Below the pieces are notes generated by a model. That model saw only the letters and a program-made list of their open reading frames with translations. It made no database searches and was not told the origin of the DNA. Source: Candidatus Altiarchaeota archaeon (lineage in GTDB: Archaea > Altiarchaeota > Altiarchaeia > IMC4 > SCGC-AAA252-I15). From it: DNA of 64,000 nt. The stretch lies in the NCBI GenBank assembly GCA_043800705.1, contig JAZDMS010000040.1, forward strand, positions 10,378-74,377, in the 5' to 3' direction. Within the stretch, counting starts at the first letter, position 1, and each line of letters opens with the position of its first letter. The translations under genes and the position numbers were made by a program. Positions 1 through 64,000 of the stretch are shown piece by piece.

Positions 1-1
1 C

Positions 2-172
2 GGGCCGGCCTTGAACCCCATGATAAAGGTCGTCAACCTTGTCTCCGTGATAATCGCGCCGATCATCGTCCAATACGAAAGAAGCGGGGTAGTATACTGG
101 GCGATAGTGGCGGTACTGCTTGGCATATTGGCATGGGCTATTATGGCGAGCAAAAGGCCGGTGCCGGGTTGA
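2..172 (+). CDS. hppA: Membrane-bound H+/Na+-translocating pyrophosphatase, C-terminal part (5'-truncated by window)
   Basis: Frame 2 reads GPALNPMIKVVNLVSVIIAP...TGA, the conserved C-terminal signature of membrane PPases. Confidence 0.85.
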   Translation, partial: GPALNPMIKVVNLVSVIIAPIIVQYERSGVVYWAIVAVLLGILAWAIMASKRPVPG

Positions 173-221
173 ATCCGGTCTTTCAACATTTATCTTCGGG
201 TGCTTCCTTTCTCATTATGCC

Positions 222-662
222 ATGAATCAGCGAACTATGGACAAGGTCAGGCGGTTCGACCCTGGCATAATAGAGGCCAGTCCGAAGGCCGCCGAAGTCG
301 TGGCGATCGCAATCGACCACGGATTCCAGCTGATTGAACCCAAGGGGTTGGGCGATTTCTCCAGGCTTGTCCCCCACCCGTTCGGTGAGAAAACGCCTGA
401 ACATAAGCGCGCCAAGTTCGTCTTTGCCATGAACGGCAGGGGCAAATCACTGGGCCTATCGCTCGAAGACCTCGAAGCAGTGCCCTGGCATCGGATCGAC
501 TTCACAGATGCTGACGGCCTGAGATTAAAAGAGCGCGTCGGAGCCCAGATAACTCCAGTGGCTGGCCTGGATAACGGGCCTGGCGGCCCTAGAAATCGGA
601 TCGGCAAATTATCCACCCGGGACCATGAGATGCTGAAAACAGGACAATCTAGGACGATTTAG
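222..662 (+). CDS. Hypothetical protein
   Basis: ATG at 222 in ORF 120..662 fills the gap between hppA and the next gene; no recognisable motif. Confidence 0.5.
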   Translation: MNQRTMDKVRRFDPGIIEASPKAAEVVAIAIDHGFQLIEPKGLGDFSRLVPHPFGEKTPEHKRAKFVFAMNGRGKSLGLSLEDLEAVPWHRIDFTDADGLRLKERVGAQITPVAGLDNGPGGPRNRIGKLSTRDHEMLKTGQSRTI

Positions 663-669
663 GTTCGTC

Positions 670-1614
670 TCATCCCCAGTAGGGGTTCTTTACGTATTTG
701 AACGCGTTGAGTCCCGCTAGCCCGCCTTCTCCGACTGCCTGCGGTATCCTTATCCATTTTCCGACGATGTCTCCTGCGGCGAATATTCCCGGGAGGTTCG
801 TGCGCTGGTCGGCGTTGACTGTGACACGGCCCCTGTCGTCGGTTTTGACGCCTATCCTTTTGAGGAATTCGGTGTTTGCTTCCGTGCCGAGGCTGAACAG
901 GATGACGTCGGCGTCCCAGACGTTCTCTGTGTTGTCCTTGTTGTTGAAGAGGCGTGCCCTCTCGACCTTCCCCATGCCTTCGATTTTCTTGATTTCGGTG
1001 TTCCAGAGCACGTTGACGCATTCGTCCTTTACGCATGCGACGTTCTTGTCGGTGGCTCTGAAGGTGTCCTTCCTGTGGACGATGACGACTTCGGTGCCTT
1101 TCTTCTTCATCTCGACTGCGCATTCGACTGCGGTGTCGCCGCCGCCGACTACAATCGCCTTCTTGCCCCTGTATTTGCCGGGGTCCGGCAGGCAGTAGAC
1201 GACGTTGTCGAGGGTCTCGCCGCCGACCCCCAGCTTCCTTGGCGCCCCCAGGCCGCATGCGAGGACAACAGCCTTCGCGGAGTATCTGCCCTTGTTGGTT
1301 GTGACAATGAGGTGTTCCTTGCTGTCGTCGGGGTTCGCTTCCCTCCTGACGTCGGTGACGGTCTCGTTCTCCCTGATCTTGACCCCCTCGTTTAGGGCGT
1401 GGTCGGTCATGAGTTTCGCGGCTTCCGCGCCAGTCTTCTCGTATACGCCGAGGTAGTTGTCGACGTGCTTCCACGGGTACTGGTTGACGGGAGCCCCGCC
1501 TGAGTAAGCGGATTCTATGACCAGCGCCGAGACCTTGTAGTATGCCGCCGTTATCGCAGCCGACAAACCAGCCGGCCCTGCTCCGACCACGACGACGTCG
1601 TATTGCTCCTCCAT
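670..1614 (-). CDS. Thioredoxin reductase-like FAD/NAD(P)H oxidoreductase
   Basis: VVVGAGPAG FAD motif, VVGGGDTAVE NAD(P)H motif, HRKD, TNLPGIFAAGD; no CxxC. Confidence 0.85.
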   Translation of the reverse strand: MEEQYDVVVVGAGPAGLSAAITAAYYKVSALVIESAYSGGAPVNQYPWKHVDNYLGVYEKTGAEAAKLMTDHALNEGVKIRENETVTDVRREANPDDSKEHLIVTTNKGRYSAKAVVLACGLGAPRKLGVGGETLDNVVYCLPDPGKYRGKKAIVVGGGDTAVECAVEMKKKGTEVVIVHRKDTFRATDKNVACVKDECVNVLWNTEIKKIEGMGKVERARLFNNKDNTENVWDADVILFSLGTEANTEFLKRIGVKTDDRGRVTVNADQRTNLPGIFAAGDIVGKWIRIPQAVGEGGLAGLNAFKYVKNPYWG

Positions 1615-1674
1615 CTTAAGATACATCTACAACGGGGTTTAAATTTGGCGGGAAACAATATCTTCTCCGATCAA

Positions 1675-4281
1675 ATGGCTGGATACGAGCGTAAATGGCA
1701 CGGCCTTGAGGCCTCCGACGCGTTGAGGGAGCTTGGCGGCTCCGAGTCGGGGCTGTCCGATGCGGAGGCAGTGAAGCGGCTGGTGCAATACGGCCGCAAC
1801 GAGCTTGAGGAGAAGGGGGGCCGCAGCATGTTCGGCGTATTCCTCGGCCAGTTTAAGGACATACTCGTCCTCCTGCTGATAGTTTCCGCGGTGTTCGCGT
1901 TGGCAGCGGGGGAGATGGTTGACGGCTCCCTAATCCTCGGGATAGTCGTTTTGAACGGCGTCTTCGGATTTATCCAGGACTACAAGGCCGAGCGGAACAT
2001 GGACGAGCTGAAGAAGCTCAGCAAGCCGAAGGCGATCGTAATCCGTAACGGACGCGAGCTGGAGATACGGAGCGGCGAGCTCGTGCCCGGAGACATACTC
2101 CTCCTGATAGAGGGCGACAGCGTCCAGGCAGACGGCAGGGTCATCGAGTCCGTCAACCTAAACGTCGACGAATCATCACTGACCGGTGAGAGCGTCCCCG
2201 TCCAGAAGGACGTGGCGAAGATCCCGGATGGCGCGCCTTTGGCCGAGCGCTACTGCATGGTGTACCAGGGCACGAGCGTCGTCTCGGGCCGCGGCAGGAT
2301 TGCCGTCGCTTCGACGGGTATGTCCACCGAGCTCGGGAAGATCGCGAAAGACCTCGATGCGATAGAGGACGAGCGCACCCCGTTCCAGAAGCACATGGAC
2401 GAGCTAGGCGGAAAGATCGCCGTTGCGATATTGGGCCTGTGCTTCGTAGTCGGCCTGGTCATCCTCACGACCACGGACACCCCATTTCTGAAGGTTCTAC
2501 TGATTGCCATCGCCCTCGGCGTGGCGGCTATCCCGGAGGGCCTGCCCGCCGTCATCACGCTCTCGCTCGCCCTCGGCTCGAAGCGGATGATGCAGAAGCA
2601 TGCGCTCCTTCGAAAGCTGCCAGTCGCCGAAGGCCTCGGCTCCGTTGACATCATCTGCACCGACAAGACCGGGACCCTCACCGAGAACCGGATGACCGTC
2701 CGGAGGCTGTACTTCGGCGGAAGGGTCATCGACGTGTCGGGGGCTGGCTACAGCCTCGACGGCGGGTTTTTCTCGCATGGCGTGGAGGTTCCCTTGGAGG
2801 AGCTGAAGCCCCTCCTTTATGCGGGGATGCACAACAACAACGCCCGCCACCTGGACGACGGCACCTTCAGCGGCGACCCCACGGAGATAGCGCTGCTCGT
2901 CTGCGGTATGAAGGCCGGCCTGAGGCCTAAATACCGGCGGGTCGACGAGATAGCGTTCTCGTCAGTGAGGAAGATGATGACGACCGTCCACGAGACGAAG
3001 AACGGGATCCTGTCTAATACTAAGGGCGCCCCGGAATTCATCATCGAACGCTGCGACCGGCTCCTTGAGTCGGGGAAGGTCAGGAAGATGTCTGCCGACG
3101 ACCGTGCCAGGATCCTGAAGATGAACGAGGAGCTTGCGTCGCAGGCGCTGCGTGTGATAGGATTCGCATACGAGGAGGATACGGAGTCCCCCGAGGAGGG
3201 GATGATTTTCCTCGGCCTGCAGGGCATGCTCGACCCCCCTCGGAAGGAGGTGCCTGCCGCGATAGCCGACTGCAAGAGCGCTGGCATAAGGGTCATAATG
3301 ATAACCGGCGACAGCAAGACCACCGCCCAGGCCATCGCCCGGGAGATCGGGTTGGATCCGAAGGCTCTCGAAGGCAGGGAGATAGACTCGATGTCGCAGG
3401 ATCAGATCTACGAGGCCGCCAGGGACGTCTCCATATTCGCGCGGGTGTCGCCCGCCAACAAGCTTGCTATACTCCTGGCCCTGAAGGCCCAGGGCCACAT
3501 CGTCGCGATGACCGGCGACGGCGTCAACGACGCCCCCGCGATCAAGGCCGCGGACGTCGGCGTGTCGATGGGGATCCGCGGCACCGAGGTGGCGAAGCAG
3601 ACGTCGGACATCGTCCTCCTGGACGACAACTTTGCGACGATCAAGGACGCGATCCTCGAGGGTAGGCGGATATTCGACAACGTCAGGAAGTTCATCAACT
3701 ACCTCTTCCCCTGCAACCTGGCGGAGGTCCTGGTCGTGTTCATCGCGGCGCTGCCTTTCATAGCGGGCACTCCCCTGGTCATACTCACCGCGGTCCAACT
3801 CCTTTGGATCAACATCGCAACGGACGGGCTGCCAGCCCTCGCATTGGGCGTCGACCCCCCGGCTGCGGGAATAATGCGGCGCAAACCCCGCCCCAGGGGG
3901 GAGGGGATAATCAACCGCCGCATGGCATACCACATGGTCCTCATAGGCGTCGCGATGACCGCCGTCATCCTCGGCCTCTTCTACGCGTCCGGGCCGCTGG
4001 CAGACTTCCAGAGGGCGCAGACCATCGCATTCACCGCCATAGTCGTGTTCAAGATGGTGAGGGTCTACGAGATACGCGTCGAGGACAGGCTCGGCCTCTT
4101 CTCCAACAAGTGGCTCCTCCTGGCCGTGTCAAGTTCGGTGGGGCTGCACCTGGCGCTCCTTTACTCCCCGGCAGCCTCCTACTTCAAGGTCGTCCCCCTC
4201 GGGCTCGAGGACTGGGGGATGGTATTGGCGGGTATGGCCGCGTTCGCGGCATTGTCGTATGCGATACGGAAAATGGTGTAG
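1675..4281 (+). CDS. Cation-transporting P-type ATPase (P2A, Ca2+-ATPase-like)
   Basis: LTGES, IPEGLP, DKTGTLT, KGAPE, MITGD and GDGVNDAPA motifs. Confidence 0.95.
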
Positions 4282-4542
4282 CCGGCATGGCCTATTCGGA
4301 TTCGGCATAGAAGGCCTACAGGCTCCTGTTTATCTCCGTCGCCTTAGGGGCCGTCGCCCTGGCCCTGTCAGAGGTTGGCTCGAGGCTCCTCAGGACGTGG
4401 ACATGAACTGTTAGCATGAGGTTTATATTCTATATAGCATATTTTTTTAATTTATTATTCATATAAGGGTCAAATTTTTATGCTATTATGGATATTTTGA
4501 AGCTTTTTATGCTTATGCGAATTTTACCTAATTTATTCCGGG

Positions 4543-4734
4543 ATGTCACATATCCTATGGATGACCGAAGAGACCGAAGCCTGCTTCAGCGCGCTGTTCG
4601 CGCTGGAGGACGTCAGGGAGCTCCTGAGGGAGAGCGCACCTGAGCACAAGCTGAGCCCAGAGCAGAAGACGCGCCTTGCGGAGGCGCTGTTGAAGGCCAG
4701 AAACAATCTCTCCAGACTGGAGGCGAGGCTGTGA
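4543..4734 (+). CDS. Small SepCysS-associated protein (SepCysSn / SepCysE N-terminal-domain-like)
   Basis: 63-aa helical ORF (ACFSALFALEDVRELLRESAP) whose stop overlaps the pscS GTG start. Confidence 0.65.
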   Translation: MSHILWMTEETEACFSALFALEDVRELLRESAPEHKLSPEQKTRLAEALLKARNNLSRLEARL

Positions 4735-5879
4735 ACGTCGGAGGCCTCGAACCCAGGGACAGGGAGGAGGACTACATCAACGTCAACCCGTTGCAGACAG
4801 CGGGCAGGCCATATGCGGATGCGAGGAAGGCGGTACTATCCTACGTCGACGGGTACAGCGTCTGCGACTGGTGCAAGGGGGAGCTATGCGCGATGGAGAA
4901 GCCCCCCATCAAGGCGTTCCTCGACGACGCGTCGAAGTTCCTCGGCATGGATTCGACGATGCTCACCAACGGGGCGAGGGAGGCAAAGTTCGCGGTGCTG
5001 CATTCGATGACTGCCCCAGGCGACACGGTCGTCATGGACGGTAACAGGCACTACACGACCTACGTCGCCGCGGAGCTCGCAGGGCTTAAGATACGCGAGG
5101 TCCCGTCGTCGGGATCGCCAGAATACGTGATAGACCCGGACGGATACGCCGCCGCATTCGAACAGGTCAAGGCCGACACGGGAGCCCCGCCGAAGATGGC
5201 TGTCCTCACCCACGTCGACGGCAGCTACGGGAACCTCGTCGACGCTGAAAAGGTCGGGAAGATATGCAAACAGTACGACGTACCCCTCCTACTGAACACA
5301 GCCTACTCGTCAGGGCGGATGCCCGTCGACGGCAAAAGGCTGGGCGCCGATTTCATGGCATGCTCGGGCCACAAAAGCTGGGCCGCAGGCGGCGGCAACA
5401 TCGGCCTCCTTGCTGTCTGCGGCGAATGGGCCGGCAAGGTCTTCGCAAGGAGCGGGAAATACAAGGCGAAGCCGCTCGAGATACTCGGCTGCTCGTCAAG
5501 GGGTTCGGCTACGGTCGCGCTCATGGCCAGCTTCCCCCGTGTGATGGAGCGGGTTACGCGCTGGGACAAGGAAGTCGATAACGCCCGCTGGCTCGCATCA
5601 GAGCTGGAGAAGATGGGGCTCAAAGTCATCGGCGAGCGGCCAAGAGACCACGACATCCTATTCGTCGAATCCGACCTGCTGTTCCGGATATCCGAGACCC
5701 ACAAGAAGAAGAACTACTACCTATACAGCGAACTGAAGGACAGGGGGGTAGTGGGGGTCAAGAGCGGCCTCACGAAGAACTTCAAGCTCAGCGCCTACGG
5801 AAAGACGAGGCAGCAGGTCGAGCGCATAGCGTGGGCCTTCAGGGACATCATCGAAAAGTTCGGAGCCGAAATGAGTTGA
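4731..5879 (+). CDS. pscS: O-phosphoseryl-tRNA:Cys-tRNA synthase (SepCysS)
   Basis: INVNPLQTAG, GYSVCDWC, HYTT, PLP-lysine SGHKSW and LGC motifs. Confidence 0.95.
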   Translation: MNVGGLEPRDREEDYINVNPLQTAGRPYADARKAVLSYVDGYSVCDWCKGELCAMEKPPIKAFLDDASKFLGMDSTMLTNGAREAKFAVLHSMTAPGDTVVMDGNRHYTTYVAAELAGLKIREVPSSGSPEYVIDPDGYAAAFEQVKADTGAPPKMAVLTHVDGSYGNLVDAEKVGKICKQYDVPLLLNTAYSSGRMPVDGKRLGADFMACSGHKSWAAGGGNIGLLAVCGEWAGKVFARSGKYKAKPLEILGCSSRGSATVALMASFPRVMERVTRWDKEVDNARWLASELEKMGLKVIGERPRDHDILFVESDLLFRISETHKKKNYYLYSELKDRGVVGVKSGLTKNFKLSAYGKTRQQVERIAWAFRDIIEKFGAEMS

Positions 5880-5931
5880 CGCCCGCTTTTACCTTCCACT
5901 AATTAATTAAACTGTGCTGCTTCATCTTACT

Positions 5932-6633
5932 ATGGCTAAAGAAGCTCCCGGCCCGAATCCTATCCGGGTGTCGAAAGAACAGGTCATGTCCTTCTATGAA
6001 GCCATCCGGGAGGCCGAGTACATAGTGGCCTCGAGGAAGCCGGACTTCATAGTGGCTCCTCTGCGCGGAGCAGAGCCATTAATCGAGTCAATGGCCGTTG
6101 TCGCCGACCTGGAGGGGCGCGATATGCCCGAAGTCGTGTACATAGAGACCGGGACCATCGGCTCAAGGATTGACGGCAAGCCATTGCGGCCCCTCTTCCC
6201 GGAGGGAAAGGTCGCCCTGGTCTCGGAGAGGCTAGGCTCAAGATTTCGGGGAAAGGATGGGCGTCTGAGCATCTGTCTGGTCGACGAAGTCGAATCCGGC
6301 GGCTCCATTGTGAAGAACTTCGACTACGTGAATGGGGCGATGCGTCTTTACTACCCGAAGGTTGATTTCGATTTGTACGCCGTTGGCATATGCAGCAGAT
6401 CACGTGAGAAATGCGGCAGGTTCGTGCAGCTATTGGGGATGGGCAAGATCACACCACTCTATGTGGATGACCTCTTCACAGTCGACCGCACCCGGTTTCT
6501 TTCGCCATTGGTCCGGAAGGACGACGACGTCCGCCGGCAAGGATTATACCCCGGCGATTCCAAAAATGAACTCTACAACAATATTGAGCGGATTCACAGG
6601 GAGCTTCAGGACAGACATGGCAGCAAAAAGTAG
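5932..6633 (+). CDS. Hypothetical protein with phosphoribosyltransferase-like loop
   Basis: PDFIVAPLRGA and ICLVDEVESGGS resemble type I PRTase motifs. Confidence 0.55.
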   Translation: MAKEAPGPNPIRVSKEQVMSFYEAIREAEYIVASRKPDFIVAPLRGAEPLIESMAVVADLEGRDMPEVVYIETGTIGSRIDGKPLRPLFPEGKVALVSERLGSRFRGKDGRLSICLVDEVESGGSIVKNFDYVNGAMRLYYPKVDFDLYAVGICSRSREKCGRFVQLLGMGKITPLYVDDLFTVDRTRFLSPLVRKDDDVRRQGLYPGDSKNELYNNIERIHRELQDRHGSKK

Positions 6634-6634
6634 G

Positions 6635-7432
6635 ATGTTGTTAGATGCATACGGCATGCTTGAGCGGATACGCCTACGGAAGCCTCTCGTCCACCACATA
6701 ACCAACTGGGTCACCATCTACGACTGCGCCAACATCACCCGCACATTCGGAGCCCTGCCAGTCATGGCCCACGCCAGGGAAGAGGTCCAGGAGATGGTGG
6801 CCCTCGCCGGGGCCCTTGTGCTCAACATAGGCACCCTCACGCCAGAACTGATCGACACGATGGTCCTCGCAGGGAAGGCAGCCAACAAAAAAGGCATCCC
6901 CGTCGTACTGGACGCGGTCGGGGCAGGGGCGACACGGCTTCGGACAGACAGCGTCCTCAGGATGCTTAAGGCGTTCCGCATCGACGTATTGAAGGGCAAC
7001 TTTGGCGAAGTCGGCGTTATCGCTGGCGCAAAGGCCGAAGTCAGAGGCGTCGAGTCGATGGGCCTTGACGGGGATCCCGTAAGGCTGGCTAAAGGCCTAT
7101 CGTCGAAGCTGATGAACACGGTCGTGATGACCGGGAAGATGGACATCGTCTCAGGGGGCGGCAGGACATACCTCATAGACAACGGCACCGCTCAGATGGG
7201 CTCGATAGTAGGGACCGGCTGCATGGCAGCCTCCGTCATCGGCGCGTTCTGCGCCGTCGAAAAGGACTACCCGATGGCTTCAGCATCGGCATTGGCCTGC
7301 TACGGTATCGCAGGGGAACTGGCTGCGAAGGAGGCAAAGGGTCCGGGCTCGTTCAAAGAGGGATTCTACGACGCGGTGGCGTCCCTGGACAGAAGGCATG
7401 TGGACTCAATGGCGAAGGTATCGGAAAAATAG
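6635..7432 (+). CDS. thiM: Hydroxyethylthiazole kinase
   Basis: PLVHHITNWV, GALPVMA, LNIGTL, VLDAVG and GTGC motifs. Confidence 0.95.
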   Translation: MLLDAYGMLERIRLRKPLVHHITNWVTIYDCANITRTFGALPVMAHAREEVQEMVALAGALVLNIGTLTPELIDTMVLAGKAANKKGIPVVLDAVGAGATRLRTDSVLRMLKAFRIDVLKGNFGEVGVIAGAKAEVRGVESMGLDGDPVRLAKGLSSKLMNTVVMTGKMDIVSGGGRTYLIDNGTAQMGSIVGTGCMAASVIGAFCAVEKDYPMASASALACYGIAGELAAKEAKGPGSFKEGFYDAVASLDRRHVDSMAKVSEK

Positions 7433-7550
7433 ATGTCTCACCTGCCAAAAACGCGTCCTATCCATATTTTGCCCCCATATTGGCACTGACTTTACCTCAT
7501 CTTCTTGTATTGGGACATCCAAATGTAGTATAAGGAAAGGGTGAACTTAC

Positions 7551-7718
7551 ATGGACTCTGCAACCGCGCTTACAGGCCTGGTATATATGGCGACCGCGTA
7601 CATGATGGCGTATATTTTTTACCTCCTTTCAAGGGAGGCCGGGACCACCGGCATACTGGGTTTCCCGACTCAGCCTTACGACTCCAATCGCGTAATCCTC
7701 AGAAGAAGGTATATCTGA
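7551..7718 (+). CDS. Small membrane protein (55 aa; below the ORF-track cutoff)
   Basis: MDSATALTGLVYMATAYMMAYIFYLLSREAG...RRRYI*; GGGTGA Shine-Dalgarno-like site just upstream. Confidence 0.5.
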   Translation: MDSATALTGLVYMATAYMMAYIFYLLSREAGTTGILGFPTQPYDSNRVILRRRYI

Positions 7719-7745
7719 CTTAACCGCCCAAATGAAGCCGAATAA

Positions 7746-7774
7746 GGGGGCATGAGCGCCCACATCATGCCCCC
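7746..7774. terminator. Perfect 10-bp hairpin between convergent genes
   Basis: GGGGGCATGA-(9 nt)-TCATGCCCCC. Confidence 0.5.
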
Positions 7775-7796
7775 AAAAATCCGGTTTAATGGCCCC

Positions 7797-8705
7797 TTAA
7801 ACGCACTCCACGTCGGCCTTGCAGCCATTCACCCCAGGGGACCTGACCATGACGCATTTTCCGCCGACGCATTCGTTGTGCCTGCAGGACGAATCAGTCG
7901 TGCATCCGTCAATGCCCTTGCCATCAACCTTCCTGCAAAGCCCCCCCGAACATTCCGTGTGGTATTGATGTGCTGTTGTCGTCGGGGATCCGCGGCCGCT
8001 TTCTGCGAACTGCGTATCGTTAATCTTCGCCCCCGGGGTCGTCTTAATGGTCGACGAGTTCAGCACCAGCTGCCTGATGCATGCGCATGCCTGCGGGCTT
8101 CCCCTCCCATGGCAGCCCGAGCACCCTCCAAGATCGTATCCCCCCATGACTGCGACCTGGGTGTCCCATTCGCAGGTCGTGTTGTACAGGCACACCGCAA
8201 GCCTCCAGGCGGTTGGCGAGATCGAACAGACGCCGTCGGCTTTCGGGCAAATCCCGCCGATGTCGCATTCCTCTCCCTCATCCAGGATGCCGTTGCCGCA
8301 TGGCAGGGTCGACGTCGTGGTAGTAGACGTCACCTGCAGCGTGGTCGAAACCGCGGCAGGCAGGGCCGTAGCCTCCTCCGGGGGCAGGATATGGGACATG
8401 TTGAGTTTGCCATAACAGTACCTCACCCATGTCATGTTCCCCATCCTGTCGCACAATGAAAGGTCGGAAGCGTCTATGGCGAGATTGGTGAGGCACGCAA
8501 ACCTGAACTCGTCATCGTATTCCCCCTCGCATTGGCGGATCCTGGCATTATAACCCAACGTCGTCGACACAACCCCCCGGCTCATGCATTCCTCTGGCCC
8601 CTGCGCCTGCCTGCCGTCCGGGCATGTGTAAGTTTCAGTCCCGCCAAGGCAGCCGCACATAACGGCCAAGGCGACAATCAAGGGCAGATGGGCCGGTTGG
8701 CGCAT
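7797..8705 (-). CDS. Cys-rich secreted lipoprotein with Thr/Ser linker
   Basis: Signal peptide ending VMCGC, TYTCPDG, poly-Thr tract, CGNGILDEGEECD cysteine-rich repeat. Confidence 0.75.
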   Translation of the reverse strand: MRQPAHLPLIVALAVMCGCLGGTETYTCPDGRQAQGPEECMSRGVVSTTLGYNARIRQCEGEYDDEFRFACLTNLAIDASDLSLCDRMGNMTWVRYCYGKLNMSHILPPEEATALPAAVSTTLQVTSTTTTSTLPCGNGILDEGEECDIGGICPKADGVCSISPTAWRLAVCLYNTTCEWDTQVAVMGGYDLGGCSGCHGRGSPQACACIRQLVLNSSTIKTTPGAKINDTQFAESGRGSPTTTAHQYHTECSGGLCRKVDGKGIDGCTTDSSCRHNECVGGKCVMVRSPGVNGCKADVECV

Positions 8706-8756
8706 ACTAAATATTATCCCCGCCAACATAAATACTAGCACTTCGTGTCTTATCAT

Positions 8757-9365
8757 ATGCGCGGATTCTACTACATTACCGACTCGAAGATGTGCAGAAA
8801 ACCCGAGCAGGACGCGGTCAGGGCGGCGATCGAAGGCGGCGCCGCAGTCGTCCAATACCGTGAGAAGGAGCTGCCGGTCGAGGAAAGGATCCCCATTGCA
8901 AGGAAGCTGAGGCTCCTTTGCAGCGGCAGGGCCATATTCATAGTCAACGACGAAGTCGAAGTAGCCCAGGCATGCGACGCCGATGGTGTACACCTCGGAC
9001 AAGATGATATGAGCGTCAAGACCGCACGCTACCTCCTTGGAAAAGACCGGCTGATAGGCGTAACGGTGCATAACGTGCAAGAGGCAGTCGCAGCCGACCA
9101 GGCCGGCGCCGACTACGTCACAGTCTCGCCCGTGTTCGCCACCTCGACAAAGGCCGACGCCGGGCAGCCCGTCGGAATCCAGATGATAAAGGACGTAAAG
9201 GCCAAGGTGTTGATGCCGGTTGCCGCCATCGGCGGAATAGACGAAAATAACATAGACTCCGTCATCGCGGCAGGGGCCGACATGGCCTGCGCCATATCCG
9301 CCACCGTCTGCAAAGACGATATAAAGGCCGCAGTCAAATATTTCTCCACGAAATGGAAAAGATAG
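8757..9365 (+). CDS. thiE: Thiamine-phosphate synthase
   Basis: VVQYREK, FIVND, DGVHLGQDD, ATSTK and AIGGI motifs. Confidence 0.95.
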   Translation: MRGFYYITDSKMCRKPEQDAVRAAIEGGAAVVQYREKELPVEERIPIARKLRLLCSGRAIFIVNDEVEVAQACDADGVHLGQDDMSVKTARYLLGKDRLIGVTVHNVQEAVAADQAGADYVTVSPVFATSTKADAGQPVGIQMIKDVKAKVLMPVAAIGGIDENNIDSVIAAGADMACAISATVCKDDIKAAVKYFSTKWKR

Positions 9366-10876
9366 TCGTCCTCGACTTCGGAGGCCAGTACTGCCACCTC
9401 ATAGCACGGAGGATAAGGGAGCTTGGAGTCTACTCCGAGGTCATGGCCTCCGACACGTCCGCAAAGGAACTCAAGGCAACGGGCGGCCTCAAGGGTGTCA
9501 TCCTCTCCGGCGGAGCCGCATCCGTCTACGACGCAGGCAGCCCGAAATACTCCCCTGACCTACTCGAAGCCGGAGTCCCGATACTCGGCATCTGCTACGG
9601 CCACCAGCTGATAGCGCACATTGCGGGCGGATCCGTCGAAGGCGGGAAGGCCGGAGAATACGGGCTCACGGAGCTCGCAGTCATGAAGGCGGAAGGCATC
9701 CTGAAGGGGGTCAACGGCCGCACGCCGGTCTGGATGAACCACCGCGACGTAGTGACCAAACTCCCGCCCGCGTACAAGGTCCTGGCCACAACCGCGAACA
9801 CGCCTGTTGCGGCGTTCGGCAACCCTAAACAGAACATTCACGGCGTCCAATTCCACCCCGAGGTGACCCACACCCGCGAGGGGATGAGCATACTCGAGAA
9901 CTTCGTCGAGATATGCGGCGCAAGCCGCGACTGGAGCATGAAGGACTTCACCGTCAACTCCGTAGAGGAGGCGAAGTCGGTCATCGGCGGAAGGAGGGCG
10001 ATCATCGGCCTGTCCGGCGGAGTCGACTCGTCGGCCGCTGCGGTCCTCCTGTCACGGGCCATCGGCGACAGGCTCACGGCGGTCTACGTCGACACCGGCC
10101 TCATGCGCTACCGAGAGACCGAGTTCATGGAAGAGACCTTCTCGGGCAGGGAGATGGACTTCAGGATCGTCAGGGCCGCCGACAGGTTCTTCGCGGCATT
10201 GAAGGGCGTCACCGACCCCGAGCAGAAGAGGAAGATTATCGGGGGCCTGTTCGTAGACATATTCGAGGAGGAAGCCGTGAAAGTCGGCGCCGAAGTCCTC
10301 GTCCAAGGCACGATATACTCGGACCGGATAGAGTCCGGGGTCACCAAGCACTCGGACAACATCAAAAGCCACCACAACGTCGGCGGACTCAAGGAGAAGA
10401 TGAAGCTGGAAGTCTACGAGCCGCTCCGGGACCTGTACAAGGACGAGGTCCGCGAGATCGCAAGGCAGCTGAAGCTCCCGGAGAAGATAATCACAAGGCA
10501 CGTGTTCCCCGGCCCCGGCCTCGCCATAAGGATCATCGGAGAAGTCAACCCGAAGACGGCGGACATATGCAGGAAGGCGGGCAACATCGTCGAGGAGGAG
10601 CTGAAGAAGGCGGGAATCTACGAAAAATACTGGATGGGGTTCGCGGTCCTTCTGCCGATAAAGAGCGTCGGCATCCAGGGCGACTGCCGAAGCTACAAGC
10701 ACCCCGTCGTCGTGCGCATAATCGAGTCGAAGGACGCCATGACCGCCAACTTCAGCAAGGTCCCCTACGAGGTGTTGGAGTCCATATCGACGAGGATAAC
10801 GAACGAGATAGCCGACATCAACAGGGTCGTCTACGACATAACCAACAAGCCCCCAGCGACCATGGAATGGGAGTGA
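9353..10876 (+). CDS. guaA: GMP synthase (fused glutamine amidotransferase + ATP pyrophosphatase)
   Basis: LDFGGQY, GICYG, QFHPEV, SGGVDS, IKSHHNVGG, FPGPGL and KPPATMEWE motifs. Confidence 0.97.
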   Translation: MEKIVVLDFGGQYCHLIARRIRELGVYSEVMASDTSAKELKATGGLKGVILSGGAASVYDAGSPKYSPDLLEAGVPILGICYGHQLIAHIAGGSVEGGKAGEYGLTELAVMKAEGILKGVNGRTPVWMNHRDVVTKLPPAYKVLATTANTPVAAFGNPKQNIHGVQFHPEVTHTREGMSILENFVEICGASRDWSMKDFTVNSVEEAKSVIGGRRAIIGLSGGVDSSAAAVLLSRAIGDRLTAVYVDTGLMRYRETEFMEETFSGREMDFRIVRAADRFFAALKGVTDPEQKRKIIGGLFVDIFEEEAVKVGAEVLVQGTIYSDRIESGVTKHSDNIKSHHNVGGLKEKMKLEVYEPLRDLYKDEVREIARQLKLPEKIITRHVFPGPGLAIRIIGEVNPKTADICRKAGNIVEEELKKAGIYEKYWMGFAVLLPIKSVGIQGDCRSYKHPVVVRIIESKDAMTANFSKVPYEVLESISTRITNEIADINRVVYDITNKPPATMEWE

Positions 10877-10889
10877 CGGCGGTCCAAAC

Positions 10890-11630
10890 CTACAATACGA
10901 CACTCTCTTGGCCGCTGACCCATCTGGCTATCTCCTGCGGGCTCGCATGTTCTATCTGGTGCATCCTGACGTCCGCCGCCGACTTGAGAAGCTGGAACAG
11001 GATTAGAAGCAGGGTCGGGCCTGCCATGCTCAGATAGTCCGCCGTGCTCCCCAGTCCAACGAGATACAAGCCCATGGACAGAAAGATCCCGCCGACGTAG
11101 ATAAAACCCGAGGCGATTATGGTCAGGTGCATGGGCAAAATCCTGGCGAACGGGATTGCAGCCACGACCCCTATGTTCAACCTTTTTGAGCTATCCTCCC
11201 TGACATTGTGTATGTAGGAGAATCCGTGGTTGACGAGGAATATTGCCACGGCCAGGAGCATCCACGGAATCTCCCCCGACAGGATCCGGTATCCCATATC
11301 ACTCAAGGCAAAGAGCAGGAATACGGCGTAGGCGGCATGGAAAAATCCGAATCCGATAATAAAAATGACGGTCACCCAGGCTTTCACGGCCGATGAAGGG
11401 GTCAACGGCAGGCCGTTTATCTCCACCCCTTCGGTGGAATAATCCCCGAGGCTGAGCATCCTAAGTAGGCTGAATAGCCCGATGATGAGGCTCTGGCACC
11501 AGTAAACCCACAGGACCGTCATCAGGTTCCAACCCTCCAAGACAGCCAGCAGAATCACGAACAGATTAGAGGCTGCAAGCGACACTGCCGAAGGATCAGA
11601 CCATGCACTCTTCGCCGCCGCCTCAGGCAT
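10890..11630 (-). CDS. Multi-pass membrane protein (DUF6498-like)
   Basis: LAASNL...GW..VLWVYW, FGFFH, PFARILPMHLTII pattern. Confidence 0.7.
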   Translation of the reverse strand: MPEAAAKSAWSDPSAVSLAASNLFVILLAVLEGWNLMTVLWVYWCQSLIIGLFSLLRMLSLGDYSTEGVEINGLPLTPSSAVKAWVTVIFIIGFGFFHAAYAVFLLFALSDMGYRILSGEIPWMLLAVAIFLVNHGFSYIHNVREDSSKRLNIGVVAAIPFARILPMHLTIIASGFIYVGGIFLSMGLYLVGLGSTADYLSMAGPTLLLILFQLLKSAADVRMHQIEHASPQEIARWVSGQESVVL

Positions 11631-11682
11631 AGCCTATATCTGACTGCAGTGATAATAAACCCTCAAACAAAGTAACTATGCT

Positions 11683-11778
11683 ATGAGAATCCGCGACATC
11701 GGCGGCGAATTCACGCTAATCAACCGACTCGTATACGACATAACCAATAAACCCCCCGCGACCATGGGGTGGGCGTGA
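11683..11778 (+). pseudogene. Chimeric remnant: thiL 5' end fused in frame to guaA 3' end
   Basis: MRIRDIGGEFTLIN-RLVYDITNKPPATMGWA* versus ThiL MKIKDIGGEFALIN and GuaA INRVVYDITNKPPATMEWE*. Confidence 0.85.
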
Positions 11779-11781
11779 ACG

Positions 11782-12975
11782 TCAAAGCCCGGTTATTCTG
11801 TATCTGATATTCTTTCCGGCAGTTCCGTAACCCGCTTCGAATTCCAGCCTAGCCTCTTTATCCAGGTATCTGCCGGATATAATCCCTTTATCCTGCCATT
11901 GCGTGCCATTACCCTCAGCATCGAAGGAGACCGCGTAGTCATACTCTCCCCCCTTTACCCCACCGCAGCCGGGCCCTGAAGCCATCCCGTTCAACTGGAA
12001 TACCATAGTCTTTGTGAACCTGACTACGGGCTTCTCGGCGAGATCCTGGTCCAGGAAAGTTCCCTCAGGCATCATATCCCCGTAGCCCCTACCGCCAGTA
12101 ATCCCCTGGTTCTGGGGCGGGTCCATGTCGACCCCATCCATCATCAAATTAGTTATCCTGCAATCGACTCCGTTCTTTGAGATTTTAAGGGTTGACCCGT
12201 CCAACTCCCCCTCTTCCCCCCCAAACACCAGGGTGAATACCGATTTGTCCGGCTCCGATGAGCCGAAGAAGGAAATGGGCGCGATAGCCAGCCTATCGAA
12301 ACCGTCGACCCTTACGACCTCCGTCGGATTCAGGGGGCTGAGACCCGTCACGGATGAAAAAGCGAGCAGGAAAAAGATTGATGCCCCAAACAGCATCCCC
12401 CCCGGAATCAGCCAACATAGGACAGCCTTAATAGCGCTCATCCTGCAGGTCTGACGAAGGATAAGCGTCAGCAGATAGAATGAAAAAATATGCGGGATAT
12501 AGCTTACGACGATAGCCCCCATTCCAAAGACCGGCGATATGACCCTCTCCAAAATCCCCTGGATCAACGGCTGCACAACAGCGGCGATGAGGATATAAAC
12601 CGGGAAATAAACCGACGCCATCATATAATAGAGCTCAGTGAACGTGCATCTTCCGCCAAGGATCCGTGCGACAAGATACTCCCCTCCTGCAAAAATGAAC
12701 GAGGCAATGAGGCCCATGATGGGATACCCGACCAGGCAGAAGATGAACATGAGGCCTACGATCACAAGGGGGCTCCCGGTTGCCAGCATCATGAGGGGCA
12801 GGGCAAACGCAGCAAACAATGACGCAATAAGGACGACTTCCACGCCTCTCGTCATGGATGCCCGAGGCAGCTGCCTGGAAATCAGGGCGGAGGGGTTTTT
12901 AAACAAAAGAACGGCTTTTTCGCGGAACCTCAATTCCACGCTCAAATCATTTGCAGAAACCGGCTCACCTTCCAC
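11782..12975 (-). CDS. Yip1-like membrane protein with extracellular C-terminal domain
   Basis: About 5 TM segments with ARILGG..F, followed by a soluble domain with paired Cys. Confidence 0.65.
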   Translation of the reverse strand: MEGEPVSANDLSVELRFREKAVLLFKNPSALISRQLPRASMTRGVEVVLIASLFAAFALPLMMLATGSPLVIVGLMFIFCLVGYPIMGLIASFIFAGGEYLVARILGGRCTFTELYYMMASVYFPVYILIAAVVQPLIQGILERVISPVFGMGAIVVSYIPHIFSFYLLTLILRQTCRMSAIKAVLCWLIPGGMLFGASIFFLLAFSSVTGLSPLNPTEVVRVDGFDRLAIAPISFFGSSEPDKSVFTLVFGGEEGELDGSTLKISKNGVDCRITNLMMDGVDMDPPQNQGITGGRGYGDMMPEGTFLDQDLAEKPVVRFTKTMVFQLNGMASGPGCGGVKGGEYDYAVSFDAEGNGTQWQDKGIISGRYLDKEARLEFEAGYGTAGKNIRYRITGL

Positions 12976-13040
12976 TGAATAATCTATCTGCGGGAATCCC
13001 TTAAATAATCCCTATATCATCCGATCCGTCAGAACAAGGA

Positions 13041-13072
13041 TCAGCAAAGTCCGGTACGAAGTGTTGGCGTCC
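13041..13072 (+). repeat. Diverged fragment of guaA 3' region
   Basis: 27/32 nt identical to 10752-10783; SKVRYEVLAS versus SKVPYEVLES. Confidence 0.7.
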
Positions 13073-13078
13073 CTCACA

Positions 13079-13729
13079 TTATTCCGATCGCCTGCAGTAT
13101 CCGGTCACACAATACAGGTTGCCTATCTTTTTGACTTCATGACTGGGGAAGCCGCTTTCCGCCATCAACGAATCCACGCGGCTTCTACTGTAGAAATATA
13201 CTTCACACCCTCCCAGCATCAGCCTCGTCTTTCTGATAGGTGCCCTCCAGGTCATCAGCCTGGGAAAAGATAAAACGACCACGTCCCCTGTCGCATCCCG
13301 CATCTTCTTGAGTAATGGCAGAGGCTCCTTAACGTAGTCGAATAATCCCATGCCTATGCACGCATCGAATTTCTCTGCGCCAACGTAGGCGTCTAGGCTC
13401 GAATGTATGAAACTGCATCTGTCATCAACGCCGTTTTCCCGGGCGTTTCTCCTGGAAAGCCTTACCATGTTTTCCGATATGTCCAGGCCGACCACGCGCA
13501 GGGCTCCGTGTCTTGCGGCTTCCACGCTGTACTTCCCGCTTCCGCATCCCACGTCAAGAACAGTTTTCCCCTCCAATGGCCGGATCTTTCCCATCGCATA
13601 CTCGAATCGCCCGTACATGTCTGCCCTGAAGATGCGGTCGATCAGGTTCGACAACGCCGACTTATCGTGAGAATAAATCTTCTGGAACGACTCCGACTCG
13701 CTATTCCAATATTCCCTTTGGGTTTTCAC
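13079..13729 (-). CDS. Class I SAM-dependent methyltransferase
   Basis: VLDVGCGSG, VVGLDIS and FD motifs; likely GTG start overlaps the upstream stop. Confidence 0.85.
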   Translation of the reverse strand: MKTQREYWNSESESFQKIYSHDKSALSNLIDRIFRADMYGRFEYAMGKIRPLEGKTVLDVGCGSGKYSVEAARHGALRVVGLDISENMVRLSRRNARENGVDDRCSFIHSSLDAYVGAEKFDACIGMGLFDYVKEPLPLLKKMRDATGDVVVLSFPRLMTWRAPIRKTRLMLGGCEVYFYSRSRVDSLMAESGFPSHEVKKIGNLYCVTGYCRRSE

Positions 13730-14547
13730 AGCTCTAGACCCTCCCTTATGCAAGTGAACCTGAAATCATCTAAAAGGCGCTCAAGCCGCCCGCGAGTCCC
13801 CCCGAGATTGCGGTAATGCCTGAACCTCTTGGTTAAGGGCAGTTCCACGCGAGGCTGCCCGGGATCGAGCTCCCAGGGATGTATATAAAAGACTACTGGC
13901 CGGCCATTATTATTGCAATTCCTGATACAGTACCTTGTATAGGCATACGGGAATATGCGGAAGTAGCCGCCGCCGCTGCAAGGCAGCCGCATGCCGAAAA
14001 ACTCCGCGCAGGAGAGCGGGAATTCGGTTATTCCGGCGGATATCTTGTACGGCTTAAGCGGCGCATCGGGCACGCCATAATCCGGATGGAAAGAGATAGG
14101 AAAAACTGACGAGTCATACTTGAGCCCATATTCCTCCAACACCTCCAACGCCCAAAAAGTCTCCGGTTTTAGCGTGAATGAGGGAGCCCGGTACCCCAGG
14201 ATTTTCTGTTTAACGCCGCAGTCCCTGACGCAGTCCAAGGCCTTCCCGACGTCTATCCTAAATTCTTCCTTATCCATCTGGCTCAACAGTGAATGGCCGT
14301 ATCCGTGAATCCCTATCTCATGGCCGGCCTCGTCTATCTTCCGGATCAGATCAGGTACACGCTCCGCAATCCATCCCAAAACGAAGAAAGTGGCCTTAAC
14401 CTTGTGGATTTCGAGCAGATCAAGTATCTGGTTTAACCCAATCCCGACTCTCAACTCGCATGAGTCCCAATTGCGTCTGTCGATGACCCGGCTGAGATTG
14501 CTGACGCAAAACCAATCCTCCACATCCACGGAAAAATAATTCAACAT
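13726..14547 (-). CDS. Polysaccharide deacetylase (DUF3473-type)
   Basis: SVDVEDW, ATFFVLG, HEIGIHGYGH, GYRAPSF, YDSS, GGGYFR and YIHPWE motifs. Confidence 0.9.
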   Translation of the reverse strand: MLNYFSVDVEDWFCVSNLSRVIDRRNWDSCELRVGIGLNQILDLLEIHKVKATFFVLGWIAERVPDLIRKIDEAGHEIGIHGYGHSLLSQMDKEEFRIDVGKALDCVRDCGVKQKILGYRAPSFTLKPETFWALEVLEEYGLKYDSSVFPISFHPDYGVPDAPLKPYKISAGITEFPLSCAEFFGMRLPCSGGGYFRIFPYAYTRYCIRNCNNNGRPVVFYIHPWELDPGQPRVELPLTKRFRHYRNLGGTRGRLERLLDDFRFTCIREGLEL

Positions 14548-14683
14548 ATGCCGGTATAGTATTACCCCGCAGGATAAAAAATCTCCAGCTTAAAAACCGC
14601 CCTCAAACGGGGGATTGATGCGTCGGATCCTTAGGCGACGACGCTCTTGACACATATGAAGCCAACGGAATACGATAGAACGA

Positions 14684-15280
14684 TCAGGCATCCTTCTCGA
14701 TGCCGTCGGCTATATCGCATAATACGTTGATCATCTCAGCCATCCTCTTTGGCTCGTAGATTATCCTCCGGCTCTTGAATAAAATCTCCCCCTGTTCTGT
14801 CGATACCTCATCCCTGCTGTGAATCATCAATCTTTTCAGCCTGGATTCCACCGAATCGGTAAACACTCTGGCAGCTTTTGACTTGTCGGGCGCATAAATG
14901 TTCAATTCCCCGTTTTTCCCCTCGCCTCTTTTTACGAGAAAATTGTCGCTCTCACCCTCGTATGCCGCATATACCCATGTCGCATACCTCTCGATCAATC
15001 CTTTCCTTTCGAGTCGCACCCCCGCTTGTCTCCCCCTCACCTCGAAATCCACGCATGTTCCCGGATTCCATCCATCTGGTATTTCGCACCCCAGTTCCTC
15101 TGAAAGCTCCCTCAGCACCCTCTGAAACCTTGGTTTGGTGCTGATCTCATACCACATATACGGTTGGCTGCCGCTCAGCAGTATCATGCCCCCCTTCGGG
15201 CCGATCAAACGGGCGACTAACAGCATAAAGGCTGCGAAAGCTAACAGGATAATGGACGCCAGAGAAGAACTAATCTCCAT
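14684..15280 (-). CDS. Hypothetical protein with N-terminal membrane anchor
   Basis: 198-aa ORF with hydrophobic N-terminus. Confidence 0.6.
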   Translation of the reverse strand: MEISSSLASIILLAFAAFMLLVARLIGPKGGMILLSGSQPYMWYEISTKPRFQRVLRELSEELGCEIPDGWNPGTCVDFEVRGRQAGVRLERKGLIERYATWVYAAYEGESDNFLVKRGEGKNGELNIYAPDKSKAARVFTDSVESRLKRLMIHSRDEVSTEQGEILFKSRRIIYEPKRMAEMINVLCDIADGIEKDA

Positions 15281-15319
15281 GGTGTTTTATTCATCTCAGT
15301 ACAATAAATGCAAGATAAC

Positions 15320-16264
15320 ATGAAAATCAAGGACATAGGCGGCGAGTTCGCCCTCATCAACAGGGTTGCTCGGCCTGGCGGGGCGGTCGTCGGAGTAGGC
15401 GACGACGCGGCGGTCCTGAAGTATACGAAGGAGCGGTATCAGCTTTTCACGACCGACATGCTCTGCGACGGCGATCATTTCCGCCGCGACTGGGCCAGCC
15501 CCGAACAGATAGGGATGAAGGCGATGGAGGTCAACGTCTCAGACATCGCAGCAATGGGCGGCCTCCCCACATACGCTGTCATCTCAATATCACTGACACA
15601 TGACACGTCGGTCGAGTTCATGGACCGCCTCTACAAAGGCTTGTACCACGTCGCCGACAAATACGACCTCAACATCGTCGGCGGAGACACCACGCACGCG
15701 GACATGATGGTCATAAACGTCTCAATGCTCGGAGAAGTGGAAAAGGACAGATTATGCCTGCGCTCAGACGCGAAGGTCGGCGACCTCATATGCGTCACAG
15801 GCGACCTCGGAAAAAGCGCCGCAGGCCTCGAACTTTTGAAGGGGGGAATGCGCGGCGAGCTCACAGCGTATCTGGAGCCGAAATGCAGGCTAAAGGAGGC
15901 CAGGAAAATCTCACACTATGCAAACGCGATGATAGACGTCTCCGACGGCCTGGCAAGCGAAGTCAACCACATCTGCCATATGAGCAAGGTCGGGGGCCTC
16001 GTGAGAAAGGAGGACATACCCATATCCAAATCCACTATCGAATCCGCGCATAAGGTCGGCAAAGACCCGTACGATTACGCATTGAACGGGGGGGAAGACT
16101 TCGAGCTCGTGTTCACCGTCCCTCAAGCGTACCTGGGGAAGGTGGCGCACATAGATTGCCCGGTCACTGTCGTCGGAGAGATAGTGGAGAAAAGGCAGGG
16201 TTTGACGATTGAGTCGTGCGGCAGGAAAAAGCCCCTGAAGGGAGGATACGACCACTTCAAGTAG
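15320..16264 (+). CDS. thiL: Thiamine-monophosphate kinase
   Basis: GEFALI, GDDAA, NVSDIAAMG, GGDT, DVSDGL, GGEDFEL and GYDHF motifs. Confidence 0.95.
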   Translation: MKIKDIGGEFALINRVARPGGAVVGVGDDAAVLKYTKERYQLFTTDMLCDGDHFRRDWASPEQIGMKAMEVNVSDIAAMGGLPTYAVISISLTHDTSVEFMDRLYKGLYHVADKYDLNIVGGDTTHADMMVINVSMLGEVEKDRLCLRSDAKVGDLICVTGDLGKSAAGLELLKGGMRGELTAYLEPKCRLKEARKISHYANAMIDVSDGLASEVNHICHMSKVGGLVRKEDIPISKSTIESAHKVGKDPYDYALNGGEDFELVFTVPQAYLGKVAHIDCPVTVVGEIVEKRQGLTIESCGRKKPLKGGYDHFK

Positions 16265-17900
16265 GTGTTTGGTTGAAGCGGAAAACCGCCATGGCCGGAT
16301 ATTCTCCCATTTCCACGCGCTCGTATTCGACGCTGTCCTTCATCATTTTCTCCAGTGTGGCGATGTCGACCTGATTTTTCGGAGCTAAACCGGATTCTAA
16401 CGACACGTAAGCCGGATCATACGATCTTAACAGAGCCAGTCCGCCCTCAGGTTTCCACTCCCAATTCCTCAGGATGATTTGATCGCATTTTGCGCCATTT
16501 CGGAACCGGAAAAGGGCTGAATAATACTTTGCCTCCTGAGCCCGATAATCGTATCCGAAGATCTCGACAATCCTCATAGTACCGTTCGCCTGAAGGCCGC
16601 AGGCTTTCTCCATGAATCCCATAAGCTGCTCTTTATCGCTGTCGTGCGTCTGCAGCCCATTGAGGAAGGCTGTCCCGTCAGGTTTCCCCGCCAAACTGAA
16701 AGCCCACGAATCCACAAGGAGCAACTGTAATGTTAGGAGCGCTAAGGCGGCAAGCGCGAAAGTTCTCGCATACTTGTCTGCCCGGCTTAAAATCCAACAG
16801 GAAACGACTGCGAAATATGGAAGTAGTGGGAGTAGGAATCTCGGGAACTCGTTGGTGGAAAAGGAAAAGACCAGATAAAACAGGATTATCTGAAAAATCG
16901 AGGCCATCAAATATATGTCCCACGATTTGAATCCCTTTTTCACCGTGATCCATGCGAGAGCAAAAGGGGCGAAGATGAACATTGCGATCGTGAAGCCTGT
17001 TGTCAGGTTCACCCCCGATATCCCGGCCAATATCTGGAGCTTGCTGATGACATCCGCCCTATGCCCCCATCGGGGGGATGTTGCGGAAGAAACCGCGTGG
17101 CCCCAGGCCGGGCCGATGTGTAAATAGAACCAGGCGGACGCCGACGCCGCCAAAACCAAGGCTGCGAACGCCAAGAGCGGGTTCAACTTCGCGAAGCCAA
17201 AGCCTTTCCCTCGGATTCTGGCCAACACTAGGGCCGCGGGCCCGATGCAGTAAAGGGGGGAGGACAGTTTCGAGAGGGCTCCTATGGATGCGGCTGCCAA
17301 AATGCTTGCAAGGATCGTTGCCTTGTCCATGGAGGCTGCACGGACCATAATCCTCATGAACAGGGTCACCGACAGGAGGACGAAGACGTCAGAGTAATAC
17401 TGCCCCGACATTGCGACGAATATCGGCGCGGCAGCGATAACGGCGCAGCCCGCAAGGGAGATGAGACGGTTGAAGTACATGGACTTCAGCGTTCCAAACA
17501 TGATCCCAAGGGTCAGAACCTGCACAAGGAAGACCGGCAGCCGAAGGCCGAACTCCATCGATTTCGTCAACAATCCAAGCGGGACGAAAAACTGCCCGAC
17601 CCAAATCATCAAAGGCGGCTTATATGGGGATATTTGAAAAACCAAAGACAGCCAATTTTTGGGGTTGCTTTTTAGCTCCGAATAGAGCCTCAAAGACTCT
17701 TCGGCGTAGTCGAGGCAGTCGCCACTCGGAAGTTTGGCGTCTAGGGCTATCCACACCAGACTCGGAGCCGCAAGAAGCAGGATGAAAAGGACAGCATATG
17801 TGTCCCCTCCTGCACGGAGACTTTTCAGCCGAGATTCCGGCAGCATCCAAGGTAATCTATTTTCGATGAATAATAATCGTTTTAAAAATGCCAGCCTCAT
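16257..17900 (-). CDS. Membrane glycosyltransferase (GT-C fold, ArnT/PMT-like)
   Basis: D..Y early loop, YKPPL, R-P, many TM helices, PRFLLPLLP. Confidence 0.75.
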   Translation of the reverse strand: MRLAFLKRLLFIENRLPWMLPESRLKSLRAGGDTYAVLFILLLAAPSLVWIALDAKLPSGDCLDYAEESLRLYSELKSNPKNWLSLVFQISPYKPPLMIWVGQFFVPLGLLTKSMEFGLRLPVFLVQVLTLGIMFGTLKSMYFNRLISLAGCAVIAAAPIFVAMSGQYYSDVFVLLSVTLFMRIMVRAASMDKATILASILAAASIGALSKLSSPLYCIGPAALVLARIRGKGFGFAKLNPLLAFAALVLAASASAWFYLHIGPAWGHAVSSATSPRWGHRADVISKLQILAGISGVNLTTGFTIAMFIFAPFALAWITVKKGFKSWDIYLMASIFQIILFYLVFSFSTNEFPRFLLPLLPYFAVVSCWILSRADKYARTFALAALALLTLQLLLVDSWAFSLAGKPDGTAFLNGLQTHDSDKEQLMGFMEKACGLQANGTMRIVEIFGYDYRAQEAKYYSALFRFRNGAKCDQIILRNWEWKPEGGLALLRSYDPAYVSLESGLAPKNQVDIATLEKMMKDSVEYERVEMGEYPAMAVFRFNQTPT

Positions 17901-17943
17901 GGCAATTCCACCGATTATATACTCCTTCGACAAATATCCCTTT

Positions 17944-18669
17944 ATGGTAGTGAACATCGTCGTGACCGGCAAGGTCCCTGACAATCCAACCATCATCGAA
18001 GCGTTCCCGAGCAGGGGATACGTCAGCACCATAGCAGGCAACCACCTCATCCGCCAGGAGAAGATGGAACAGATCGGCTACATAGAGTCCGACAAGCTCG
18101 ACGCCATCGCAGTCGTCCACGACGGCAAGCCCATGCACCCCATACGGATATACTCGAAGGGCGACCTGGTCGTCCTGTTCTCCGAGCTGATAATCCCCCT
18201 CAACCTCACACACGAGTTCAGCACCGAAGTCATAAACTGGTTCAAGAAGATCAAGCCGAAGAAGGCGATCCTCCTGGCAAGCATCCCCGGGGTCGAGACC
18301 AGCAAGGAGCATGAGATATTGGCCGTGTCCACCGACGGGCAGATGATCGAGAAGATCAAGGCGTTGAAGATCAAGCAGATGAACGAGGGCGTCCTCACCG
18401 GGATGAGCTCGAGCCTGATGATAAAATGCTGCTGCTTAGAAATACCAGTCACGTCTCTGATGGTGGAGACGACCTACATACCCGACGTGCTCGCGGCGGC
18501 GAGCCTCATGAAGATGCTAAGCGACATCCTCGGCCTTACCGTCAGCATAGAGGAGCTAACGAAGGCGGGCCACGACATCGAGGAGAAGTTCCGCGAAAAC
18601 CTCGAACAGATGAAGATCGGCCAGGAAAACTTCAAAGAGATGCACCAACAATTGCCAATGTACAGATAG
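17944..18669 (+). CDS. Proteasome assembly chaperone (PAC2 family)
   Basis: IIEAFPSRGYVSTIAG, PMHPIRIY, GVLTGM, PD..AA; C-terminal HbYX motif (MYR). Confidence 0.85.
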   Translation: MVVNIVVTGKVPDNPTIIEAFPSRGYVSTIAGNHLIRQEKMEQIGYIESDKLDAIAVVHDGKPMHPIRIYSKGDLVVLFSELIIPLNLTHEFSTEVINWFKKIKPKKAILLASIPGVETSKEHEILAVSTDGQMIEKIKALKIKQMNEGVLTGMSSSLMIKCCCLEIPVTSLMVETTYIPDVLAAASLMKMLSDILGLTVSIEELTKAGHDIEEKFRENLEQMKIGQENFKEMHQQLPMYR

Positions 18670-18809
18670 CGGTCTTCCGTCTATCGCCCTGGCAAACGGT
18701 CCCGTCTTGGGCCTTGTTTGCGGCATGGGCTTGTTGCGGCGTCAGCCATCCATCAGAGAGACTGAGGCCTGAGGCCGAATGTCTCTCATTCGCCGGCCTT
18801 AGAAGGCCG

Positions 18810-18857
18810 CAGGAGAACTTCAAGGAAATGCACCAGCAGCTGCCGATGTACCGCTGA
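18810..18857 (+). repeat. Synonymously diverged copy of the last 15 codons and stop of the PAC2 gene
   Basis: QENFKEMHQQLPMYR* is encoded at both 18622-18669 and 18810-18857. Confidence 0.9.
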
Positions 18858-18914
18858 CCCCATGAACCGGCCGGGGCGCTGTCTTTATTTTCCTGTCCTC
18901 GTCGAATATGTATT

Positions 18915-19796
18915 ATGGCCTCCGAAGACAACCAACAAAAACTTACCCCCTTGCGGGAAACATCATCCCCCGCCTTGCCGCTGACAATGGGGCCCCTTGA
19001 GGCGACAAGCCTGTATTTCCGGGATGTCATGATGCGGATTGACTCCCTAAAGCTTAGGCATGAGGTTCTGAAGCTCGGTGAAGTCACCCACTCCCACAAG
19101 ACCTACCCCCTGTATGCGATAAAATCTGGAAGCCGTATGCCGGATGCCCCGAATGTCATAATCTGCGCGGGCATCCACGGGGATGAAAAGGCAGGGGTGC
19201 AGGCGGCGCTGGACTTCATGGAACAACACCATTCCCCATACTCCGGCAGGCTCAATTTCACCGTCATCCCCTGCATGAACCCATCGGGCTTCGAGGCAAC
19301 GACCCGGGCATCAGCGTCTGGCACCGACATAAACCGCGACTTTGGCGAATCAAGCAGAACCCAGGAGGCCACATTGGTTCGCAGGTTCATAGAGGGAGAA
19401 AGCGCGAAATTCGTCCTCGGATGCACCCTGCATGAGGATAACAGCGAACTATCAGCCGGAGGCCGCCCATTGACCGACAACCCCGATGGATTCTACCTGT
19501 ACGAGTACCGGTCTAACGCATCAGGGAGCCTTGGCAGGGGAATTCTCGCGGATCTGGAGGGAAAAGGGGTCAGCGTCTACAAGAAGCCGATGATATACTC
19601 GGAAAAAAATGACCACGGCATGGTCCTCGAGGTAGGGCCCATGGACCCCAAGAGGCCGGATTCAGCCTCATTTGAGAACTTTCTCCGAAGGTGCGCAGCC
19701 TGTGTCATAAACACCGAGACACCAACCTCGTGGTCATGGGACTCAAGGGTCAAAGCGCAAATCCTCGGGATAAAGTCGGCCTTAGACCGACAATAG
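18915..19796 (+). CDS. M14 zinc carboxypeptidase / succinylglutamate desuccinylase family protein
   Basis: AGIHGDE, MNPSG, DINRDF, LHED and ETP motifs. Confidence 0.85.
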   Translation: MASEDNQQKLTPLRETSSPALPLTMGPLEATSLYFRDVMMRIDSLKLRHEVLKLGEVTHSHKTYPLYAIKSGSRMPDAPNVIICAGIHGDEKAGVQAALDFMEQHHSPYSGRLNFTVIPCMNPSGFEATTRASASGTDINRDFGESSRTQEATLVRRFIEGESAKFVLGCTLHEDNSELSAGGRPLTDNPDGFYLYEYRSNASGSLGRGILADLEGKGVSVYKKPMIYSEKNDHGMVLEVGPMDPKRPDSASFENFLRRCAACVINTETPTSWSWDSRVKAQILGIKSALDRQ

Positions 19797-19856
19797 GGGC
19801 GCCTATACGCAGAATGAGCCTTTAATAAGAGCGTCCGCCCTAATAGGTTGGGTAAA

Positions 19857-20024
19857 ATGCCATCTTTGAAGAAGGTTAAAAGGGACGGCCTTGCAGGCGG
19901 CGCGGGCCTCATCAGGTACTTCGACGTCGACGAGGGAGGGCCCAAGCTCGACCCGAAGATGTTCCTTGGCGCGGTAGTCGCCATAATATTGTTGGAGATA
20001 CTCTCGAAGATAATCCTCTCCTGA
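19857..20024 (+). CDS. secG: Preprotein translocase subunit Sec61beta (archaeal SecG)
   Basis: 55 aa, AGLIRYFD...PKLDP followed by one TM helix; not in the ORF track. Confidence 0.85.
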   Translation: MPSLKKVKRDGLAGGAGLIRYFDVDEGGPKLDPKMFLGAVVAIILLEILSKIILS

Positions 20025-20068
20025 GGATTCTAGGCCGCCGGAAAGACGGCGGCGACGGTGATACTATT

Positions 20069-20803
20069 ATGGCTTCCGGGGGCCTTGGCGGCAAACGGGT
20101 CTGCGTAAACTGCGGCGAGATCGTCGAAGGGCAGGGCAACTGCCCGAAATGCGGATTCGAACCGAAGACTGTAAAGACATTCGAACGGACCAAGACAGCA
20201 GCCCCGAAACCCCCAGAAATCGAGGGGCCAATAGAGGGGCAAAAAACCGAAACCGCCCCTGCACTCTCGCCGGAGGAGGCGATCATGCAGGCCTCGAAGG
20301 AGGCGAGCGAATACCGCCAGACGCCGAAGCCTGCCAGCAAACCCGACATCAGGGTCGTAGCATTGGCGGGCAGCCTCGTAATCCTGCTGGCGCTCATCGG
20401 CCTCGTGTTCATGACATTCTCGGGAGGACTGAACCTAGACCTTTTAGGAACTACTACTACGACTACGGCGTCATCAACCTCCACTACGTCGACGTCCTCG
20501 ACTTCCACGACCACTTCCTCAACCACGTCGACGACCACATCGTCGACGACCACGTCGACGACCACTACGATGATGTCCTTCCCCTGCTCCGTCAACATGG
20601 ACTGCGGCAACGTGACCGAGGAGAGGATATGCCACCAGGGCGATGTCTACCTGAACCGGAGGACTCCGATATGCCAGCACCCCGCGACTCCGTACGCGGT
20701 CTGCATAGAGAAGAACACGCTCGCCCGCTCGCCTGTTCAGGCGTGCAACAACGGATGCAAGGACGGGGAATGCCTGTCTATGTGGGTGAAACCTGGAGTT
20801 TAG
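20069..20803 (+). CDS. Membrane-anchored protein with Zn ribbon, Thr/Ser linker and Cys-rich domain
   Basis: CVNC..CPKC, one TM helix, long T/S tract, C-terminal CNNGCKDGEC. Confidence 0.75.
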   Translation: MASGGLGGKRVCVNCGEIVEGQGNCPKCGFEPKTVKTFERTKTAAPKPPEIEGPIEGQKTETAPALSPEEAIMQASKEASEYRQTPKPASKPDIRVVALAGSLVILLALIGLVFMTFSGGLNLDLLGTTTTTTASSTSTTSTSSTSTTTSSTTSTTTSSTTTSTTTTMMSFPCSVNMDCGNVTEERICHQGDVYLNRRTPICQHPATPYAVCIEKNTLARSPVQACNNGCKDGECLSMWVKPGV

Positions 20804-21076
20804 GTGGCGGACATCCGGAAGTGGCTTCTTGGATCGACGCGCAGGTGGCTCCGGCGCGGTTCTCGCCCCCGCACCCCCACAAGCACAGTCCACTGAAGTT
20901 ATGGCTGCTGCCTTCCGGCCCTGACCAGATTCCTAAAATAGACCATCCAGTGAGACGAAGGCTCACGGTTCCGCACCGGACCCGCACGGCAACCCAAGAC
21001 TCGCCTCCCGGCATTCAGCCCCGCCTAAGACGATTTGCGGCAACAGGCTACGCCTACCAGCCCGGCCTAGTCCACC
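20803..21076 (-). ncRNA. ffs: Signal recognition particle RNA (7S RNA)
   Basis: Minus strand begins GGTGGACTAGGCCGGG, contains helix-8 motif GGTCAGGGCCGGAAGGCAGCAGCC, and 5' GGTGGAC pairs with 3' GTCCGCC. Confidence 0.9.
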
Positions 21077-21151
21077 GGTCAATGTATACGCAAAATCAGA
21101 TTAAAAAACCAACCTCTCTCGCTCTTATACCTGGAAAATAATTTTTGTATT

Positions 21152-22546
21152 ATGTCCCCCATTATTCGTGTTCTCTTCGGCAAATCGAAAGGAAGATTTT
21201 TTCTGTTCATGCTATCCCTGCTGTCTGCTTTTATCGTTGTCGGCCAAGCGTCAGCCACCGAAGTCATTGTTGTCGGCAGGGAGCCGGCCACCAAGGTCAT
21301 TCTTGTCGGCGGGGCGTCAGACAGGGAGCTTAAGGACTGCTGGGATAGCGGATACGCGCCCGAAAGGGTCTCATGCTATGCGAGGTATGCTTTCGAAATG
21401 GACGATCCCGGAATATGCGATCAAAGCCCCTATCATAGGTTTGACCGGGATCCATGTTTTAAGCTCTTAACAACGTCCTTGAAAAACAACACTCCGTGCG
21501 CAAGCATGAGGCGCGGGAATTCCCAAGCATTGTGCTATCGGATCATGTCCGTCTCAGACGACGGCGCACTCGCAGCATCGGTCCTCGGCAATTTCTCGGC
21601 CCCTGAAGACTGCGGTGTAGATTGCATGTCCCGCATCGCCGTTTTGATGCAAATGCCGGAAATCTGCAATACGATGATGTTCAGTCGCGATTCCTGTTTT
21701 GCTGAAGTCGCGATTAGGCTAAACGATTCTGGCGTGTGCGAAAGGATGCTAGGAAACAGGGGTCGTTGCTATTCCGCGATGGCTATGAGGCTCGGTAACA
21801 TTTCATTCTGCGACAAGATTGAAACGCCTGACCTAAGGCTCGGCTGCCAGATTGAAATGGCTGTGTGGGCCGGTGACGCGTCAATCTGCCCTAAGGTCGC
21901 TGGCATTAACGTCTCCCGCGGCGACGAATGCTTCATGAAGCTTGCATTGGGGCTGGGGGACGCCTCCTTATGCGGTAACATATCCTTACATCCCGGGGGA
22001 AAATTCCTTAAGAATGATGCTAGCAGGGACAACTGCTTCGAGGAGGTTGCCTTGAGGCTGAGGAACGAATCCGTCTGCAAGAACATCGAAGGCGAGAAAG
22101 ATTGGTGCATTGCAAGAATAGCAAAGGACTATGCCATGTGCGAGAATTTAGAGGGCCCATGCCAGGTATACGTCTGCATGTCCCGTTTGGATGGGGTGAA
22201 AATATCCAATCCGGCTCCCAGCGATTGCGAGATCTATCGCACCCCCCGGGCCATAGTCACCGTAACCTACAACATCAGGATTTTATTACTGGTCATAAGC
22301 ATATTCGTAGCGGCTCTATATTGTCTTGCACAAACCGCGAAAGAGTTGATTTCGTCCCGGAAGGCGGATAGAAGACCGGATATCAAAGCCTTGGCAAAGA
22401 AAATGATCCTGTTCGTCCTGATTTTGGCGGCATTAAACATCCTCGCCTATGCCTACGTATCCATCTATCTCGCATATGAGCCTCCGACGACCGCCGCCGC
22501 AAAATTCAGCGAAATGAAATTTTTTATGGAGGGAGGAGCAATTTGA
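21152..22546 (+). CDS. Cys-repeat surface/membrane protein
   Basis: Signal peptide, repeated D/N-x3-C...RDxC units, two C-terminal TM helices. Confidence 0.75.
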   Translation: MSPIIRVLFGKSKGRFFLFMLSLLSAFIVVGQASATEVIVVGREPATKVILVGGASDRELKDCWDSGYAPERVSCYARYAFEMDDPGICDQSPYHRFDRDPCFKLLTTSLKNNTPCASMRRGNSQALCYRIMSVSDDGALAASVLGNFSAPEDCGVDCMSRIAVLMQMPEICNTMMFSRDSCFAEVAIRLNDSGVCERMLGNRGRCYSAMAMRLGNISFCDKIETPDLRLGCQIEMAVWAGDASICPKVAGINVSRGDECFMKLALGLGDASLCGNISLHPGGKFLKNDASRDNCFEEVALRLRNESVCKNIEGEKDWCIARIAKDYAMCENLEGPCQVYVCMSRLDGVKISNPAPSDCEIYRTPRAIVTVTYNIRILLLVISIFVAALYCLAQTAKELISSRKADRRPDIKALAKKMILFVLILAALNILAYAYVSIYLAYEPPTTAAAKFSEMKFFMEGGAI

Positions 22547-22572
22547 CTGATACCACGGACGAGACAAAGCGT

Positions 22573-22642
22573 CCTCCCGGCACTCAGCCCCGCCTAAGAC
22601 GATTTGCGGCGGCAGGCTGCGCCTGCCAGCCCGGCCTAGTCC
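22573..22642 (-). repeat. Diverged copy of the SRP RNA 5' end
   Basis: 65/70 nt identical to 21004-21073. Confidence 0.9.
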
Positions 22643-22664
22643 GCTCAGAAAATATGCTGGGCTT

Positions 22665-23183
22665 CTATTTCAGGGCTTCGAAGGCTTCCTTCACCCTCGG
22701 GCTGTTGGACAGCCTCACTATGGCCGACTGTCCCTCCATATCCTTCTTGGGATCGTAAGGATCGATGTAGCCGTTCATCAAGCCCTCATCCCCGTTACCG
22801 ATCATGAACTTGACCAAAAGGGACCGGGCCCTCATATACCCTGTTCCGCTCCTTTGCCCCCTTAGCGTATCAAGGGTGGCCGCATCTTCTGAGGTGGCTT
22901 TCATCCTTCTGTTTAACTCGTCAACCTCATTCCTGGCAGCAAGATATCGCGCCTTATCCTCTGCCGAAACCTCAGGAGCGATGTTCCGATCAAGTATGAC
23001 GGCCTTCGCCTCCTCGGCCCGCCCCCCCAAAACAAGGCAAATTGCTTTGACCATCCTGGCCTCGTCACCCCTGAATGCCGGCTTCTGTGCTGACTTCGCA
23101 TCAGAGGCTTGAAGAAGCTCGTCAACTTGCGGAATCATCGGGATAACTTTCCGCTCAGGCCCTCTCTGTAATTCTCCCATCAT
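22665..23183 (-). CDS. Hypothetical protein
   Basis: 172-aa ORF with coiled-coil-like middle. Confidence 0.55.
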   Translation of the reverse strand: MMGELQRGPERKVIPMIPQVDELLQASDAKSAQKPAFRGDEARMVKAICLVLGGRAEEAKAVILDRNIAPEVSAEDKARYLAARNEVDELNRRMKATSEDAATLDTLRGQRSGTGYMRARSLLVKFMIGNGDEGLMNGYIDPYDPKKDMEGQSAIVRLSNSPRVKEAFEALK

Positions 23184-23338
23184 ATTATACTACTAGGCGT
23201 ACCCTTTTTTAATACGCTGTAGAGTGGCTGTGTCTCTTACGTTTATTGCTGGAACCAGAGTCTTGCCAGCAGACTTCTGAAGATTCTTCCCTTATGACGT
23301 TGGATTTAAAAGGCCCCACACAATAGGTTACGGACATC

Positions 23339-24418
23339 ATGGATTCTATCGTTAATGCTGGCATCGAGCACGGCGTCCTGGAGAAGCGTCTCTATGACGA
23401 ATTCGAGGATGCGGACCACCTCAGGATCGTCGTCTGCGGCGTCGGCGGCGGGGGGAACAACACAGTCAACCGTCTCAAACGCATCGGCATCGGCGGAGCC
23501 GACCTGGTAGCGGTCAACACAGACAAGCAGGACCTCCAAAAACTCAACCCGGAAATCACAAAGATACTGATAGGCGCGAAGCTGATGCGGGGCCTCGGCG
23601 CAGGCGGATTCCCGGAACTGGGGGCCAAAGCCGCGGAATCAAGCAAAGCCGAGCTCACGGACGTCCTGGCAGGCACGCACCTCATGTTCGTCGTCGCCGG
23701 CATGGGCGGAGGCACAGGGACCGGAGCGGCTCCGATAATCGCGGAGATAGGGAAGGGCATCGGAGCGATCGTGGTCGCGATAGTCACCTTCCCATTCAAG
23801 CTCGAGAGGGCCAGGCTCATAAAGGCGCGAGAGGGGATCGATGCGCTCAGGAAGGTCGCGGACACCGTCATCGTCGTCGACAACAACAAGCTCGTCGAAT
23901 ACGTCCCGAACCTGCCCTTGGACAAGGCGTTCAGCGTCGCAGACGAGATAGTCGCAAGGGCGGTGAAGGGCGTGACCGAGGCGATAATGGAGCCGAGCCT
24001 CATAAACATAGACTTCGCAGACCTCAAATCCATCATGGTAGGCGGGTCCGTGGCGGTCATAAGCGTCGGAGAGGCCGAAGGCGGGCAGGACAAGGTCGAG
24101 GCCGCTGTGAGAAACACCCTAGAGCATCCGCTATTGGACGTCGACTCCCGCGGGGCCACCGGCGCCCTCATACACGTCACCGGCGGCGAGGGGCTCACCC
24201 TCGGCGAAGCCAACAAGGTCGGCGAGCTTCTGACGAAGGAGTTCGACCCGAAGGCAACCGTCATATGGGGCGCGAGGGTGGACCCGAAGATGGGGGAGAA
24301 GATAGAGGTCATAGCCATCGTCACCGGGGTGCACAGCCCCAACTTGGTCGGCCAGAACGCGACATCGGAATTCAGCACCCCGGAGGAGCCGATAAACTGG
24401 GAAGTAAAAGACGGGTGA
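23339..24418 (+). CDS. ftsZ: Cell division protein FtsZ
   Basis: GVGGGGNN, VNTD, GLGAGG, GMGGGTGTG and NIDFADL motifs. Confidence 0.97.
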   Translation: MDSIVNAGIEHGVLEKRLYDEFEDADHLRIVVCGVGGGGNNTVNRLKRIGIGGADLVAVNTDKQDLQKLNPEITKILIGAKLMRGLGAGGFPELGAKAAESSKAELTDVLAGTHLMFVVAGMGGGTGTGAAPIIAEIGKGIGAIVVAIVTFPFKLERARLIKAREGIDALRKVADTVIVVDNNKLVEYVPNLPLDKAFSVADEIVARAVKGVTEAIMEPSLINIDFADLKSIMVGGSVAVISVGEAEGGQDKVEAAVRNTLEHPLLDVDSRGATGALIHVTGGEGLTLGEANKVGELLTKEFDPKATVIWGARVDPKMGEKIEVIAIVTGVHSPNLVGQNATSEFSTPEEPINWEVKDG

Positions 24419-24421
24419 GGG

Positions 24422-25630
24422 TCAATCCCCCCTCAATAGCCCCATGAGCCTGTACGATTCGACGGCCTTCTTCGGGCTCCTCTTCCTGATCTCCCGCTCC
24501 GTGAACGCGCAAGCGCCCACAGATTCCTTCGTCGAATCATATATCGCGTAGGGTATCGGCTCCTTAGTGTGCGTCCTGATTTCGATGGGTGTGGCGTGGT
24601 CCGGCAAAAGGAGCATCCTGAAGTCGCAGCCCATCCTGCCGAGGATCTCGCCCACGACATTCCTGTCGATGTCCTCGATGGCCCTGATCTTGTGCTCTAT
24701 GCTGCCTTCATGGCCCGCCTCGTCGGTGCTCTCGATATGTACATATGTGAAGTCCACCCTTTTCAGGCTGTCCAAGGCGGCGTCGGCCTTGCCGATATAA
24801 TTAGTGTCAATATAGCCTGTCGCTCCTTTGACGTCCAGCACATCCAAGCCGATGGTCTTGCCAATCCCCTTCAAGAGGTCGACGGCGGAGACAAGCGAGC
24901 CTTTCATCCCGAATTTCTCCTCAAAAGACGGAAGGTCGGGCCTGGTACCCGCGCCCCAGAACCAGACGCTGTTGGCGACGTTCTTGCCACGCGCCTTCCT
25001 CCCCCCATTCACGGGATGATCCTCAAGGACGGAAGCCGAATCGACGATGAGCCTGTTCAGGAGCCTTGCAGTCTCCTCACCCCTCTTCGAAGTCGCCTTG
25101 ACCATGTTCCTTGAAACCAGGCCTCCGACGATGTCGTGGGGGGGCTTCGTGGAGATCCTATCCGAAGGCCTCAGGCGCTTCCTTATGACAAGGAGGTTCC
25201 TGTAGCTGACGCCTGGATAGAACTCCAAACCCGCGACCCCAAGCCTCTCCTTCAATGCCTCGATAAGCTCCGAACCCTCCTGCCTGGATATGTGCCCCGC
25301 GGTGAAATCCTTGATCCTGCCATCCGCTACGGTTATCAGGTTGCACCTGAGCGCCAGGTCCCCGTCCTCCAAGACGACTCCCAAGTTCGCTGCCTCGAGC
25401 GGTGATCGGCCTGTGAAGTATTTTCTCGGATCGTAGCCGAGTATCCCCATGTTCGCGATGCTCGAGTCATACGGCAGCCCGGAATAGAAGGTCTTGGCCA
25501 TGCCGCATGCGCCGCCCCTGGCGACTGCGTCCATGTTCGGGGTCTTTGCAGCCTCAAGGGGCGTCCTGCCGCCAAGCTCCTTCAGGGGCCTGTCTGCCAT
25601 CCCGTCCGGAACAACGATCACATACTTCAT
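24422..25630 (-). CDS. apgM: Cofactor-independent phosphoglycerate mutase (archaeal type)
   Basis: DGMAD, TPLEAA.TPNMD, TGRSPLEA, DEAGH, PDHATP and HT motifs. Confidence 0.9.
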   Translation of the reverse strand: MKYVIVVPDGMADRPLKELGGRTPLEAAKTPNMDAVARGGACGMAKTFYSGLPYDSSIANMGILGYDPRKYFTGRSPLEAANLGVVLEDGDLALRCNLITVADGRIKDFTAGHISRQEGSELIEALKERLGVAGLEFYPGVSYRNLLVIRKRLRPSDRISTKPPHDIVGGLVSRNMVKATSKRGEETARLLNRLIVDSASVLEDHPVNGGRKARGKNVANSVWFWGAGTRPDLPSFEEKFGMKGSLVSAVDLLKGIGKTIGLDVLDVKGATGYIDTNYIGKADAALDSLKRVDFTYVHIESTDEAGHEGSIEHKIRAIEDIDRNVVGEILGRMGCDFRMLLLPDHATPIEIRTHTKEPIPYAIYDSTKESVGACAFTEREIRKRSPKKAVESYRLMGLLRGD

Positions 25631-25669
25631 GCATCTGTGTTATTATCCGCTGCGTAAATAAATTATGCC

Positions 25670-26125
25670 ATGGCATTCACGGTCAGAGCCTACGAGCACA
25701 GGGACGCAGACGGAATACTGCGGCTCTACCGGCTCGCAGGCTCATGGTTCGAAGACGTGGAAGTCACCAGAGACTTCATAGTAGCCTCCTCGGAGAGGCC
25801 TGATTTCAGGTTTCAGGTCGCGGAAGACGGGAAAAGCATGGTCGGCTTCATCGGCGCCCTATACTTCAAGGCAGTCGGAAGGGCGGAACTGGGGCCGATC
25901 GCGGTCGATGAATCCATACGGTGCATAGGCGTCGGCTCGGCGCTCGTGGCTTCGATGATGCGGTTCCTTTCGGTGGAGGGGATACGGCGCGTAACCGTCA
26001 AGGTCAAGTCCGAAAACAAGGCGGCTATCGGTTTTTTCATCGGCAAGGGGTTCAGCCATGACGCGTATCTGCGCAGGTATACGCTCAAAGGCGAGGATGT
26101 TGTGGAGTTGACCGCATCCCTCTGA
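25670..26125 (+). CDS. GNAT family N-acetyltransferase
   Basis: IAVDESIRCIGVGSAL acetyl-CoA motif; N.AAIGFF...GF. Confidence 0.85.
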   Translation: MAFTVRAYEHRDADGILRLYRLAGSWFEDVEVTRDFIVASSERPDFRFQVAEDGKSMVGFIGALYFKAVGRAELGPIAVDESIRCIGVGSALVASMMRFLSVEGIRRVTVKVKSENKAAIGFFIGKGFSHDAYLRRYTLKGEDVVELTASL

Positions 26126-26234
26126 TTGGGGGAACCACCTGCTCCAGGGTGGTCGTTTATATATTCCCCCGCCTTATAGTCAAATGGGGCGGCTGACTGG
26201 TGTCATATCAAAAGCAAAATACGACGAAAAGCGG

Positions 26235-28340
26235 ATGATGATGGACAACAAAGCCAAGATAACCCTCCTATTGCTGGCATTTTCGTTCATGTGCCCCCTT
26301 GCGGGCGCGGTCGAGATAACCAGCATCAAAATCTCGGAAGACCCCGTATCCTATCTCGGTAAATTCGACGTCACAGCCCGGCTCAGCGGGTTGTCCGGCA
26401 CCGAATGCAACCTGATCGCGGAATTCTACGTCGACGACTTCCGCTTCGACACCCTCAACATCCCCTGCGGCGCAAACGAGATAGAGGGCAGATTCGACCT
26501 CTCAGCCGATGACTGGGTTGCGAAGAACGTCCAATGCGGCGTACGCCAGGCGAGGGTCGAGCTCCACAGGCCCATCGGAAACGCCCTAGTCACCAATAAA
26601 ACCGTCGAAATAAACATCGGTAACGTCCCCAACGTCGAATTGAACCCCTCCCAACCAACCGCTGAGAAGGAGGTCCGGGTCATTCTGACAGACAAGGATA
26701 CAGGAGACCCCCTCCAAGGCGTCGACGTCAGGGTCAAGGACATCTATGGCGGGGAAGACATATCACGTAGGACTATACAGGACGGCTCGTTCATGTTCAC
26801 CCCCAAGGTCGCAGGCGAATATCACCTGACCATGTCCAACCGGCTTATCTGCGGCGAAATGGTCATATACGCGAAGCGGCCGCTCATGATAGACGGCCCA
26901 AGGCCGGATAATCCAGTCATCAACGAGATGGTCATGGTGGCTGTCCCATCCGGCGCCAGCGTCGGCGTCAAGATACTCGACGCCAAAGGGAATCTGTTCA
27001 GGATAGTTCCAGTAACATTCAACGGCGGCGCCAACTTCTCGATCAGCCAGCCCGGGACATACACCCTAGTAGTAGGCGACCAGAGCACAAAATACTGGCC
27101 CCTAAACCGGACATTCGTCGTCTCAGACCGCCTCATCCCGGAGGTGAAGATCGCACCCGAACAGCCGGTCGTCGGAAAAACCGCCACCATAACCGTGACC
27201 TCGAGGGGTGAACCGCTGTCCGGAGCCGTCGTGACCGTGAAGCGCCCCGACGGGGTCGACAGGGACTATACCACGTCCGACTACGGAACCATCAACTACG
27301 AAAACGTCCCCTCCACCGGGACCTACCCCATGAAGGTCACGAAGGACAGGTTCGGAGTAGGCTCCGCCTCCTTCGAGGCGAAACATGCATTAAACGTCAA
27401 ATTCGAACCCCTGAGCCCGACAGTCAAAGACACCATAACGATCATAGTCAATGACCAGAACGACAAGCCAGTCAGCGACGTCCTCGTGGAGATACCCGAC
27501 ACCGGATTCAAACGCATCACTGACATGGCAGGCAAGGTCAGCTTCAACCTCCAGGAGGCGAGGGAATACCGGATAAAGCTGACGAAGGACCTCTTCTGGG
27601 ACTATACGGCTCAGCTGACCCCGTACGGGCTGCTCACCTTCGGGCAGTGCCTGAGCGAATTCGAACTCGGCAACAGCGTCGAGCTCAAGGTCTTCGACAC
27701 CTTCAACAATCCCGCGTCCGCAGAATTGACCGTCCGAGACCCGGACGGCATAATCAAACCATACAGCGGCTCCAGCCAAACACTGACGCCCGACAAACCC
27801 GGCCAATACCTGGTCACAGCCAGCAAGACGAACTACATAAACTCGAACCTCACCTTCACCGTGACCCCCCACCCGCTCGATATAAACACTACTATGGCAA
27901 AGGGGCAGCTCACCGTACAGGTAAAGAGCAAAGGCCAGCCGGTGTCTCAGATGGCAGTGTCCGTGATAAAGGGGCAGGAGACATTCAACGGCACCACGAA
28001 CGAGGCGGGAGCCGCGGTATTCAGCATAAACCGCGAAGGAAACGTCTCCATCACGGCGAACCTGGGAAAATTAAACCGGAACTATGGGGAACTAACCGTG
28101 CGGCAGATCATCGTCAGGTCATACGACCTCATACTGCTGACCACACCCCTCATCATCATATTCGCGATAACCCTCATGACCATCATCGCCATACAGCTCG
28201 GCCGCATGTACCTCGGCAGCGAATGGAAGATGCCCTCTTTCGGCTCAGGCGGCGTCGGATCGCACAAGGGCCGGACGAAACACGATTCCACCCTCCTTGG
28301 CGACAAGAAGCCCCACAAGTCCCGGCTCTCGAAGATGTGA
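26235..28340 (+). CDS. Large surface protein with tandem Ig-like beta-sandwich domains
   Basis: Signal peptide, repeated T..G / G.Y...ASK motifs, C-terminal TM helix. Confidence 0.8.
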   Translation: MMMDNKAKITLLLLAFSFMCPLAGAVEITSIKISEDPVSYLGKFDVTARLSGLSGTECNLIAEFYVDDFRFDTLNIPCGANEIEGRFDLSADDWVAKNVQCGVRQARVELHRPIGNALVTNKTVEINIGNVPNVELNPSQPTAEKEVRVILTDKDTGDPLQGVDVRVKDIYGGEDISRRTIQDGSFMFTPKVAGEYHLTMSNRLICGEMVIYAKRPLMIDGPRPDNPVINEMVMVAVPSGASVGVKILDAKGNLFRIVPVTFNGGANFSISQPGTYTLVVGDQSTKYWPLNRTFVVSDRLIPEVKIAPEQPVVGKTATITVTSRGEPLSGAVVTVKRPDGVDRDYTTSDYGTINYENVPSTGTYPMKVTKDRFGVGSASFEAKHALNVKFEPLSPTVKDTITIIVNDQNDKPVSDVLVEIPDTGFKRITDMAGKVSFNLQEAREYRIKLTKDLFWDYTAQLTPYGLLTFGQCLSEFELGNSVELKVFDTFNNPASAELTVRDPDGIIKPYSGSSQTLTPDKPGQYLVTASKTNYINSNLTFTVTPHPLDINTTMAKGQLTVQVKSKGQPVSQMAVSVIKGQETFNGTTNEAGAAVFSINREGNVSITANLGKLNRNYGELTVRQIIVRSYDLILLTTPLIIIFAITLMTIIAIQLGRMYLGSEWKMPSFGSGGVGSHKGRTKHDSTLLGDKKPHKSRLSKM

Positions 28341-28404
28341 TGTTTTTTAAGGCCCATAATCAATATATATCGGGGAACGGTTGGCTAAAGTAGGTGTTCC
28401 CAAT

Positions 28405-30561
28405 ATGAAGTACAGCATGGATTATTCAAGGATTTTATCAGCCATATTTTTTGTTGCCGTCCTCTTGACCGCCATACCCCCGGCTAGCGCAGCCACCGGC
28501 ATAGACGACATGGAAGTCAGCGTGCCCAATTCGATTGACACAGGCGGTAACTTCGACGTCTTCGTCAAATTCACGGCCGCAGACGACGAGAACAACGCCG
28601 ACGTCGACGTCGGAATAACAGTCGACGGAGTCCTCGTGCATCAGAAGGTCAGGTCCATCGACCTTGTCGACGGGCGCAGCTACAACTTCACAATCAACTC
28701 GAACGACTTCGAGCTGGAAGAGGACGACCTCGGCAGGGTCTGGTCCGAGAACCTCATGAACTACAGATGCGGTGACAACCTGGATGTCGAAGTGACCCTC
28801 TCCGGAGACATTGAAGACACGGTCGAATCAGACAAAATCGACATCAACGGCGACGACGGAGAATTGTCAGTGTCCCTCGACCCAGAGCTGCCAGCAATCG
28901 ACGAGAAGTTCATCGTGGCGGTCATAGACGAGGACGACGACGAACTGAACGGCGCATCCGTCAAACTTACCTGGACGGACTACAACAGCGGGATAGACGA
29001 CGCCACATGGGACGTCGACGACAAATCCAAGATCAAGACGACGGACTCCGACGGAGAGGCCGACTTCAAGATATCGAATGACATGGGCAAGAGCGCATAC
29101 GGCAACTACCAGATAGACGTCACAAAGGCCGACTACTGCAAAGAGACCCTGACTATGTCGGTCCTCAACGGCCTCAACATGAGCGGCCCGACGCCGGCCA
29201 ACCCGAAGGCGGGCGAGCAGTTCAGGGTCAACGTCACCTCCCTCTCGGGGAAGGCTGCAATAGGCCTCATCGTGACCCTCACGCCAGGAAACGTGAAGAG
29301 CCAGGTCCTTCAGGACGGGACAGCCCCGTTCACGATAGCATCGCCCGGGTCATACACGCTCATAGTCGGCGGCGGAACCACCGGGTATGACGAGGTGATG
29401 AAGACCGTCCAGGTCTCGACGAAGTCACAGCTGACGATCGACTTCTCCTCCGCGATGCCGCCTGTCGGCAAGGAGATGACCCTAACGGTCACGGCAAATG
29501 ACGCCCCCGTTGAAGGCGCGACGGTCAAGGTCACTCCGCAGGGCGGCACCGAGCAGACCGTGGGGACGACCTCAAAGGACGGCACCGTAAAATACACCCC
29601 CGCCACATCTGTAAGCTACACGGTGAAGGCCTCAAAGACCACATACGACGAGGCTACCGACACGTTCACCTCAAAGGGGACCTTCCAGATAGAGCTCCCC
29701 CCGGCATCCGACCTCAAGAAGGGCAGCCAGGTGACGGTGACAGTCAAGGACGCATCAGGCAACCCCGTCCCGGCAGCCACGGTCTACGCAGGCCCAGGGA
29801 TCACAGGACCCACGGACACGTCCGGCAAATACACGTTCACGCTGCCTGACGTCGGAACATACACGATCTCCGTCACAAAGGCCGGATACTCGGACGGAAC
29901 GGCGACCCTCAGCACCACCGGCCAGCTGTCCGTCAAAGTCGACAAGAAGGAGATAGCCCTCGGAGACTCGGTAAAGATAACCGTCATGAATTCTAACGGG
30001 CAGCCTGTCGAATCATCCCTGGATATAACCGGCCCGTCCGTAGGCGACACGAAAACCGCATCGGAATACTCCTACACCCCGACCAAAGCCGGAGACTACC
30101 AGGTGCGGGCGTCCAAGGCCAGCTACGGCTCATCATCCGACACCTTCAAGGTATTGTCCAAGACGGTCACAGTGACCTACATGTTCCAGGAGGACAAACT
30201 ATACGTCAACGTGACAAGCGGCGGCAGGCCCCAACAGGGCGTACCCCTGACTGTCACCCTAGGTAACGCATCACTGAAGGCGTCGACTGACTCCACAGGC
30301 ATGGCGAGCGTGCCGGCGAACGAGACAGGCGAATACGTTATCGCAGTCGCAGGCCCCGACTATACGGGAGCCCCGGTGACGGCGCTGAAATCAACGACGG
30401 CGATAATCTCCGATCTGTGGGTGCCAGTCCTCATAGTGCTGGTCGTACTCGTGCTGATCGGCATATTCGCAGTCGTCGCAATCAGCCTGATGCAGCGGCG
30501 CGGAGGCGGCTCGAAGCCCACATTCAAACGCCGCTCCGACGGGACCCACCTGGGACGTTAG
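28405..30561 (+). CDS. Large surface protein with tandem Ig-like domains (paralogue-like to the upstream gene)
   Basis: Signal peptide (ASA), acidic N-terminus, repeated TD.SG / G.Y.I...K.GY motifs, C-terminal TM helix. Confidence 0.8.
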   Translation: MKYSMDYSRILSAIFFVAVLLTAIPPASAATGIDDMEVSVPNSIDTGGNFDVFVKFTAADDENNADVDVGITVDGVLVHQKVRSIDLVDGRSYNFTINSNDFELEEDDLGRVWSENLMNYRCGDNLDVEVTLSGDIEDTVESDKIDINGDDGELSVSLDPELPAIDEKFIVAVIDEDDDELNGASVKLTWTDYNSGIDDATWDVDDKSKIKTTDSDGEADFKISNDMGKSAYGNYQIDVTKADYCKETLTMSVLNGLNMSGPTPANPKAGEQFRVNVTSLSGKAAIGLIVTLTPGNVKSQVLQDGTAPFTIASPGSYTLIVGGGTTGYDEVMKTVQVSTKSQLTIDFSSAMPPVGKEMTLTVTANDAPVEGATVKVTPQGGTEQTVGTTSKDGTVKYTPATSVSYTVKASKTTYDEATDTFTSKGTFQIELPPASDLKKGSQVTVTVKDASGNPVPAATVYAGPGITGPTDTSGKYTFTLPDVGTYTISVTKAGYSDGTATLSTTGQLSVKVDKKEIALGDSVKITVMNSNGQPVESSLDITGPSVGDTKTASEYSYTPTKAGDYQVRASKASYGSSSDTFKVLSKTVTVTYMFQEDKLYVNVTSGGRPQQGVPLTVTLGNASLKASTDSTGMASVPANETGEYVIAVAGPDYTGAPVTALKSTTAIISDLWVPVLIVLVVLVLIGIFAVVAISLMQRRGGGSKPTFKRRSDGTHLGR

Positions 30562-30562
30562 C

Positions 30563-30677
30563 GGTCTTCGGTTCTCGGTTCTCGGTTTTCCGTCAAGACT
30601 GAAAACTGAGAACTGAAAACTGAAAACTGAAAACTGCAGACAGGAAACCGCAGACCGTGGGCTGAAGGCCGTGGACC
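30563..30677 (+). repeat. Palindromic heptamer-repeat element, copy A
   Basis: (GGTTYTC)n-CGTCAAGACT-(GAAAACT)n starting right after a stop codon. Confidence 0.85.
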
Positions 30678-30720
30678 TCCTATTTTAAGCCTTATTCTCC
30701 TATTCTTTCTGGATACCATC

Positions 30721-31797
30721 ATGCACCTTGTCACAAACGTACTCGGATCCTTCGTCATAAAGAACGGGAATATAATCCTGCAGGCCCTTTTCCCGCAGGA
30801 TGCGATACAGGTCGCAGAAAGGCTGCGCAAGACGGAGAGATCCTTCTGCCTGGAGGAGGCAAAGCTGATAAGGGAGCTGGTCGCGACCGGGAACAGGAAG
30901 GTCGAAGTCAACAATCCCCCAAGGTTCTCGGGATCCGGGCTCAACATGGCATTCGTCAACGAGGCCGAAAGGATCTCGGTATACAAGATAGCGACGGACC
31001 TCTACCTCGACCGCAGGGACGTCGATTCCATGGTCCGGAAGGTCAACCGCCTCCTGGTCCGCGAACGAATGAAGGAAGTCGACAAAGACCAGATCCTCAT
31101 GCAGGCCGTCGACAGCCTCAACGACATAGACGAGGCCGTGAACCGCCTCGTCGAACGCCTCAGGGAATGGTACTCACTGCACTTCCCCGAACTGGACTAC
31201 ATGGTCGCCGCACACGACACATACGCCCGTCTCGTCGCCGAAGTCGGGGAAAGAGGCAACTTCGCATCAGCCAAGCTCAACTTCGAGCCGAAGCTGACCG
31301 ACAGGATAATCAAATCCACCGGGGACTCGATGGGGGTCGCATTCGACGAAAAAGACATCAAAGCGGTACAAACCCTGGCCAAACCGATACTCCACCTGTA
31401 CCAGACCCAGAAGGAGGTCGAGGACTACATAGGGGAACTCATGCAGGATGTGGCGCCCAACATCAGCGCCCTCGCGGGAGCCGTCCTCGGGGCAAGGCTC
31501 ATATCGCTCGCACACGGCCTCCAAAGGCTAGCGACCCTCCCCGCCGGCACCATACAGCTCCTCGGCGCAGAGGACGCATTCTTCAGGTTCCTCAAGACCG
31601 GGAAGAAGCCTCCGAAGCACGGCATCATATTCCAGCTGCCTGCGATTAGGGGGGCCAGCCGCAACACAAGAGGGAAGATATCTCGCACATTCGCCGCCAA
31701 ACTCGCGATAGCGGCCAAAGTAGACGCCTTTAAAGGCCAATTCATAGGCGACAAACTGAAAGCCGACCTAGAAAAGAGGATAGCATCCCTGAAATAG
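30721..31797 (+). CDS. nop5: C/D box sRNP protein Nop5 (Nop56/58)
   Basis: ERLREWYSLHFPEL, APNISALAG, PAGTIQLLGAE and PPKHGIIF motifs. Confidence 0.95.
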   Translation: MHLVTNVLGSFVIKNGNIILQALFPQDAIQVAERLRKTERSFCLEEAKLIRELVATGNRKVEVNNPPRFSGSGLNMAFVNEAERISVYKIATDLYLDRRDVDSMVRKVNRLLVRERMKEVDKDQILMQAVDSLNDIDEAVNRLVERLREWYSLHFPELDYMVAAHDTYARLVAEVGERGNFASAKLNFEPKLTDRIIKSTGDSMGVAFDEKDIKAVQTLAKPILHLYQTQKEVEDYIGELMQDVAPNISALAGAVLGARLISLAHGLQRLATLPAGTIQLLGAEDAFFRFLKTGKKPPKHGIIFQLPAIRGASRNTRGKISRTFAAKLAIAAKVDAFKGQFIGDKLKADLEKRIASLK

Positions 31798-31803
31798 GCC
31801 CCC

Positions 31804-32451
31804 TCAGAGGCCTCTGAGAAGCCTCATACCAGCAATGCTAGTCCATCCTGCCAGTATCAACGCCTCTATGAACTCTGGCACTGCGAAACCGACGCCCAGC
31901 ATGTCGTCGACGCGAAACCAATACGCCGAACCTATCACTGCCAGAGCCGACAATCCGGCTCCTATGGAAAGATAGCCGGTACCCGCCTCCCTCAAACGCA
32001 GGAGGCCGACCCCTGCAGACACCATCCCAAGGGGGTAGGCTATGAAATATACCGCAGAGACCAGGATGTGGGCGTTCAATGACTCCTCGGTGTATACTCC
32101 GACAAGGGCGAGGCCGACAGCCCCGGACAATAGCAGGACTGCAGTGGGCCTGATGAGCCCGCTCCTGCGATGCCTATGGACGAAGCCCAGTATGAAAAGG
32201 CAGCTCAAGATCCCAGCTATGATGAGGCAGCCGTTGAAGATCCACCCATGGCCGGTGACTCCCAGGTCGCTCAAAGCATTGGACCTCCAGCTGAAACCCC
32301 CGTCATCTCCCCGGGCTATCCACACGTTAACCCGGTATGGGACGGTTTCCGAACAACCCGGCCCGCAGGCCGCGACCGCTGCCAAGACGCCGAACACCCC
32401 GATCAAAGAGGCAATCACGCCACACAAACCAGCCAATCGGAGCATTTCCAC
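31804..32451 (-). CDS. DUF998-like membrane protein
   Basis: FSWRSNALSDLG, FN..LI.AG, GVYTE..H, AVPE pattern. Confidence 0.7.
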   Translation of the reverse strand: MEMLRLAGLCGVIASLIGVFGVLAAVAACGPGCSETVPYRVNVWIARGDDGGFSWRSNALSDLGVTGHGWIFNGCLIIAGILSCLFILGFVHRHRRSGLIRPTAVLLLSGAVGLALVGVYTEESLNAHILVSAVYFIAYPLGMVSAGVGLLRLREAGTGYLSIGAGLSALAVIGSAYWFRVDDMLGVGFAVPEFIEALILAGWTSIAGMRLLRGL

Positions 32452-32519
32452 AGATAGGATATGGGAATAAGGATATTATACCGTCCATCCGAGCTCAGCC
32501 CTTTCTTGCGAAGAATCCG

Positions 32520-32559
32520 GAAAGCTGCGCTTTCTGTCGCCGCGGAACTGCGTTCCGCG
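32520..32559. repeat. Pair of REP-like short palindromes
   Basis: GAAAGC-TGC-GCTTTC and CGCGGAAC-TGC-GTTCCGCG. Confidence 0.6.
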
Positions 32560-32572
32560 TAATCGCTAGCGG

Positions 32573-32719
32573 AAAGAAACATATTCGGTTGATATGTGCA
32601 TGTTTGTCCATCAGCAGCTACCCTTGTCGCAAACTTTTCTTTTGTAAAGAAAAGTTTGACCAAAAGAAACATATTCGGTTGATATATGCATATCTGTCCA
32701 TCAGCAGCTACCCTTGTCG
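32573..32719. repeat. 57-bp direct repeat (90-bp period) separated by a perfect 13-bp hairpin
   Basis: 32573-32629 versus 32663-32719 is 54/57 identical; CAAACTTTTCTTT-TGT-AAAGAAAAGTTTG at 32630-32658. Confidence 0.85.
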
Positions 32720-32755
32720 TCACTGGTCGGACTACTTCGCTGTCATCACATGAAC
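32696..32755 (-). ncRNA. C/D box methylation-guide sRNA
   Basis: GTGATGA (C) - 12 nt - CCGA (D') - TGACGA (C') - 12 nt - CTGA (D), terminal stem GTTCA/TGGAC. Confidence 0.8.
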
Positions 32756-32950
32756 AATTATACTAAGCATACTGGCTATATATCCGGAACAGTGGCCTCA
32801 TTTTGCCCCAGTGCTAACCTTCCCCTCCTCCTTGAACATTATCCGAACGCTTCGCCGCTTTTATACTATTCCTCCAATAACTAAACCTATTCAGGAGGGG
32901 GGGTGAATAACACTACCTCTCTGATAAGTCAAATTGAGGTGAAAAGAAAA

Positions 32951-33157
32951 ATGGCTGACATATGGGGAGAAGTTGGAACATCCGCTGGAAAGCTATGGAC
33001 CGCATTGAACAATGGAAAGCCCGCAACCTTGGCTGAAGTCAAGAAAAAAACAGGGCTCGACGACAACATGATGGCTATGGCCATCGGATGGCTGGCCCGC
33101 GAAGAAAAAGTAATCATCGACCGCAAAGGCGCAGTAGTCTCGGTCAAGCTAAAATAG
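32951..33157 (+). CDS. Winged-helix protein (DUF2582-like)
   Basis: VG..AGKLW..L ... MAIGWLAREEK pattern. Confidence 0.8.
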   Translation: MADIWGEVGTSAGKLWTALNNGKPATLAEVKKKTGLDDNMMAMAIGWLAREEKVIIDRKGAVVSVKLK

Positions 33158-33191
33158 GGATAAAAATACTCATCTAGGGGGGTGAGGGGTA

Positions 33192-34358
33192 ATGCGCATA
33201 GCAGTATTCTCATGGGAGACGCTAAATTCCATACCTGTGGGGGGAGTAGCAGCCGTAGTCACGCAGCTGTCAGAGGCCCTTGCCGCAGGCGGTGACGAAG
33301 TCCACGTCTTCACGCGGATGTCGGAAGGCAAACAGGAGCATGAGCGGATAAACGGCGTCTGGGAACACCGCTGCCTCTGCCCCGCATGCGACGACTTCAT
33401 CGAATACATGGACCACATGTGCGACAGCCTCGTCTCATGCTTCCACTGGGCAGAAGAGAAATACGGCAGATTCGACGCCGTACACGGCCACGACTGGCAC
33501 GTCGTCAACGCCCTCGCGAACATAAAGGCGAACAAGGGCTACACGAACGTCGTCTGGACCGCCCACAGCACAGAATACGGCAGAAACGGCAACAACTACG
33601 CAGACAACTGGTTCTCGGCAAGGATCCGCCACAGGGAATGGCTCGGCGGCTACATATCCTGCAAAGTAACGACAGTATCCCACATCATGCGAAACGAGCT
33701 CGGCCGCGAATACCAGATACCAGAGAACAAGGTCACAGTCATCTACAACGGCACCAACGTCAAAAAGTTCGAGGGCACCGTCGACGCAGGGCGGATAAAG
33801 GAAAGATACGGCTTCCACCCCCTCGACCCGCTGATACTCTTCTTCGGCCGCGTAGCCTACCAGAAAGGCCCCGACCTCCTATTGGAGGCGATGCCCGACG
33901 TCATACGCGAGTACTACAACGCAAGGCTCATCTTCGCAGGCTCGGGCGACATGATAGAACACCTCAAAGGCAGGGCAGCGTACCTCGGCGTGGGGGATAA
34001 GATGCGGGTCCTCGGCTACGTCAACGAGAAGACGAAGCTCGAGCTCTTCAAGTCATGCGACCTCGTCTGCGTCCCATCAAGGAACGAACCCTTCGGCATA
34101 ATCACCCTCGAAGCCTGGGCCTGCGGCAAACCCGTCGTCGCATGCGACGTCGGAGGCCCATCCGAGATAATCGACAACTTCAGGACCGGAGTGAAGGTCA
34201 ACATTACGCCGGAGAGCATCGCGTGGGGGATAAAATACCTCCTCGGCGACCGAAGCGGCCAAAGCCTGATGAAGATGGGCGCAGCCTGCCGCAAAGAGGC
34301 CGAAAAATACGACTGGAGAGAGCTCGCAAAACAATACCAGGCAGTATACCGGGCATAG
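33192..34358 (+). CDS. GT4 glycosyltransferase (glycogen-associated)
   Basis: SWE...VGG, HGHDW, HSTE.GR, FFGR..QKG and EPFGIITLEA motifs. Confidence 0.9.
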   Translation: MRIAVFSWETLNSIPVGGVAAVVTQLSEALAAGGDEVHVFTRMSEGKQEHERINGVWEHRCLCPACDDFIEYMDHMCDSLVSCFHWAEEKYGRFDAVHGHDWHVVNALANIKANKGYTNVVWTAHSTEYGRNGNNYADNWFSARIRHREWLGGYISCKVTTVSHIMRNELGREYQIPENKVTVIYNGTNVKKFEGTVDAGRIKERYGFHPLDPLILFFGRVAYQKGPDLLLEAMPDVIREYYNARLIFAGSGDMIEHLKGRAAYLGVGDKMRVLGYVNEKTKLELFKSCDLVCVPSRNEPFGIITLEAWACGKPVVACDVGGPSEIIDNFRTGVKVNITPESIAWGIKYLLGDRSGQSLMKMGAACRKEAEKYDWRELAKQYQAVYRA

Positions 34359-34398
34359 GAGTGGATAAACTATAATGACCGCCTTCTTTTTGCCGAAT

Positions 34399-35025
34399 TT
34401 ATGCCTTCAATATCCCCAAAAGATGCTGTTTAACGGCATCTATGTCCCTTTTTAGATGTCCCTTAGCCTTCAGGGACTCCAGATCTTCGATGACTGATTC
34501 GAGTTTTTCCCGAAGATCATGCTGGGTGACTCTTCTCTTGAAGTACTCGTAGTCAAACCTCCCGAGGTGAGTCTGGGAAAGAATCACTGACATGCTGCCT
34601 ATTTCATCCGATTCGGAACCTTTGATCGCGAGTTTGGACGCCGCTAAATCCTCAGCTGAGATGAAATTCACAGCGACGCCTTCAAACTCCTCAGTTTGTC
34701 TGCGTCTCCATGCCTCATCGTCGAATTCGAACCCGTCCACCTTTACCCAGAAACCCGCCTCCCCTGCATCAGACCTGAAAACAGTGTAGGAGTTACCCAG
34801 GAATTCCCTGAAGGATTTGCCCTCGACCTGCGAGAAACCCGCATCTTCAAGGGATTAAAAAAGGGAATCCTTTACCGTAGATCTGTCCAATGCGACCTCC
34901 AAGTCGAACGTCGCCATTGGCGTCCCATATTTTACGCTTGCCAAGCCGCCGATGACGAGATATCTAACGCACTCTTCCTCTAAGAGCCGACCTAAGCTCC
35001 GAAGCAAACTCCCCATCCTGGCCAT
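34399..35025 (-). pseudogene. Nucleotidyltransferase-like pseudogene
   Basis: MARMGSL...YLVIGGLA..YGTPMATFDLE, in-frame TAA at 34855-34857, continues to ISAEDLAASKL. Confidence 0.7.
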
Positions 35026-35154
35026 CTTCCCTCAGCCTGTCGAACTCGGCGAGCCTCCTGCGCCAATCACATCTTCCTGCCATCTCAAGGCATCGAAGAA
35101 GCCGCATCCGCCGACGATCCATAAGATAATACCTGCCTAAACCGAAATAAAAAG

Positions 35155-36426
35155 TCAAACCCCATTTTTCGGTTTTTTCACGGTCTTTTCGGCCTTTTTC
35201 CCGGATCCTCCGTTTTCGAGGTTGTATCTGACCACCTTCTCCTTGAAATCCATTATCGCCGCGTGGTAGTTGAGGCCCGCGTCGAACGGGTTGCCGTGGT
35301 GGCTGAAGTACTCGTGGACGGAGCCGTCGCCCATCCCCTTCGTGCACATGTAGTAATAGTGGTCGCTTATCTGGAACATCTTCCACACCTTCATCATCTC
35401 CGGGTTCTTGGAGGCCCTCACGTCGTTTTCCATCTCCTTCAGCCTGGAGAAGTTCAAATGCTGCATGTGGTTGCCGAGCCATGCGCTGGCGTCCCGCTCC
35501 ATGTCAGCCCAGCTGACTGTCTCATACCAGGGGACCGTGATCTCCCCCCTCGGATAATACCTGTCCGCGACCTCGCTCGGCGTGTTGAACTCCAGGTTCT
35601 GCTTCTCCAGTATCTTATGCGGCATCGCATCCAGGAAGTGGAATATGCCAGTGTCCTCCCACTGGTGTTCGCCGAAGGTCTCATAGTCCATGAAGATGTT
35701 GATCGTGTCCTCGGCCGACCAGCTCAGCCAGTCCGCATACTTCTCCGCGGAAAGCGGCCAACCCGGCCACCACTTCGCGCTGAAACGGTATCCGACGTCG
35801 TCGGAGAGCTTGTAATTCCTCAAAAGGACCTTCAGCTTCCCCCCCTTCCTCGTATAGACGAAATTAGGGCTTCTCCACCCGTCCAAGACCCTCTCGATCC
35901 CCTCGGTGAGTATGGCCTTGAACCCCATCTCCTCAGCCTCCTTCGCGATCGTGTCGTGGTACAGGAGCTCCGTGTTCCTGAACACCTTCGGCTTCTGGCC
36001 GAGGTAGTCCTTCACCATCTGCTGGTGCTCCAATACCTGCTCCCTGAACTCCTCCCTCTGCTCGAAGAGGCTCGCCAAGGAATGGTACCTGGTCTCGTTG
36101 ATGAACTCGCAGCAGCCGGACTTCCCCAACTGCCTGAAAAGGTCCAAAAGGTCCGGCTCCCACCTCTCCATCTGCTCTAAAATGGAACCGGAAAGCGAAT
36201 ACGAGACCTTGAACTTCCTGTTCTGGCCTTTGAGGCGGTCGATGTTGGCCATGATGTTCTTCGTCGCAGGCCAATAACACTTCTTCGCCACCTTATGCAA
36301 AGTCCACTCATTGAGGCCGTTGTCGAAATAATAGTCCTCTAGGCCGTTCTTCGGGACCCCATTCGGCCAGAACCACTTCAGACGAAACGGCTGGTGGACT
36401 TGAAAATATAAGCAGACGGATGTCAT
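35155..36426 (-). CDS. GH57 alpha-amylase
   Basis: FQVHQP, ETRYHSL, FRNTEL, MDYETFGEH, SWAD and SDHYYYM motifs. Confidence 0.95.
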   Translation of the reverse strand: MTSVCLYFQVHQPFRLKWFWPNGVPKNGLEDYYFDNGLNEWTLHKVAKKCYWPATKNIMANIDRLKGQNRKFKVSYSLSGSILEQMERWEPDLLDLFRQLGKSGCCEFINETRYHSLASLFEQREEFREQVLEHQQMVKDYLGQKPKVFRNTELLYHDTIAKEAEEMGFKAILTEGIERVLDGWRSPNFVYTRKGGKLKVLLRNYKLSDDVGYRFSAKWWPGWPLSAEKYADWLSWSAEDTINIFMDYETFGEHQWEDTGIFHFLDAMPHKILEKQNLEFNTPSEVADRYYPRGEITVPWYETVSWADMERDASAWLGNHMQHLNFSRLKEMENDVRASKNPEMMKVWKMFQISDHYYYMCTKGMGDGSVHEYFSHHGNPFDAGLNYHAAIMDFKEKVVRYNLENGGSGKKAEKTVKKPKNGV

Positions 36427-36466
36427 ATCACTCCCCCCGCTTTATTCGGCCCCTCTTTCTTTTTCG

Positions 36467-36505
36467 CCAGCGTTTTTCTTTCTGGGAGAGAAAGAAAAAG
36501 GCTGG
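36467..36505. repeat. TTTTTCTTT/AAAGAAAAA hairpin element
   Basis: CCAGC-G-TTTTTCTTTCT...AGAAAGAAAAA-G-GCTGG; resembles 32630-32669. Confidence 0.65.
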
Positions 36506-36509
36506 GCTT

Positions 36510-36566
36510 GAACCACTTCAACCTGAACGGCTGATGGACTTGAAAGTATAGGCAGACTGAAGTCAT
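36510..36566 (-). repeat. Synonymously diverged copy of the first 19 codons of the GH57 gene
   Basis: MTSVCLYFQVHQPFRLKWF is encoded at both 36566-36510 and 36426-36370. Confidence 0.9.
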
Positions 36567-36731
36567 AACACAACCCCCTCACGGCCTAGATGACAGATGC
36601 TGAACGAATATATCACCAATACACCCCCTAAAAATTCCCCCTAAAAACGACTGTAGAATCATTAGGCGGACGGATATAAAAGGAGAAGATTGCTTTTCGG
36701 CAGTTTTACGCCTATTGGGCCTTGTAGGCTT

Positions 36732-38057
36732 TTAAAATACGTATCCGAGCGATTTGAGCGCATCCAGTTCGTTGGGGTTCGCGGCCGTTTCGTGTTGCGT
36801 CATGTTCGAGTGGCGCGTTAGGGCGTCCGCCAGAGCCTTTTCCACTGCGGGATATTTGCCTATGAGGTCGTTTTTTTCTTCGGGGCCGTCTTTGAGGTCG
36901 TAGAGGTGGTTTTTGTCGGATTTGGTGTGGACGTATAGGTATCTGCCGTCAGTTATGCCCGCTACGGCATCGTTTGTGGTGCCGTATCCTTCGATGATCT
37001 CATATCTCCGGCGGTCATGGAAGATGTCGCCTCCTTGATAGCCTTCAGGGACGGTTATGTTCAGCATCGTAAGGACGGTGGGTGCCAGGTCGATCAGCCC
37101 GACGGGCTCCTGCACCCTGCGCCCCCGGCCGTTGAGGGGGTCGTAGATTATTAGGGGTATGCGGAAGACGCTTTGGGTTATCCTCGAATGGCCTATGTGG
37201 TTGTGTTCTCCGAGGGATTCGCCGTGGTCTGCGGTGACGACAATAATTGTCCTGTCCATGATCCCTTCGTCCTCCAGGGTCTTGACTATGGCGCCGACCT
37301 GTTCGTCGCCGAATCGCACGCCCATATCATATGCGTCATCCACCTCTTCGAGGTCTTCCTTGGCGTATTCCCGGTCCGGCCATTCGCTTAAGCTCATGTT
37401 GAGGCTGCCGTTGATCCCCCTATCGAACATGGATTTGTATTTGGGGTCCTGGGCGTACGGCGCATGCGTCGCGAGATAGTGGGCGTATATGAAGAATTTG
37501 CGGCCTTTTTTCCTTTCGATCATGCTTTTTGCGTGCTCTGTCAGGTTCCGGTCGTTGTTCAACTTCGTCGAGAGGATCATACGCACGTACTCCTGGAATC
37601 CCTGGCCGTAGTTGAGCGGCGCGCTTATGAATCCGTTCGAGAAGAAGCCGCCGGTCGCGTAGCCCTCGTAGCTTAGGCTTTCCGCGAACGTTGTCTCCTG
37701 GTCAGGCAGCCTGTTGTCGGCGATGTCGGGGGATCCGTTTAACGAGTAGGCATATGTCCTGTGAACGGAGGGATATTTGGAGGTGAAGATGGTGGCGACA
37801 GACGGCTTCGTCCATACCCCCTGGGTGAAAGCCCTGTCGTAGACGATCCCTTTTTCGCAGAGCCTGTCTATGTTAGGGCTCGTGTTCCTGTAATACCCGT
37901 AGCATCCGAGGTGGTCGGGCCTGAGGGCGTCGATGACTATTACCACCACATTCATCCCAGCATTCCTCCCCGGGGCGGGCTCTTCCGCCCGCTGGCCTAG
38001 GGCATATGCGGCGATCAGAATCGCAGCCGCAATAAAGGCGAATATCCCCCTGCGCAT
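36732..38057 (-). CDS. Sulfatase-like hydrolase
   Basis: IDALRPDH, TSPNID, WTKPS, HAPY, TADHGE and HLYDL motifs. Confidence 0.85.
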   Translation of the reverse strand: MRRGIFAFIAAAILIAAYALGQRAEEPAPGRNAGMNVVVIVIDALRPDHLGCYGYYRNTSPNIDRLCEKGIVYDRAFTQGVWTKPSVATIFTSKYPSVHRTYAYSLNGSPDIADNRLPDQETTFAESLSYEGYATGGFFSNGFISAPLNYGQGFQEYVRMILSTKLNNDRNLTEHAKSMIERKKGRKFFIYAHYLATHAPYAQDPKYKSMFDRGINGSLNMSLSEWPDREYAKEDLEEVDDAYDMGVRFGDEQVGAIVKTLEDEGIMDRTIIVVTADHGESLGEHNHIGHSRITQSVFRIPLIIYDPLNGRGRRVQEPVGLIDLAPTVLTMLNITVPEGYQGGDIFHDRRRYEIIEGYGTTNDAVAGITDGRYLYVHTKSDKNHLYDLKDGPEEKNDLIGKYPAVEKALADALTRHSNMTQHETAANPNELDALKSLGYVF

Positions 38058-38118
38058 GCTACCTTATGCTTTTGTCCTATTATATCTTGTATTTTATCCC
38101 GGATTCCAAATAATTGTC

Positions 38119-40014
38119 ATGGTTGCCTCGGACCGATTGGGCGCTTTGAGCTATACTTGTGTGAAGCCGTCTGAGATGGGTTTGGAGGCCGCCAAGCAGT
38201 ATGAGTGGCTTTTGCCCAACAGGCTCGGTGGGTATTCGAGCTCGAGCGTATTGGGCCTTAATACGCGGAAGTATCACGGTCTTTTGGTGGCTTCGAGGGG
38301 GAATCTTGAGGCCAGGCGGGTGGTTTTGGAGAGTTTGACGGAGGAGCTGGTCGCAGGCAACGATGTGTACCCGCTCGGCGTCACGGAGTATTCGGACACC
38401 GTCGATTCCAGGGGCGTCCAGCGGCTGAAGAGGTTCACGAGGGGCGTGGAACATGTGAAGTTCGAGTACGACGTCAACGGGACCACTTTGGTGAAGATAA
38501 TCTACTCGGTGCCGGGGATGAATGCGCTCATAGTCTCGTACGGGGTCAGGAACAACTTCGGCCAGACCGTCACGTTGAATGTCCGCCCGCTCGTCAATTC
38601 GAGGGCCATCCACGAGTTGAATCCTCCGGGGAGGGATTTCAAGAGCGTCATCTACGATGGGAAGATCCTGGGCTCCGGCTGCAACGGCGACAATCTGATG
38701 TTCGTCAGCGACGACATGGCTCCGCGCTCCGAGGGCGTATGGTACAAGAACGTCAGGTATTCAATGGAGGTGGAAAGGGGGGAGGCATCGGACGAGGACG
38801 TCTACTGTCCCGGCATACTTGAACTCAGGGTCGCTTCCTTCAGCACGCGGGAGGCGGAGCTGTTCGTCCTGTTGGCGGACGGGGAAGTCGATCCTGTCAA
38901 GACGTTCGCGGGGATACATGAGCCGCAGTTTCAGAAGTTCCAGCCGGACCCGGTGCATATCCTTGAGTCGGCAGCGGAGTCGTTCATAATCGACATCGCA
39001 GACATGAAGAGCGTTATCGCGGGTTATCATTGGTTCGCGGACTGGGGCAGGGACACGATGATATCCCTCCCAGGACTCACCTTGGTGAACAGGAACTTCC
39101 GGGATGCGGAGGAGATATTCGCAAGGTGGATAGACAATATCGACGGGGGACGGATTCCGACGAAGTTTACCGTCAACGGCCCGGAATACTACGACTTCGA
39201 CGGCACCCTTTGGATGCTGGACCGTTTGGGCGATTATTGCAGGCGCGTCGGCCCCGACCGGGCGGCGAGGTTCCTCGCGCCGAGGTGGCATCTTCTGAAG
39301 AGCATAGTCCCGTACTACCTGGGCCTTCTGGAGAACGGCCTCATAAAACACAAGGCTGGGACGTGGATGGACACCCTGGAGCGGAGCAATGCTGTGGAGG
39401 TCCAGGCCCTGTGGTATAATGCGATCTTCGTCCTGGAGGACGTCTCCAGGATGGTCGGCGACCCGTTGGACGGGGAGAAGCTGAAGGCGGACTTCGAAGC
39501 CTCATTCATGGACAAATACTGGAACGGGAATTACCTGAGGGACTGCCTCGAAGACGATTCGATCAGGCCCAATCAGGTCATCGCAATCTCACTTGGCCAC
39601 AGTCCCGTCCCTGACAGGGACGCCAAGGAGGTGCTGAAGATAGCGAGGGAGGAGCTTCTGAGTCCGTGCGGCCTCAGGACCCTTGACAAAAACGACCCGA
39701 AATACTGTCCGAAATACGCGGGCGGGGTCTCGGAGCGGGCTAAGGCGTACCATAACGGGACCGTGTGGCCGTGGCTCATCGGGCCGTATGCGAAGGCCTG
39801 CACGAATCTATACGGTGAAAAGGGGAGGAAACTCGCGTTCGAAGCAGTGAAGCCGGTCCTTTCTAGGCTGACCGACGGGTGCATTTGCACGTTGGCGGAA
39901 ATATACGATGCCGAGCCGCCTCATGCTGCGAGGGGTGCCGCGAGCCAGGCGTGGAGCGTCGCTGAGGTGTTGAGGGCGTGTTTGGAGGATGCGAAGGTCG
40001 ACAGGGTGGAGTAG
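38119..40014 (+). CDS. Amylo-alpha-1,6-glucosidase (glycogen debranching enzyme)
   Basis: EWL..N.LGGY, TRKYHGLL, AGYHWF.DWGRDT, TWMD, YHNGTVWPW and QAWSVAE motifs. Confidence 0.93.
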   Translation: MVASDRLGALSYTCVKPSEMGLEAAKQYEWLLPNRLGGYSSSSVLGLNTRKYHGLLVASRGNLEARRVVLESLTEELVAGNDVYPLGVTEYSDTVDSRGVQRLKRFTRGVEHVKFEYDVNGTTLVKIIYSVPGMNALIVSYGVRNNFGQTVTLNVRPLVNSRAIHELNPPGRDFKSVIYDGKILGSGCNGDNLMFVSDDMAPRSEGVWYKNVRYSMEVERGEASDEDVYCPGILELRVASFSTREAELFVLLADGEVDPVKTFAGIHEPQFQKFQPDPVHILESAAESFIIDIADMKSVIAGYHWFADWGRDTMISLPGLTLVNRNFRDAEEIFARWIDNIDGGRIPTKFTVNGPEYYDFDGTLWMLDRLGDYCRRVGPDRAARFLAPRWHLLKSIVPYYLGLLENGLIKHKAGTWMDTLERSNAVEVQALWYNAIFVLEDVSRMVGDPLDGEKLKADFEASFMDKYWNGNYLRDCLEDDSIRPNQVIAISLGHSPVPDRDAKEVLKIAREELLSPCGLRTLDKNDPKYCPKYAGGVSERAKAYHNGTVWPWLIGPYAKACTNLYGEKGRKLAFEAVKPVLSRLTDGCICTLAEIYDAEPPHAARGAASQAWSVAEVLRACLEDAKVDRVE

Positions 40015-40015
40015 T

Positions 40016-41815
40016 CTAGCACCTGACGTTCCTGACGGCGAGCTGGTGCGCTTTTACGTAGTTCTTGATGAGCATCTTCCAGTCGGCGAGGCCTGCGAGC
40101 TCCTTCGCGTTCATCCTTCGGCGTGTGAGTTCCTTCTTCTCCAGGCCTATTATATCGTACATCTTGTTGTAGAGTTCGTCTACTACTTTGTCGTATTCTA
40201 TGCCGTCGAGCTTGAGGACCTGGATTCCGTCTCCTTTGCCGTCGATGAACTGGCCGAATCCTGCGAGGTCGGTCGTGATGGCGAGCGTCCCCTGCGCCGC
40301 GGTCTCAAGGGGAGTGTATCCCCATGGCTCGTAGTAGGATGGGAATACGCCGACGTCGCATGTGAGGGTGCCGGGGTTGTAGTCCAGGGATATGAGCCTG
40401 TCCGCCGACGAGAGGTAGGCGGGGTAGAATATGACCTTGACCTTGTCTTCCTCCCTGTTAAGAAGCTCGTTGCGGCGGAATGCCTGGATTATGCTGTCGC
40501 TGTCCAGGCTGTAGTTGAGTTCGAACGCGCACAGGGGCGCGCTCCCCCCCTTCTTCTCCGCGAAGTGGGCGGTCAGCTTCCTTATCAGCGTCAGGAATTC
40601 CTCGCTGAAGACGTTGCCGTCGGGCTTCTGCCCCTTGATGATAAGCTCCAGCAGGTTGTCCTTTATCTCGGGGAGGCTTCCGTCGATCTGGTCGTGGATC
40701 TCCTCATAGAGGGCCTTGTTCTTCAGGACCTGCATTTCCTCGCCCCTGGTGTCGGTGGGGACGAATATGAACGCTACTACGTGCTTCTTGGAGTTTTCGG
40801 CCTTCAGTTTCTTGTTCAGCTTGCCAAGGGCGTCTATGTAGACGTCGATGCCCTTGTTGTGGTACTCGTATCTGCCTGAGAGGAACATGCTGCGGATGTT
40901 CATCAGGTCCATGTAGTAGTATCTGCAGAAGTACGAGATGAGGAATTCCCTCATCCTGATCCTGTATTTGTGCCTCATGACGGCGAGCTCCTCCATCTCC
41001 GGGAACTTGCTCGTGTCCAGGCCGTTGAAAAGGAGGACTTCGGGCTTCTTGCCGAGGATGTAGGCTGCCTCCCTGCCCGTTATCTCGCTGACTGTGGTGA
41101 AGACGTCTGCGCTCTTGACGCAGGCGACCTCTGTCGAGTGCTTGTCCTCGCACCTGTACTGCCTTGCAAGCTCGATCGTTGCGGATTCCTTCTTCCTCAG
41201 CCCTTCGTTGACCATCCCGTAAAGGTCGTGGCCGGAGCCGCTTATGTTTCTGCCGAGCATGGTGGCGTGGGTCGTGAACACGGTCCCGACCGGAATCTTG
41301 TTCTTGTGTATGTGGAGTATCGCGAAGCCGGAGAGCCACTCGTGGAAATGGCCCACGACGCCGCTGCCCTTGTATGGGGCCTCCTTCATCAGCTCCTCGA
41401 TGAGCCTGCCGACGGCGGTCGACCAGAGAAGGGGGTCGTTGAACCATGCGTCGCTGCGTATGGAGTCGATCTCGTAATCTTCCCAGAGGTGCTTCTTGAG
41501 GTCGTTGACGTTGGCCTGATATCCGCGGACGTCGAGCAATATCACATGCGGCCTGCCGGCGGTCAGCCAGGTCCCAAAATGGCATTTGATGCCTTCGGAT
41601 TCAAGCCTCTTAAAGGCCTTGGCGAGGCCTGCCGGCGGCTGGGATTCGTCGAATTCCAGCCTTGATTTGGCTAGGTCGTAGTATCCGACGGCACAGTATC
41701 CTTCGCCGTACTCTTCGACCATGCGTGCGGCCTTCGACTTTATGACGGTGTATATTCCCCCTACTTTGTTGCAGACTTCGTAGGAGGCCTCGAAGACGTA
41801 ATCTACCCCCTTCAT
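40016..41815 (-). CDS. Glycogen synthase (GT3 family)
   Basis: EVCNKVGGIYTV, HFHEW, FTTHAT.LGR, GRYE..NKG.D and PSYYEPWGYTP motifs. Confidence 0.9.
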   Translation of the reverse strand: MKGVDYVFEASYEVCNKVGGIYTVIKSKAARMVEEYGEGYCAVGYYDLAKSRLEFDESQPPAGLAKAFKRLESEGIKCHFGTWLTAGRPHVILLDVRGYQANVNDLKKHLWEDYEIDSIRSDAWFNDPLLWSTAVGRLIEELMKEAPYKGSGVVGHFHEWLSGFAILHIHKNKIPVGTVFTTHATMLGRNISGSGHDLYGMVNEGLRKKESATIELARQYRCEDKHSTEVACVKSADVFTTVSEITGREAAYILGKKPEVLLFNGLDTSKFPEMEELAVMRHKYRIRMREFLISYFCRYYYMDLMNIRSMFLSGRYEYHNKGIDVYIDALGKLNKKLKAENSKKHVVAFIFVPTDTRGEEMQVLKNKALYEEIHDQIDGSLPEIKDNLLELIIKGQKPDGNVFSEEFLTLIRKLTAHFAEKKGGSAPLCAFELNYSLDSDSIIQAFRRNELLNREEDKVKVIFYPAYLSSADRLISLDYNPGTLTCDVGVFPSYYEPWGYTPLETAAQGTLAITTDLAGFGQFIDGKGDGIQVLKLDGIEYDKVVDELYNKMYDIIGLEKKELTRRRMNAKELAGLADWKMLIKNYVKAHQLAVRNVRC

Positions 41816-41874
41816 AGGATATAGCATTACCTCGTGGAGCTTATATACTAGCTTTTTTATATTCATTCTTTGTC

Positions 41875-42483
41875 ATGGACGACTTCATGAAGAGGAACCG
41901 CAGGTTCAGGGACGGATTCGAGGATTTCATGGGCGACGACTTCTTCGCCGAGTTCGAGGGGGAGTTCCGGAGGATGCAGGATCACATGAGCCACCTCTTC
42001 GACGAGGCGCTGAGGAACAACGAGACGGACCATGTCAGGAGGTACGTCTACGGCTTCACGATGCATACCGGCCCCGACGGGAAGCCGGTCCTGGAGGAGT
42101 TCGGCAACGTCCCCAGGCACGGCGAGGACCAGATACCCGGCGAGAGGGAGCCGATGGTCGACGTCATAGACGGCAGGGACGAGGTCACCGTCATCGCGGA
42201 GCTGCCCGGAGTCGACAAGAAGAACATAGACCTTAAGTCGGACGAGACGTCGCTGACGATATCAGTCCGCGACCACGCCCGAAGGTACCACAAGGTCCTG
42301 GATATGCCGGGGGAGGTCGACCCCGAATCAATAAAGGCCCAGTACAAGAACGGCATACTCGAAGTCAAGCTGAAGAAGGCCAGGAAGAAGAACGGATCCA
42401 AGAGGATAAAGAACGGCATACTCGAAGTCAAGCTGAAGAAGGCCAGGAAGAAGAACGGAACCAAGAGGATAAAGGTCGAATAG
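41875..42483 (+). CDS. hsp20: Small heat-shock protein Hsp20, with internal 63-bp tandem duplication
   Basis: YVYGF...GPDGKP, AELPGV, YKNGILEV, terminal IKVE motif. Confidence 0.9.
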   Translation: MDDFMKRNRRFRDGFEDFMGDDFFAEFEGEFRRMQDHMSHLFDEALRNNETDHVRRYVYGFTMHTGPDGKPVLEEFGNVPRHGEDQIPGEREPMVDVIDGRDEVTVIAELPGVDKKNIDLKSDETSLTISVRDHARRYHKVLDMPGEVDPESIKAQYKNGILEVKLKKARKKNGSKRIKNGILEVKLKKARKKNGTKRIKVE

Positions 42484-42513
42484 GGTTTAAAGCCCCGTTG
42501 TGTATATTGTTCC

Positions 42514-42944
42514 ATGTCCAAGCTGACGGGAACCGTCGAGGACAAAGGCGGCGGGGCCTGGGTCTGGGTCGCGGCAGCGGCCGCAGTATCGTTAATTTTC
42601 CTGGTGTCAGGGGGGGTAGTGGCTGCGTGGTATCTTGTTTCCACGAGCACCACGACCACGTCCTCGAGCACAACGACCTCCTCCTCCGCGTCGACGTCGT
42701 CCACGACGTCACGACCTGGTCGACCACCACCACCTCAGTGACGACAACGTCGACCAGCACCACGTTGGCGCCGATAGAACTGGCTACAACGTCGACCATC
42801 TCCCTGAAGTGCGGCGGCCTCTATCAGCGGGCCTGCCAGGGCGGAAAATGCAGCCACGGGCTCGCCCCCGGCGCCAACAACCTCTGCAGACCCTCTAAAA
42901 GCGCATCAAAAGGGCCTAACCCGTTCCTGGACAAGTGGACGTAA
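42514..42944 (+). pseudogene. Membrane-anchored Thr/Ser-linker, Cys-rich protein split by a frameshift
   Basis: TM plus T/S tract in ORF 42514..42741 continues in another frame (TTWSTTTT...CGG..C..C..C) from about 42709. Confidence 0.65.
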
Positions 42945-42948
42945 TTGC

Positions 42949-43068
42949 AGTCACCTGTCTACGGTCTTGGGTCATGTTGGGTGTCTTCGGTTTTCGGTTT
43001 TCGGTTTTCCGTTTTCCGTCAAGACTGGAAACTGAGAACTGGAAACTGGGGACTGCGGACCGGGGACT
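42949..43068 (+). repeat. Palindromic heptamer-repeat element, copy B
   Basis: (GGTTTTC)n-CGTCAAGACT-(GGAAACT/GAGAACT)n between convergent stops. Confidence 0.85.
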
Positions 43069-43786
43069 ATTTTAGTTTCCGCGCTACGGTCAGGAATCCC
43101 GTATGTCCGAGCATTCGCGTGTCAGGGGACATCTTGTCTGCCTTCCAGTCCCTTAGCATGGTCTCAAAGGTCTCATGGAGCCAGGTGGTGCCCAGCACCT
43201 CCACCAGTTGCCTGTTCTGGTTGATGCTCGGCGAGTATGATACGAGTATCCCCCCGACTTTCAGGGCCCCCTCCAGTTTAGGCACTACGCGCCATGGTTC
43301 CGTCAGGTCCAAAAACACGGCGTCGAGGCCCTTCTCGTCTATCCCGTTGTATGTGTCCCTCAGCTCGAGACGGACGTTCTTGGCGCCGAACCTCTCGAAG
43401 TTCTTCTTCGCTATCTGCGCGAAGTCCTCCCTCAACTCGTAGGTGACTACTGTTTCAGGATGCACGATGTGGCTCAGATAAAGCGTGAAGAGGCCGGAGC
43501 CGGTTCCGGACTCGAAGACCCTGCTGCCTGAGCGGATGCCGGAATAGGCGACTGCGAGGCCCATGTCCTTCAGGGTCATCGCCTGCGGGCCGCGTCGGGC
43601 TTTGGAGATGTAATCTAGGATGTTCGGCTCCAGGACCGCGAATTTTATCCCAGTATTAGATTCCAGCACCGCCCCCGGCTGGGCGGCTGCGATGGCGTCA
43701 GCCTTCACGACCCCGTATTTGGTATGGAGGTCGTTTCCGTCGTTGACCAGGTACCTGTCGCCTTTGGAGTCTATGAGCAGACGCAT
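43067..43786 (-). CDS. trmI: tRNA (adenine-57/58-N1)-methyltransferase
   Basis: RGPQ...KD, ESGTGSG, YE.REDF, FLDL.EPW, RDW and HTGFL motifs. Confidence 0.92.
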   Translation of the reverse strand: MRLLIDSKGDRYLVNDGNDLHTKYGVVKADAIAAAQPGAVLESNTGIKFAVLEPNILDYISKARRGPQAMTLKDMGLAVAYSGIRSGSRVFESGTGSGLFTLYLSHIVHPETVVTYELREDFAQIAKKNFERFGAKNVRLELRDTYNGIDEKGLDAVFLDLTEPWRVVPKLEGALKVGGILVSYSPSINQNRQLVEVLGTTWLHETFETMLRDWKADKMSPDTRMLGHTGFLTVARKLK

Positions 43787-43850
43787 AGTGAGTATTAGCG
43801 TACCTGTTATTTTAAAGCTTTTTTTAACGTAGGTCGCACGATATATTATC

Positions 43851-44795
43851 ATGAGCAGTCAAATGCAGCCTGTAAGCGGCAATGTCCCCCAGCTTTTTGG
43901 TACGCAAGATGTCGATGTCTTCGAGATTTCACAGGGTTCAGCCAAGGCCAGACTCGATCCTCATGGTGCCCTATTGAAAAGCTGGGCCGTCGATGGCAGG
44001 GAACTGCTCTTTTCGAGTTCGATTCCCACCCACAGGCTTCGCGCCACCCATCCGATCGGCCCCATCTGCGGGAGGGCTTTCGACCCGGTCACAAGGGTTA
44101 TAGACGACATTGTCACACTCGAAGGACTGCAGGTCAAACTGCCCCTGCACGGCGGCCTAAGGGAGGCCAATTGGGAGAGGATCGGAGGGGATAAGGAAGG
44201 CAGCGCCGCCCTGGCTCTAGACTATGAAGCGGGCAAACTCGACAACACGCAATATCCGTATGGGAGCAGATGGAATCAGGTGGTAAGCCTAGACGGGAAT
44301 AAGCTGACCTGGAGCCTTTCCTTCACCAGCCTTGCCCAAGGCGTCATAGCCCCGGCAGACATGGGTTGCCACCTCTATCTTCCTCATAGCGAAGGATTGA
44401 AGATACACGGCTTGGACGGCCTGCCCTATAAGAACCTCACCGTCTGGGATGCGCCGGCCGAAGGGACAATCCGCGGGCCTGGCGCCTTCAGCGATAACGT
44501 GAACCGTGACTGGCAGATACGGTTGAAGCCTGAGACGGGAGACCCTGTCAGGGCGGTCGAGATCGAATATCCCCGGGAAAAATACGGCATAAAGATGAGG
44601 CTATTGTCCCCCCGGGCAGACAACATGATCGTATGGTCCAACCCGACATTGGCGACCCAGATCGGGGGCCCGTTCATCTGCCCCGAGTTCTGGCTTGCAG
44701 AACGTAACTCCATCACAAATGGCACAGCGGCTAAAGTCGGATCTAATCAGACCGAAACGCTGGCTTTCGAGATGGAATACCTGCCGAAAAAATAA
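43851..44795 (+). CDS. Aldose 1-epimerase / galactose mutarotase-like protein
   Basis: GA.L.SW..DGRELL, P..GR, LHG..R..W, GCHLYL and FICPE motifs. Confidence 0.75.
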   Translation: MSSQMQPVSGNVPQLFGTQDVDVFEISQGSAKARLDPHGALLKSWAVDGRELLFSSSIPTHRLRATHPIGPICGRAFDPVTRVIDDIVTLEGLQVKLPLHGGLREANWERIGGDKEGSAALALDYEAGKLDNTQYPYGSRWNQVVSLDGNKLTWSLSFTSLAQGVIAPADMGCHLYLPHSEGLKIHGLDGLPYKNLTVWDAPAEGTIRGPGAFSDNVNRDWQIRLKPETGDPVRAVEIEYPREKYGIKMRLLSPRADNMIVWSNPTLATQIGGPFICPEFWLAERNSITNGTAAKVGSNQTETLAFEMEYLPKK

Positions 44796-44874
44796 AAGAC
44801 TGTAAGCAGCGCACGATGTTCGTCCATTGTTCCGCGAACGGAATTAATAAATGCGCGGCCTTAATAACTACCCA

Positions 44875-47088
44875 ATGACCGAAGAATCGTCAGACTATAG
44901 CCATTTTGGCGCATATCATAGCAGGGCCGGCCCCCGGGCGGACGCTTTCCTGCTCACCGGAATCGCTATCATATTCGCGGTCTTTGCGTCTTCTGCGTCG
45001 GCGGCGTCGACGAATTCCTCGGGATCGAACAGCCTCTTCATACAGATGTGGTCCACCGACCTCGGCGGCGAGATCAACGACCTTAAGCTCGTAGACCTCA
45101 ACAGCGACGGCTCGGGAGAGGTAGTCGCGTCCAGCCTCTACACCTCCTCCTTCGGCAAGAGCGGGACCATATTCGGATTGGACGGCCGCGGTCAGCAGGT
45201 CTGGAAGTTCCTCGCCGGACTCCTGGAGGATTCATATACTACCGAGCGGGGTTACACCGTCGTGGGTTCCGGCCCCTACCTCGAGTTCATAGGTCCGAGC
45301 GGGCAGGAGGCTTGGAAGCGGGCGACGAGGGTATCTGCTGCGCAGAGCATTACCGCCCAGAAGGTTTATGCGGCGGACGTCAACGGCGACGGCAAAGACG
45401 ACGCCCTCGTAGGGACCAGCATGGGGACGAAGGGGGCATCGCTGACCGTCTGGGACAGCGCAGGCGGCGAATTGGCGACGATTCCCTTTAAAAACCTGGA
45501 CACTCCGTCCGCCATCGACGTGGCCGACCTCAGCGGCGACGGCAGGAAGGAGATAATGGTCGGCACCGTCAAATACGCCCCTAACACCATCGGTGGCGTG
45601 TATCAGGCCGCGCATTCGAAGCCTACAGTATTCTCGGTGTTCACCTCTACGGGTGCGCTCCTCTGGTCGGACAACTTCCCGGCATCGGTCACTGCCGTCA
45701 AGGCGTGCGACCTGGACGCCGACGGCAACCTGGAAGTCCTTGCGGGAAGCCAGGGTAAATTATCCGCTTACTCGGTGCAGGGGAAGAGGATGTGGGATGC
45801 GAAGATCGACGGGCAGGCCTACTCCATCGACTGCGGAAGCCTTGAAGGCAACAAGACCATGGACGTCGTCGTGGGGGCTGGCAACGTTTACGCATTCAAC
45901 GGCGCGACCGGGAAGCAGCTTTGGATGTACGGGTCTGGGACCGCGTTAGCGGTCAAGGTCTACGACTTCGGGCAGACAGGGACGGCGGATGTCGTAATAG
46001 GCACAAGCAGCGTCCGGGTGGTGGACTCCGCAGGCCAGATGGTCTACCGCTCCGAGGCCATGGGCCAGGTGACGTCCCTCGGCATCGGAAAGATGGGCAG
46101 CCTCCTCGCGATAGTGGCCGGCTCCAAAGACCACCGGGTAAGGGCCATAGACGCATCCGACTATGCGCAGATAAAGTCGGCAGACTACTACTACAAGCTC
46201 GCGGAGGCGGCCTACAAGGGCAGCGAATACAACCTGACAAGCTATTTCGGGCTACAGGCCAAGGACTACTACGAGCTCGGAGGCAAGGCCGAAGGCAAGG
46301 TCAAGGCCGCCGCATTGGTCGACAAGGCCATGAAATACTCCAACGGCGACACCTACCGCAACTTCACGTTCTATTACTTCGGCATCGGGGACTATGCACA
46401 GGCCATCTCATACGCGGACAAGGCGACGGAGGAATACAAGAGGGTGGGGGAGACCAGGAAACTCGACGAGCTGGCGGATGTGAAGAAGAAGGCCCAGCTG
46501 ATCCCGAACGCCGAGCTTTACATCAACCAGTCCAGGCGGTTCTTCGATGACGGGATGTACGCAAATGCGAGCGCATCCGCCGCATCCGCGAAGACCGCAT
46601 ACGTCGCCCTCGGAAACGACGCCCTCGCAAGGGAGGCCTCCGGGATCGCGGAAAAGTCGGCGATCTACATCGAATTCTACCGGCAGCTGGACGCGGCGTT
46701 CCGGTATGCAGAAGCCAACGACCACGGCAACTCCACGCATCACCTCATCCTCGCAAAGGCCGAATACGACAAGCTCAACGACACGTATCTCCTGCCGCAG
46801 TACGAGAACGCGTCGACGATGGCGGGCTTGATAAAGCGCGACAAGGACGTCGTCGTATACGGCGGAATAGGGGTCGTGGCCCTCATCGTCCTGCTCATAG
46901 CCGTGGCCGCCGTCCTCATGATAGTGTACTTCTTCCAGAAGGGCGGGTTTTCCGCGTTCGGGAAAATGCTGGAAGGCAAGGGCCCCAGGGAAAACAAGTA
47001 CTCAAGCAGCCCGCAGGACGGTTCGGGAGGCCTCCGGGAGCTGAGGGGCAAACGCGGGGAAAGCATCGGGGACTCGTTCAAGCGCTAA
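44875..47088 (+). CDS. Surface protein with FG-GAP/PQQ-like beta-propeller, TPR-like helices and C-terminal anchor
   Basis: DLNSDG, DVNGDG, DLSGDG and DLDADG repeats, G..LW motifs, helical Ala/Tyr region, TM helix. Confidence 0.8.
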   Translation: MTEESSDYSHFGAYHSRAGPRADAFLLTGIAIIFAVFASSASAASTNSSGSNSLFIQMWSTDLGGEINDLKLVDLNSDGSGEVVASSLYTSSFGKSGTIFGLDGRGQQVWKFLAGLLEDSYTTERGYTVVGSGPYLEFIGPSGQEAWKRATRVSAAQSITAQKVYAADVNGDGKDDALVGTSMGTKGASLTVWDSAGGELATIPFKNLDTPSAIDVADLSGDGRKEIMVGTVKYAPNTIGGVYQAAHSKPTVFSVFTSTGALLWSDNFPASVTAVKACDLDADGNLEVLAGSQGKLSAYSVQGKRMWDAKIDGQAYSIDCGSLEGNKTMDVVVGAGNVYAFNGATGKQLWMYGSGTALAVKVYDFGQTGTADVVIGTSSVRVVDSAGQMVYRSEAMGQVTSLGIGKMGSLLAIVAGSKDHRVRAIDASDYAQIKSADYYYKLAEAAYKGSEYNLTSYFGLQAKDYYELGGKAEGKVKAAALVDKAMKYSNGDTYRNFTFYYFGIGDYAQAISYADKATEEYKRVGETRKLDELADVKKKAQLIPNAELYINQSRRFFDDGMYANASASAASAKTAYVALGNDALAREASGIAEKSAIYIEFYRQLDAAFRYAEANDHGNSTHHLILAKAEYDKLNDTYLLPQYENASTMAGLIKRDKDVVVYGGIGVVALIVLLIAVAAVLMIVYFFQKGGFSAFGKMLEGKGPRENKYSSSPQDGSGGLRELRGKRGESIGDSFKR

Positions 47089-47122
47089 TATAACCCTAAT
47101 CCAATTAGCTTAAGGTGATCGT

Positions 47123-47551
47123 ATGGCTCTGAAGGTAAAACGTGCAGCGAAACAAAAAAAGAAATATTTGAAATCCAAAGCCAAGCTCAAGAAGCCCCCG
47201 AAGAAGGCCCGGATAAGCAAGTCCGACTCCGAGCTGTCCCGCATCGGCCGCGAGCTGAGGCGGGATTCCAGGCCCGCCATGTTCCGCTCCGGGGGCTCAG
47301 AGGACAGCACGTCGAAGCTTGTCAAGCTCGACGCCGAGGCGAGGACCGACAGCATGATGTCATACTACAGGGACATGATGTTCCGCTGCGTCAAATGCGA
47401 CGGGAAATTCGACCACAAGGCGAGCCTTCCCCCGCTTGAGTACGAGCTCAAATGCCCCCACTGCAGCGAAGTGCACGTGTTGAAGTTCACGCCCGCATCA
47501 AACCTTTTCACCGTCCAGTCGAAGACCGTCGACGTCATGGAAAATGTATAA
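47123..47551 (+). CDS. Zn-ribbon protein with Lys-rich N-terminus
   Basis: CVKC...CPHC; very basic N-terminus. Confidence 0.7.
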   Translation: MALKVKRAAKQKKKYLKSKAKLKKPPKKARISKSDSELSRIGRELRRDSRPAMFRSGGSEDSTSKLVKLDAEARTDSMMSYYRDMMFRCVKCDGKFDHKASLPPLEYELKCPHCSEVHVLKFTPASNLFTVQSKTVDVMENV

Positions 47552-47554
47552 TTA

Positions 47555-47827
47555 ATGTGTGTGGTGTGGGTTGACCTATTGGAAATCATGTGACTGAAGG
47601 GCTTCTTTTTCCTGGTCTTTTTCGGGGGCGGCCTTGCGGTCGGCCTTTTGCAGAAGGTCTATCGCAGGTTGGCATTCGGGGTGATCTTCCTGGTAATCGC
47701 CTATTACCTGGAGGAGATCGCATACGGCCTGTTTTTCCTGGTGAGCACGTTCTTCTCATCCGAGCTCAAGGAAGTATTCGCCCAGCGGAAGATTACGCTT
47801 GATGGCCGCAAAAGGATCCGCATCTAG
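47555..47827 (+). pseudogene. Small membrane-protein gene interrupted by an in-frame TGA
   Basis: MCVVWVDLLEIM*LKGFFFLVFFGGG...RKRIRI*; TGA at 47591. Confidence 0.4.
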
Positions 47828-48402
47828 CCGCCACCGGTCGCCAGTATCCTGCCGCGGCTGACCTGCAGGTCAGGTCCGTTTTCGGATTCGATCGCGTATC
47901 GCGTGACGATATCGTAGGCCACGCCCGCTCCTATGAGTTTGGTCGTGTCGCATCCAGATGCGCTGAGGGATATGACCCTGCCGTTGTCGTATCCGATCCT
48001 CGCGCATTTTCTCCCAGTCTCGTTGTTTATGACCTCGATGCCTTCGATGGATATCTCCGTCTCGATAACTTTCAGGAACCTTACCTCCAGCGTCCCCCGG
48101 TCGATGTCGGCTTCGGTCCCGATCGGCTGCAGTACGTTGAATCCGCTGGCCTTCGTCCCGGAGCGTCCTGCGGAGTCGATTGTTGGGGGCGGTTCTACGT
48201 AAATGGTGGTGGTTGTCGGGGCTGCGGGGATCGGAGCCATCTGATTCTTGGCCGCGAAGCCGGTGGGCGGGTCGATGGGGGATGCCACTTGGATGCCCAG
48301 TGCGTATGCGAGGATGAACATGATGGCGAAATAGGACAATGTGAACCTGTACGGGACTCTAAGGTTGGAATAGTACGGGAACTTCGGATTCCTTGCAGGC
48401 AT
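47824..48402 (-). CDS. Membrane-anchored hypothetical protein
   Basis: One TM helix, Pro/Thr linker, extracellular domain with two Cys. Confidence 0.7.
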   Translation of the reverse strand: MPARNPKFPYYSNLRVPYRFTLSYFAIMFILAYALGIQVASPIDPPTGFAAKNQMAPIPAAPTTTTIYVEPPPTIDSAGRSGTKASGFNVLQPIGTEADIDRGTLEVRFLKVIETEISIEGIEVINNETGRKCARIGYDNGRVISLSASGCDTTKLIGAGVAYDIVTRYAIESENGPDLQVSRGRILATGGG

Positions 48403-48646
48403 AAGTTATCCCTGGAAAGACAGACATATATACTGTACAATGTTCATTTTGTCTAGGTATCAAAATAGAGTTTCGCGTTTTTTATGAGGCCAAATTCGCC
48501 GCATCGAATTTGACATACTGCGGCTTTGAAGCCGCAGCCGATATACTTTTCGAAATATAATGCCAAAATCGCGCGTAACGCATTTTGATGTTACCGAATT
48601 CGTCTGGGACGAATTCGTCATATCGCACCCTTCAGTGTGTGATATT

Positions 48647-49099
48647 TTATTCAATGAGGGGTCTGGCTGCGCACCTTCTCCACGTAGGCGGATTCTCGAA
48701 TACTGCGGTGAATCTGCTGCTCTCCCCCGGTCCAAGGCTTTCCTTCTCTATGAGCCTCATCCCGCCTGCAACCATCGTCCCTGTCTCATCCTGCAATTGG
48801 ACTGCCAGATAGAACTGTCCGGAGGAGCCGTTGCCCCTATTGGTCACGTATCCTGCGACCATCGTGTTGTTGTAGTCGTCTTCGTCGCAGCCGGCTATGA
48901 AAAGTGTCAGGTCGCGGGCGCCGGCGTGCGCTGTAATATTCGCAGGCTGGCTCGCATCAGGTAATTTGGTGTCGGCTGTTGTGGATGTCGATGTCGAGGG
49001 GAGGGGGGGCAATCCCGGGGCGGTATTCTGCCCGACCTCGCTGCCCATGCAGCCTGCGATCATCAGGAATGCCAAGAGACACATCGGCATTTTTTCCAT
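48647..49099 (-). CDS. Lipoprotein with FxLYD-like domain
   Basis: IAGC lipobox, S/T linker, G.VTN.G...L.D..G...LGPGES..F. Confidence 0.7.
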   Translation of the reverse strand: MEKMPMCLLAFLMIAGCMGSEVGQNTAPGLPPLPSTSTSTTADTKLPDASQPANITAHAGARDLTLFIAGCDEDDYNNTMVAGYVTNRGNGSSGQFYLAVQLQDETGTMVAGGMRLIEKESLGPGESSRFTAVFENPPTWRRCAARPLIE

Positions 49100-49150
49100 G
49101 ATTATTACATTTCCCAGCGGATTTATTAATTGTCATTCATAATCATTTCA

Positions 49151-50626
49151 ATGCTTCTGGAGGTCACGGCATTCGTCTGTGGGATGGCTATCATGGTCAT
49201 CGAGCTGCTCGGAGCAAGGATGATTTCCCCGTTTTTCGGCAATTCCTTCTACATATGGACCGGCGTCATCGGGGTCGTGCTTGTATCAATGACCCTCGGA
49301 TACTGGCGCGGGGGCATTCTCGCAGACCGGTCCAAGGGCCTGCGGAGCCTCTCGGAAAAGATCTTCATCGCTGGCGTGACCACCATAATACTGCCTCTGC
49401 TCGTCACATTCTTCGGCGGGCTAGGGTTCTTCTTTGGCATGCAGTGGGGCGCGGTCATAACTTCCGTATTCAGCCTCTCGATCCCGTGCTACTTCCTGGC
49501 CATGGTCTCCCCCTATTGTATCCGTCTCTCACCCAAGGATCATGAGAACATTGGGGCAGTCAGCGGAAGGCTGTATTCCATATCGACCCTTGGCAGCATA
49601 TTCGGGGTCTTCATGTCCGGGTTCATACTGCTGCCCTATTTCAAGGTGAGGGTGACCCTCTACATACTCGGCGTAGCACTCGTTCTATTGTCCGTAGGCC
49701 TATATCTCAAGGGATCCGCGCATTCCAAGCTGGACGTCGCCCAAGTGGCCGTGATGTCGGTGTCGTCGCTGGCATTCATCATCCTCCAACTCGTGTATCT
49801 TCCGCCGTTCATCCCCGACCTGCGCGGCACCAACCAGACGATCCTGAGGACGGACGAGACGAAATACAACTCCATCGCCGTAGTCGAGACGAGCATAGGC
49901 TCCGAGAGGTACCGGCTTATGTCGTTGGGCAGCCTGGTCCAGGGTGGGATAGAGGTCTCCTCGAACACCAGCTACTACCGGTATGCCGACTACCTGGAAT
50001 ACATGTGGGCCGTGAACCCCGACATACACGATGTGCTCATCATGGGCAACGGCGCCGCTGTCCTTGTAGGGAAGATCAGGGCGGAGCACCCGGAAGTCAT
50101 GGTGGATGTAGTGGACATTGACCCGGTGGTGTTCGAATACGCTTCCGAGTACTTCGGGGAGCGCGAGGACTCGCACACCCGGTTCATCGTCGATGACGCC
50201 AGGATGTACCTCAAGGGCACGAATAAGAAATACGACCTCATAGTCATGGACATATTTGGCGCCACCCATGTCATCCCGTTCCACATAGCCACGGTCGAGA
50301 TGCTGGACAGCGTATCCAGCCACCTGAATCCGAAGGGGGCCTATTTCCTGAACCTCGTGTCGAGCATCGAAGGGCCGAGGTCCATCCTGTTCAAGAGCGA
50401 GTTGAAAACATTCGGGGAGGTATTCCCCCAGAACTATGTCGTGCAGGTGAAGGGGAAGGACGCGGTCGACACGGTCCTGCTCATATCCGGGGGACAGGAC
50501 TATCCCGGGGAGCGGCTGAGATCGATCGACAACCTGACCGGCCGGCTGTTCGAGTCATCCCACTATGACCTTTCCGATGGCATTATACTGACGGACGAAT
50601 ACGCCCCTGTTGAAGCGATGCTCTAG
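49151..50626 (+). CDS. Fused membrane domain / spermidine synthase-like methyltransferase
   Basis: MVIEL.G.R..SPFFG, G.LYS.STLGS, VDIDP, DDAR, YDLIVMD and LTDEYAPVE motifs. Confidence 0.85.
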   Translation: MLLEVTAFVCGMAIMVIELLGARMISPFFGNSFYIWTGVIGVVLVSMTLGYWRGGILADRSKGLRSLSEKIFIAGVTTIILPLLVTFFGGLGFFFGMQWGAVITSVFSLSIPCYFLAMVSPYCIRLSPKDHENIGAVSGRLYSISTLGSIFGVFMSGFILLPYFKVRVTLYILGVALVLLSVGLYLKGSAHSKLDVAQVAVMSVSSLAFIILQLVYLPPFIPDLRGTNQTILRTDETKYNSIAVVETSIGSERYRLMSLGSLVQGGIEVSSNTSYYRYADYLEYMWAVNPDIHDVLIMGNGAAVLVGKIRAEHPEVMVDVVDIDPVVFEYASEYFGEREDSHTRFIVDDARMYLKGTNKKYDLIVMDIFGATHVIPFHIATVEMLDSVSSHLNPKGAYFLNLVSSIEGPRSILFKSELKTFGEVFPQNYVVQVKGKDAVDTVLLISGGQDYPGERLRSIDNLTGRLFESSHYDLSDGIILTDEYAPVEAML

Positions 50627-52008
50627 TACGTCTTGGCAACGTGGATTCCGTGCCCCTTCTTCCCGCAGACGACGCAGGTCCCGTCATCTTCGGAGACAGA
50701 CAGTATCGTCCCCTCCTCCTCTATCGGTTTTGCGCATTCTTTGTTCCCGCACCAGCCGACCTTGACTATCCCCCCCCCGACTAGGTCCTTGAACTTCGGC
50801 AGCGTGTCGGCCTCGCAGATCCTCTCGTCAAATCTCTTCTGCGCCTTGGACCGCATGTTGGACTCTATGTCCGAGAACACGGCCTGCAGGTCGAGATCCT
50901 TCACTGGAACGCCTCTCTTTTCGCCAGTGTCCCTTCTTACAAGCATCACCTTGCCTTCTTTGATGTCCCTGGGGCCGACCTCGATACGAAGAGGGACGCC
51001 TTTCTGCTCCCACTTGAAGAATTTTGCTCCCGGGCGCTCATCGCCTGCGTCGACCTTGACCCTGTAACCCCCCGACTTCAGCGTTTTCTCAAGCTCTTCG
51101 ACGTGGGCCATGACATCGGCCTTGTCGGCGTCCTTGAACACTATCGGTATTATCACCGCCTGTACCGGCGCGACCCTTGGGGGCAGTATCATCCCCTTTT
51201 CGTCCCCGTGGACCGAAACGACTGCGGCAAGGAGCCTGCCGAATCCGGGCCCGTATGACGTCTGCCAGACGTGCTTTTTCTGCCCCTTCTCGTCGTCATA
51301 CTCTATCCCGAAGACCTTGCTGAAGTGCTGGCCGAGGTTGTGGACAGTCGCGACCTGCAGCGTCCTTCCGTCCGGCATCATCGTGTCGAAAGCGACCGTG
51401 AACTCGGCTCCCGGGAACTTGTCCCAGTCGGGCCTCTGGTTCACCATGACCGGCAGGCACAGTAGGCCGTTTATCATCTGGCTATATATGCCCTTAACGG
51501 TCTTCACGTTCTCCAGGGCCTCCTGCCTCGTCGCGAAGGCGGTGTGGCCCTCGTTCCAGTAGAATTCCCTGCTTCTGATGAGCGGCCTCGTCTGCTTCGT
51601 CTCGCAGCGGTAGACCGTCACCGTCTGGTGGACCTTTATCGGCAGGTCTTGGTGGGTCCTGGTCCATAGGGCGAACATCGGATACATGCACGTCTCGCTC
51701 GTCGGGCGCAGGGCAAGCCTCCGCTCCAGCGGCGTCTTCCCGCCGTGGGTGACCCAGTAGACCTGGTCCTCGAAGCCTGCTATGTGTTCTGCCTCCTTCA
51801 TGAGGAGGTTCTCGGGTATAAGCAAGGGGAACAGTGTCGGTTCGTGGCCGTCCTTCTCGAGTTCGGCCTCAAGGAACCTTGACATCTCCCTAATGATCCG
51901 CATCCCGTCGCCGCGGTAGACGAGCATCCCCTTGACGTCGTATCTGTCGTCGACGAGTTTGTTCTCCGAGAGCATCCGCCGGTACCATTCCCCAAAATCC
52001 TCTTCCAT
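50623..52008 (-). CDS. proS: Proline--tRNA ligase (archaeal/eukaryal type)
   Basis: RPTSET, YRCETK.TRPLIR.REF, HNLGQ.FS, GVPLRIEVGPRD, C-terminal Y. Confidence 0.97.
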   Translation of the reverse strand: MEEDFGEWYRRMLSENKLVDDRYDVKGMLVYRGDGMRIIREMSRFLEAELEKDGHEPTLFPLLIPENLLMKEAEHIAGFEDQVYWVTHGGKTPLERRLALRPTSETCMYPMFALWTRTHQDLPIKVHQTVTVYRCETKQTRPLIRSREFYWNEGHTAFATRQEALENVKTVKGIYSQMINGLLCLPVMVNQRPDWDKFPGAEFTVAFDTMMPDGRTLQVATVHNLGQHFSKVFGIEYDDEKGQKKHVWQTSYGPGFGRLLAAVVSVHGDEKGMILPPRVAPVQAVIIPIVFKDADKADVMAHVEELEKTLKSGGYRVKVDAGDERPGAKFFKWEQKGVPLRIEVGPRDIKEGKVMLVRRDTGEKRGVPVKDLDLQAVFSDIESNMRSKAQKRFDERICEADTLPKFKDLVGGGIVKVGWCGNKECAKPIEEEGTILSVSEDDGTCVVCGKKGHGIHVAKTY

Positions 52009-52112
52009 TACAAGGAGATATTAGAACCTGTGCGATAAAAACAAGCGGACGGCCCGCCTGCATGCACTCCTTTCCAGCCTTTAAATACCGTCGCGTGGAT
52101 AGTTTATATCCT

Positions 52113-53102
52113 ATGGATATCCGGCAGCTCATGAAGGAGAAATCGTCCGCGGTCGAACCCTATCTGCGGGAATATGCGAAGATGGGGGACAGCAAGATCC
52201 AGGAGATGATCCTCCACCCGATCGAAGCCGGCGGAAAACGCATACGGCCCTTCCTGACCCTCTTGGCATGCGAGGCCGTAGGCGGCGACCCTAAACTGGC
52301 GCTCCCCGCAGCGGCGTCGGTGGAGCTTCTGCACACGTTCACCCTCGTACACGACGACCTCATGGACCACGACCTTGAACGTCGCGGGAGGCCTACCGTC
52401 CACAGCATATGGGGGGAGGAGATGGGCATCATAGTCGGCGACACACTCTATTCAAGCTCGTTCAAGGCTCTGGTCGACACGCGGAAGAAGGGCGTGCCTG
52501 CCGACAGGGTGCTCGATGCCGTCGACGTCCTGGTAGCGGCTAACGGAGACCTTCAGGAGGGGCAGATCATGGACATGCTCTTCGAAGACAGGGGGACCGT
52601 CGGCGAGGACGAATACATGGAGATGGTGCGCAAGAAGACCGGAGTCCTCATAGAGGCCGCTGTCAAGATCGGCTGCATAGTCGGCGGCGGCTCGCCCACG
52701 GAGCTTCAGGCCCTTTCGGTATATGGAAACAACATCGGCGTCTCGTTCCAGATAAAGGACGACGTACTCGACCTCACGGCAAACCAGAAGGAGCTTGGCA
52801 AGCCTATCGGCTCGGACATCAGGAAAGGCAAGAAGACCCTGGTAATCGTCCACGCCCTGGAGCATGGGGGGCGGAAAGACAAAAAAACCATCCTAAAGAC
52901 GCTCGGCAAGGAGAAAGCGAAGGCCGCCGACGTGAAGAAGGTCATAGAGGCCCTTAAGAGGACCGGCTCCATCGACTACGCAGAGCGGAAGGTCCAGGAG
53001 CTTATAGACGAGTCGAAGAATGCCCTGAACGTATTGCCGGACTCCGAGGCAAGGAAGGCGCTTGCCCTGCTCGCGGACTATCTCATCGAAAGGAGGATGT
53101 AA
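52113..53102 (+). CDS. idsA: Geranylgeranyl diphosphate synthase
   Basis: GGKRIRP, HDDLMD, GQ.MD, KTG and FQIKDD motifs. Confidence 0.93.
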   Translation: MDIRQLMKEKSSAVEPYLREYAKMGDSKIQEMILHPIEAGGKRIRPFLTLLACEAVGGDPKLALPAAASVELLHTFTLVHDDLMDHDLERRGRPTVHSIWGEEMGIIVGDTLYSSSFKALVDTRKKGVPADRVLDAVDVLVAANGDLQEGQIMDMLFEDRGTVGEDEYMEMVRKKTGVLIEAAVKIGCIVGGGSPTELQALSVYGNNIGVSFQIKDDVLDLTANQKELGKPIGSDIRKGKKTLVIVHALEHGGRKDKKTILKTLGKEKAKAADVKKVIEALKRTGSIDYAERKVQELIDESKNALNVLPDSEARKALALLADYLIERRM

Positions 53103-54091
53103 TGATGAAGGCACGAAAGACCGATCACCTCAGGATCTCGGCAAAGGAGGACGTGGAAGCCGGCGACAGCGGACTTGGGCGGATACGCCTCCAGCACAAG
53201 GCGTCGCCTCAGATGAGGTTCGCCGACGTCGACACGACGGTCAGGTTCCTCGGGAAAGACATGGCATTCCCCCTCATATTCGAAGCGATAACGGGCGGCA
53301 CCCCCGAAGCCGGAAAGATCAACAGGACGCTCGCGAAAGTCGCCCAAAAACACGGCCTCGGGATGGGAGTCGGCAGCCAGAGGGCTGCGATAGAGGATCC
53401 GAAGCTCGCATCGACGTACCAGGTGCGCGAGCTGGCCCCCGACATACTCCTCCTAGGCAACCTGGGAGCAGTCCAACTCAACTACGGCTACGGCCTGGAG
53501 GAATGCAAGGCCGCCGTCGAAATGCTTCAGGCAGACGCGCTCGCCCTCCACCTGAATCCCCTGCAGGAGGCGGTGCAGCCCGAAGGCGACACCGACTTCC
53601 GGGGCATCATAGGGAAGATCAACAAGGCGGCAGCTGGCATGCGCACTCCGGTAATCGCGAAGGAAGTGGGATGCGGGCTCGACTACGACACCGCCAAGGC
53701 GCTGAAGGTCGCCGCCTACGACTGCGGAGGCCTGGGCGGCACCTCATGGAGCCTCGTCGAAAGCTACCGGAACCCGAGCCTCATGGGAGAAGTCGGGGCC
53801 CTATACTCTGACTGGGGCATACCCACTGCCGAGGCGGTCGCCGAACTTTCCCGGCTGAAGAAGCCTCTCATAGCATCCGGCGGGGTTAGAACCGGCCTCG
53901 ACGGCGCAAAATGCGTCGCATTGGGGGCGAACGTCGTCGGCGTCGCGCTCCCCGTCCTCCGGGCATATTACTCAGGCGGGCAGAAGGCCGTGGACAGGTT
54001 CGCTGAGAGATTCATAGCCGAGTTCAAGACGGCGATGTTCCTGACCGGCTCATCAAAGGTGTCAGATCTGACCGGCAGGGTGCGCCGATGA
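53102..54091 (+). CDS. fni: Type 2 isopentenyl-diphosphate isomerase
   Basis: RK.DH, ITGG, GVGSQR, HLNPLQE.VQPEGD, KEVG.G, GGTSW and SGGVR motifs. Confidence 0.95.
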   Translation: MMKARKTDHLRISAKEDVEAGDSGLGRIRLQHKASPQMRFADVDTTVRFLGKDMAFPLIFEAITGGTPEAGKINRTLAKVAQKHGLGMGVGSQRAAIEDPKLASTYQVRELAPDILLLGNLGAVQLNYGYGLEECKAAVEMLQADALALHLNPLQEAVQPEGDTDFRGIIGKINKAAAGMRTPVIAKEVGCGLDYDTAKALKVAAYDCGGLGGTSWSLVESYRNPSLMGEVGALYSDWGIPTAEAVAELSRLKKPLIASGGVRTGLDGAKCVALGANVVGVALPVLRAYYSGGQKAVDRFAERFIAEFKTAMFLTGSSKVSDLTGRVRR

Positions 54092-54309
54092 AAGACATAG
54101 TCATGGTCAGGGTCGGAAAGAACGGCGTAACCCCAGCCCTGATCGAGGAGATAATATCGGTCTTGAAGAAGCACAAGAAAATCAAGATCAAGATGCTGAA
54201 GTCCTCCCTCGAAGGCGCCGACAAGCACGAACAGGCAGAAGACATCAGAAGGATGTGCAAAGCCAAGAGGGCGAGCCTACTCGGGCACACGATAACGCTG
54301 GAACAGTGA
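54088..54309 (+). CDS. YhbY/CRM-domain RNA-binding protein
   Basis: VRVGKNGVT..LIEEI...LKKH..IKIK...G...L. Confidence 0.85.
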   Translation: MKDIVMVRVGKNGVTPALIEEIISVLKKHKKIKIKMLKSSLEGADKHEQAEDIRRMCKAKRASLLGHTITLEQ

Positions 54310-54311
54310 CG

Positions 54312-55316
54312 TCACCTGTCCTCTTTAGCCAATTCCCTGTTTGGCTTGACCTCGCGCGGATCTGATATGGTGAACGTGAACATCCTCGGTTTACCCGTCT
54401 TGGGGTCAATCGCCTCGATGCGGTGGTACTTCCCCATGTCGTCGAACGGCTGATGTTTGCCTCCCTTGGCGAACCTGCGAAACTCCTCCTCACTCTCCTG
54501 TGCAAAGCCGAATCCGGCATTGGCCCATGGGCTAGTCTCATCCGTCGCCTCGGACTCGTATCCCAGCCTCTTGAATATCACCCCAAACTGCGCGAGGCCG
54601 ACAAATATGTGCGGCTCCCCTGGCGGATGCCTGGCCCTCTGCTTCCGCTCGGTCTTCGAGACCATCTTCAGCGACAGGCCGTATCCCCTATACTCATGGT
54701 CCGCAATAGCCATATGGCCGAGGTCGTCGGTTCTGTAGAAAAATGAGTTCACCTGGCTTTGTCCGCCTATATCCTTCTCGACCCAGTACTCTTCATGGAC
54801 GGATTTCGGCCTTTCATTGCCGACCTGTTCCCTCCGGGTCGTCTTGAATCTCTCAAGGCGGAAAAGCTCAAGCTGGTCCGGCCCCCATCTGCTCTTCGGC
54901 CAGGTCCTGGCCACAACGTAGCCTTTGCCTGGGATCTTGTATACCCCCTGTAATGCCTGGAAATCCCCATTCTCGCAGCGTGAGGAAAGAAGCAGAGGCA
55001 GTTCGATGACTGTGTCGCCGTCTCGGAAGACCATTCGCCCCCGCTTAATGGCTTCCTGCCTCTCATCAAGGCTTCCGATGCGGATCGGCTGGGCCTTCGG
55101 TTTGACCCAATCCCTTCCCGCCATCAGCTGTTCCCGCATCAGCTGCTTCTTAATCTGCTCTTTTTCCCATCTGGTCTGGACGCCTTGGAACTGCTCTTTT
55201 CGGGCCTGCACGAGGAGATATGGGATGCCGCGAAATTTATATTGCCTGTAAGGCCATGGCGTCGCTGGGCGGGCGATATAAAGGCGCCAACCCAATTCTT
55301 TAATGATGGCGCTCAA
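54312..55316 (-). CDS. Hypothetical protein (start uncertain)
   Basis: 334-aa open frame; no recognisable motif. Confidence 0.55.
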   Translation of the reverse strand: MSAIIKELGWRLYIARPATPWPYRQYKFRGIPYLLVQARKEQFQGVQTRWEKEQIKKQLMREQLMAGRDWVKPKAQPIRIGSLDERQEAIKRGRMVFRDGDTVIELPLLLSSRCENGDFQALQGVYKIPGKGYVVARTWPKSRWGPDQLELFRLERFKTTRREQVGNERPKSVHEEYWVEKDIGGQSQVNSFFYRTDDLGHMAIADHEYRGYGLSLKMVSKTERKQRARHPPGEPHIFVGLAQFGVIFKRLGYESEATDETSPWANAGFGFAQESEEEFRRFAKGGKHQPFDDMGKYHRIEAIDPKTGKPRMFTFTISDPREVKPNRELAKEDR

Positions 55317-56223
55317 GCGGATTCCCGCCAGGCAGGTGTCTGCGGACCATAGGCTATTGGATCAGTTGGAGGATAACAGGGTCTATTCGGACAGCATAAA
55401 TGTTGGTGGAGCCGATGTCAGATTCTTGGGGGTTTTGCACGGCACTTCGAAAAACAACATGGGCAATAACACCGAAAAGGCAGTCGATTACATAGCGAGG
55501 GCGAATGATGGACTTTTGTTTGTCGAAAGCTCGGTACTTGAGACTTCCGGACTATTTCGCAAACACATGGCACGGATAGTCCCAATAGACCGGGTGGATT
55601 CGATCTTTTCCCTGACCTTCGATGAGACGCGGACTGTGAAGCGGTTGCCTACGTATCGCCGGCTTGACCCCGACGAGATCGTGCAGAGGGTCAACAAGCT
55701 CCCTTTCGACCCTGCTGAAGGGGGCGTGGCCGTCGTCGAAGGGAGGTATCCTTCGCGCAGATACGGAAAATCCGCGACCCTGGCGAGGGAATGGGAGAGT
55801 ATTAATGCGGAGAACAAGGCACGGTTGTCATCCAACGGTCGGAGACAGCTGGATGATGAGGACTTTTTCCAGGGCATCAAGCTAGACGACCGGGGAAGGA
55901 GCCTCCTCATGGCTGCGGAGGTCCTCTGCGGATTGGAAGAAAAGAATCCTACTGAGGCGCTGGTTGTTCAGGGCATGTACCACATGTCCGACACCATGCA
56001 CTTCATCGAGTGCCCCGAGGTTGCTGTGAGGTACATTGACCTGATGCAGCGAGGATTTGAGCGAATCATTGGCGATGAAATCCCAGAATCCAGCAAGCCC
56101 AGTTTCTACGCTGACAAGGATGATTTTGAAAAGGAGGATTATAAGAGGCGGGTTGTGGGATTCCTAAAAGACCTCGAGAAGGCAAGGGCGGCGTTCGAGA
56201 GGCGGATAAAAGACACGCCCTAG
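55303..56223 (+). CDS. Hypothetical protein
   Basis: 306 aa; FLGVLHG, VE, R..LMA and VQG.YH recall TraB/GumN-like metal motifs. Confidence 0.55.
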   Translation: MMALKRIPARQVSADHRLLDQLEDNRVYSDSINVGGADVRFLGVLHGTSKNNMGNNTEKAVDYIARANDGLLFVESSVLETSGLFRKHMARIVPIDRVDSIFSLTFDETRTVKRLPTYRRLDPDEIVQRVNKLPFDPAEGGVAVVEGRYPSRRYGKSATLAREWESINAENKARLSSNGRRQLDDEDFFQGIKLDDRGRSLLMAAEVLCGLEEKNPTEALVVQGMYHMSDTMHFIECPEVAVRYIDLMQRGFERIIGDEIPESSKPSFYADKDDFEKEDYKRRVVGFLKDLEKARAAFERRIKDTP

Positions 56224-57197
56224 AGCCTGTCCGCAATCTCCAGTATGTCTCCGAGTATCGCGCTCGAGGTCTCCTTCGGCCCCGCCCCGGCTCCTATGAG
56301 TGTTATGTCTCCCGCGGTGTCGGCCTCTACGAGGACCGCGTTCAGGTTGCCCGGGACGTTCAGGGGGTGCTCTACGGGAATCATCCTGGGGCTCACTTCT
56401 GCTGCCGCGACGTCTCCGACGAGCTTGATCGCATACCCGTAGTCTTTGGCCAGCTCTAACGCCTCCGGGGTGACTCCTTCGATGCCCGTCACCTTAAGGT
56501 CCTTGAGCTTCAAGTCCCTGCCCATGATAGAGTTGGCGAGTATTATCACCTTCGCGGCGGTGTCTATCCCCTTGATGTCGTAGTCGGGGTTGGATTCGGC
56601 GAAGCCGAGGTTCTGCGCCTCCTTGAGCGCCGTCTTGAAGTCGACGCCTTCCTCGCTCATCTTCCAGAGTATGAAGTTCGTCGTCCCATTGAATATGCCG
56701 TAGATGTTCCTGATGCCGTTGGCTTTGAGCTCGCTGGTGCAGGTGTTGATGACCGGTATGGCCCCCCCTACAGTTGCCTCGAACCTCAACTGGACTCCCA
56801 TCTCCTTAGCCAGTGCCGCAAGCTCCCCATAGGCGATGATGAGCGGGCTCTTGTTGGATGTGGCAACATTCTTCCTGGCATTCAAAGCGGCCCTGATGTG
56901 GCTAAGGCCAGGTTCGCCGGTGTTCATATTCCCCGGCGTCAGCTCGACGACGATGTCTGCGTCGACGTCCCTTATCGCATCCAGTGTCTTCTTCTCCTCC
57001 CACTTCAGCCTCCCCTCTACAAGCTTTTTCAGGTCCAGTCCGCCATCGTCGATGGCGCACCCCTTGAGCTCGCAGACCGCGACCACCTTTATGTCGTAGC
57101 CTAGCGCCTTCAGGTGCTGGGCCTTGTCAAGAAGCGTCTGGGCCAGTCCCTTTCCGATGATGCCGAACCCGACTATCATAATCCTTACGGCCTTCAT
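56220..57197 (-). CDS. hom: Homoserine dehydrogenase
   Basis: GFGIIG, VELT, TSNK, FEATVGGAIP, NGTTNFIL and GAGAG..ET motifs. Confidence 0.95.
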   Translation of the reverse strand: MKAVRIMIVGFGIIGKGLAQTLLDKAQHLKALGYDIKVVAVCELKGCAIDDGGLDLKKLVEGRLKWEEKKTLDAIRDVDADIVVELTPGNMNTGEPGLSHIRAALNARKNVATSNKSPLIIAYGELAALAKEMGVQLRFEATVGGAIPVINTCTSELKANGIRNIYGIFNGTTNFILWKMSEEGVDFKTALKEAQNLGFAESNPDYDIKGIDTAAKVIILANSIMGRDLKLKDLKVTGIEGVTPEALELAKDYGYAIKLVGDVAAAEVSPRMIPVEHPLNVPGNLNAVLVEADTAGDITLIGAGAGPKETSSAILGDILEIADRL

Positions 57198-57688
57198 CCT
57201 GCGACCCCCCTTATGAGCATGATCCTCTTCCTTTTGCAGACGTCCTGAAGCGTCTCGTTGAGTCTCCCCATCCTCCCCTCGTCGATGTTCACTGTCATGA
57301 GCACCGCGGACTCCTCGTCGGGGTTGGCCATCCGCACCTCGATGTTCCGCACCAGCCCTACCTTGTTGATCTGGTCTATTGTGTCCTGGAGGTCCTGGTC
57401 TATGACGTGGCCTACGAGTATGAAAGACAGCCTCTTCTTGCGGTTGTACCTGTGGCCTTCGACCTTCACTTCCCTGTATTCGACCTTCTCCTTCTTGAAG
57501 GCTTCGAGTATCCTGTTGAGGGTCTCGTCGTCCTTGGCCTTGAAGGAGACGTTGACGTCCACCAGGTCGCCCTTTCCGCGGCTGTGGAGAACGCTGACTA
57601 TGTTGCCTCCATTAGCCGATACGGGCTCCAATGCCCTCACAAGGGCTCCAGGGACGTCTCTCAGCCCCAACACCATCTCTACGAACAT
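57194..57688 (-). CDS. ACT-domain protein (archaeal homoserine dehydrogenase regulator-like)
   Basis: L.D.PG.L..AL.P....GGNI.SV.H.R and LVGHVID.D..DTID motifs; overlaps hom. Confidence 0.85.
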   Translation of the reverse strand: MFVEMVLGLRDVPGALVRALEPVSANGGNIVSVLHSRGKGDLVDVNVSFKAKDDETLNRILEAFKKEKVEYREVKVEGHRYNRKKRLSFILVGHVIDQDLQDTIDQINKVGLVRNIEVRMANPDEESAVLMTVNIDEGRMGRLNETLQDVCKRKRIMLIRGVAG

Positions 57689-57754
57689 GTTGCTCCCACT
57701 ATTATTCCATTTTGTCGTTAAAACTGAGAAATAGGTTGCAGGAGGCCGTACAGT

Positions 57755-58630
57755 TCATTCTTTCAAGGCCGCCAAGAGCAGGTCCCTGCCTTCCTGGTAT
57801 ACCGGAACCCTTCCTGTGATGTCAAGGGTTTTGGTGCTGTGGTATGACAACGCCTCGTTCACGTTTGCCACGGTCAATCCCTCGAGCCGTATCCTCCTCG
57901 TCTCCGGGTTCATCCCCGCAAAGGTGCGGATCTCATCGTCGGATGCGGGTTGAAAGTCGTTGTCTCCCCTGTAGATTCTTCCCTCTATGAAACCGAGCCT
58001 GCTGTCGCCATTTGCCACTCCCCTTATCATGGAATGGATGAACATCTTTTGGACTGCCTGCCCGCCTGCTTCGGCCTGTCCTATCACTTCCCTGGCCTTG
58101 CTGGCCAGGCTTTCGACGACTTTAGGTTCTCTCACGATCCGTGCAGGCCTTTTCAGGAGCATTCTCCCCTCTGTGTCGGGAACGTTCATGGGAAACCTCT
58201 GCCAAGGCGCCGAAGCCAATGCCTTAGGGACGTCATTATCTAGGATCTCATTCGACACGTTTCCTGCCGCGTCCATCCCGATTCGCGTAAAAGTCGCGGG
58301 TATGTGGCTTTTTTCGTCATAGAAGCCGTCGGGGACAGAATAGGCCAAATCCTTGATTTTGCCGTCCCTGCCGTATGTCACTTTAACTCCGTCAAGCACC
58401 GGGTTGGCGACCGCTGCAGTCCTTCCTCCGTCAGCATTCTGCACGGGATTCACCTCCACGAGCGGCATGCCGCCTTTGACTGCCGCCCAGGCACTGGTCA
58501 GGAATTTTTTCCCGTCCGTCAGGGTCTGCCTGTCCGTCCACGCGCTAATCTGCATCCTCGTGAGGTCTTCCCTAATCCTATCCAACGGGTCAGCCTGTCC
58601 TCTCCTTTCTCCCGTAACCTCTATCGCCAT
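57755..58630 (-). CDS. Hypothetical protein
   Basis: About 291-aa ORF; no recognisable motif. Confidence 0.55.
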   Translation of the reverse strand: MAIEVTGERRGQADPLDRIREDLTRMQISAWTDRQTLTDGKKFLTSAWAAVKGGMPLVEVNPVQNADGGRTAAVANPVLDGVKVTYGRDGKIKDLAYSVPDGFYDEKSHIPATFTRIGMDAAGNVSNEILDNDVPKALASAPWQRFPMNVPDTEGRMLLKRPARIVREPKVVESLASKAREVIGQAEAGGQAVQKMFIHSMIRGVANGDSRLGFIEGRIYRGDNDFQPASDDEIRTFAGMNPETRRIRLEGLTVANVNEALSYHSTKTLDITGRVPVYQEGRDLLLAALKE

Positions 58631-58690
58631 GATATTTATCCGATGGATAAGCATAAAAGGGCGCTATTATCCTCCCCATTCCTTTTATTT

Positions 58691-59803
58691 ATGATGCTAT
58701 TGCGCAAGCGACAGCCCATTGACTCCCTAAAGGACGGAAACATGGTTGATGACGTCTTCGCCGTGAAGCTGAAGAAGGGCGTCCAGCCCTATGCGAAAGG
58801 CCACACGTTCCACCTACTGCTCACGGACTCCAGCGGCAGGAGCATCGACTACAAATACTGGGGCGGACCGGACGCCGCCAAGGTGAAGGCATTGTACGAC
58901 AGCATCCCCTCCGACGGCGTCGTCCATGTCCTGGGGAAGGTGACGACCTATCAGGACAAGCCGCAGATATCCACCAACGAACCTGACACGGTCCGGTCAT
59001 TGGCGGAAGGGGAATACGACAGTTCGGACTTCATCCCAGTCGCAAGGAGGGACGTCGAGGCCATGTGGGCGGAACTGGAAGGCCTCATCGGCGGCGTAAA
59101 GGACCCAGCGACAAGGGAACTCCTCGAAACGGTGTTCAACGACCCCCGGATACGGGAGAAATTCAAGAATCACCCCGGCGCAATAGAGATACACCACAAC
59201 TGGGTCGGCGGCCTCATGCAACATACCCTCGAAGTCGCGGAATATTCCCTTTTGAGCAGGAAGCTCTTCCCAGACCTCGATATGGACATACTCGTCGCAG
59301 GCAGCCTCCTGCACGACATCGGCAAGCTTGAGGAGATAGAAGTCAAGGCGAGGATCAAGGGCACCAAAAAAGGCCAGCTGAAAGGCCACATCTCGCTGGG
59401 ATATGCCTTTGTCTCGAAGGTAATCGATAGGCTATGCTCTGACGAGGCGGTTTCCAGTTCTCAGTTTCCAGTCTTGACGGAAAACCGAAAACCGAAAACC
59501 GAAAACGGAAAACCGAAAACCGAAAACGGAAAACCGAAAACCGAAAACGGAAAACCGGAAACAGAAGACCCTCGGCAGGAGAAATATGATAAAATTCTCC
59601 ACATCGTCCTCAGCCACCACGGCAGCCTCGAATACGGGAGCCCGAAGCCGCCGATGACGCCGGAGGCCTTCGCAGTATACTACGCGGACGAGATGAGCTC
59701 GAAGCTGGCGGAGATAACCGACTACGTGAAATGGGCGAGGGAGAACACCGACGACGACTTCATGTACCACAAAAGGCACCAGAGGAACATACTCCTAGAT
59801 TGA
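58691..59803 (+). CDS. OB-fold + HD-domain protein (YhaM/Cbf1 3'-5' exoribonuclease family) with in-frame repeat insertion
   Basis: LTD.SG OB fold, P.A...HH...GGL..H, LLHDIGK, GHI, SHHG...YGSP..P.TPEA and AD motifs. Confidence 0.88.
   Translation: MMLLRKRQPIDSLKDGNMVDDVFAVKLKKGVQPYAKGHTFHLLLTDSSGRSIDYKYWGGPDAAKVKALYDSIPSDGVVHVLGKVTTYQDKPQISTNEPDTVRSLAEGEYDSSDFIPVARRDVEAMWAELEGLIGGVKDPATRELLETVFNDPRIREKFKNHPGAIEIHHNWVGGLMQHTLEVAEYSLLSRKLFPDLDMDILVAGSLLHDIGKLEEIEVKARIKGTKKGQLKGHISLGYAFVSKVIDRLCSDEAVSSSQFPVLTENRKPKTENGKPKTENGKPKTENGKPETEDPRQEKYDKILHIVLSHHGSLEYGSPKPPMTPEAFAVYYADEMSSKLAEITDYVKWARENTDDDFMYHKRHQRNILLD
59449..59570 (-). repeat. Palindromic heptamer-repeat element, copy C (inside a CDS)
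   Basis: (AGTTTCC/AGTTCTC)n-AGTCTTGACG-(GAAAACC/G)x11 plus 2 degenerate units. Confidence 0.9.
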
Positions 59804-59842
59804 ATCTTGTGTGCAGGTATCTGTCTTTTACATCTGTTTTTC

Positions 59843-59943
59843 AGCCTGCAGTCTACAGTTCTCAGTTTCCAGTTCTCAGTCTTTGCCGAGAACCGTAAAC
59901 CGGGAACCGAAAACCGTAAACCGAAGACTGGAAACCGGAGACT
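59843..59943 (-). repeat. Palindromic heptamer-repeat element, copy D
   Basis: (AGTTYYC)n-AGTCTTTGCC-(GRRAACC-like)n between convergent stops. Confidence 0.8.
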
Positions 59944-59949
59944 TCCAAC

Positions 59950-61326
59950 TTAGCCCCTGTACCTCAGCAGTTCATCGATCCTGTGCAGCTGCACGATGTT
60001 GGTCGTAGGCTTGTCCGTGTATAGTCCTGCCGTGAAGAGGACGAGGTCGTTCTTGCGGACGAGGCCCGCCTTGGCGCAGAACTTGGCTATCCTCAGGATG
60101 CGGTGGCTGTGCTTGAAGTATTCGTGGTAAGCCGGGGTGACTGCGTAGACGAGGTGCAGTCTCCTGCACACGGCCTGGTCGTCGGTTATGGCTATTATGT
60201 CCTTTCCTATCCGTGAGTCCGATATCAGCATCGCAGTGTATCCGGACCTTGTGGCGACGACAATCTTGTCGACGTCGACTGTGTCGATGGCGGCGGCCAC
60301 GGCCCTCGTCATCGCAAGCGGTATCTTGTCGTGTATGTCCTCAGCAAGGGTGTTCCTTGGCATGTGGGTCTCTACCTCGAGCGCGATCTTCGTCATGGTC
60401 TTCACCGACTCCACAGGGTATTTCCCGACAGCTGATTCGCCTGAGAGCATCACGACGTCCGATCCGTCGAGTATGGCGTTGGCGACGTCGCTCGTCTCCG
60501 CCCTCGTCGGTTCGGGGCTGTTCTCCATGCTCTGCAACATCTCCGTAGCCACAATGGATAGCTTCCCCTTTCTGTTGACCTTATTGATGAGGTCCTTCTG
60601 GATGAGTGGAATCCTCTCCGGAGGTATCTCTATCCCGAGGTCTCCGCGGGCGATCATGAGGCCGTCGCATGCGGCCAATATCGCGTCGGCGTTGTCGACG
60701 CCCTCCTGGTTCTCGATCTTGGCGATTATGCCGGCCTTGTATCCGCCGAGGGCCCTCTTCAGGTTGGCTATGTCCCTCTCGTCCCTCGTGAACGACAGGG
60801 CGACGTAGTCCAGCTTCAACTCCTTCACGAGCCTTATGATGTCCAGGTCGTTGTCGGACAGGGTCGGGATCTTCAGCTTCCTCCCCGGGATGTTCACGCC
60901 TCCGCCGTCCTTGAGGACGCATTCCTCGCAGACCGTCAGCCTTATGCGGCCGCCTTTTTTGGCGGAGACCTTAGCCGACACCCTGCCTTTGTTCAAGAGT
61001 AGTTCGTCGCCTATCCTAAGCTGGCTGAGGATGTTCCTGTTGAACGAGACCTCATCCCCTTTATCGGATCCTATCCACACCGAGCCCCCCTTTTCGACCT
61101 CGATGCTGTTCCTGCATTTGAGCCTGATCTCGGGGCCTTTGAGGTCCATGAGCACGGGGATGTCGGCGACTTTTCGGATGGTGTCGGCAACCTTCCGATA
61201 TTCGTCCACTGTCCCGAAGGCGGTGTTGATCCTTACGCCGTTCATCCCGGCCTTGTGCATCCTCGTCAGGACCCCCCTGTCCGACGATGCCGGGCCGATG
61301 GTGCAGAGGATCTTTGTTTTTTTCAT
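59950..61326 (-). CDS. pyk: Pyruvate kinase
   Basis: KTKILCTIGPAS, DLKGPEIR, AKIE, MIARGDLG, PTRAE.SDVANA and MLSGESA.GKYP motifs. Confidence 0.96.
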   Translation of the reverse strand: MKKTKILCTIGPASSDRGVLTRMHKAGMNGVRINTAFGTVDEYRKVADTIRKVADIPVLMDLKGPEIRLKCRNSIEVEKGGSVWIGSDKGDEVSFNRNILSQLRIGDELLLNKGRVSAKVSAKKGGRIRLTVCEECVLKDGGGVNIPGRKLKIPTLSDNDLDIIRLVKELKLDYVALSFTRDERDIANLKRALGGYKAGIIAKIENQEGVDNADAILAACDGLMIARGDLGIEIPPERIPLIQKDLINKVNRKGKLSIVATEMLQSMENSPEPTRAETSDVANAILDGSDVVMLSGESAVGKYPVESVKTMTKIALEVETHMPRNTLAEDIHDKIPLAMTRAVAAAIDTVDVDKIVVATRSGYTAMLISDSRIGKDIIAITDDQAVCRRLHLVYAVTPAYHEYFKHSHRILRIAKFCAKAGLVRKNDLVLFTAGLYTDKPTTNIVQLHRIDELLRYRG

Positions 61327-61459
61327 GATATGCTTAGTATTCGTCCTCGGATTAAATATAATGCCTTTTTAGCCTTCGTCGCCCAGCGGAAACCTGGGTA
61401 TTTTTAAGCCCGTTTTCATAATTACAGAGACTATTCGCTTTATCCAAAGGTAATGTAAA

Positions 61460-64000
61460 ATGGCAAACAAATGGGTTTATTTTTTCGGCAACGGGAAGGC
61501 TGAAGGCAACGTCAAGATGAAGGACCTCCTTGGGGGCAAGGGCGCGAACCTCGCGGACATGACCAACGCGAAGCTGCCAGTACCGCCCGGATTCACGATT
61601 ACGACGGAGGCGTGCATATACTACTCCGCGAACAAGAAGTGGCCGCAGGGCCTGGACAGGAACGTCGCAGAATACATGCGGAAGCTTGAGAAGGCGACCG
61701 GCAAACAGTTCGGCTCCGATAGGAACCCTCTGCTGGTATCCGTACGCTCGGGCGCGAGGGCTTCGATGCCTGGCATGATGGACACGGTATTGAACCTTGG
61801 GCTCAACGACAAGACAGTTGTCGCCCTCGGGAAGAAGACCGGCAACGAAAGGATGGCGTGGGACAGCTACAGGCGGTTTATCAACATGTTCGGCGACGTC
61901 GTCATGGGCGTCAGCCACGAGTTCTTCGAGCACGAGATGACGCAGCTGAAGAGGGCCCGCAACGTCAGGCAGGACACCGACCTCACGACCGAAGACCTCA
62001 ACGCGCTCGTCCAGACGTACAAGGAGGTCTTCAAGAAGCACGCCAGCACCATCTTCCCCGACGACCCGATGAAGCAGCTGGAGCTCTCGATCAACGCGGT
62101 CTTCCGCTCATGGGACGGCAAGCGGGCGATAGCATACCGGCGGATGAACAACATACCCCATACGTGGGGCACGGCCGTCAACGTGCAGTCCATGGTCTTC
62201 GGGAACATGGGCGACACCTCTGGGACGGGCGTCGGATTCACGAGGAACCCGGCCACCGGAGAGAGGGAACAGTACGGCGAATGCCTCATCAACGCGCAGG
62301 GAGAGGATGTTGTCGCAGGGATAAGGACCCCGCAGCCCATCGAGAGCCTGAAGGAGGTTGTCCCGCAGGCGTACAAGGACCTCGTCGACGTCTACCAGAA
62401 GCTGGAGAGGCACTACCGGGAGATGCAGGACTTCGAGTTCACCATCGAAGAGGGCAAGCTCTACATGCTGCAGACCAGGACCGGAAAGAGGACCGCCCAG
62501 GCCGCCATCAGGATTGCAGTGGAAATGGTCGGCGAAAGGCTGATATCCAGGGCGGAAGCCATATTGAGGGTCCCAGCGGACCAGCTTAACCACCTCCTGC
62601 ACAAGCAGATAGACACGACCCAGAAGCTCAACGTCATAGCGAAGGGCCTGCCCGCGTCGCCTGGTGCGGCTGTCGGCCAGGTCGTCTTCACCGCAGAGGA
62701 CGCCGTCGAATGGGCCCAGACGAAGGATGCGAATGTCATCCTCGTCAGGAACGAGACCAGCCCCGAAGACATCGAGGGCATGGACACTGCGAAGGGCATC
62801 CTGACCGCGAAGGGCTGCATGACCTCCCACGCAGCAGTCGTCGCCAGGGGAATGGGCAAGTGCTGCGTCGCAGGATGCGAGGCCATCAGCGTCGACGAGA
62901 AGGCCAAGAAGTTCACGGTCGGCGGCAACGTCATAAGGGAAGGTGACGTCATCTCCCTCAACGGCTCTACCGGCGAGGTAATCCTCGGAGCAGCGAAGCT
63001 CGTCGAGCCGAAGGTCTCAGGAGAGTTCGCGATATTCATGGGATGGGCTGACGGCATCAGGACGCTCGGAGTCAGGACGAACGCGGACACCCCGAAGGAT
63101 GCCAGGGTCGCACGCGAATTCGGAGCGGAAGGCATAGGCCTGTGCAGGACCGAGCACATGTTCTTCGAAGCCGACAGGATCAAGGCAGTGCGGGAGATGA
63201 TCCTCGCCGAGGACCTCGAGGCTAGGCGCGCCCCGCTCGCGAAGCTCCTGCCGATGCAGCAGGGCGACTTCGAAGGCATATTCGCGGCCATGGACGGGCT
63301 GCCTGTCACCATCAGGCTCCTGGACCCGCCGCTGCACGAGTTCCTGCCGACCCACGACAAGGACATAAACATGCTCGCACAGGAGATGGGCGTCCCGAAG
63401 GAGAAGCTCGAGGCGAAGGTAAGAAGCCTCCACGAGCTGAACCCGATGCTCGGACACCGCGGATGCAGGCTCGGGATAACGTTCCCGGAGATAACCGAGA
63501 TGCAGGCGCGCGCCATATTCCAGGCCGCAGTCGCGGTCAAGAAGCAGGGCGTCAAGGTCTACCCCGAGGTCATGATACCGCTGATAGCGGACGTCAACGA
63601 ACTGAAGGTCTGCAAGAAGATCATCGACGACGTCGCAGCGGAGGTCATGAAGGAGCTCAAAGTCCCCTACAAGGTCGGGACCATGATCGAGATACCGAGG
63701 GCCGCGTTGACCGCGGGCAAGGTCGCGGAAGTCGCCGAGTTCTTCAGCTTCGGCACCAACGACCTGACCCAGATGACTTACGGCCTGTCCAGGGACGACG
63801 CCGGGAAGTTCATCCCCTACTACACGGAGAAGAGCATCTTCGAACGCGACCCCTTCCAGCAGCTTGACCGGGTGGGCGTAGGCCAGCTCGTCGAGATGGC
63901 GGTCAAAAACGGACGCGCCACGAAGGCGGACCTGAAGTGCGGAATCTGCGGCGAACACGGCGGCGAACCCGCCTCAGTCATGTTCTGCCACGACATCGGC
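61460..64000 (+). CDS. ppdK: Pyruvate, phosphate dikinase (3'-truncated by window)
   Basis: MANKWVYFFG...LLGGKGANLA, VPPGFTITT, SVRSGAR.SMPGMMDT, TSHAAVVARG, GIGLCRTEHMF, FSFGTNDLTQ, GICGEHGG; absent from the ORF track because it has no stop in the window. Confidence 0.97.
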   Translation, partial: MANKWVYFFGNGKAEGNVKMKDLLGGKGANLADMTNAKLPVPPGFTITTEACIYYSANKKWPQGLDRNVAEYMRKLEKATGKQFGSDRNPLLVSVRSGARASMPGMMDTVLNLGLNDKTVVALGKKTGNERMAWDSYRRFINMFGDVVMGVSHEFFEHEMTQLKRARNVRQDTDLTTEDLNALVQTYKEVFKKHASTIFPDDPMKQLELSINAVFRSWDGKRAIAYRRMNNIPHTWGTAVNVQSMVFGNMGDTSGTGVGFTRNPATGEREQYGECLINAQGEDVVAGIRTPQPIESLKEVVPQAYKDLVDVYQKLERHYREMQDFEFTIEEGKLYMLQTRTGKRTAQAAIRIAVEMVGERLISRAEAILRVPADQLNHLLHKQIDTTQKLNVIAKGLPASPGAAVGQVVFTAEDAVEWAQTKDANVILVRNETSPEDIEGMDTAKGILTAKGCMTSHAAVVARGMGKCCVAGCEAISVDEKAKKFTVGGNVIREGDVISLNGSTGEVILGAAKLVEPKVSGEFAIFMGWADGIRTLGVRTNADTPKDARVAREFGAEGIGLCRTEHMFFEADRIKAVREMILAEDLEARRAPLAKLLPMQQGDFEGIFAAMDGLPVTIRLLDPPLHEFLPTHDKDINMLAQEMGVPKEKLEAKVRSLHELNPMLGHRGCRLGITFPEITEMQARAIFQAAVAVKKQGVKVYPEVMIPLIADVNELKVCKKIIDDVAAEVMKELKVPYKVGTMIEIPRAALTAGKVAEVAEFFSFGTNDLTQMTYGLSRDDAGKFIPYYTEKSIFERDPFQQLDRVGVGQLVEMAVKNGRATKADLKCGICGEHGGEPASVMFCHDIG

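Follow-up and report, generated by a model that had tools for sequence, protein, structure and literature searches.

Duplicated core-gene ends beside conserved hairpins in an uncultured archaeon look like scars of recombinase-free insertion of foreign DNA

Known systems with displaced or duplicated ends

REP/BIME, RAYT or IS200/IS605 hairpin elements are small structured intergenic repeats whose stems covary and are flanked by a conserved motif, and REPs act as join points of duplications; these elements are not known to produce long flanking duplications. Tycheposons encode their own recombinases. They form islands at a small number of conserved gene or tRNA loci in Prochlorococcus, whose cells lack common transfer machinery (10.1101/2020.12.28.424599). 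Gene-end duplications in the form of att sites mark integrative elements inserted at the ends of tRNA and protein genes, where the inserts span 9-23 kb and carry an integrase (PMC9897764, with Islander and Williams 2002 as references therein). In Rhs C-terminal displacement, a new gene tip joined to part of the conserved core takes the place of the former tip, which is kept downstream, and a circular intermediate with homologous recombination, not an integrase, was proposed (PMC2935791). Homology-facilitated illegitimate recombination, whose illegitimate joints are described as microhomology-based, has been invoked for the displacement of T6SS effector-immunity modules; it is said to be rare and is described in naturally transformable bacteria (PMC5361080), with no archaeal case in the papers covered here.

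Here, we analyze the genome of an uncultured archaeon of the Altiarchaeota (G000; a 43-contig MAG, 87.6% complete, contamination 0.85%; genes called with a crude custom caller). Dozens of its essential genes and RNA genes have a truncated repeat of their own end before or behind them, usually set against a small conserved hairpin, which looks like the result of recombinase-free insertion of foreign DNA beside intact core genes. We call the gene-continuous copy B1 and the displaced copy B2. The window is the whole stretch of 64,000 nt for which the original prediction was made.

Duplicated gene ends in the window and genome-wide

The guaA gene (GMP synthase; 9353..10876, plus strand; Pfam GATase and GMP_synt_C) ends in B1, its last 60 nt (10817-10876), and is followed by a payload gene of the DUF6498 family (Pfam; 10890..11630, minus strand) with atypical codon usage (codon score 45/246 aa versus 228/507 aa for guaA). 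Beyond it, a truncated 5' copy of thiL (11683..11724, plus; alignment score 39 versus a shuffled maximum of 26) is joined in frame, at a common ATCAAC... stretch, to the displaced guaA 3' copy B2 (11719..11778, plus; repeat D7, 83% identity to B1). Further island genes (11782..15280, minus; Pfam: Yip1-like, methyltransferase and polysaccharide deacetylase, plus a 198-aa ORF) extend towards the intact thiL gene (AIR synthase-related, Pfam AIRS; 15321..16264, plus; start read from the sequence), and a third guaA fragment, internal to the 3' region of the gene, lies at 13041..13072 (plus; local alignment score 39 versus a shuffled maximum of 27). Two of the three guaA/thiL pieces originally named were thereby found, whereas local alignment gave no thiL or guaA similarity for the third, at ~14600. 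Related genomes have guaA, thiL and PAC2 adjacent and lack the 4.4-kb island (synteny in L001, L002, L083 and L085).

The PAC2-family gene (Pfam PAC2; 17905..18669, plus; relatives align from residue ~58 of the longer ORF) carries B1 in its last 15 codons (18622-18666). The spacer behind it (18670..18809, plus) is free of genes and ends in a two-hairpin element of family F1 (18748-18809; covariance-model match G000:C25:29125-29186, 59 bits; fold -31 kcal/mol, z -3.1). At 0 nt from this element begins B2 (18810..18857, plus), which encodes the same 15-aa peptide (codons at 18810-18854) and a stop, in host-like codon usage. The nine nucleotide differences, spread over eight codons, are all synonymous, as originally observed, and the stop codons differ (TAG versus TGA). 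At the GH57 gene (Pfam Glyco_hydro_57; 35155..36426, minus), B1 comprises the 5' end and 12 nt upstream (36365-36438), and the adjoining spacer (36439..36504, plus; fold -13.9 kcal/mol, z -3.2) contains an F1 variant with a long loop (TTCGCCAGC...GGCTG) that runs antisense to GH57, its 3' foot next to the displaced start B2 (36505..36578, minus; 81% identity to B1). Both copies encode the same first 19 amino acids with 8-9 synonymous codon differences; beyond codon 19, at the repeat edge, there are two non-synonymous differences.

Two RNA genes are affected as well. The SRP RNA gene (Rfam RF01857, 132 bits; 20805..21077, minus), with B1 in its 5' part (21004-21073), is separated from the displaced 5' fragment B2 (22573..22642, minus; 93% identity to B1) by a payload gene of atypical codon usage (21152..22546, plus), for whose 464-aa product no family match was found. 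B2 on its own scores as a partial SRP match in Rfam, has a weak 5-bp hairpin beside it and preserves the base pairs: three G.U pairs of one helix become G-C or C-G, in agreement with the predicted G.U to G-C changes. For the C/D-box-like sRNA (32699..32753, minus; weak Rfam sR2 match, E 0.62; boxes read from the sequence), B1 (32663-32719) consists of the sRNA 3' half and 36 nt downstream, the displaced 3' half B2 (32573..32629, minus; repeat D6) is 95% identical with three differences, all downstream of the D box, and a hairpin with a perfect 13-bp palindrome (32630..32662; fold -10.8 kcal/mol, z -5.4) stands between them. All five loci predicted to bear a second, truncated gene end thus do so, each copy on the same strand.

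Such pairs occur throughout the genome: gene ends are duplicated at ~22 protein genes, 9 of 21 tRNAs, the SRP RNA and one C/D sRNA, and this design, common to coding genes and the three kinds of RNA gene, is tied to order-wide hairpin families. Genome-wide self-blastn returned 290 direct and only 2 inverted local repeats (at most 6 kb apart), an imbalance beyond chance, and 73 of 75 short strong local matches at the protein level were same-strand; among these 75, 14 C-ends were repeated downstream and 9 N-ends upstream. The spacers between copies are mostly 9-146 nt long and gene-free. In 9 of the 21 tRNA genes the 3' end is copied downstream, and tRNA units comprise one inverted and one direct copy of the tRNA end.

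The anatomy is that of integrative elements at tRNA genes (PMC9897764), and the repeats might be attL and attR of viruses, plasmids or islands that carried an integrase and restored the end of the target gene, now decayed to stubs or present as mini-elements moved in trans. The downstream copies at 9 of 21 tRNA genes agree with such an origin, as does the one tyrosine recombinase of a genome that is 87.6% complete; yet this single enzyme would have to serve ~30 unrelated targets, the spacers measure only 9-146 nt, divergent pairs contain no common identical core, and G001 and G003 show the pattern with no Phage_integrase match. Furthermore, the leuA 3' end is repeated in 4 of 14 genomes, over 67, 92, 36 and 59 nt and with another hairpin in each case, and at the ABCE1 5' end repeats of 157 nt and 50 nt occur; boundaries that shift from one species to another at a given gene argue against site-specific integration, and we consider att sites an improbable explanation. 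The absence of an integrase from the window was verified for this contig, whereas 'integrase-free' as a general description is unprovable, given the genome's completeness and its tyrosine recombinase. The proposed search for competence, recombinase, HUH and reverse transcriptase (RT) genes in G000 returned, besides that recombinase, only a weak DprA-like match; RT, Y1 HUH, TnpB-type, resolvase (serine recombinase), rve and ComEC were not found.

An assembly artefact, with two co-assembled strains put in tandem, would be compatible with a 43-contig MAG and with synonymous differences between copies. The pattern is also present in independently assembled sister species, which makes co-assembly chimeras unlikely, and the same motif-coupled junction occurs in at least 10 other assemblies, including 10-contig and single-contig genomes. 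In addition, copies up to 26% divergent would have no common assembler k-mers, the two sides of the thiL::guaA joint have only ~12 nt in common and contamination is 0.85%, so that we regard an artefact as very improbable indeed.

Hairpin junctions and divergence of the copies

At 13 of 22 loci, a strong hairpin has its 3' foot precisely where B2 begins. The mean folding energy of the 40 nt 5' of B2 is -7.9 kcal/mol, versus -2.8 for 600 random 40-mers from intergenic DNA (p 2e-7), with 13 of the 22 loci below the 5th percentile of the control, and the 40 nt 3' of B2 fold like the control. The hairpin elements are not payload but conserved hairpins at a fixed place, their 3' foot against B2; this junction and the F1 family are new in this analysis. 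F1 consists of a variable covarying stem, TTCGCC and a conserved second stem, shows compensatory changes in 7 of 12 predicted pairs and was matched by the covariance model in 32 of the 49 genomes from this order. A repeat begins 0 nt past the element in 9 of 17 exact-motif copies; among F1 copies in relatives, 20 of 47 have a significant repeat and 15 of 47 have it at an offset of at most 2 nt, and a further set gave 8 of 16 and 4 of 16, including G016 (an assembly of 10 contigs; repeat identity 49/49) and G026, which is a single contig, compared with 8 and 2 at 300 random control sites. The hairpin motif has the gene body on its 5' side in 8/8 C-end and 2/2 N-end motif-bearing loci of G000 and likewise at L102, L104, L152 and L150 in relatives, C10, with the gene 3' of F1, being the exception. 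The hairpin junctions show no visible microhomology, and the inserted piece lacks a conserved left end.

Such elements could themselves be the agents: F1 and the other hairpin families would then be mobile, non-autonomous elements with insertion sites close to the ends of transcription units and would make a long, variable target duplication of ~17-160 nt, with only the gene-end-spanning insertions surviving, and recoded pairs would arise later, when gene and element are replaced by the allele of another species, F1 possibly serving as a homology arm. Many identical or nearly identical repeats indeed flank just a 60-70-nt element (L152 88/90, L150 50/50, L133 49/49, C33 67/67), genomes hold multiple similar F1 copies (16 in G000, 19 in G003, 35 in G036), and F1 upstream of ABCE1 in G000, G001 and G003 has common flanks and looks orthologous, yet the repeats there measure 157 nt, 50 nt and none. 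Against this stand the missing enzyme candidate (RT and HUH are absent from G000, G001, G003 and G038, and the one HUH gene of G036 belongs to an ordinary IS605 that has no F1 in its vicinity), the unconserved left end, the leuA hairpins of G004 and G017, which are simple palindromes and not F1, and the strict orientation rule, which a symmetric target duplication would not predict; kb-sized cassettes and the thiL::guaA chimera would be left unexplained. We judge this origin possible, if rather unlikely.

Divergence between the copies is concentrated at third codon positions (36/29/89 differences at positions 1/2/3 in 18 nucleotide-level pairs; chi-square p 8e-10), and several loci have poorer codons in B1 than in B2 (scores over synonymously differing codons, B1 versus B2: PAC2 -5.7 and +2.7, C13a -11.1 and +5.1, C37 -7.1 and +3.1, GH57 -5.9 and -2.5), both of which support replacement of the resident end by a foreign one. 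Together with the atypical codon usage of the payload genes and the absence of the island from relatives, these data support the view that in several pairs each copy evolved as a functional gene end in a lineage of its own before the two met. As to incoming DNA having replaced the resident end, PAC2, C13a, C37 and GH57 conform, whereas in guaA the poorer codons are in B2, which looks foreign; the asymmetry is likewise reversed in C30a and C19. Across the whole genome, codon adaptation is lower in the last 15 codons of genes (0.12 versus 0.25), and the affected genes fall only at the 3rd-14th percentile. That differences are silent only does not hold genome-wide: third-position bias is absent from C14, C26b, C9, C23 and C30b, and about half of the repeat pairs are 93-100% identical (C33 67/67 and 37/37; G001 50/50 and 90/92). 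These near-identical pairs, the hairpins at the junction and the fold-back-like inverted plus direct copies in tRNA units would suit a purely local process without foreign DNA, in which replication switches template at a terminator hairpin, adjacent sequence is thereby duplicated, and the copies stay similar through gene conversion. A local process cannot yield 17-26% divergence, nearly all synonymous, with poorer codons in the functional copy (PAC2, C13a, C26, GH57), and it does not account for payload genes absent from relatives; we give it little credence.

A displacement model and its relation to known systems

We tentatively favor, at slightly less than even confidence, reading the duplications as scars of recurrent hairpin-delimited, homology-anchored gene-end displacement for which no site-specific recombinase would be needed. 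A DNA segment would bear the end of a conserved gene on one side, maybe a terminator-like hairpin and sometimes accessory genes; homology at the gene end would pair it with the resident gene, and its other end, which is generally a stable hairpin's 3' foot, would be joined without homology a few dozen bases inside the resident gene end. The intact gene would thereby get the incoming end (B1), and the resident end (B2) would be pushed outward, against the hairpin. The anatomy, the precise joint at the hairpin foot, the orientation rule, the codon evidence and the return of repeats with other boundaries to the same genes are observations; we infer the homology anchor, the foreign donors and the enzymes, and the hairpin may define the segment's end by blocking an exonuclease or through cruciform cutting. 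Some donors would be diverged relatives, giving synonymous recoding and foreign codon usage; others may be close kin, or their repeats may have been homogenized since. At guaA-thiL, the same outcome could have come about through an unequal exchange or a small circle, with closure at 11-12 nt of microhomology.

We count against displacement the lack of junction microhomology, the rarity of known homology-facilitated illegitimate recombination, the pairs without third-position bias, the reversed codon asymmetry (guaA, C30a, C19), the less adapted terminal codons genome-wide, the orientation of C10, the absence of ComEC and the fact that no donor or empty-site allele was found. Moreover, kin donors should favor ordinary two-sided recombination, so that with about half of the repeats 93-100% identical the displacement model needs gene conversion or a separate de novo repeat-making process.

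Among the described systems, the REP/BIME and RAYT elements resemble F1, which is also small, intergenic and structured with a covarying stem, but a Y1 HUH gene is absent here from G000, G001, G003 and G038. Tycheposons likewise form islands at conserved gene or tRNA sites, but no element-encoded recombinase was seen here. Homology-facilitated illegitimate recombination (PMC5361080) offers one homologous anchor, one illegitimate joint and stacked displaced remnants without an integrase, whereas the joint here sits at a hairpin foot without visible microhomology. The thiL::guaA chimera is shaped like a circle junction, as in the intermediate proposed for Rhs; the Rhs tips are different toxins with immunity genes, whereas here both copies specify the same peptide or RNA and the genes are housekeeping genes. 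With integrative elements the likeness is that incoming DNA supplies the working gene end (PMC9897764), whereas most inserts here are 9-146 nt and gene-free, ~30 targets fall to one recombinase, the boundaries vary between species at the same gene, and the joint is marked by the foot of a hairpin.

Duplicated gene ends in the window and across the genome

The source MAG comprises 2.0 Mb in 43 contigs (completeness 87.55%, contamination 0.85%), and the closest relatives of its guaA, at 75% amino-acid identity, are those of Candidatus Altiarchaeota MAGs. In the window, the core genes guaA, thiL, a PAC2-family gene, the SRP RNA, FtsZ, Nop56/58 and GH57 are interspersed with genes of unknown or accessory function. 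As originally predicted, five loci carry a second, truncated copy of a gene end. A repeat finder recovered four of these pairs at the predicted positions: the guaA 3′ end (10817-10876 and 11719-11778, 83% identity), the 5′ part of the SRP RNA (21004-21073 and 22573-22642, 93%), a small RNA (32573-32629 and 32663-32719, 95%) and the GH57 5′ end (36365-36438 and 36505-36578, 81%). The fifth, the final 15 codons of PAC2 (18622-18666 and 18810-18854), escapes the repeat finder owing to its short length and high divergence and was read in the sequence. The displaced fragment retains a piece of the conserved core at all five loci. The inserts lie between direct repeats of the end of the target gene, and the gene is restored. 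The two copies have one and the same peptide or RNA as their product, and the affected genes are housekeeping genes.

The differences between the copies were expected to preserve function. In PAC2, all nine nucleotide changes are synonymous and the stop codons differ as well. GH57 shows 8-9 synonymous changes over 19 identical codons, followed by two non-synonymous changes at the edge of the repeat. In the SRP RNA, the differences replace G.U by G-C pairing within a single helix, and by score the displaced fragment is a partial SRP RNA match. The sRNA, which we read as C/D-type on the minus strand, has its three differences past the D box. A copy of the thiL 5′ end (11683-11724) is joined to the displaced guaA end at a common ATCAAC... 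stretch, and an additional guaA fragment is present at 13041-13072; at about 14600, where a further thiL piece had been proposed, we found no similarity to thiL or guaA. In topology, the thiL-5′::guaA-3′ chimera corresponds to a circle junction or an unequal exchange, closed at ~12 nt of microhomology. At the other end of GH57 (35155-35200), the last 15 codons have a codon adaptation of -1.01, compared with ~0.3 in the gene body; this end may also have been replaced, though no repeat was found there.

In a whole-genome self-blastn of the source MAG, 290 of the local repeats within 6 kb were direct and 2 were inverted. When each protein of a crude set of gene calls (2048 ORFs) was searched against its own contig, 73 of the 75 short, strong matches within 6 kb were on the same strand; these matches included 14 C-ends repeated downstream and nine N-ends repeated upstream, and the second copy lay mostly in non-coding DNA. 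Taking protein-level matches and nucleotide-level pairs together, the pattern recurs at ~22 protein-gene loci. Downstream of nine of the 21 tRNA genes we found one or two same-strand copies of their last 18 nt, whereas such copies were seen upstream or on the opposite strand at none of the 21.

Some arrangements are more elaborate. Behind tRNA genes outside the window (for example, at the loci C15:52115-52190, C35:49991-50065 and C23:4251-4322), units of ~70 nt consist of an inverted tRNA 3′-end copy, a small A/T-stem hairpin and a direct copy, which looks like a fold-back design. A third, shorter stretch resembling the leuA end lies past the displaced leuA copy at C33:4203-4245, suggesting stacked events at one gene end, and contig C30 carries two displaced copies at about 34.3-34.4 kb. 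Tandem repeats of GAAAACTG-like 7-nt units follow the genes of the large CarboxypepD_reg-repeat proteins in the window (30595-30650) and recur at the end of a contig (C33:1-170). The contig starts C32:1-130 and C42:1-117 share a 17-nt satellite in opposite orientation, and these contigs therefore probably adjoin across a tandem array.

A conserved hairpin at the junction

A hairpin directly adjoins the displaced copy, with non-random spacers in an alignment of 14 loci. Over 22 loci, the 40 nt on the 5′ side of the displaced copy fold at -7.9 kcal/mol, compared with -2.8 kcal/mol in 600 random intergenic 40-mers (p 2e-7), and 13 of the 22 lie beyond the 5th percentile of this control; the 40 nt on the 3′ side fold like the control. 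The hairpins belong to the families F1, F2 and F3 or are simple A/T-rich palindromes. In the window, PAC2 has an F1 element, GH57 a long-loop F1 variant antisense to the gene and the sRNA a perfect 13-bp palindrome, and the association is weak at the SRP locus. An F3 element lies ahead of the copy at a tRNA-Met gene (C42:29798-29872).

F1, in which a variable stem is followed by TTCGCC and then by RGCCTTA..TAAGGCYG, is a conserved structured element, with compensatory changes at seven of 12 predicted pairs among 17 aligned copies from six genomes. A covariance model built from this alignment found matches in 32 of the 49 genomes of the order, including 16 copies in the source MAG and 11, 19 and 35 in the relatives G001, G003 and G036, respectively. 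Rfam contains no family for these hairpins. Hairpin 1 was also considered as a K-turn or hammerhead core and dropped, the core motifs being incomplete as judged by eye. In G036, F1 forms arrays spaced 120-130 nt (loci L159, L162 and L163), many followed by one common module; these arrays are a BIME-like mosaic, unlike the single copies in the source MAG.

The junction itself is reproducible. A significant local repeat accompanies nine of the 17 exact-motif F1 copies, and in all nine it begins at an offset of 0 nt. The corresponding numbers are 20 of 47 model hits in relatives (offset of 2 nt or less in 15), eight of 16 further loci (four), among them loci in G016 (10 contigs; 49/49 identical) and in the single-contig G026, and only eight of 300 random intergenic pseudo-elements (two). 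The 47 hits include the G036 copies, often arrayed with their common downstream module, and part of the repeat signal of that genome may stem from mosaic units rather than gene ends. Since the junction recurs in independent assemblies and the copies diverge by up to 26%, an assembly artefact joining two strains appears unlikely. The initial observation is borne out, and extends throughout the source MAG and to other genomes of the order.

Where the motif could be oriented, it was in the sense of the gene at all eight C-end loci and antisense to the gene at both N-end loci, so that the hairpin always has the conserved gene body on its 5′ side and the displaced copy at its 3′ foot. The same rule is kept at four loci of G001 (L102, L104, L152 and L150), and locus C10 is an exception or ambiguous. 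At the leuA 3′ end (gene assigned by NCBIfam), four of 14 family genomes have a hairpin and a repeat, with differing hairpins and repeats of 67, 92, 36 and 59 nt. At the ABCE1 5′ end with F1, the repeat matches at 146/157 nt in the source MAG and 50/50 nt in G001 and is missing in G003. Such variable boundaries at a single target argue against a site-specific recombinase.

Origin of the two copies and possible mechanism

According to the original prediction, the coding differences are exclusively silent and both copies were under selection in different lineages. In 18 pairs found by blastn, which avoids the bias of protein-level detection, differences at codon positions 1, 2 and 3 numbered 36, 29 and 89 (chi-square p 8e-10). 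Third-position bias was strong at C13a (2/2/12), C19 (3/0/8), C35 (2/4/14) and GH57 (3/0/6) and absent at C14, C26b, C9, C23 and C30b. The divergence between copies is bimodal, at 0-7% or 17-26%.

Codon usage is a second line of evidence, independent of position bias, with scores taken at synonymously differing codons only. The copy continuous with the gene has the poorer codons at PAC2 (-5.7 versus +2.7 in the displaced copy), C13a (-11.1 versus +5.1), C37 (-7.1 versus +3.1), GH57 (-5.9 versus -2.5) and C26 (-2.2 versus +0.6). The relation is reversed at C30a, C19 and guaA (+2.0 versus -4.2), where the displaced copy is the foreign-looking one. A duplicate decaying in place would be expected to produce the opposite pattern, with good codon adaptation in the working copy and decay in the spare one, and for this reason the divergent class supports selection in different lineages, with guaA, C30a and C19 standing against it. 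For this class the reading stands that the working end probably evolved under selection elsewhere and displaced the resident end recently. Gene termini are less codon-adapted in general (0.12 versus 0.25), with the affected genes at just the 3rd-14th percentile for terminal adaptation, and a terminal drop alone is not specific enough. Codon asymmetry and third-position bias support a foreign insert next to a homologous anchor at PAC2, C13a, C37, GH57 and C26, and are reversed or absent at other loci.

No donor was identified: a PAC2 protein scan of metagenomes returned no relative, and 30 nt of the displaced PAC2 end, searched for as an exact match, gave zero matches in a metagenome search for empty sites. 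PAC2 of same-genus species representatives is only ~65% identical, which puts the donor out of reach among them. The two ends of contig C27 (7080 nt, locus L201) overlap exactly over 141 nt, so that the contig is a circle or closes on a repeat. It was checked as a possible plasmid donor and rejected, encoding S-layer-like, PP-loop ATPase and MarR-type proteins and no recombinase.

In relatives (loci L001, L002, L083 and L085), guaA, thiL and PAC2 are adjacent. The genes of the guaA-thiL island and a 464-aa gene next to the SRP RNA score low in codon usage or were missed by a codon-based caller. The caller also missed a PMT_2 glycosyltransferase-like ORF flanking PAC2 (16257-18050, 597 aa) and a sulfatase flanking GH57 (36732-38057, 441 aa), both of which look recently acquired. 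Generic methyltransferase matches apart, the payload proteins contained no phage families.

These observations are best fitted by a displacement anchored by homology and delimited by a hairpin. An incoming piece of DNA would comprise a gene end, in most cases a hairpin resembling a terminator, and in some cases genes. Its gene end would mediate pairing with the resident gene, and its far end, set by the hairpin 3′ foot, would be attached by a non-homologous joint a few dozen bases into the end of the resident gene. By eye, we saw no microhomology at the hairpin-foot joints. Only events that keep the gene whole would survive, which would explain why they are confined to gene termini and why the orientation rule holds. 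The foot may become a DNA end through exonuclease arrest, cruciform cutting or an RNA 3′ end. Recoded pairs would derive from diverged donors, and near-identical pairs from closely related donors, subsequent gene conversion or a different process producing repeats de novo. The near-identical pairs are the weak point of this model, and a mobile hairpin, whose insertion makes a long, variable duplication with allele replacement following later, is therefore kept as a strong rival. Both candidate mechanisms are free of a dedicated recombinase. The interpretation offered originally is partly supported.

There is a real chance that we are dealing with a new class of element rather than a variant of gene-end displacement. 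In its fullest form, which we put forward tentatively and consider rather less probable than its alternatives, F1 and its sister hairpins would be a small structured DNA or RNA-derived insertion module homing to the termini of conserved genes, carrying or regenerating a terminus mimic so that the host gene survives, making long, variable duplications, able to drag accessory genes along and using host replication and repair factors only, with no recombinase of its own.

Gene-end displacement of this kind would show how uncultivated archaea with reduced genomes, in which classical mobile-element enzymes are almost lacking, still gain genes between core genes, and why islands occur at the ends of genes and tRNAs. 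The hairpins also define a structured family that spans the order and has a reproducible junction, which makes the old question of how illegitimate joints originate in archaea testable. The displaced copies constitute decoy starts, decoy stops and tRNA fragments that lead annotation astray and may pass for assembly errors.

Comparison with known systems

Pfam scans of the window ORFs were negative for integrases, as predicted. The proposed search of the genome for competence genes, recombinases, HUH nucleases and reverse transcriptases gave no RVT_1, Y1_Tnp, TnpB-type, resolvase, rve or ComEC match in the source MAG (87.55% complete). It did give a single Phage_integrase match, to an Xer-like recombinase on contig C17 (C17:487-957), and a weak DprA-like match (DNA_processg_A, C5:89391-89582) within a 605-aa ORF, besides two DDE_Tnp_1 matches. 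G001, G003 and G038 had no reverse transcriptase or HUH match and G001 and G003 no integrase match; all genomes searched are incomplete, and these negatives refer to the assembled sequence. Routes of DNA uptake in archaea are poorly known.

Three known kinds of element were set aside. A diversity-generating retroelement (TR/VR) was rejected, given the missing RVT_1 match, the lack of an adenine pattern and the mostly synonymous differences of several kinds. REP/RAYT or IS200/IS605 hairpins do not fit the zero Y1 HUH matches in the source MAG, G001, G003 and G038, and the HUH match in G036 is part of a standard IS605 tnpA-tnpB pair without an F1 copy in its vicinity. A transposon or MITE was rejected since the F1-type element has no two defined ends, only its 3′ end being conserved, and the repeats vary from 17 to about 160 nt instead of having a fixed length. 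As for integron cassettes, no integron-type locus was seen, with attC boxes assessed by eye. A full-text literature search, outside supplementary tables, returned no description of such elements in Altiarchaeota.

The anatomy equals the att duplications of integrative elements (PMC9897764): direct repeats of the target end bound the insert and the gene is restored. However, integrative elements have an integrase in or beside the insert, whereas here the only integrase match is on another contig, and they recombine at a fixed crossover core, whereas here the repeats vary (67/92/36/59 nt at leuA, 157 versus 50 nt at ABCE1) and the divergent pairs have no common identical core. Similar in working are the displacement of Rhs C-termini via circles carrying core fragments (PMC2935791) and the HFIR model of T6SS module displacement (PMC5361080). 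As in Rhs, the displaced tip retains a fragment of the conserved core at the five loci, but Rhs tips are polymorphic toxins with immunity genes, while here both copies give the same product. The short microhomology of the HFIR joint is present at thiL::guaA and was not seen at the hairpin-foot joints. The present system differs in affecting housekeeping and RNA genes, in having one product encoded by both copies and in having its joint at conserved hairpins.

Follow-up and report, generated by a model that had tools for sequence, protein, structure and literature searches.

How does a stack of unrelated accessory genes come to lie between two essential genes that both remain unbroken, when no dedicated recombinase is in sight? 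The guaA-thiL interval of an uncultivated Candidatus Altiarchaeota archaeon raises this question, and we examined it within a window of 64,000 nt (GenBank assembly GCA_043800705.1, contig JAZDMS010000040.1). Many prokaryotic hot spots of gene gain carry neither integrase nor transposase, and most of what is said about their growth is deduced by indirect means. In the present case the joints can still be read, and they point to repeated gene addition with both neighbours preserved and no dedicated recombinase; the locus preserves a legible record of the growth of a gene island in which no integrase is visible.

The live guaA gene, encoding a GMP synthase of 507 aa, occupies positions 9353-10876 of the plus strand, behind thiE (8745-9365, plus), and the live thiL gene, encoding thiamine-monophosphate kinase, begins with an ATG at 15320 and runs to 16264 on the same strand. 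Gene calls and Pfam searches confirmed the reading of an earlier note on this DNA that four minus-strand units separate the two plus-strand genes; the intervening 4,443 nt hold five genes. Unit 1 (10890-11630) encodes a DUF6498 membrane protein (E = 1.6e-38), and its stop lies 13 nt beyond that of the live guaA. Unit 2 (11782-12975) encodes a Yip1-like membrane protein that carries an additional domain at its C-terminus, for which the Pfam Yip1 model gave just 21.7 bits, under the 28.6 cut-off, and for which Atlas structure matches led to Yip1 clusters; its start is uncertain, being either the GTG at 12975 or the ATG at 12855 used in the Atlas record. Unit 3 (13079-14547) consists of a SAM methyltransferase gene (13079-13753) and a deacetylase gene with DUF3473 and Polysacc_deac_1 domains (13726-14547), which overlap by 28 nt. 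Unit 4 (14684-15280) encodes a 198-aa protein without a Pfam family, which matched only itself in a search of 5.8 billion proteins, and whose Atlas model is similar to membrane-anchored proteins of bacteria that are DUF3137/DUF3156-like; a spacer of 39 nt separates this unit from thiL. The live guaA was kept intact despite the adjoining insert, and its last 18 residues, with the C-terminus NRVVYDITNKPPATMEWE, are the same in four relatives.

In all of the relatives that have both genes on one contig (4/4), the site is empty: the two genes either share 4 nt (G003) or are separated by 5, 23 or 2 nt (G001, G006 and G016, respectively), and thiE is found just upstream of guaA in three of these four. 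Two of the four congeners were uninformative, one (G002) with thiL on a 2.7-kb contig that lacks guaA and the other (G004) without a thiL orthologue. None of the relatives was seen to carry the same four-unit block. The nearest thiL had 74% protein identity; a metagenome scan with thiL and 10 kb of flanking DNA gave 34 loci, the best at 63% identity and none of them close kin, and a contig scan with guaA gave 79 loci, in which thiL adjoins guaA on only two contigs, equal in length to those of G001 and G006, while guaA is cut off by the contig end on two more contigs of Altiarchaeota type.

The cassettes themselves are accessory, absent from the congeners and mutually unrelated. DUF6498 was present in one of the 20 other genomes of the family, the 198-aa and Yip1-like proteins in none of the 48 other genomes of the order, and the deacetylase in nine of these 48, at no more than 45% identity, and in none of the four congeners. 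The relatives of DUF6498 (in G015 and on the assembly's own contig C37) and those of the deacetylase (in genus g8) had no guaA, thiL or methyltransferase neighbours, and viral contigs searched with DUF6498 and the Yip1-like protein held no relative of either. Comparing the cassettes pairwise gave no protein match below E = 0.9 and no DNA repeat.

What separates the units is more telling. The earlier note proposed that each of the three internal gaps holds a relic of the guaA 3' end, the thiL 5' end or both, and this is secure for gaps 1 and 2 and only probable for gap 3. Gap 1 carries a chimeric scar at 11683-11778 (plus strand), a mini-ORF of 31 codons (MRIRDIGGEFTLINRLVYDITNKPPATMGWA*), in which positions 11683-11724 correspond to thiL nt 1-42 (33/42 matching) and positions 11719-11778 to the last 60 nt of guaA, including the stop codon (50/60 matching). 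The two pieces are fused in frame at ATCAAC, and their order, thiL start and then guaA end, is the reverse of the native one. In gap 2, a relic at 13041-13072 (plus strand) corresponds to guaA nt 1400-1431 of 1524 (27/32), that is, to positions -125 to -93, with no overlap with the guaA piece of gap 1 (-60 to stop). The probable relic of gap 3, at 14621-14671 (plus strand), corresponds to thiL nt 69-120 with 38 matches, 9 mismatches and 3 indels, and its frame is broken. Unit 3 has the guaA relic to its left and the probable thiL relic to its right. All relics are short (32-60 nt), lie in direct orientation and derive from within 125 nt of the junction.

Against dinucleotide-shuffled controls, a comparison of the kind that the earlier note had proposed, none of 300 shuffles reached any of the four relic scores. 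This test is liberal, as gap 2 also matched an internal 24-nt stretch of thiL at a score likewise reached by 0/300 shuffles. As a second control we used 2,462 termini of other genes from the same genome, on either strand. The numbers of these that reached the observed score (for the gap 1 guaA, gap 1 thiL, gap 2 guaA and gap 3 thiL relics, in this order) were 0, 0, 0 and 3 under strict scoring, 0, 0, 0 and 29 without gaps, and 0, 1, 1 and 25 under +5/-4 scoring; with cheap gaps, the ends of other genes matched gap 3 as well as thiL did or better. By the terminus control, therefore, both gap 1 relics and the gap 2 relic are secure, and the statistically weak gap 3 relic is only probable. Possible extensions of the relics (12840-13040, 14548-14625, 15200-15319 and 10877-10930) aligned with guaA and thiL no better than shuffled sequence. 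Two further guaA matches, at 13052-13201 (reverse strand) and 13952-14101, were rejected as chance; they are long and gappy, involve the 5' part of the gene and fail strict scoring.

The anatomy of gap 1 is the one expected if one complete interval from guaA end to thiL start precedes another, and the gap is best read as the head-to-tail joint of two such intervals. Both units beside it retain flanks resembling those of an original junction, with the relic of the thiL ATG 52 nt past the DUF6498 start and the Yip1-like stop 3 nt beyond the stop of the scar's guaA relic. The joint sits at a short microhomology (ATCAAC) between otherwise unrelated sequences, where both proteins read I-N-R-V/L; the thiL piece of the scar has INRL here, like congener G001. 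At the corresponding position, live guaA contains a 12-nt word, CATCAACAGGGT (10816-10827, plus strand), that recurs in live thiL at 15355-15366; such sharing was reached by one of 300 shuffles and is found in this genome only, the four relatives sharing just 6-9 nt.

A thiL-start::guaA-end chimera is also the classic joint of a tandem duplication, and a duplication of the full island by crossover at the 12-nt word, followed by reciprocal loss of units 2-4 from the left copy and of unit 1 from the right, has in its favour the presence of that direct repeat in this very genome and the resemblance of the relics to the lineage's own sequence. The spacers upstream of the scar's ATG and of the live thiL ATG show a similarity that would fit as well, though it is weak and non-significant and adds no score. 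We nevertheless consider this history unlikely: the two sides of the joint hold unrelated content, the native-like flanks of 52 and 3 nt could be restored only by a pair of deletions ending at highly specific places, and the scar deviates from the 12-nt word at three of the five nucleotides that follow ATCAAC.

Whose gene ends do the spacers preserve? The gap 2 relic carries the EVLES codons specific to this genome's guaA, sharing the V and S codons that occur in none of four outgroups. Of 16 differences between relic and live gene, 14 are derived on the relic side; these 14 are distributed 3/4/7 over the codon positions and affect, among others, residues invariant in five genomes. The relics thus look like descendants of this lineage's own genes that decayed neutrally after displacement, and nothing in them requires a foreign donor. 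The codon-position bias of the differences in the gap 1 relic (2/2/6) is not significant (binomial estimate, p ~0.08) and gives no indication of a foreign functional donor.

The relics had also been described as standing at different levels of decay, which holds for truncation (gap 2) and indels (gap 3) and not for substitutions, which amount to 16-21% relative to the live gene in all four. Substitution levels consequently give no age ranking, and with divergence so alike, a burst or a single complex event fits equally well. One such event would be a repair at a broken fork or double-strand break, with template switches interleaving foreign DNA with the guaA and thiL ends, to which the short, directly oriented relics from close to the junction and the one joint at a microhomology would also conform. 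To this account we give little credence, since the units are complete genes, neatly bounded at stop and start codons and each preceded by a promoter-like box, and since the assembly contains no further copy of any cassette above 41% protein identity. It is very improbable that the array is an artefact in which the assembler strung together strain variants of a variable guaA-X-thiL locus. The assembly is fragmented and partial (43 contigs, 87.6% complete), and strains differing here would turn the locus into a graph bubble; against this, the relics are 16-21% removed from the live ends, truncated and interrupted by indels, no second guaA or thiL copy occurs on another contig, and exact overlap at the joint is just 6-12 nt, far under usual assembly word sizes.

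No enzyme that could have built the array was apparent at the locus. Pfam scans of 33 ORFs of the window returned no integrase or transposase, and the single PF00589 match in the whole assembly lies on contig C17 and not at the array; the missing part of this 87.6%-complete, 43-contig assembly could hold an integrase. A tRNA scan of the window and an Rfam search at E <= 0.1 over 6000-19000 gave nothing, and a repeat search over 9300-16400 found no family common to the cassette ends and nothing attC-like, the only repeats between gaps being the guaA and thiL relics themselves. These results bear on the idea that elements equipped with a replacement end integrated repeatedly and site-specifically at the 3' end of guaA, and that the integrases and the greater part of the element genes were lost later. 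In bacteria this gene end is a proven target, GIsul2 integrating at GAGTGGGA by the account in PMC9376610; the live guaA with a 60-nt downstream copy reaching the stop resembles an attL/attR pair, and successive integrations that push older ones inward are part of the description of tycheposons (bioRxiv 10.1101/2020.12.28.424599). We regard this history as quite unlikely, given that neither the island nor the window yielded an integrase and the assembly just one PF00589 gene, that the non-overlapping gap 1 and gap 2 relics leave no common att core, that targeting of guaA does not predict thiL 5' relics, and that the units are single genes without an element backbone.

Every unit is equipped with a TATA-like box of its own, 21-37 nt before its first start codon, as scored against the archaeal TATA consensus. 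That of DUF6498, ATAATAAA, lies at 11652-11659 (22-29 nt upstream of the start), unit 3 has a single box upstream of the deacetylase (14573-14582), and that of unit 4 is at 15301-15309. All units are co-oriented, each preceded by such a predicted promoter-like box. The GC content of the island is 52.2% vs 55.4% in the genome, with the cassettes at the 10th-31st percentile; composition, not being an outlier, is therefore uninformative on origin.

Taken together, we think it probable that the island arose by stepwise, recombinase-independent accretion through illegitimate or homology-anchored recombination, the old gene terminus being pushed inward at each step. The relics, the place of the joint, the vacant site in the relatives, the lack of an integrase and the unrelatedness of the cassettes are what we observed; the order of events, the enzymology and the source of the incoming DNA, which we take to be another allele of the same lineage, are what we infer for this history. 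The ancestor would have had a tight thiE-guaA-thiL operon, at whose guaA/thiL junction promoter-bearing accessory units would have been added by illegitimate recombination on no fewer than three separate occasions and without a dedicated recombinase, each event sparing guaA and thiL and leaving a copy of the old terminus inside the growing island. The earlier note's proposal that guaA-X-thiL alleles were concatenated one after another survives in part in this form, supported by the anatomy of the gap 1 joint, the relics flanking unit 3 and the empty site in 4/4 relatives.

The simplest such history would be growth from the inside out. The methyltransferase-deacetylase unit would at first have stood alone between guaA and thiL; the 198-aa gene would then have joined on the thiL side, displacing the old thiL 5' end inward (gap 3), and the Yip1-like gene on the guaA side, displacing the old guaA 3' end (gap 2, truncated later). 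Finally, a complete interval of guaA end, DUF6498 and thiL start would have been placed head to tail before the rest, by a crossover of thiL at about +42 with guaA at about -60 at the in-frame microhomology, giving the chimeric mini-ORF of gap 1. As no thiL piece is present in gap 2 and no guaA piece in gap 3, two of the three joints need extra deletions or extragenic joints. Each step would have proceeded through a one-sided homologous anchor with an illegitimate joint (homology-facilitated illegitimate recombination), through single-crossover integration of a circle carrying a short piece of flanking gene, or through unequal crossover between chromosome copies of differing content. We know of neither DNA uptake nor homology-facilitated illegitimate recombination in Altiarchaeota.

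A like architecture occurs elsewhere in the genome, where the start of an aminoacyl-tRNA synthetase gene has left a 34-nt relic, followed by an antisense Fic gene and then the live synthetase gene. Duplicated stretches of the neighbouring gene terminus, 27-155 nt long, also enclose eight of the 12 copies of two small hairpin elements. It is conceivable, if speculative, that Altiarchaeota and perhaps other uncultivated lineages possess a general, recombinase-independent mode of insertion at gene borders in which 30-155 nt of the neighbouring terminus are duplicated. Such a mode would act on small hairpin elements and promoter-gene cassettes alike, and could transfer units of gene end, cassette and next gene start from one chromosome copy or cell to another. 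Of its recorded products the guaA-thiL stack would then be the largest, and the chimeric mini-ORF would be a trace left by an intermediate that was circular or arose by unequal crossover. Should the same process have made the many duplicated gene termini beside small inserts in this genus, it would constitute a distinct archaeal route of gene gain.

Among known systems, the array recalls integrons in its co-oriented single-gene cassettes stacked at one site. Integron cassettes are promoterless and expressed from a common promoter; here a predicted promoter-like box precedes each unit, the spacers derive from the genes on either flank, and no IntI, attI, attC or shared repeat was found, so that the earlier label of an integron-like array without attC or IntI is apt as a loose analogy only. 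The element e14 integrates in the 3' end of the E. coli icd gene and supplies a replacement gene end. As with e14 in icd and GIsul2 in guaA, the host gene here is intact and a displaced partial end lies beyond the inserted DNA, and the conserved last codons of guaA are, by the account in PMC9376610, a known target. Unlike in those cases, neither an integrase nor a shared att core was found, the inserts consist of single genes, the downstream gene too has its 5' end displaced, and the two termini are fused at one joint.

Successive integration at one site is described for tycheposons, with partial tRNAs scattered through Prochlorococcus islands (bioRxiv 10.1101/2020.12.28.424599), and tandem accretion for ICEs and IMEs (PMC5704250). 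As in the present array, each new insert displaces its predecessors inward, and incomplete copies of the target gene serve as spacers. Such stacks grow on one side, at a tRNA gene, by tyrosine or serine recombinases; growth here was apparently two-sided, between two protein genes and with no recombinase found. In tandem paralogues of Staphylococcus, the unit of evolution is given as running from the 3' part of one ORF across the spacer into the 5' part of its neighbour (PMC2568036). Recombination units there, as in the present case, have their limits within the flanking genes and not at gene borders; unequal crossover there takes place among paralogues, whereas guaA and thiL are unrelated and share only 12 nt. 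A parallel to the joint itself is the homology-facilitated illegitimate recombination of naturally transformable bacteria (de Vries & Wackernagel 2002 and others, via PMC6382021), for which the literature consulted gave no description of serial use at one locus. The process has experimental proof in bacteria; as summarized in that source, it combines one homologous anchor with a joint at a few bases of microhomology, matching the joint in gap 1.

The 4,443-nt interval between the plus-strand genes guaA (9353-10876; preceded by thiE, 8745-9365) and thiL (ATG 15320 to 16264) contains, in a source assembly of 43 contigs and 87.6% completeness, five minus-strand genes that form four units, as the earlier note had described. 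They are a DUF6498 gene (unit 1; 10890-11630); a gene for a membrane protein that is Yip1-like and has an additional C-terminal domain (unit 2; 11782-12975), whose Pfam match lies under the curated cut-off and for which Atlas structure rows indicate Yip1 clusters; a SAM methyltransferase gene (13079-13753) and a DUF3473/polysaccharide deacetylase gene (13726-14547), which overlap by 28 nt and together form unit 3; and a gene for a 198-aa protein without a family (unit 4; 14684-15280). It is uncertain where translation of the Yip1-like and 198-aa genes begins, as the Atlas records start at residues 41 and 19, respectively. Every unit carries, 21-37 nt 5' of its first start codon, an AT-rich box that we take to be TATA-like from the archaeal consensus, and the methyltransferase gene, which overlaps the deacetylase gene, has no such box of its own. 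The units resemble independent modules of promoter plus gene, and all of them run antisense to the interrupted operon. Their GC content (52.2%, vs 55.4% for the genome; 10th-31st percentile of genes) is slightly low, not aberrant. Elsewhere in the window, a 427-codon Cys-rich ORF without a Pfam family (7797-9080, minus strand) overlaps the start of thiE in antisense, and could either encode a genuine surface protein or be a shadow ORF.

We searched for thiL among 40 related genomes and compared the DNA beside 16 thiL genes. In 4/16, guaA precedes thiL, with the guaA stop and thiL start overlapping by 4 nt (G003) or lying 5, 23 and 2 nt apart (G001, G006 and G016, respectively); G003 and G001 belong to the same genus as this genome, G006 and G016 to a neighbouring one. 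Since the two genes are this close in four relatives, the 4.4-kb block is an insertion specific to this lineage, and an identical four-unit block was seen at none of the 16 loci. In the remaining 12, thiE directly abuts thiL in seven and is separated from it by other genes (ABC transporter, thiC) in three; neither thiE nor guaA was seen adjoining thiL in two, G014 and the congener G002, whose thiL lies on a 2.7-kb contig with a divergent neighbour. No thiL orthologue was found in the fourth congener, G004. In other genera of the family, the thiE-thiL junction likewise has insertions: an ABC transporter pair is inserted in G007 (locus L040) and G009 (L043), accompanied by further genes in G007, whose thiE is shorter than that of this genome by its last ~32 residues, and thiC is inserted in G022 (L042).

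The gaps between the units contain decayed copies of the flanking gene ends. In gap 1 (between units 1 and 2; 11631-11781), 42 nt match thiL from its ATG onward (33/42) and are joined, at ATCAAC, to 60 nt matching the guaA end including its stop (50/60); the fusion is in frame and yields a 31-codon ORF, MRIRDIGGEFTLINRLVYDITNKPPATMGWA. In gap 2 (units 2/3), a stretch of 32 nt corresponds to guaA nt 1400-1431 of 1524 (27/32); in gap 3 (units 3/4), ~51 nt correspond to thiL nt 69-120, the alignment having three indels. All four alignments are better than shuffled sequence (0/300 dinucleotide shuffles reaching each score), a test that is too lenient, as a 24-nt gap 2 match to an internal part of thiL also passed it. 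In a stricter control, using the real sequence of 2,462 termini of this genome's other genes on either strand, the scores of the gap 1 guaA, gap 1 thiL and gap 2 relics were reached by no terminus under strict or ungapped scoring and by 0, 1 and 1 under +5/-4 scoring, while 3 (strict), 29 (ungapped) and 25 (+5/-4) termini attained the score of the gap 3 relic; under cheap gaps, unrelated gene ends align to gap 3 equally well or better. Because of this control we regard the three relics of gaps 1 and 2 as secure copies of gene ends and that of gap 3 as a probable thiL copy. The observation made in the earlier note is confirmed. Extensions of the relics, and more relics inside the coding parts, were sought and none was found.

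Relic and live gene disagree in 17%, 21%, 16% and 19% of aligned columns, so that no substitution gradient is seen; the different levels of decay proposed earlier are confined to the truncation in gap 2 and the indels in gap 3. A divergence of 16-21% from the live ends also speaks against an assembly chimera, an unlikely explanation given that at most 12 nt are common at the joint and that other contigs hold no second guaA or thiL copy. Equal divergence would be consistent with a single complex repair event by template switching, which is inconsistent with the tidy gene-by-gene boundaries and which we consider very improbable. When relic-vs-live differences were polarised with guaA of four outgroups, 9/10 in gap 1 and 5/6 in gap 2 (one being a flanking base) were derived on the relic side, falling, for both guaA relics pooled, 3/4/7 at codon positions 1/2/3 and including V-to-L, E-to-G, E-to-A and P-to-R changes at residues invariant across five genomes. 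This pattern would be expected for the neutral decay of a dead copy. The gap 2 relic has the Val and Ser codons of EVLES in common with this genome's guaA only, so it derives from this lineage's gene as it was after the split from the sampled relatives. Nothing in these sequences requires a distant donor, and a conspecific one would be compatible.

The live guaA (10816-10827) and thiL (15355-15366) have in common, in frame, the word CATCAACAGGGT, which encodes I-N-R-V in both proteins and sits exactly at the thiL-to-guaA switch of the scar. A common word of that length was reached in 1/300 shuffles, and in four relatives the longest is just 6-9 nt, the chance level. It either arose first and promoted the crossover or came later via gene conversion from the scar; its guaA Ile codon is derived (Val in four relatives), possibly through such conversion. 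In the scar, 3/5 nt after ATCAAC deviate from the word and read N-R-L, like thiL of the congener G001, and so the true crossover point may be a few bases further along. Both gap 1 neighbours retain native-like outer flanks: the guaA stop is followed after 13 nt by the DUF6498 stop, the DUF6498 start after 52 nt by the ATG of the thiL relic, and the guaA relic stop after 3 nt by the Yip1-like stop. A chimera of thiL start and guaA end is the joint expected where two guaA-to-thiL intervals have been placed head to tail. The same joint would also result if the 12-nt repeat had mediated a tandem duplication and reciprocal loss had followed, which is improbable: two deletions would have to end at very particular points, and the two sides of the joint have nothing in common today. 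The serial joining of guaA-X-thiL intervals proposed in the earlier note fits gap 1 best and is compatible with the rest, where unit 3 has a guaA relic on its left and the probable thiL relic on its right; it is unproven.

The island genes are accessory. A DUF6498 relative (43% identity) occurs in 1/20 other genomes of the family, and a paralogue (33-41%) lies on contig C37 of this genome's assembly (G000). Deacetylase relatives of at most 45% identity occur in 9/48 other genomes of the order and in none of four congeners, and the 48 yielded neither the Yip1-like nor the 198-aa protein; among 5.8 billion proteins, the 198-aa protein matched itself only. No mutual relatedness was found among the five island proteins.

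Similar gene-terminus duplications occur elsewhere in the genome. Local repeat pairs (raw score >= 36, spacing 60-6,000 nt) number 435 direct vs 42 inverted; many direct pairs are paralogues or internal protein repeats, and several are gene-terminus duplications around inserts. At C20:19997-21109 (L113), a relic from the start of a class-I (Trp/Tyr) aminoacyl-tRNA synthetase gene (34 nt/14 codons) is followed by an antisense Fic-domain gene and the live synthetase gene, an arrangement that matches the series of thiL relic, 198-aa gene and thiL. Small hairpin elements form two families (9 and 3 copies), and 8/12 copies lie between duplicates of the neighbouring gene's end that are 27-155 nt long; two of these duplications (LeuA-like and PheRS-alpha 3' ends) are 100% identical. 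The first family (~60-70 nt; a CNGCCTT-N2-4-AAGGCNG hairpin, GCGAA, then a second variable hairpin) is found at C5:61070, C19:20105, C22:26487, C23:482 and 636, C25:29166 (window 18789-18809), C33:4114, C35:50130 and C42:25486; direct duplications of the adjoining terminus flank 6/9 copies, including an ABCE1/RLI 5' end (155 nt), the LeuA-like 3' end (67 nt, 100%) and a PAC2 3' end (42 nt). The second element (~125 nt; C33:12200-12324, C34:9325-9456 and C14:103857) terminates in ...GGGGGATCAGGGGTANCTTAGACCTGAGGGGGCGG(T)AGCCCCCGCGGGTC and is inserted immediately behind two stop codons, that of PheRS-alpha, with a duplication of 37 nt (100%), and that of a 99-aa ORF, with one of 51 nt (84%). The LeuA-like 3' end carries the hairpin insert and a duplicated end of 67, about 92 and 33 nt in G000 (L097, C33:2400-4700), G001 (L108) and G004 (L110), and is plain in G003 (L107) and G002 (L109); in G004, 4/4 differences between the copies are silent. 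ABCE1/RLI has, at C19:19950-20321 (L099), a second copy of its first 50 codons 5' of the live start, with a 62-nt hairpin element between; the upstream frame closes at a TAA one base ahead of the live ATG, and the 12 differences between the copies are nearly all synonymous. Silent-only differences are not predicted by neutral decay. The synthetase, hairpin-element and LeuA-like cases show that the genus has repeatedly undergone insertion with gene-terminus duplication; the island between guaA and thiL appears to be an instance with several events.

In the most economical history, the island would have grown from the inside outward. The methyltransferase-deacetylase unit would have arrived first; the 198-aa gene would then have been added on the thiL side, leaving the earlier thiL terminus inside, and the other side, next to guaA, would have gained the Yip1-like gene and later DUF6498 with a piece of thiL, every addition leaving the preceding gene terminus behind. 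Three routes would all yield this topology. One combines an illegitimate joint with homologous anchoring in the flanking gene, as in the homology-facilitated illegitimate recombination described in transformable bacteria (PMC6382021); another is the integration, by a single crossover, of a circle that includes a short piece of the flanking gene; the third is unequal crossover of chromosome copies.

No site-specific machinery is visible at the island. The single PF00589 gene of the assembly lies on another contig, none of the 33 window ORFs scanned is a transposase or integrase, tRNA and Rfam family searches found nothing, and the cassette ends have no repeat in common. Serial insertion by an integrase at the guaA end is well precedented: GIsul2 integrates at GAGTGGGA of guaA (PMC9376610), and tycheposon islands grow by successive integrations (bioRxiv 10.1101/2020.12.28.424599). 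Such insertion would call for an integrase, a single att core and the absence of thiL relics, and we think it improbable here. The likeness to an integron drawn in the earlier note does not extend to mechanism. Hot-spot accretion with displaced gene ends is of a known kind; what would be new here is that it is two-sided, apparently recombinase-free and archaeal.

Follow-up and report, generated by a model that had tools for sequence, protein, structure and literature searches.

How does a reading frame that begins as one housekeeping gene and ends as its neighbour come to lie between intact copies of both? The question is raised by a 64,000-nucleotide stretch of DNA from an archaeon of the phylum Altiarchaeota, the whole of which we refer to as the window. 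In it, the genes for GMP synthase (guaA) and thiamine-phosphate kinase (thiL) are separated by 4.4 kb, counted from the guaA stop to the thiL start, and this interval holds, in that order, a cassette X1, a 31-codon open reading frame (ORF) and a second cassette X2 (Table 1). The short frame is built from a thiL start and a guaA end, and in the following paragraphs we ask what kind of exchange could have produced it, from which DNA its two halves came and what else in the genome resembles it.

The anatomy of the frame is simple. Its thiL-like part, B′, matches the start of the live gene (15320–15361) with 79% identity over 42 nt, and its guaA-like part, A′, matches the end of the live gene (10817–10876) with 83% identity over 60 nt, the stop codon counted; in the same repeat search, the two parts overlap inside the chimera in the six letters ATCAAC (11719–11724). 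On the protein level, the original prediction had put the agreement at 11 of 14 residues with the ThiL start and 16 of 19 with the GuaA end, and a recount from the translations gave the same figures. When the 31-residue peptide was compared by tblastn with the whole assembly (2.0 Mb in 43 contigs), the end of guaA (E=1.5e-7) and the start of thiL (E=7.7e-4) were found and nothing else meaningful. The chimera is confirmed as an in-frame thiL-5′::guaA-3′ fusion. Its similarity to the parents ends precisely at its own ATG and TGA: the 80 nt on each side are unlike the flanks of the live genes (946 of 2000 shuffles score as high upstream, 1905 of 2000 downstream), and this comparison reveals no remnants of a shared promoter or spacer beside the copies. 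In Rfam the chimera has no match, the sole match within the window being the SRP RNA. Most likely, the 31-codon ORF is a recombination joint that would have no function of its own.

Table 1. Coordinates of the locus and of the two-hairpin element sites (positions refer to the window unless a contig is named)
Feature	Position	Strand	Basis
Live guaA, glutamine-hydrolysing GMP synthase, 507 aa	9353..10876	+	NCBIfam NF000848, Pfam GATase + GMP_synt_C
12-mer CATCAACAGGGT in guaA, codons D-I-N-R-V	10816..10827	+	window match count
Cassette X1, one DUF6498 membrane-protein gene with 13-nt and 52-nt spacers	10877..11682	-	Pfam
DUF6498 membrane-protein gene of X1	10890-11630	-	Pfam PF20108, E=1.6e-38
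In-frame chimera ORF, 31 codons, novel recombination joint	11683..11778	+	translation, tblastn
B′, diverged copy of thiL codons 1-14	11683..11724	+	repeat search
A′, diverged copy of the final 19 guaA codons and stop	11719..11778	+	repeat search
Cassette X2, four minus-strand envelope-type genes	11779..15319	-	Pfam, NCBIfam
Yip1-like membrane protein, X2	11782-12975	-	Pfam
Class I methyltransferase, X2	13079-13753	-	Pfam
XrtA-type polysaccharide deacetylase, X2	13726-14547	-	NCBIfam TIGR03006, 332 bits vs cut-off 276
Unknown 198-aa protein, X2	14684-15280	-	ORF
Live thiL, thiamine-phosphate kinase (alternative ORF start 15308)	15320..16264	+	NCBIfam TIGR01379
12-mer CATCAACAGGGT in thiL, codons L-I-N-R-V, same frame as in guaA	15355..15366	+	repeat search, window match count
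Two-hairpin element site	18789-18854		
Two-hairpin element site	36463-36566		
Two-hairpin element site, contig C18	34887-35055		
Two-hairpin element site, contig C19	19955-20171		
Two-hairpin element site, contig C26	21437-21613		
Two-hairpin element site, contig C33	4072-4201		
Two-hairpin element site, contig C23	475-660		
Two-hairpin element site, contig C10	~6423		
Two-hairpin element site, contig C42	~25507		
Two-hairpin element site, contig C22	~34398		

Both parent genes are complete, lie outside the insert and score above their NCBIfam equivalog cut-offs (681 bits against 400 for guaA, 308.8 bits against 184 for thiL). Each is present at full length once in the 2.0-Mb assembly, as judged by tblastn, and the genes on the left flank run in the order thiM, thiE, guaA. 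The live GuaA terminates in MEWE, a motif that is retained in all eight relatives compared, and A′ terminates in MGWA; from MEWE to MGWA, the joint has begun to decay.

At the joint, the parents share short identity, seen in the ATCAAC overlap and in an in-frame 12-mer of the live genes. The original prediction had placed the switch of the chimera at such an identical 12-mer, and indeed CATCAACAGGGT is common to live guaA and thiL exactly where the fusion changes from one to the other, but the chimera itself retains only 8 of its 12 bases (ATCAAC and two more). The 12-mer has two matches in the 64-kb window against 0.01 expected, a count that none of 100 shuffles reached, and around it the repeat search aligns guaA 10804–10827 with thiL at 20 of 24 identical nucleotides. 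In the four relatives with adjacent genes, the longest run common to the end of guaA and the start of thiL measures 6–9 nt; judging by these sequences, the exact guaA/thiL 12-mer is specific to this genome.

The order of the genes before the insert can be read from the relatives. A DNA search over 41 genomes (this one and 40 relatives) gave matches in 32, and in four of these, G003, G001, G016 and G006, thiL directly follows guaA, the junctions being gaps of 0–28 nt or start/stop overlaps. Because the two genes abut or overlap in these four relatives, the tight guaA|thiL pair is, by comparison of gene orders, ancestral and the 4.4-kb insert derived. On the DNA level, X1 and X2 have no match in any of the 40 relatives. 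In G002, which belongs to the same genus, the guaA|thiL boundary is broken too, with other genes beside each partner and the partners on separate contigs: convergent unrelated genes follow guaA after 3 nt (contig C50, locus L022), and other minus-strand genes precede thiL (contig C186, locus L023). This second break suggests that the boundary is a recurrent breakpoint. In two more distant family members (G005, contig C22; G013, contig C33), no more than about 175 nt separate the thiE match from the thiL match, and guaA has its place elsewhere. It therefore seems that the order thiE-guaA-thiL, shown by two genera, goes back to an insertion of guaA between the other two genes in their common ancestor.

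The cargo between the two genes is of two unrelated kinds. X1 and X2 have no similarity on the protein or DNA level (best blastn E=1.2), and we rejected the idea that they are diverged copies of one cassette. Likewise, we dropped the idea that the cargo stands out by a foreign composition, its GC3 being ordinary (percentiles 0.22–0.47 among 1858 ORFs). Pfam and NCBIfam scans of the five cargo proteins found no integrase, transposase or recombinase domains. Among relatives, the genes are patchily distributed: the DUF6498 gene occurs in 3 of 21 family genomes, this one counted, with a best foreign match of 43% identity, the Yip1-like gene in this genome and, as a weak match, in one other of the 49 order genomes, and the deacetylase in 7 of 21 family genomes and in none of the four other genomes of the genus. 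A metagenome scan with the DUF6498 protein returned four loci with 28–49% identity, and beside none of them was a match to guaA or thiL found. The genome also carries a paralogue of the DUF6498 gene of X1 on contig C37 (43034–43528, 41% amino acid identity), in which a stretch of 38 nt is 88% identical on the DNA level to about 11209–11246 of the window.

The geometry of the joint narrows down its origin. The chimera runs from a thiL start to a guaA end, the reverse of the ancestral order from guaA to thiL, and because the order is inverted relative to the ancestor and both parent genes are intact outside, only an exchange of the duplication type can have produced such a joint, be it an unequal crossover or the Campbell-type integration of a circle that had closed between the two short repeats. 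The segments on its two sides are not mutual copies, and therefore the present block is not a plain tandem duplication. Two insertions that displaced both native ends were considered and rejected, as they would leave a guaA end followed by a thiL start, which is not the observed order. A random templated patch, in which a 96-nt filler was copied into a break within one large insert, is an unlikely origin, given copies that are bounded exactly by ATG and TGA. As for Tn7-like targeting, the accessible part of the preprint 10.1101/2025.07.27.667033 does not mention guaA, and transposon ends are not seen at this locus. Judged by titles and abstracts, the papers that literature searches brought up describe neither this locus nor thiL::guaA hybrids.

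The confirmed joint belongs to a known kind of recombination scar, here well preserved and in an unusual organism. In the classical genetics of Salmonella and E. coli, tandem duplications whose join points lie at short repeats create hybrid ORFs at the junction. Our chimera has the same build, with the 5′ part of the distal gene leading in frame into the 3′ part of the proximal gene at a short shared sequence and with both parents intact, but the units that flank it are not copies of each other; therefore, either the parents differed in cargo or a duplication of about 100 bp was later invaded twice. A second point of comparison is given by elements that integrate into the 3′ ends of protein genes and leave displaced ends behind, such as e14 or phage 21 in icd and islands at guaA. 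These share with our locus the succession of a live gene end, an insert and a diverged dead copy of the gene end, whereas the locus has neither an integrase nor an identical att core, and its dead end is fused to the start of a neighbouring gene. In homology-facilitated illegitimate recombination during DNA uptake, the incoming DNA has a homologous anchor at one end and is attached through a microhomology at the other. This would yield the observed joint if the donor was guaA-X1-thiL, but the comparisons of guaA resolve no anchor or mosaic breakpoint: its sliding-window identity and maximum-likelihood trees of the gene halves (8 sequences) are star-like and contain no supported switch. Finally, in replacement-type flexible genomic islands, the same core genes enclose alternative envelope cassettes from strain to strain. 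The envelope-type cargo, its patchy occurrence among relatives and the broken boundary in G002 are reminiscent of such islands, but in our case a single genome holds both cassettes, one behind the other and separated by the preserved recombinant joint, and alternative alleles were not observed.

The divergence of the two copies bears on the source of the halves. Over the 31 codons, the chimera differs from the live ends with a pS of 0.575 and a pN of 0.103, and the resulting pN/pS of 0.18, reflecting mostly silent divergence, favours an origin of the halves from diverged functional alleles. We simulated a copy that decays neutrally in situ next to a live gene that changes only silently, and replacement changes were as few as observed in 427 of 37,680 runs (1.1%). 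With other transition biases the fraction ranged from 0.2 to 1.9% of runs, and with silent sites of the live gene mutating twice as fast the tail grew to 2–11%. At two replacement differences, B′ reads R and L where the live thiL, in agreement with G003, reads K and V; among the other relatives, G001 has both R and L, G006 and G002 have R, and G016 and G006 have L. Nearly all derived changes are carried by A′, where all eight relatives side with the live gene at 5 of 10 differing sites.

Displaced gene ends are not confined to this locus. A self-search of the 1858 ORFs, with codon-by-codon comparison of the pairs and dN/dS analysis, uncovered further gene-end duplicates, and in six of seven small cases the spacer next to the outer copy contains a shared two-hairpin element with the motif TTCGCC(A/G)GCC..GGC(T/C)G. 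Of 13 sites of this element, 10 have direct repeats of 21–149 nt on their flanks that are significant, the right-hand copy beginning immediately where the hairpin ends. Differences between the duplicates are almost all silent, with pN/pS values of 0.02–0.21 in six of eight pairs. At some sites the stem is lengthened by heptads of the CTTTCTT type, and the form of the element recurs in another Altiarchaeota assembly (loci L057, L058 and L064). Gene termini are clearly places at which this genome tends to undergo additive recombination. Beside the chimera and at the cassette borders, the palindromic motif and its hairpin are absent, and the chimera therefore stands outside the class of the hairpin element. 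For Ca. Altiarchaeum, PMC11602168 reports a very high density of MITEs.

Several observations made along the way stand on their own. The hairpin motif also matches a high-copy repeat in gut assemblies of Clostridia, Oscillospiraceae and Prevotella (loci L038–L117), which consists of AAAAAG, TTCGCCAGCCTT-TC-AAGGCTG and a second hairpin and is often located at contig ends; this repeat is probably unrelated to the archaeal element. On contig C15 (7396–8361), a two-gene cassette that resembles, by translation only, an antitoxin and a PIN-type toxin lies directly upstream of an RNA-cyclase-like gene and is preceded by a diverged copy of codons 1–28 of that gene (61% amino acid identity, pN/pS 0.43). 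The window contains the archaeal SRP RNA gene (20805–21077, minus strand, by Rfam), of which 69 nt (21004–21072) recur with 93% identity about 1.5 kb away (22573–22641), a repeat that was found via a spurious ORF. In an ORF at 58304–59803, an internal stretch of 37 amino acids is copied 45 nt downstream of the frame, at 59848–59958, with 59% identity.

On balance, we tentatively favour an origin of the joint in a single unequal crossover, or integration of a circle, between two cargo alleles. Its starting point is the ancestral contact of guaA and thiL, which by chance code for resembling peptide stretches in one and the same frame, (V/I)NRV towards the end of guaA and INR(V/L) towards the start of thiL. 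Two alleles, guaA-X1-thiL and guaA-X2-thiL, would each have acquired a cargo of its own in the tiny guaA|thiL spacer. An illegitimate exchange at the short similarity would then have linked two DNA copies, one contributing the 5′ end of thiL and the other the 3′ end of guaA, either through one unequal crossover between the two alleles or, equivalently, through the integration of an excised circle. In the product, both outer genes, guaA and thiL, would be intact, X1 and X2 would be stacked between them and a thiL5′::guaA3′ hybrid would lie mid-way. The exact boundaries at ATG and TGA and the lack of similarity between X1 and X2 would follow from the cargo that each parental allele carried, and we count in favour of this route the patchy occurrence of the cargo among relatives, the R and L that B′ has in common with several of them, the second break of the boundary in G002 and the silent-site bias that other gene-end duplicates of the genome display as well. 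Against it we count the ordinary composition of the cargo and the guaA comparisons, in which no mosaic is resolved.

A crossover between thiL of one allele and guaA of another had been the original prediction, and the geometry, with its ancestral order and intact parents, fits it, though not it alone; its second allele, donor or circular form did not turn up in the order genomes, the species-representative collection, the metagenomes or the ThiL N-termini that we searched. A degenerate junction pattern recovered the chimera in one of 49 order genomes, namely this one, and had no match in the species-representative genome collection. Among the 30 ThiL N-termini that were read out of 120 listed (967 relatives at E<=1e-10), the best by eye agreed with B′ at 13 of 16 positions (P0014), and the live gene agrees at 12 of 16. 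We infer both the existence of two cargo alleles and the single step of their crossover. The degree to which the alleles had diverged pulls in two directions: if they were diverged, the shared 12-mer is left as a coincidence, and if they hardly differed, as variants of one strain do, the low pN/pS becomes a tail event of 1–11%, the upper value with the faster silent rate in the live genes. The confinement of the live 12-mer to this genome, with runs of 6–9 nt in its relatives, favours an event within the lineage over one between diverged alleles.

A possible though doubtful alternative is that the exchange was local and older than the cargo. While the genes still touched, slippage between 12-nt direct repeats about 100 nt apart would have duplicated the unit of guaA end and thiL start, turning the pair into guaA|chimera|thiL, and X1 and X2 would have been inserted later and independently, one at each boundary of a stop and a start. 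The exact, genome-specific 12-mer at the switch and the 20 of 24 identical nucleotides around it look like a substrate for slippage, the concentration of derived changes in A′ is as expected of a decaying local copy, a foreign donor was not found in our searches, and the differences by codon position, 4:4:11 by our own count, are not far from the roughly 1:1:1.7 expected. Yet both insertions must then have struck spacers of a few nucleotides while sparing the neutral target of 96 nt between them, so that, given the exact boundaries, this route needs a site-specific insertion hot spot, for which the evidence is weak. In addition, the junction codons differ from the 12-mer at 4 of 12 nt, and the replacement changes are too few for a decaying copy (p about 0.002–0.02, rising to 0.11 with the faster silent rate in the live gene). 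We consider it improbable that the 902-bp unit of guaA-end copy, DUF6498 gene and thiL-start copy is a circle-borne cassette that moves between Altiarchaeota lineages, with the chimera as an attP-like joint and with excision and integration by exchange at the INRV core that guaA and thiL share. If this was true, the use of gene termini as attachment points would be a genome-wide habit of the lineage, and the 12-mer of the live genes would be the footprint of repeated exchange from core to core. Rather improbable, too, is a site-specific element, of which X1 and B′ would be the remnant; it would have targeted the guaA 3′ end and supplied a replacement end, leaving A′ as the displaced native one. 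In bacteria, integration into the 3′ end of guaA is known; here an insert of 0.9 kb does have a direct repeat of the final 60 nt of guaA on its flanks, and the genome has many other displaced gene ends. Against such an element speak the absence of integrase, transposase and recombinase domains from X1 and X2, the lack of an identical core (the longest exact run, of 14 nt, is internal to the repeat, and the edge shares only ATCAAC), the thiL-start arm beside the core, which it leaves unexplained, the absence of the palindromic element of the other scars, and the DUF6498 loci, none of the seven examined having a guaA or thiL match nearby.

Two further readings concern the status of the frame more than its mechanism. 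An artefact of assembly or binning, in which the contig merges two related organisms or rests on a chimeric read, is a thought invited by a metagenome-type assembly of 43 contigs and 87.5% completeness and by halves that resemble functional alleles of another lineage. We consider it very unlikely: strings of more than 16 nt from 11600–11850 recur nowhere in the assembly and the single recurring 16-mer is unrelated, the 6-nt overlap at the joint is far below the k of any assembler, and the MGWA of A′, set against MEWE in eight of eight relatives, marks a copy in decay, which the live guaA of another organism would not be. Equally slim, on the sequences at hand, are the chances that selection would retain the 31-codon ORF, be it as a small protein or as a leader, a reading compatible with any of the origins above. 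Its frame is open, its pN/pS is low and an AT-rich, TATA-like stretch can be read in the sequence about 28 nt upstream of the ATG, but the ORF is absent from the other genomes searched (the 49 order genomes and the species-representative collection), the invariant GuaA end is lost and an Rfam match is absent.

As a single locus with an ordinary type of scar, the chimera alone raises no new question. It does, however, record base by base how accessory envelope genes came to be piled up between two housekeeping genes that had been tightly packed, and it does so in Altiarchaeota, an uncultivated phylum without a genetic system. Together with the other displaced gene ends of the genome, the scar suggests that illegitimate or additive recombination is frequent in this lineage, and it illustrates that two unrelated neighbours can recombine at a short stretch of peptide similarity that they share in frame, with neither gene damaged.
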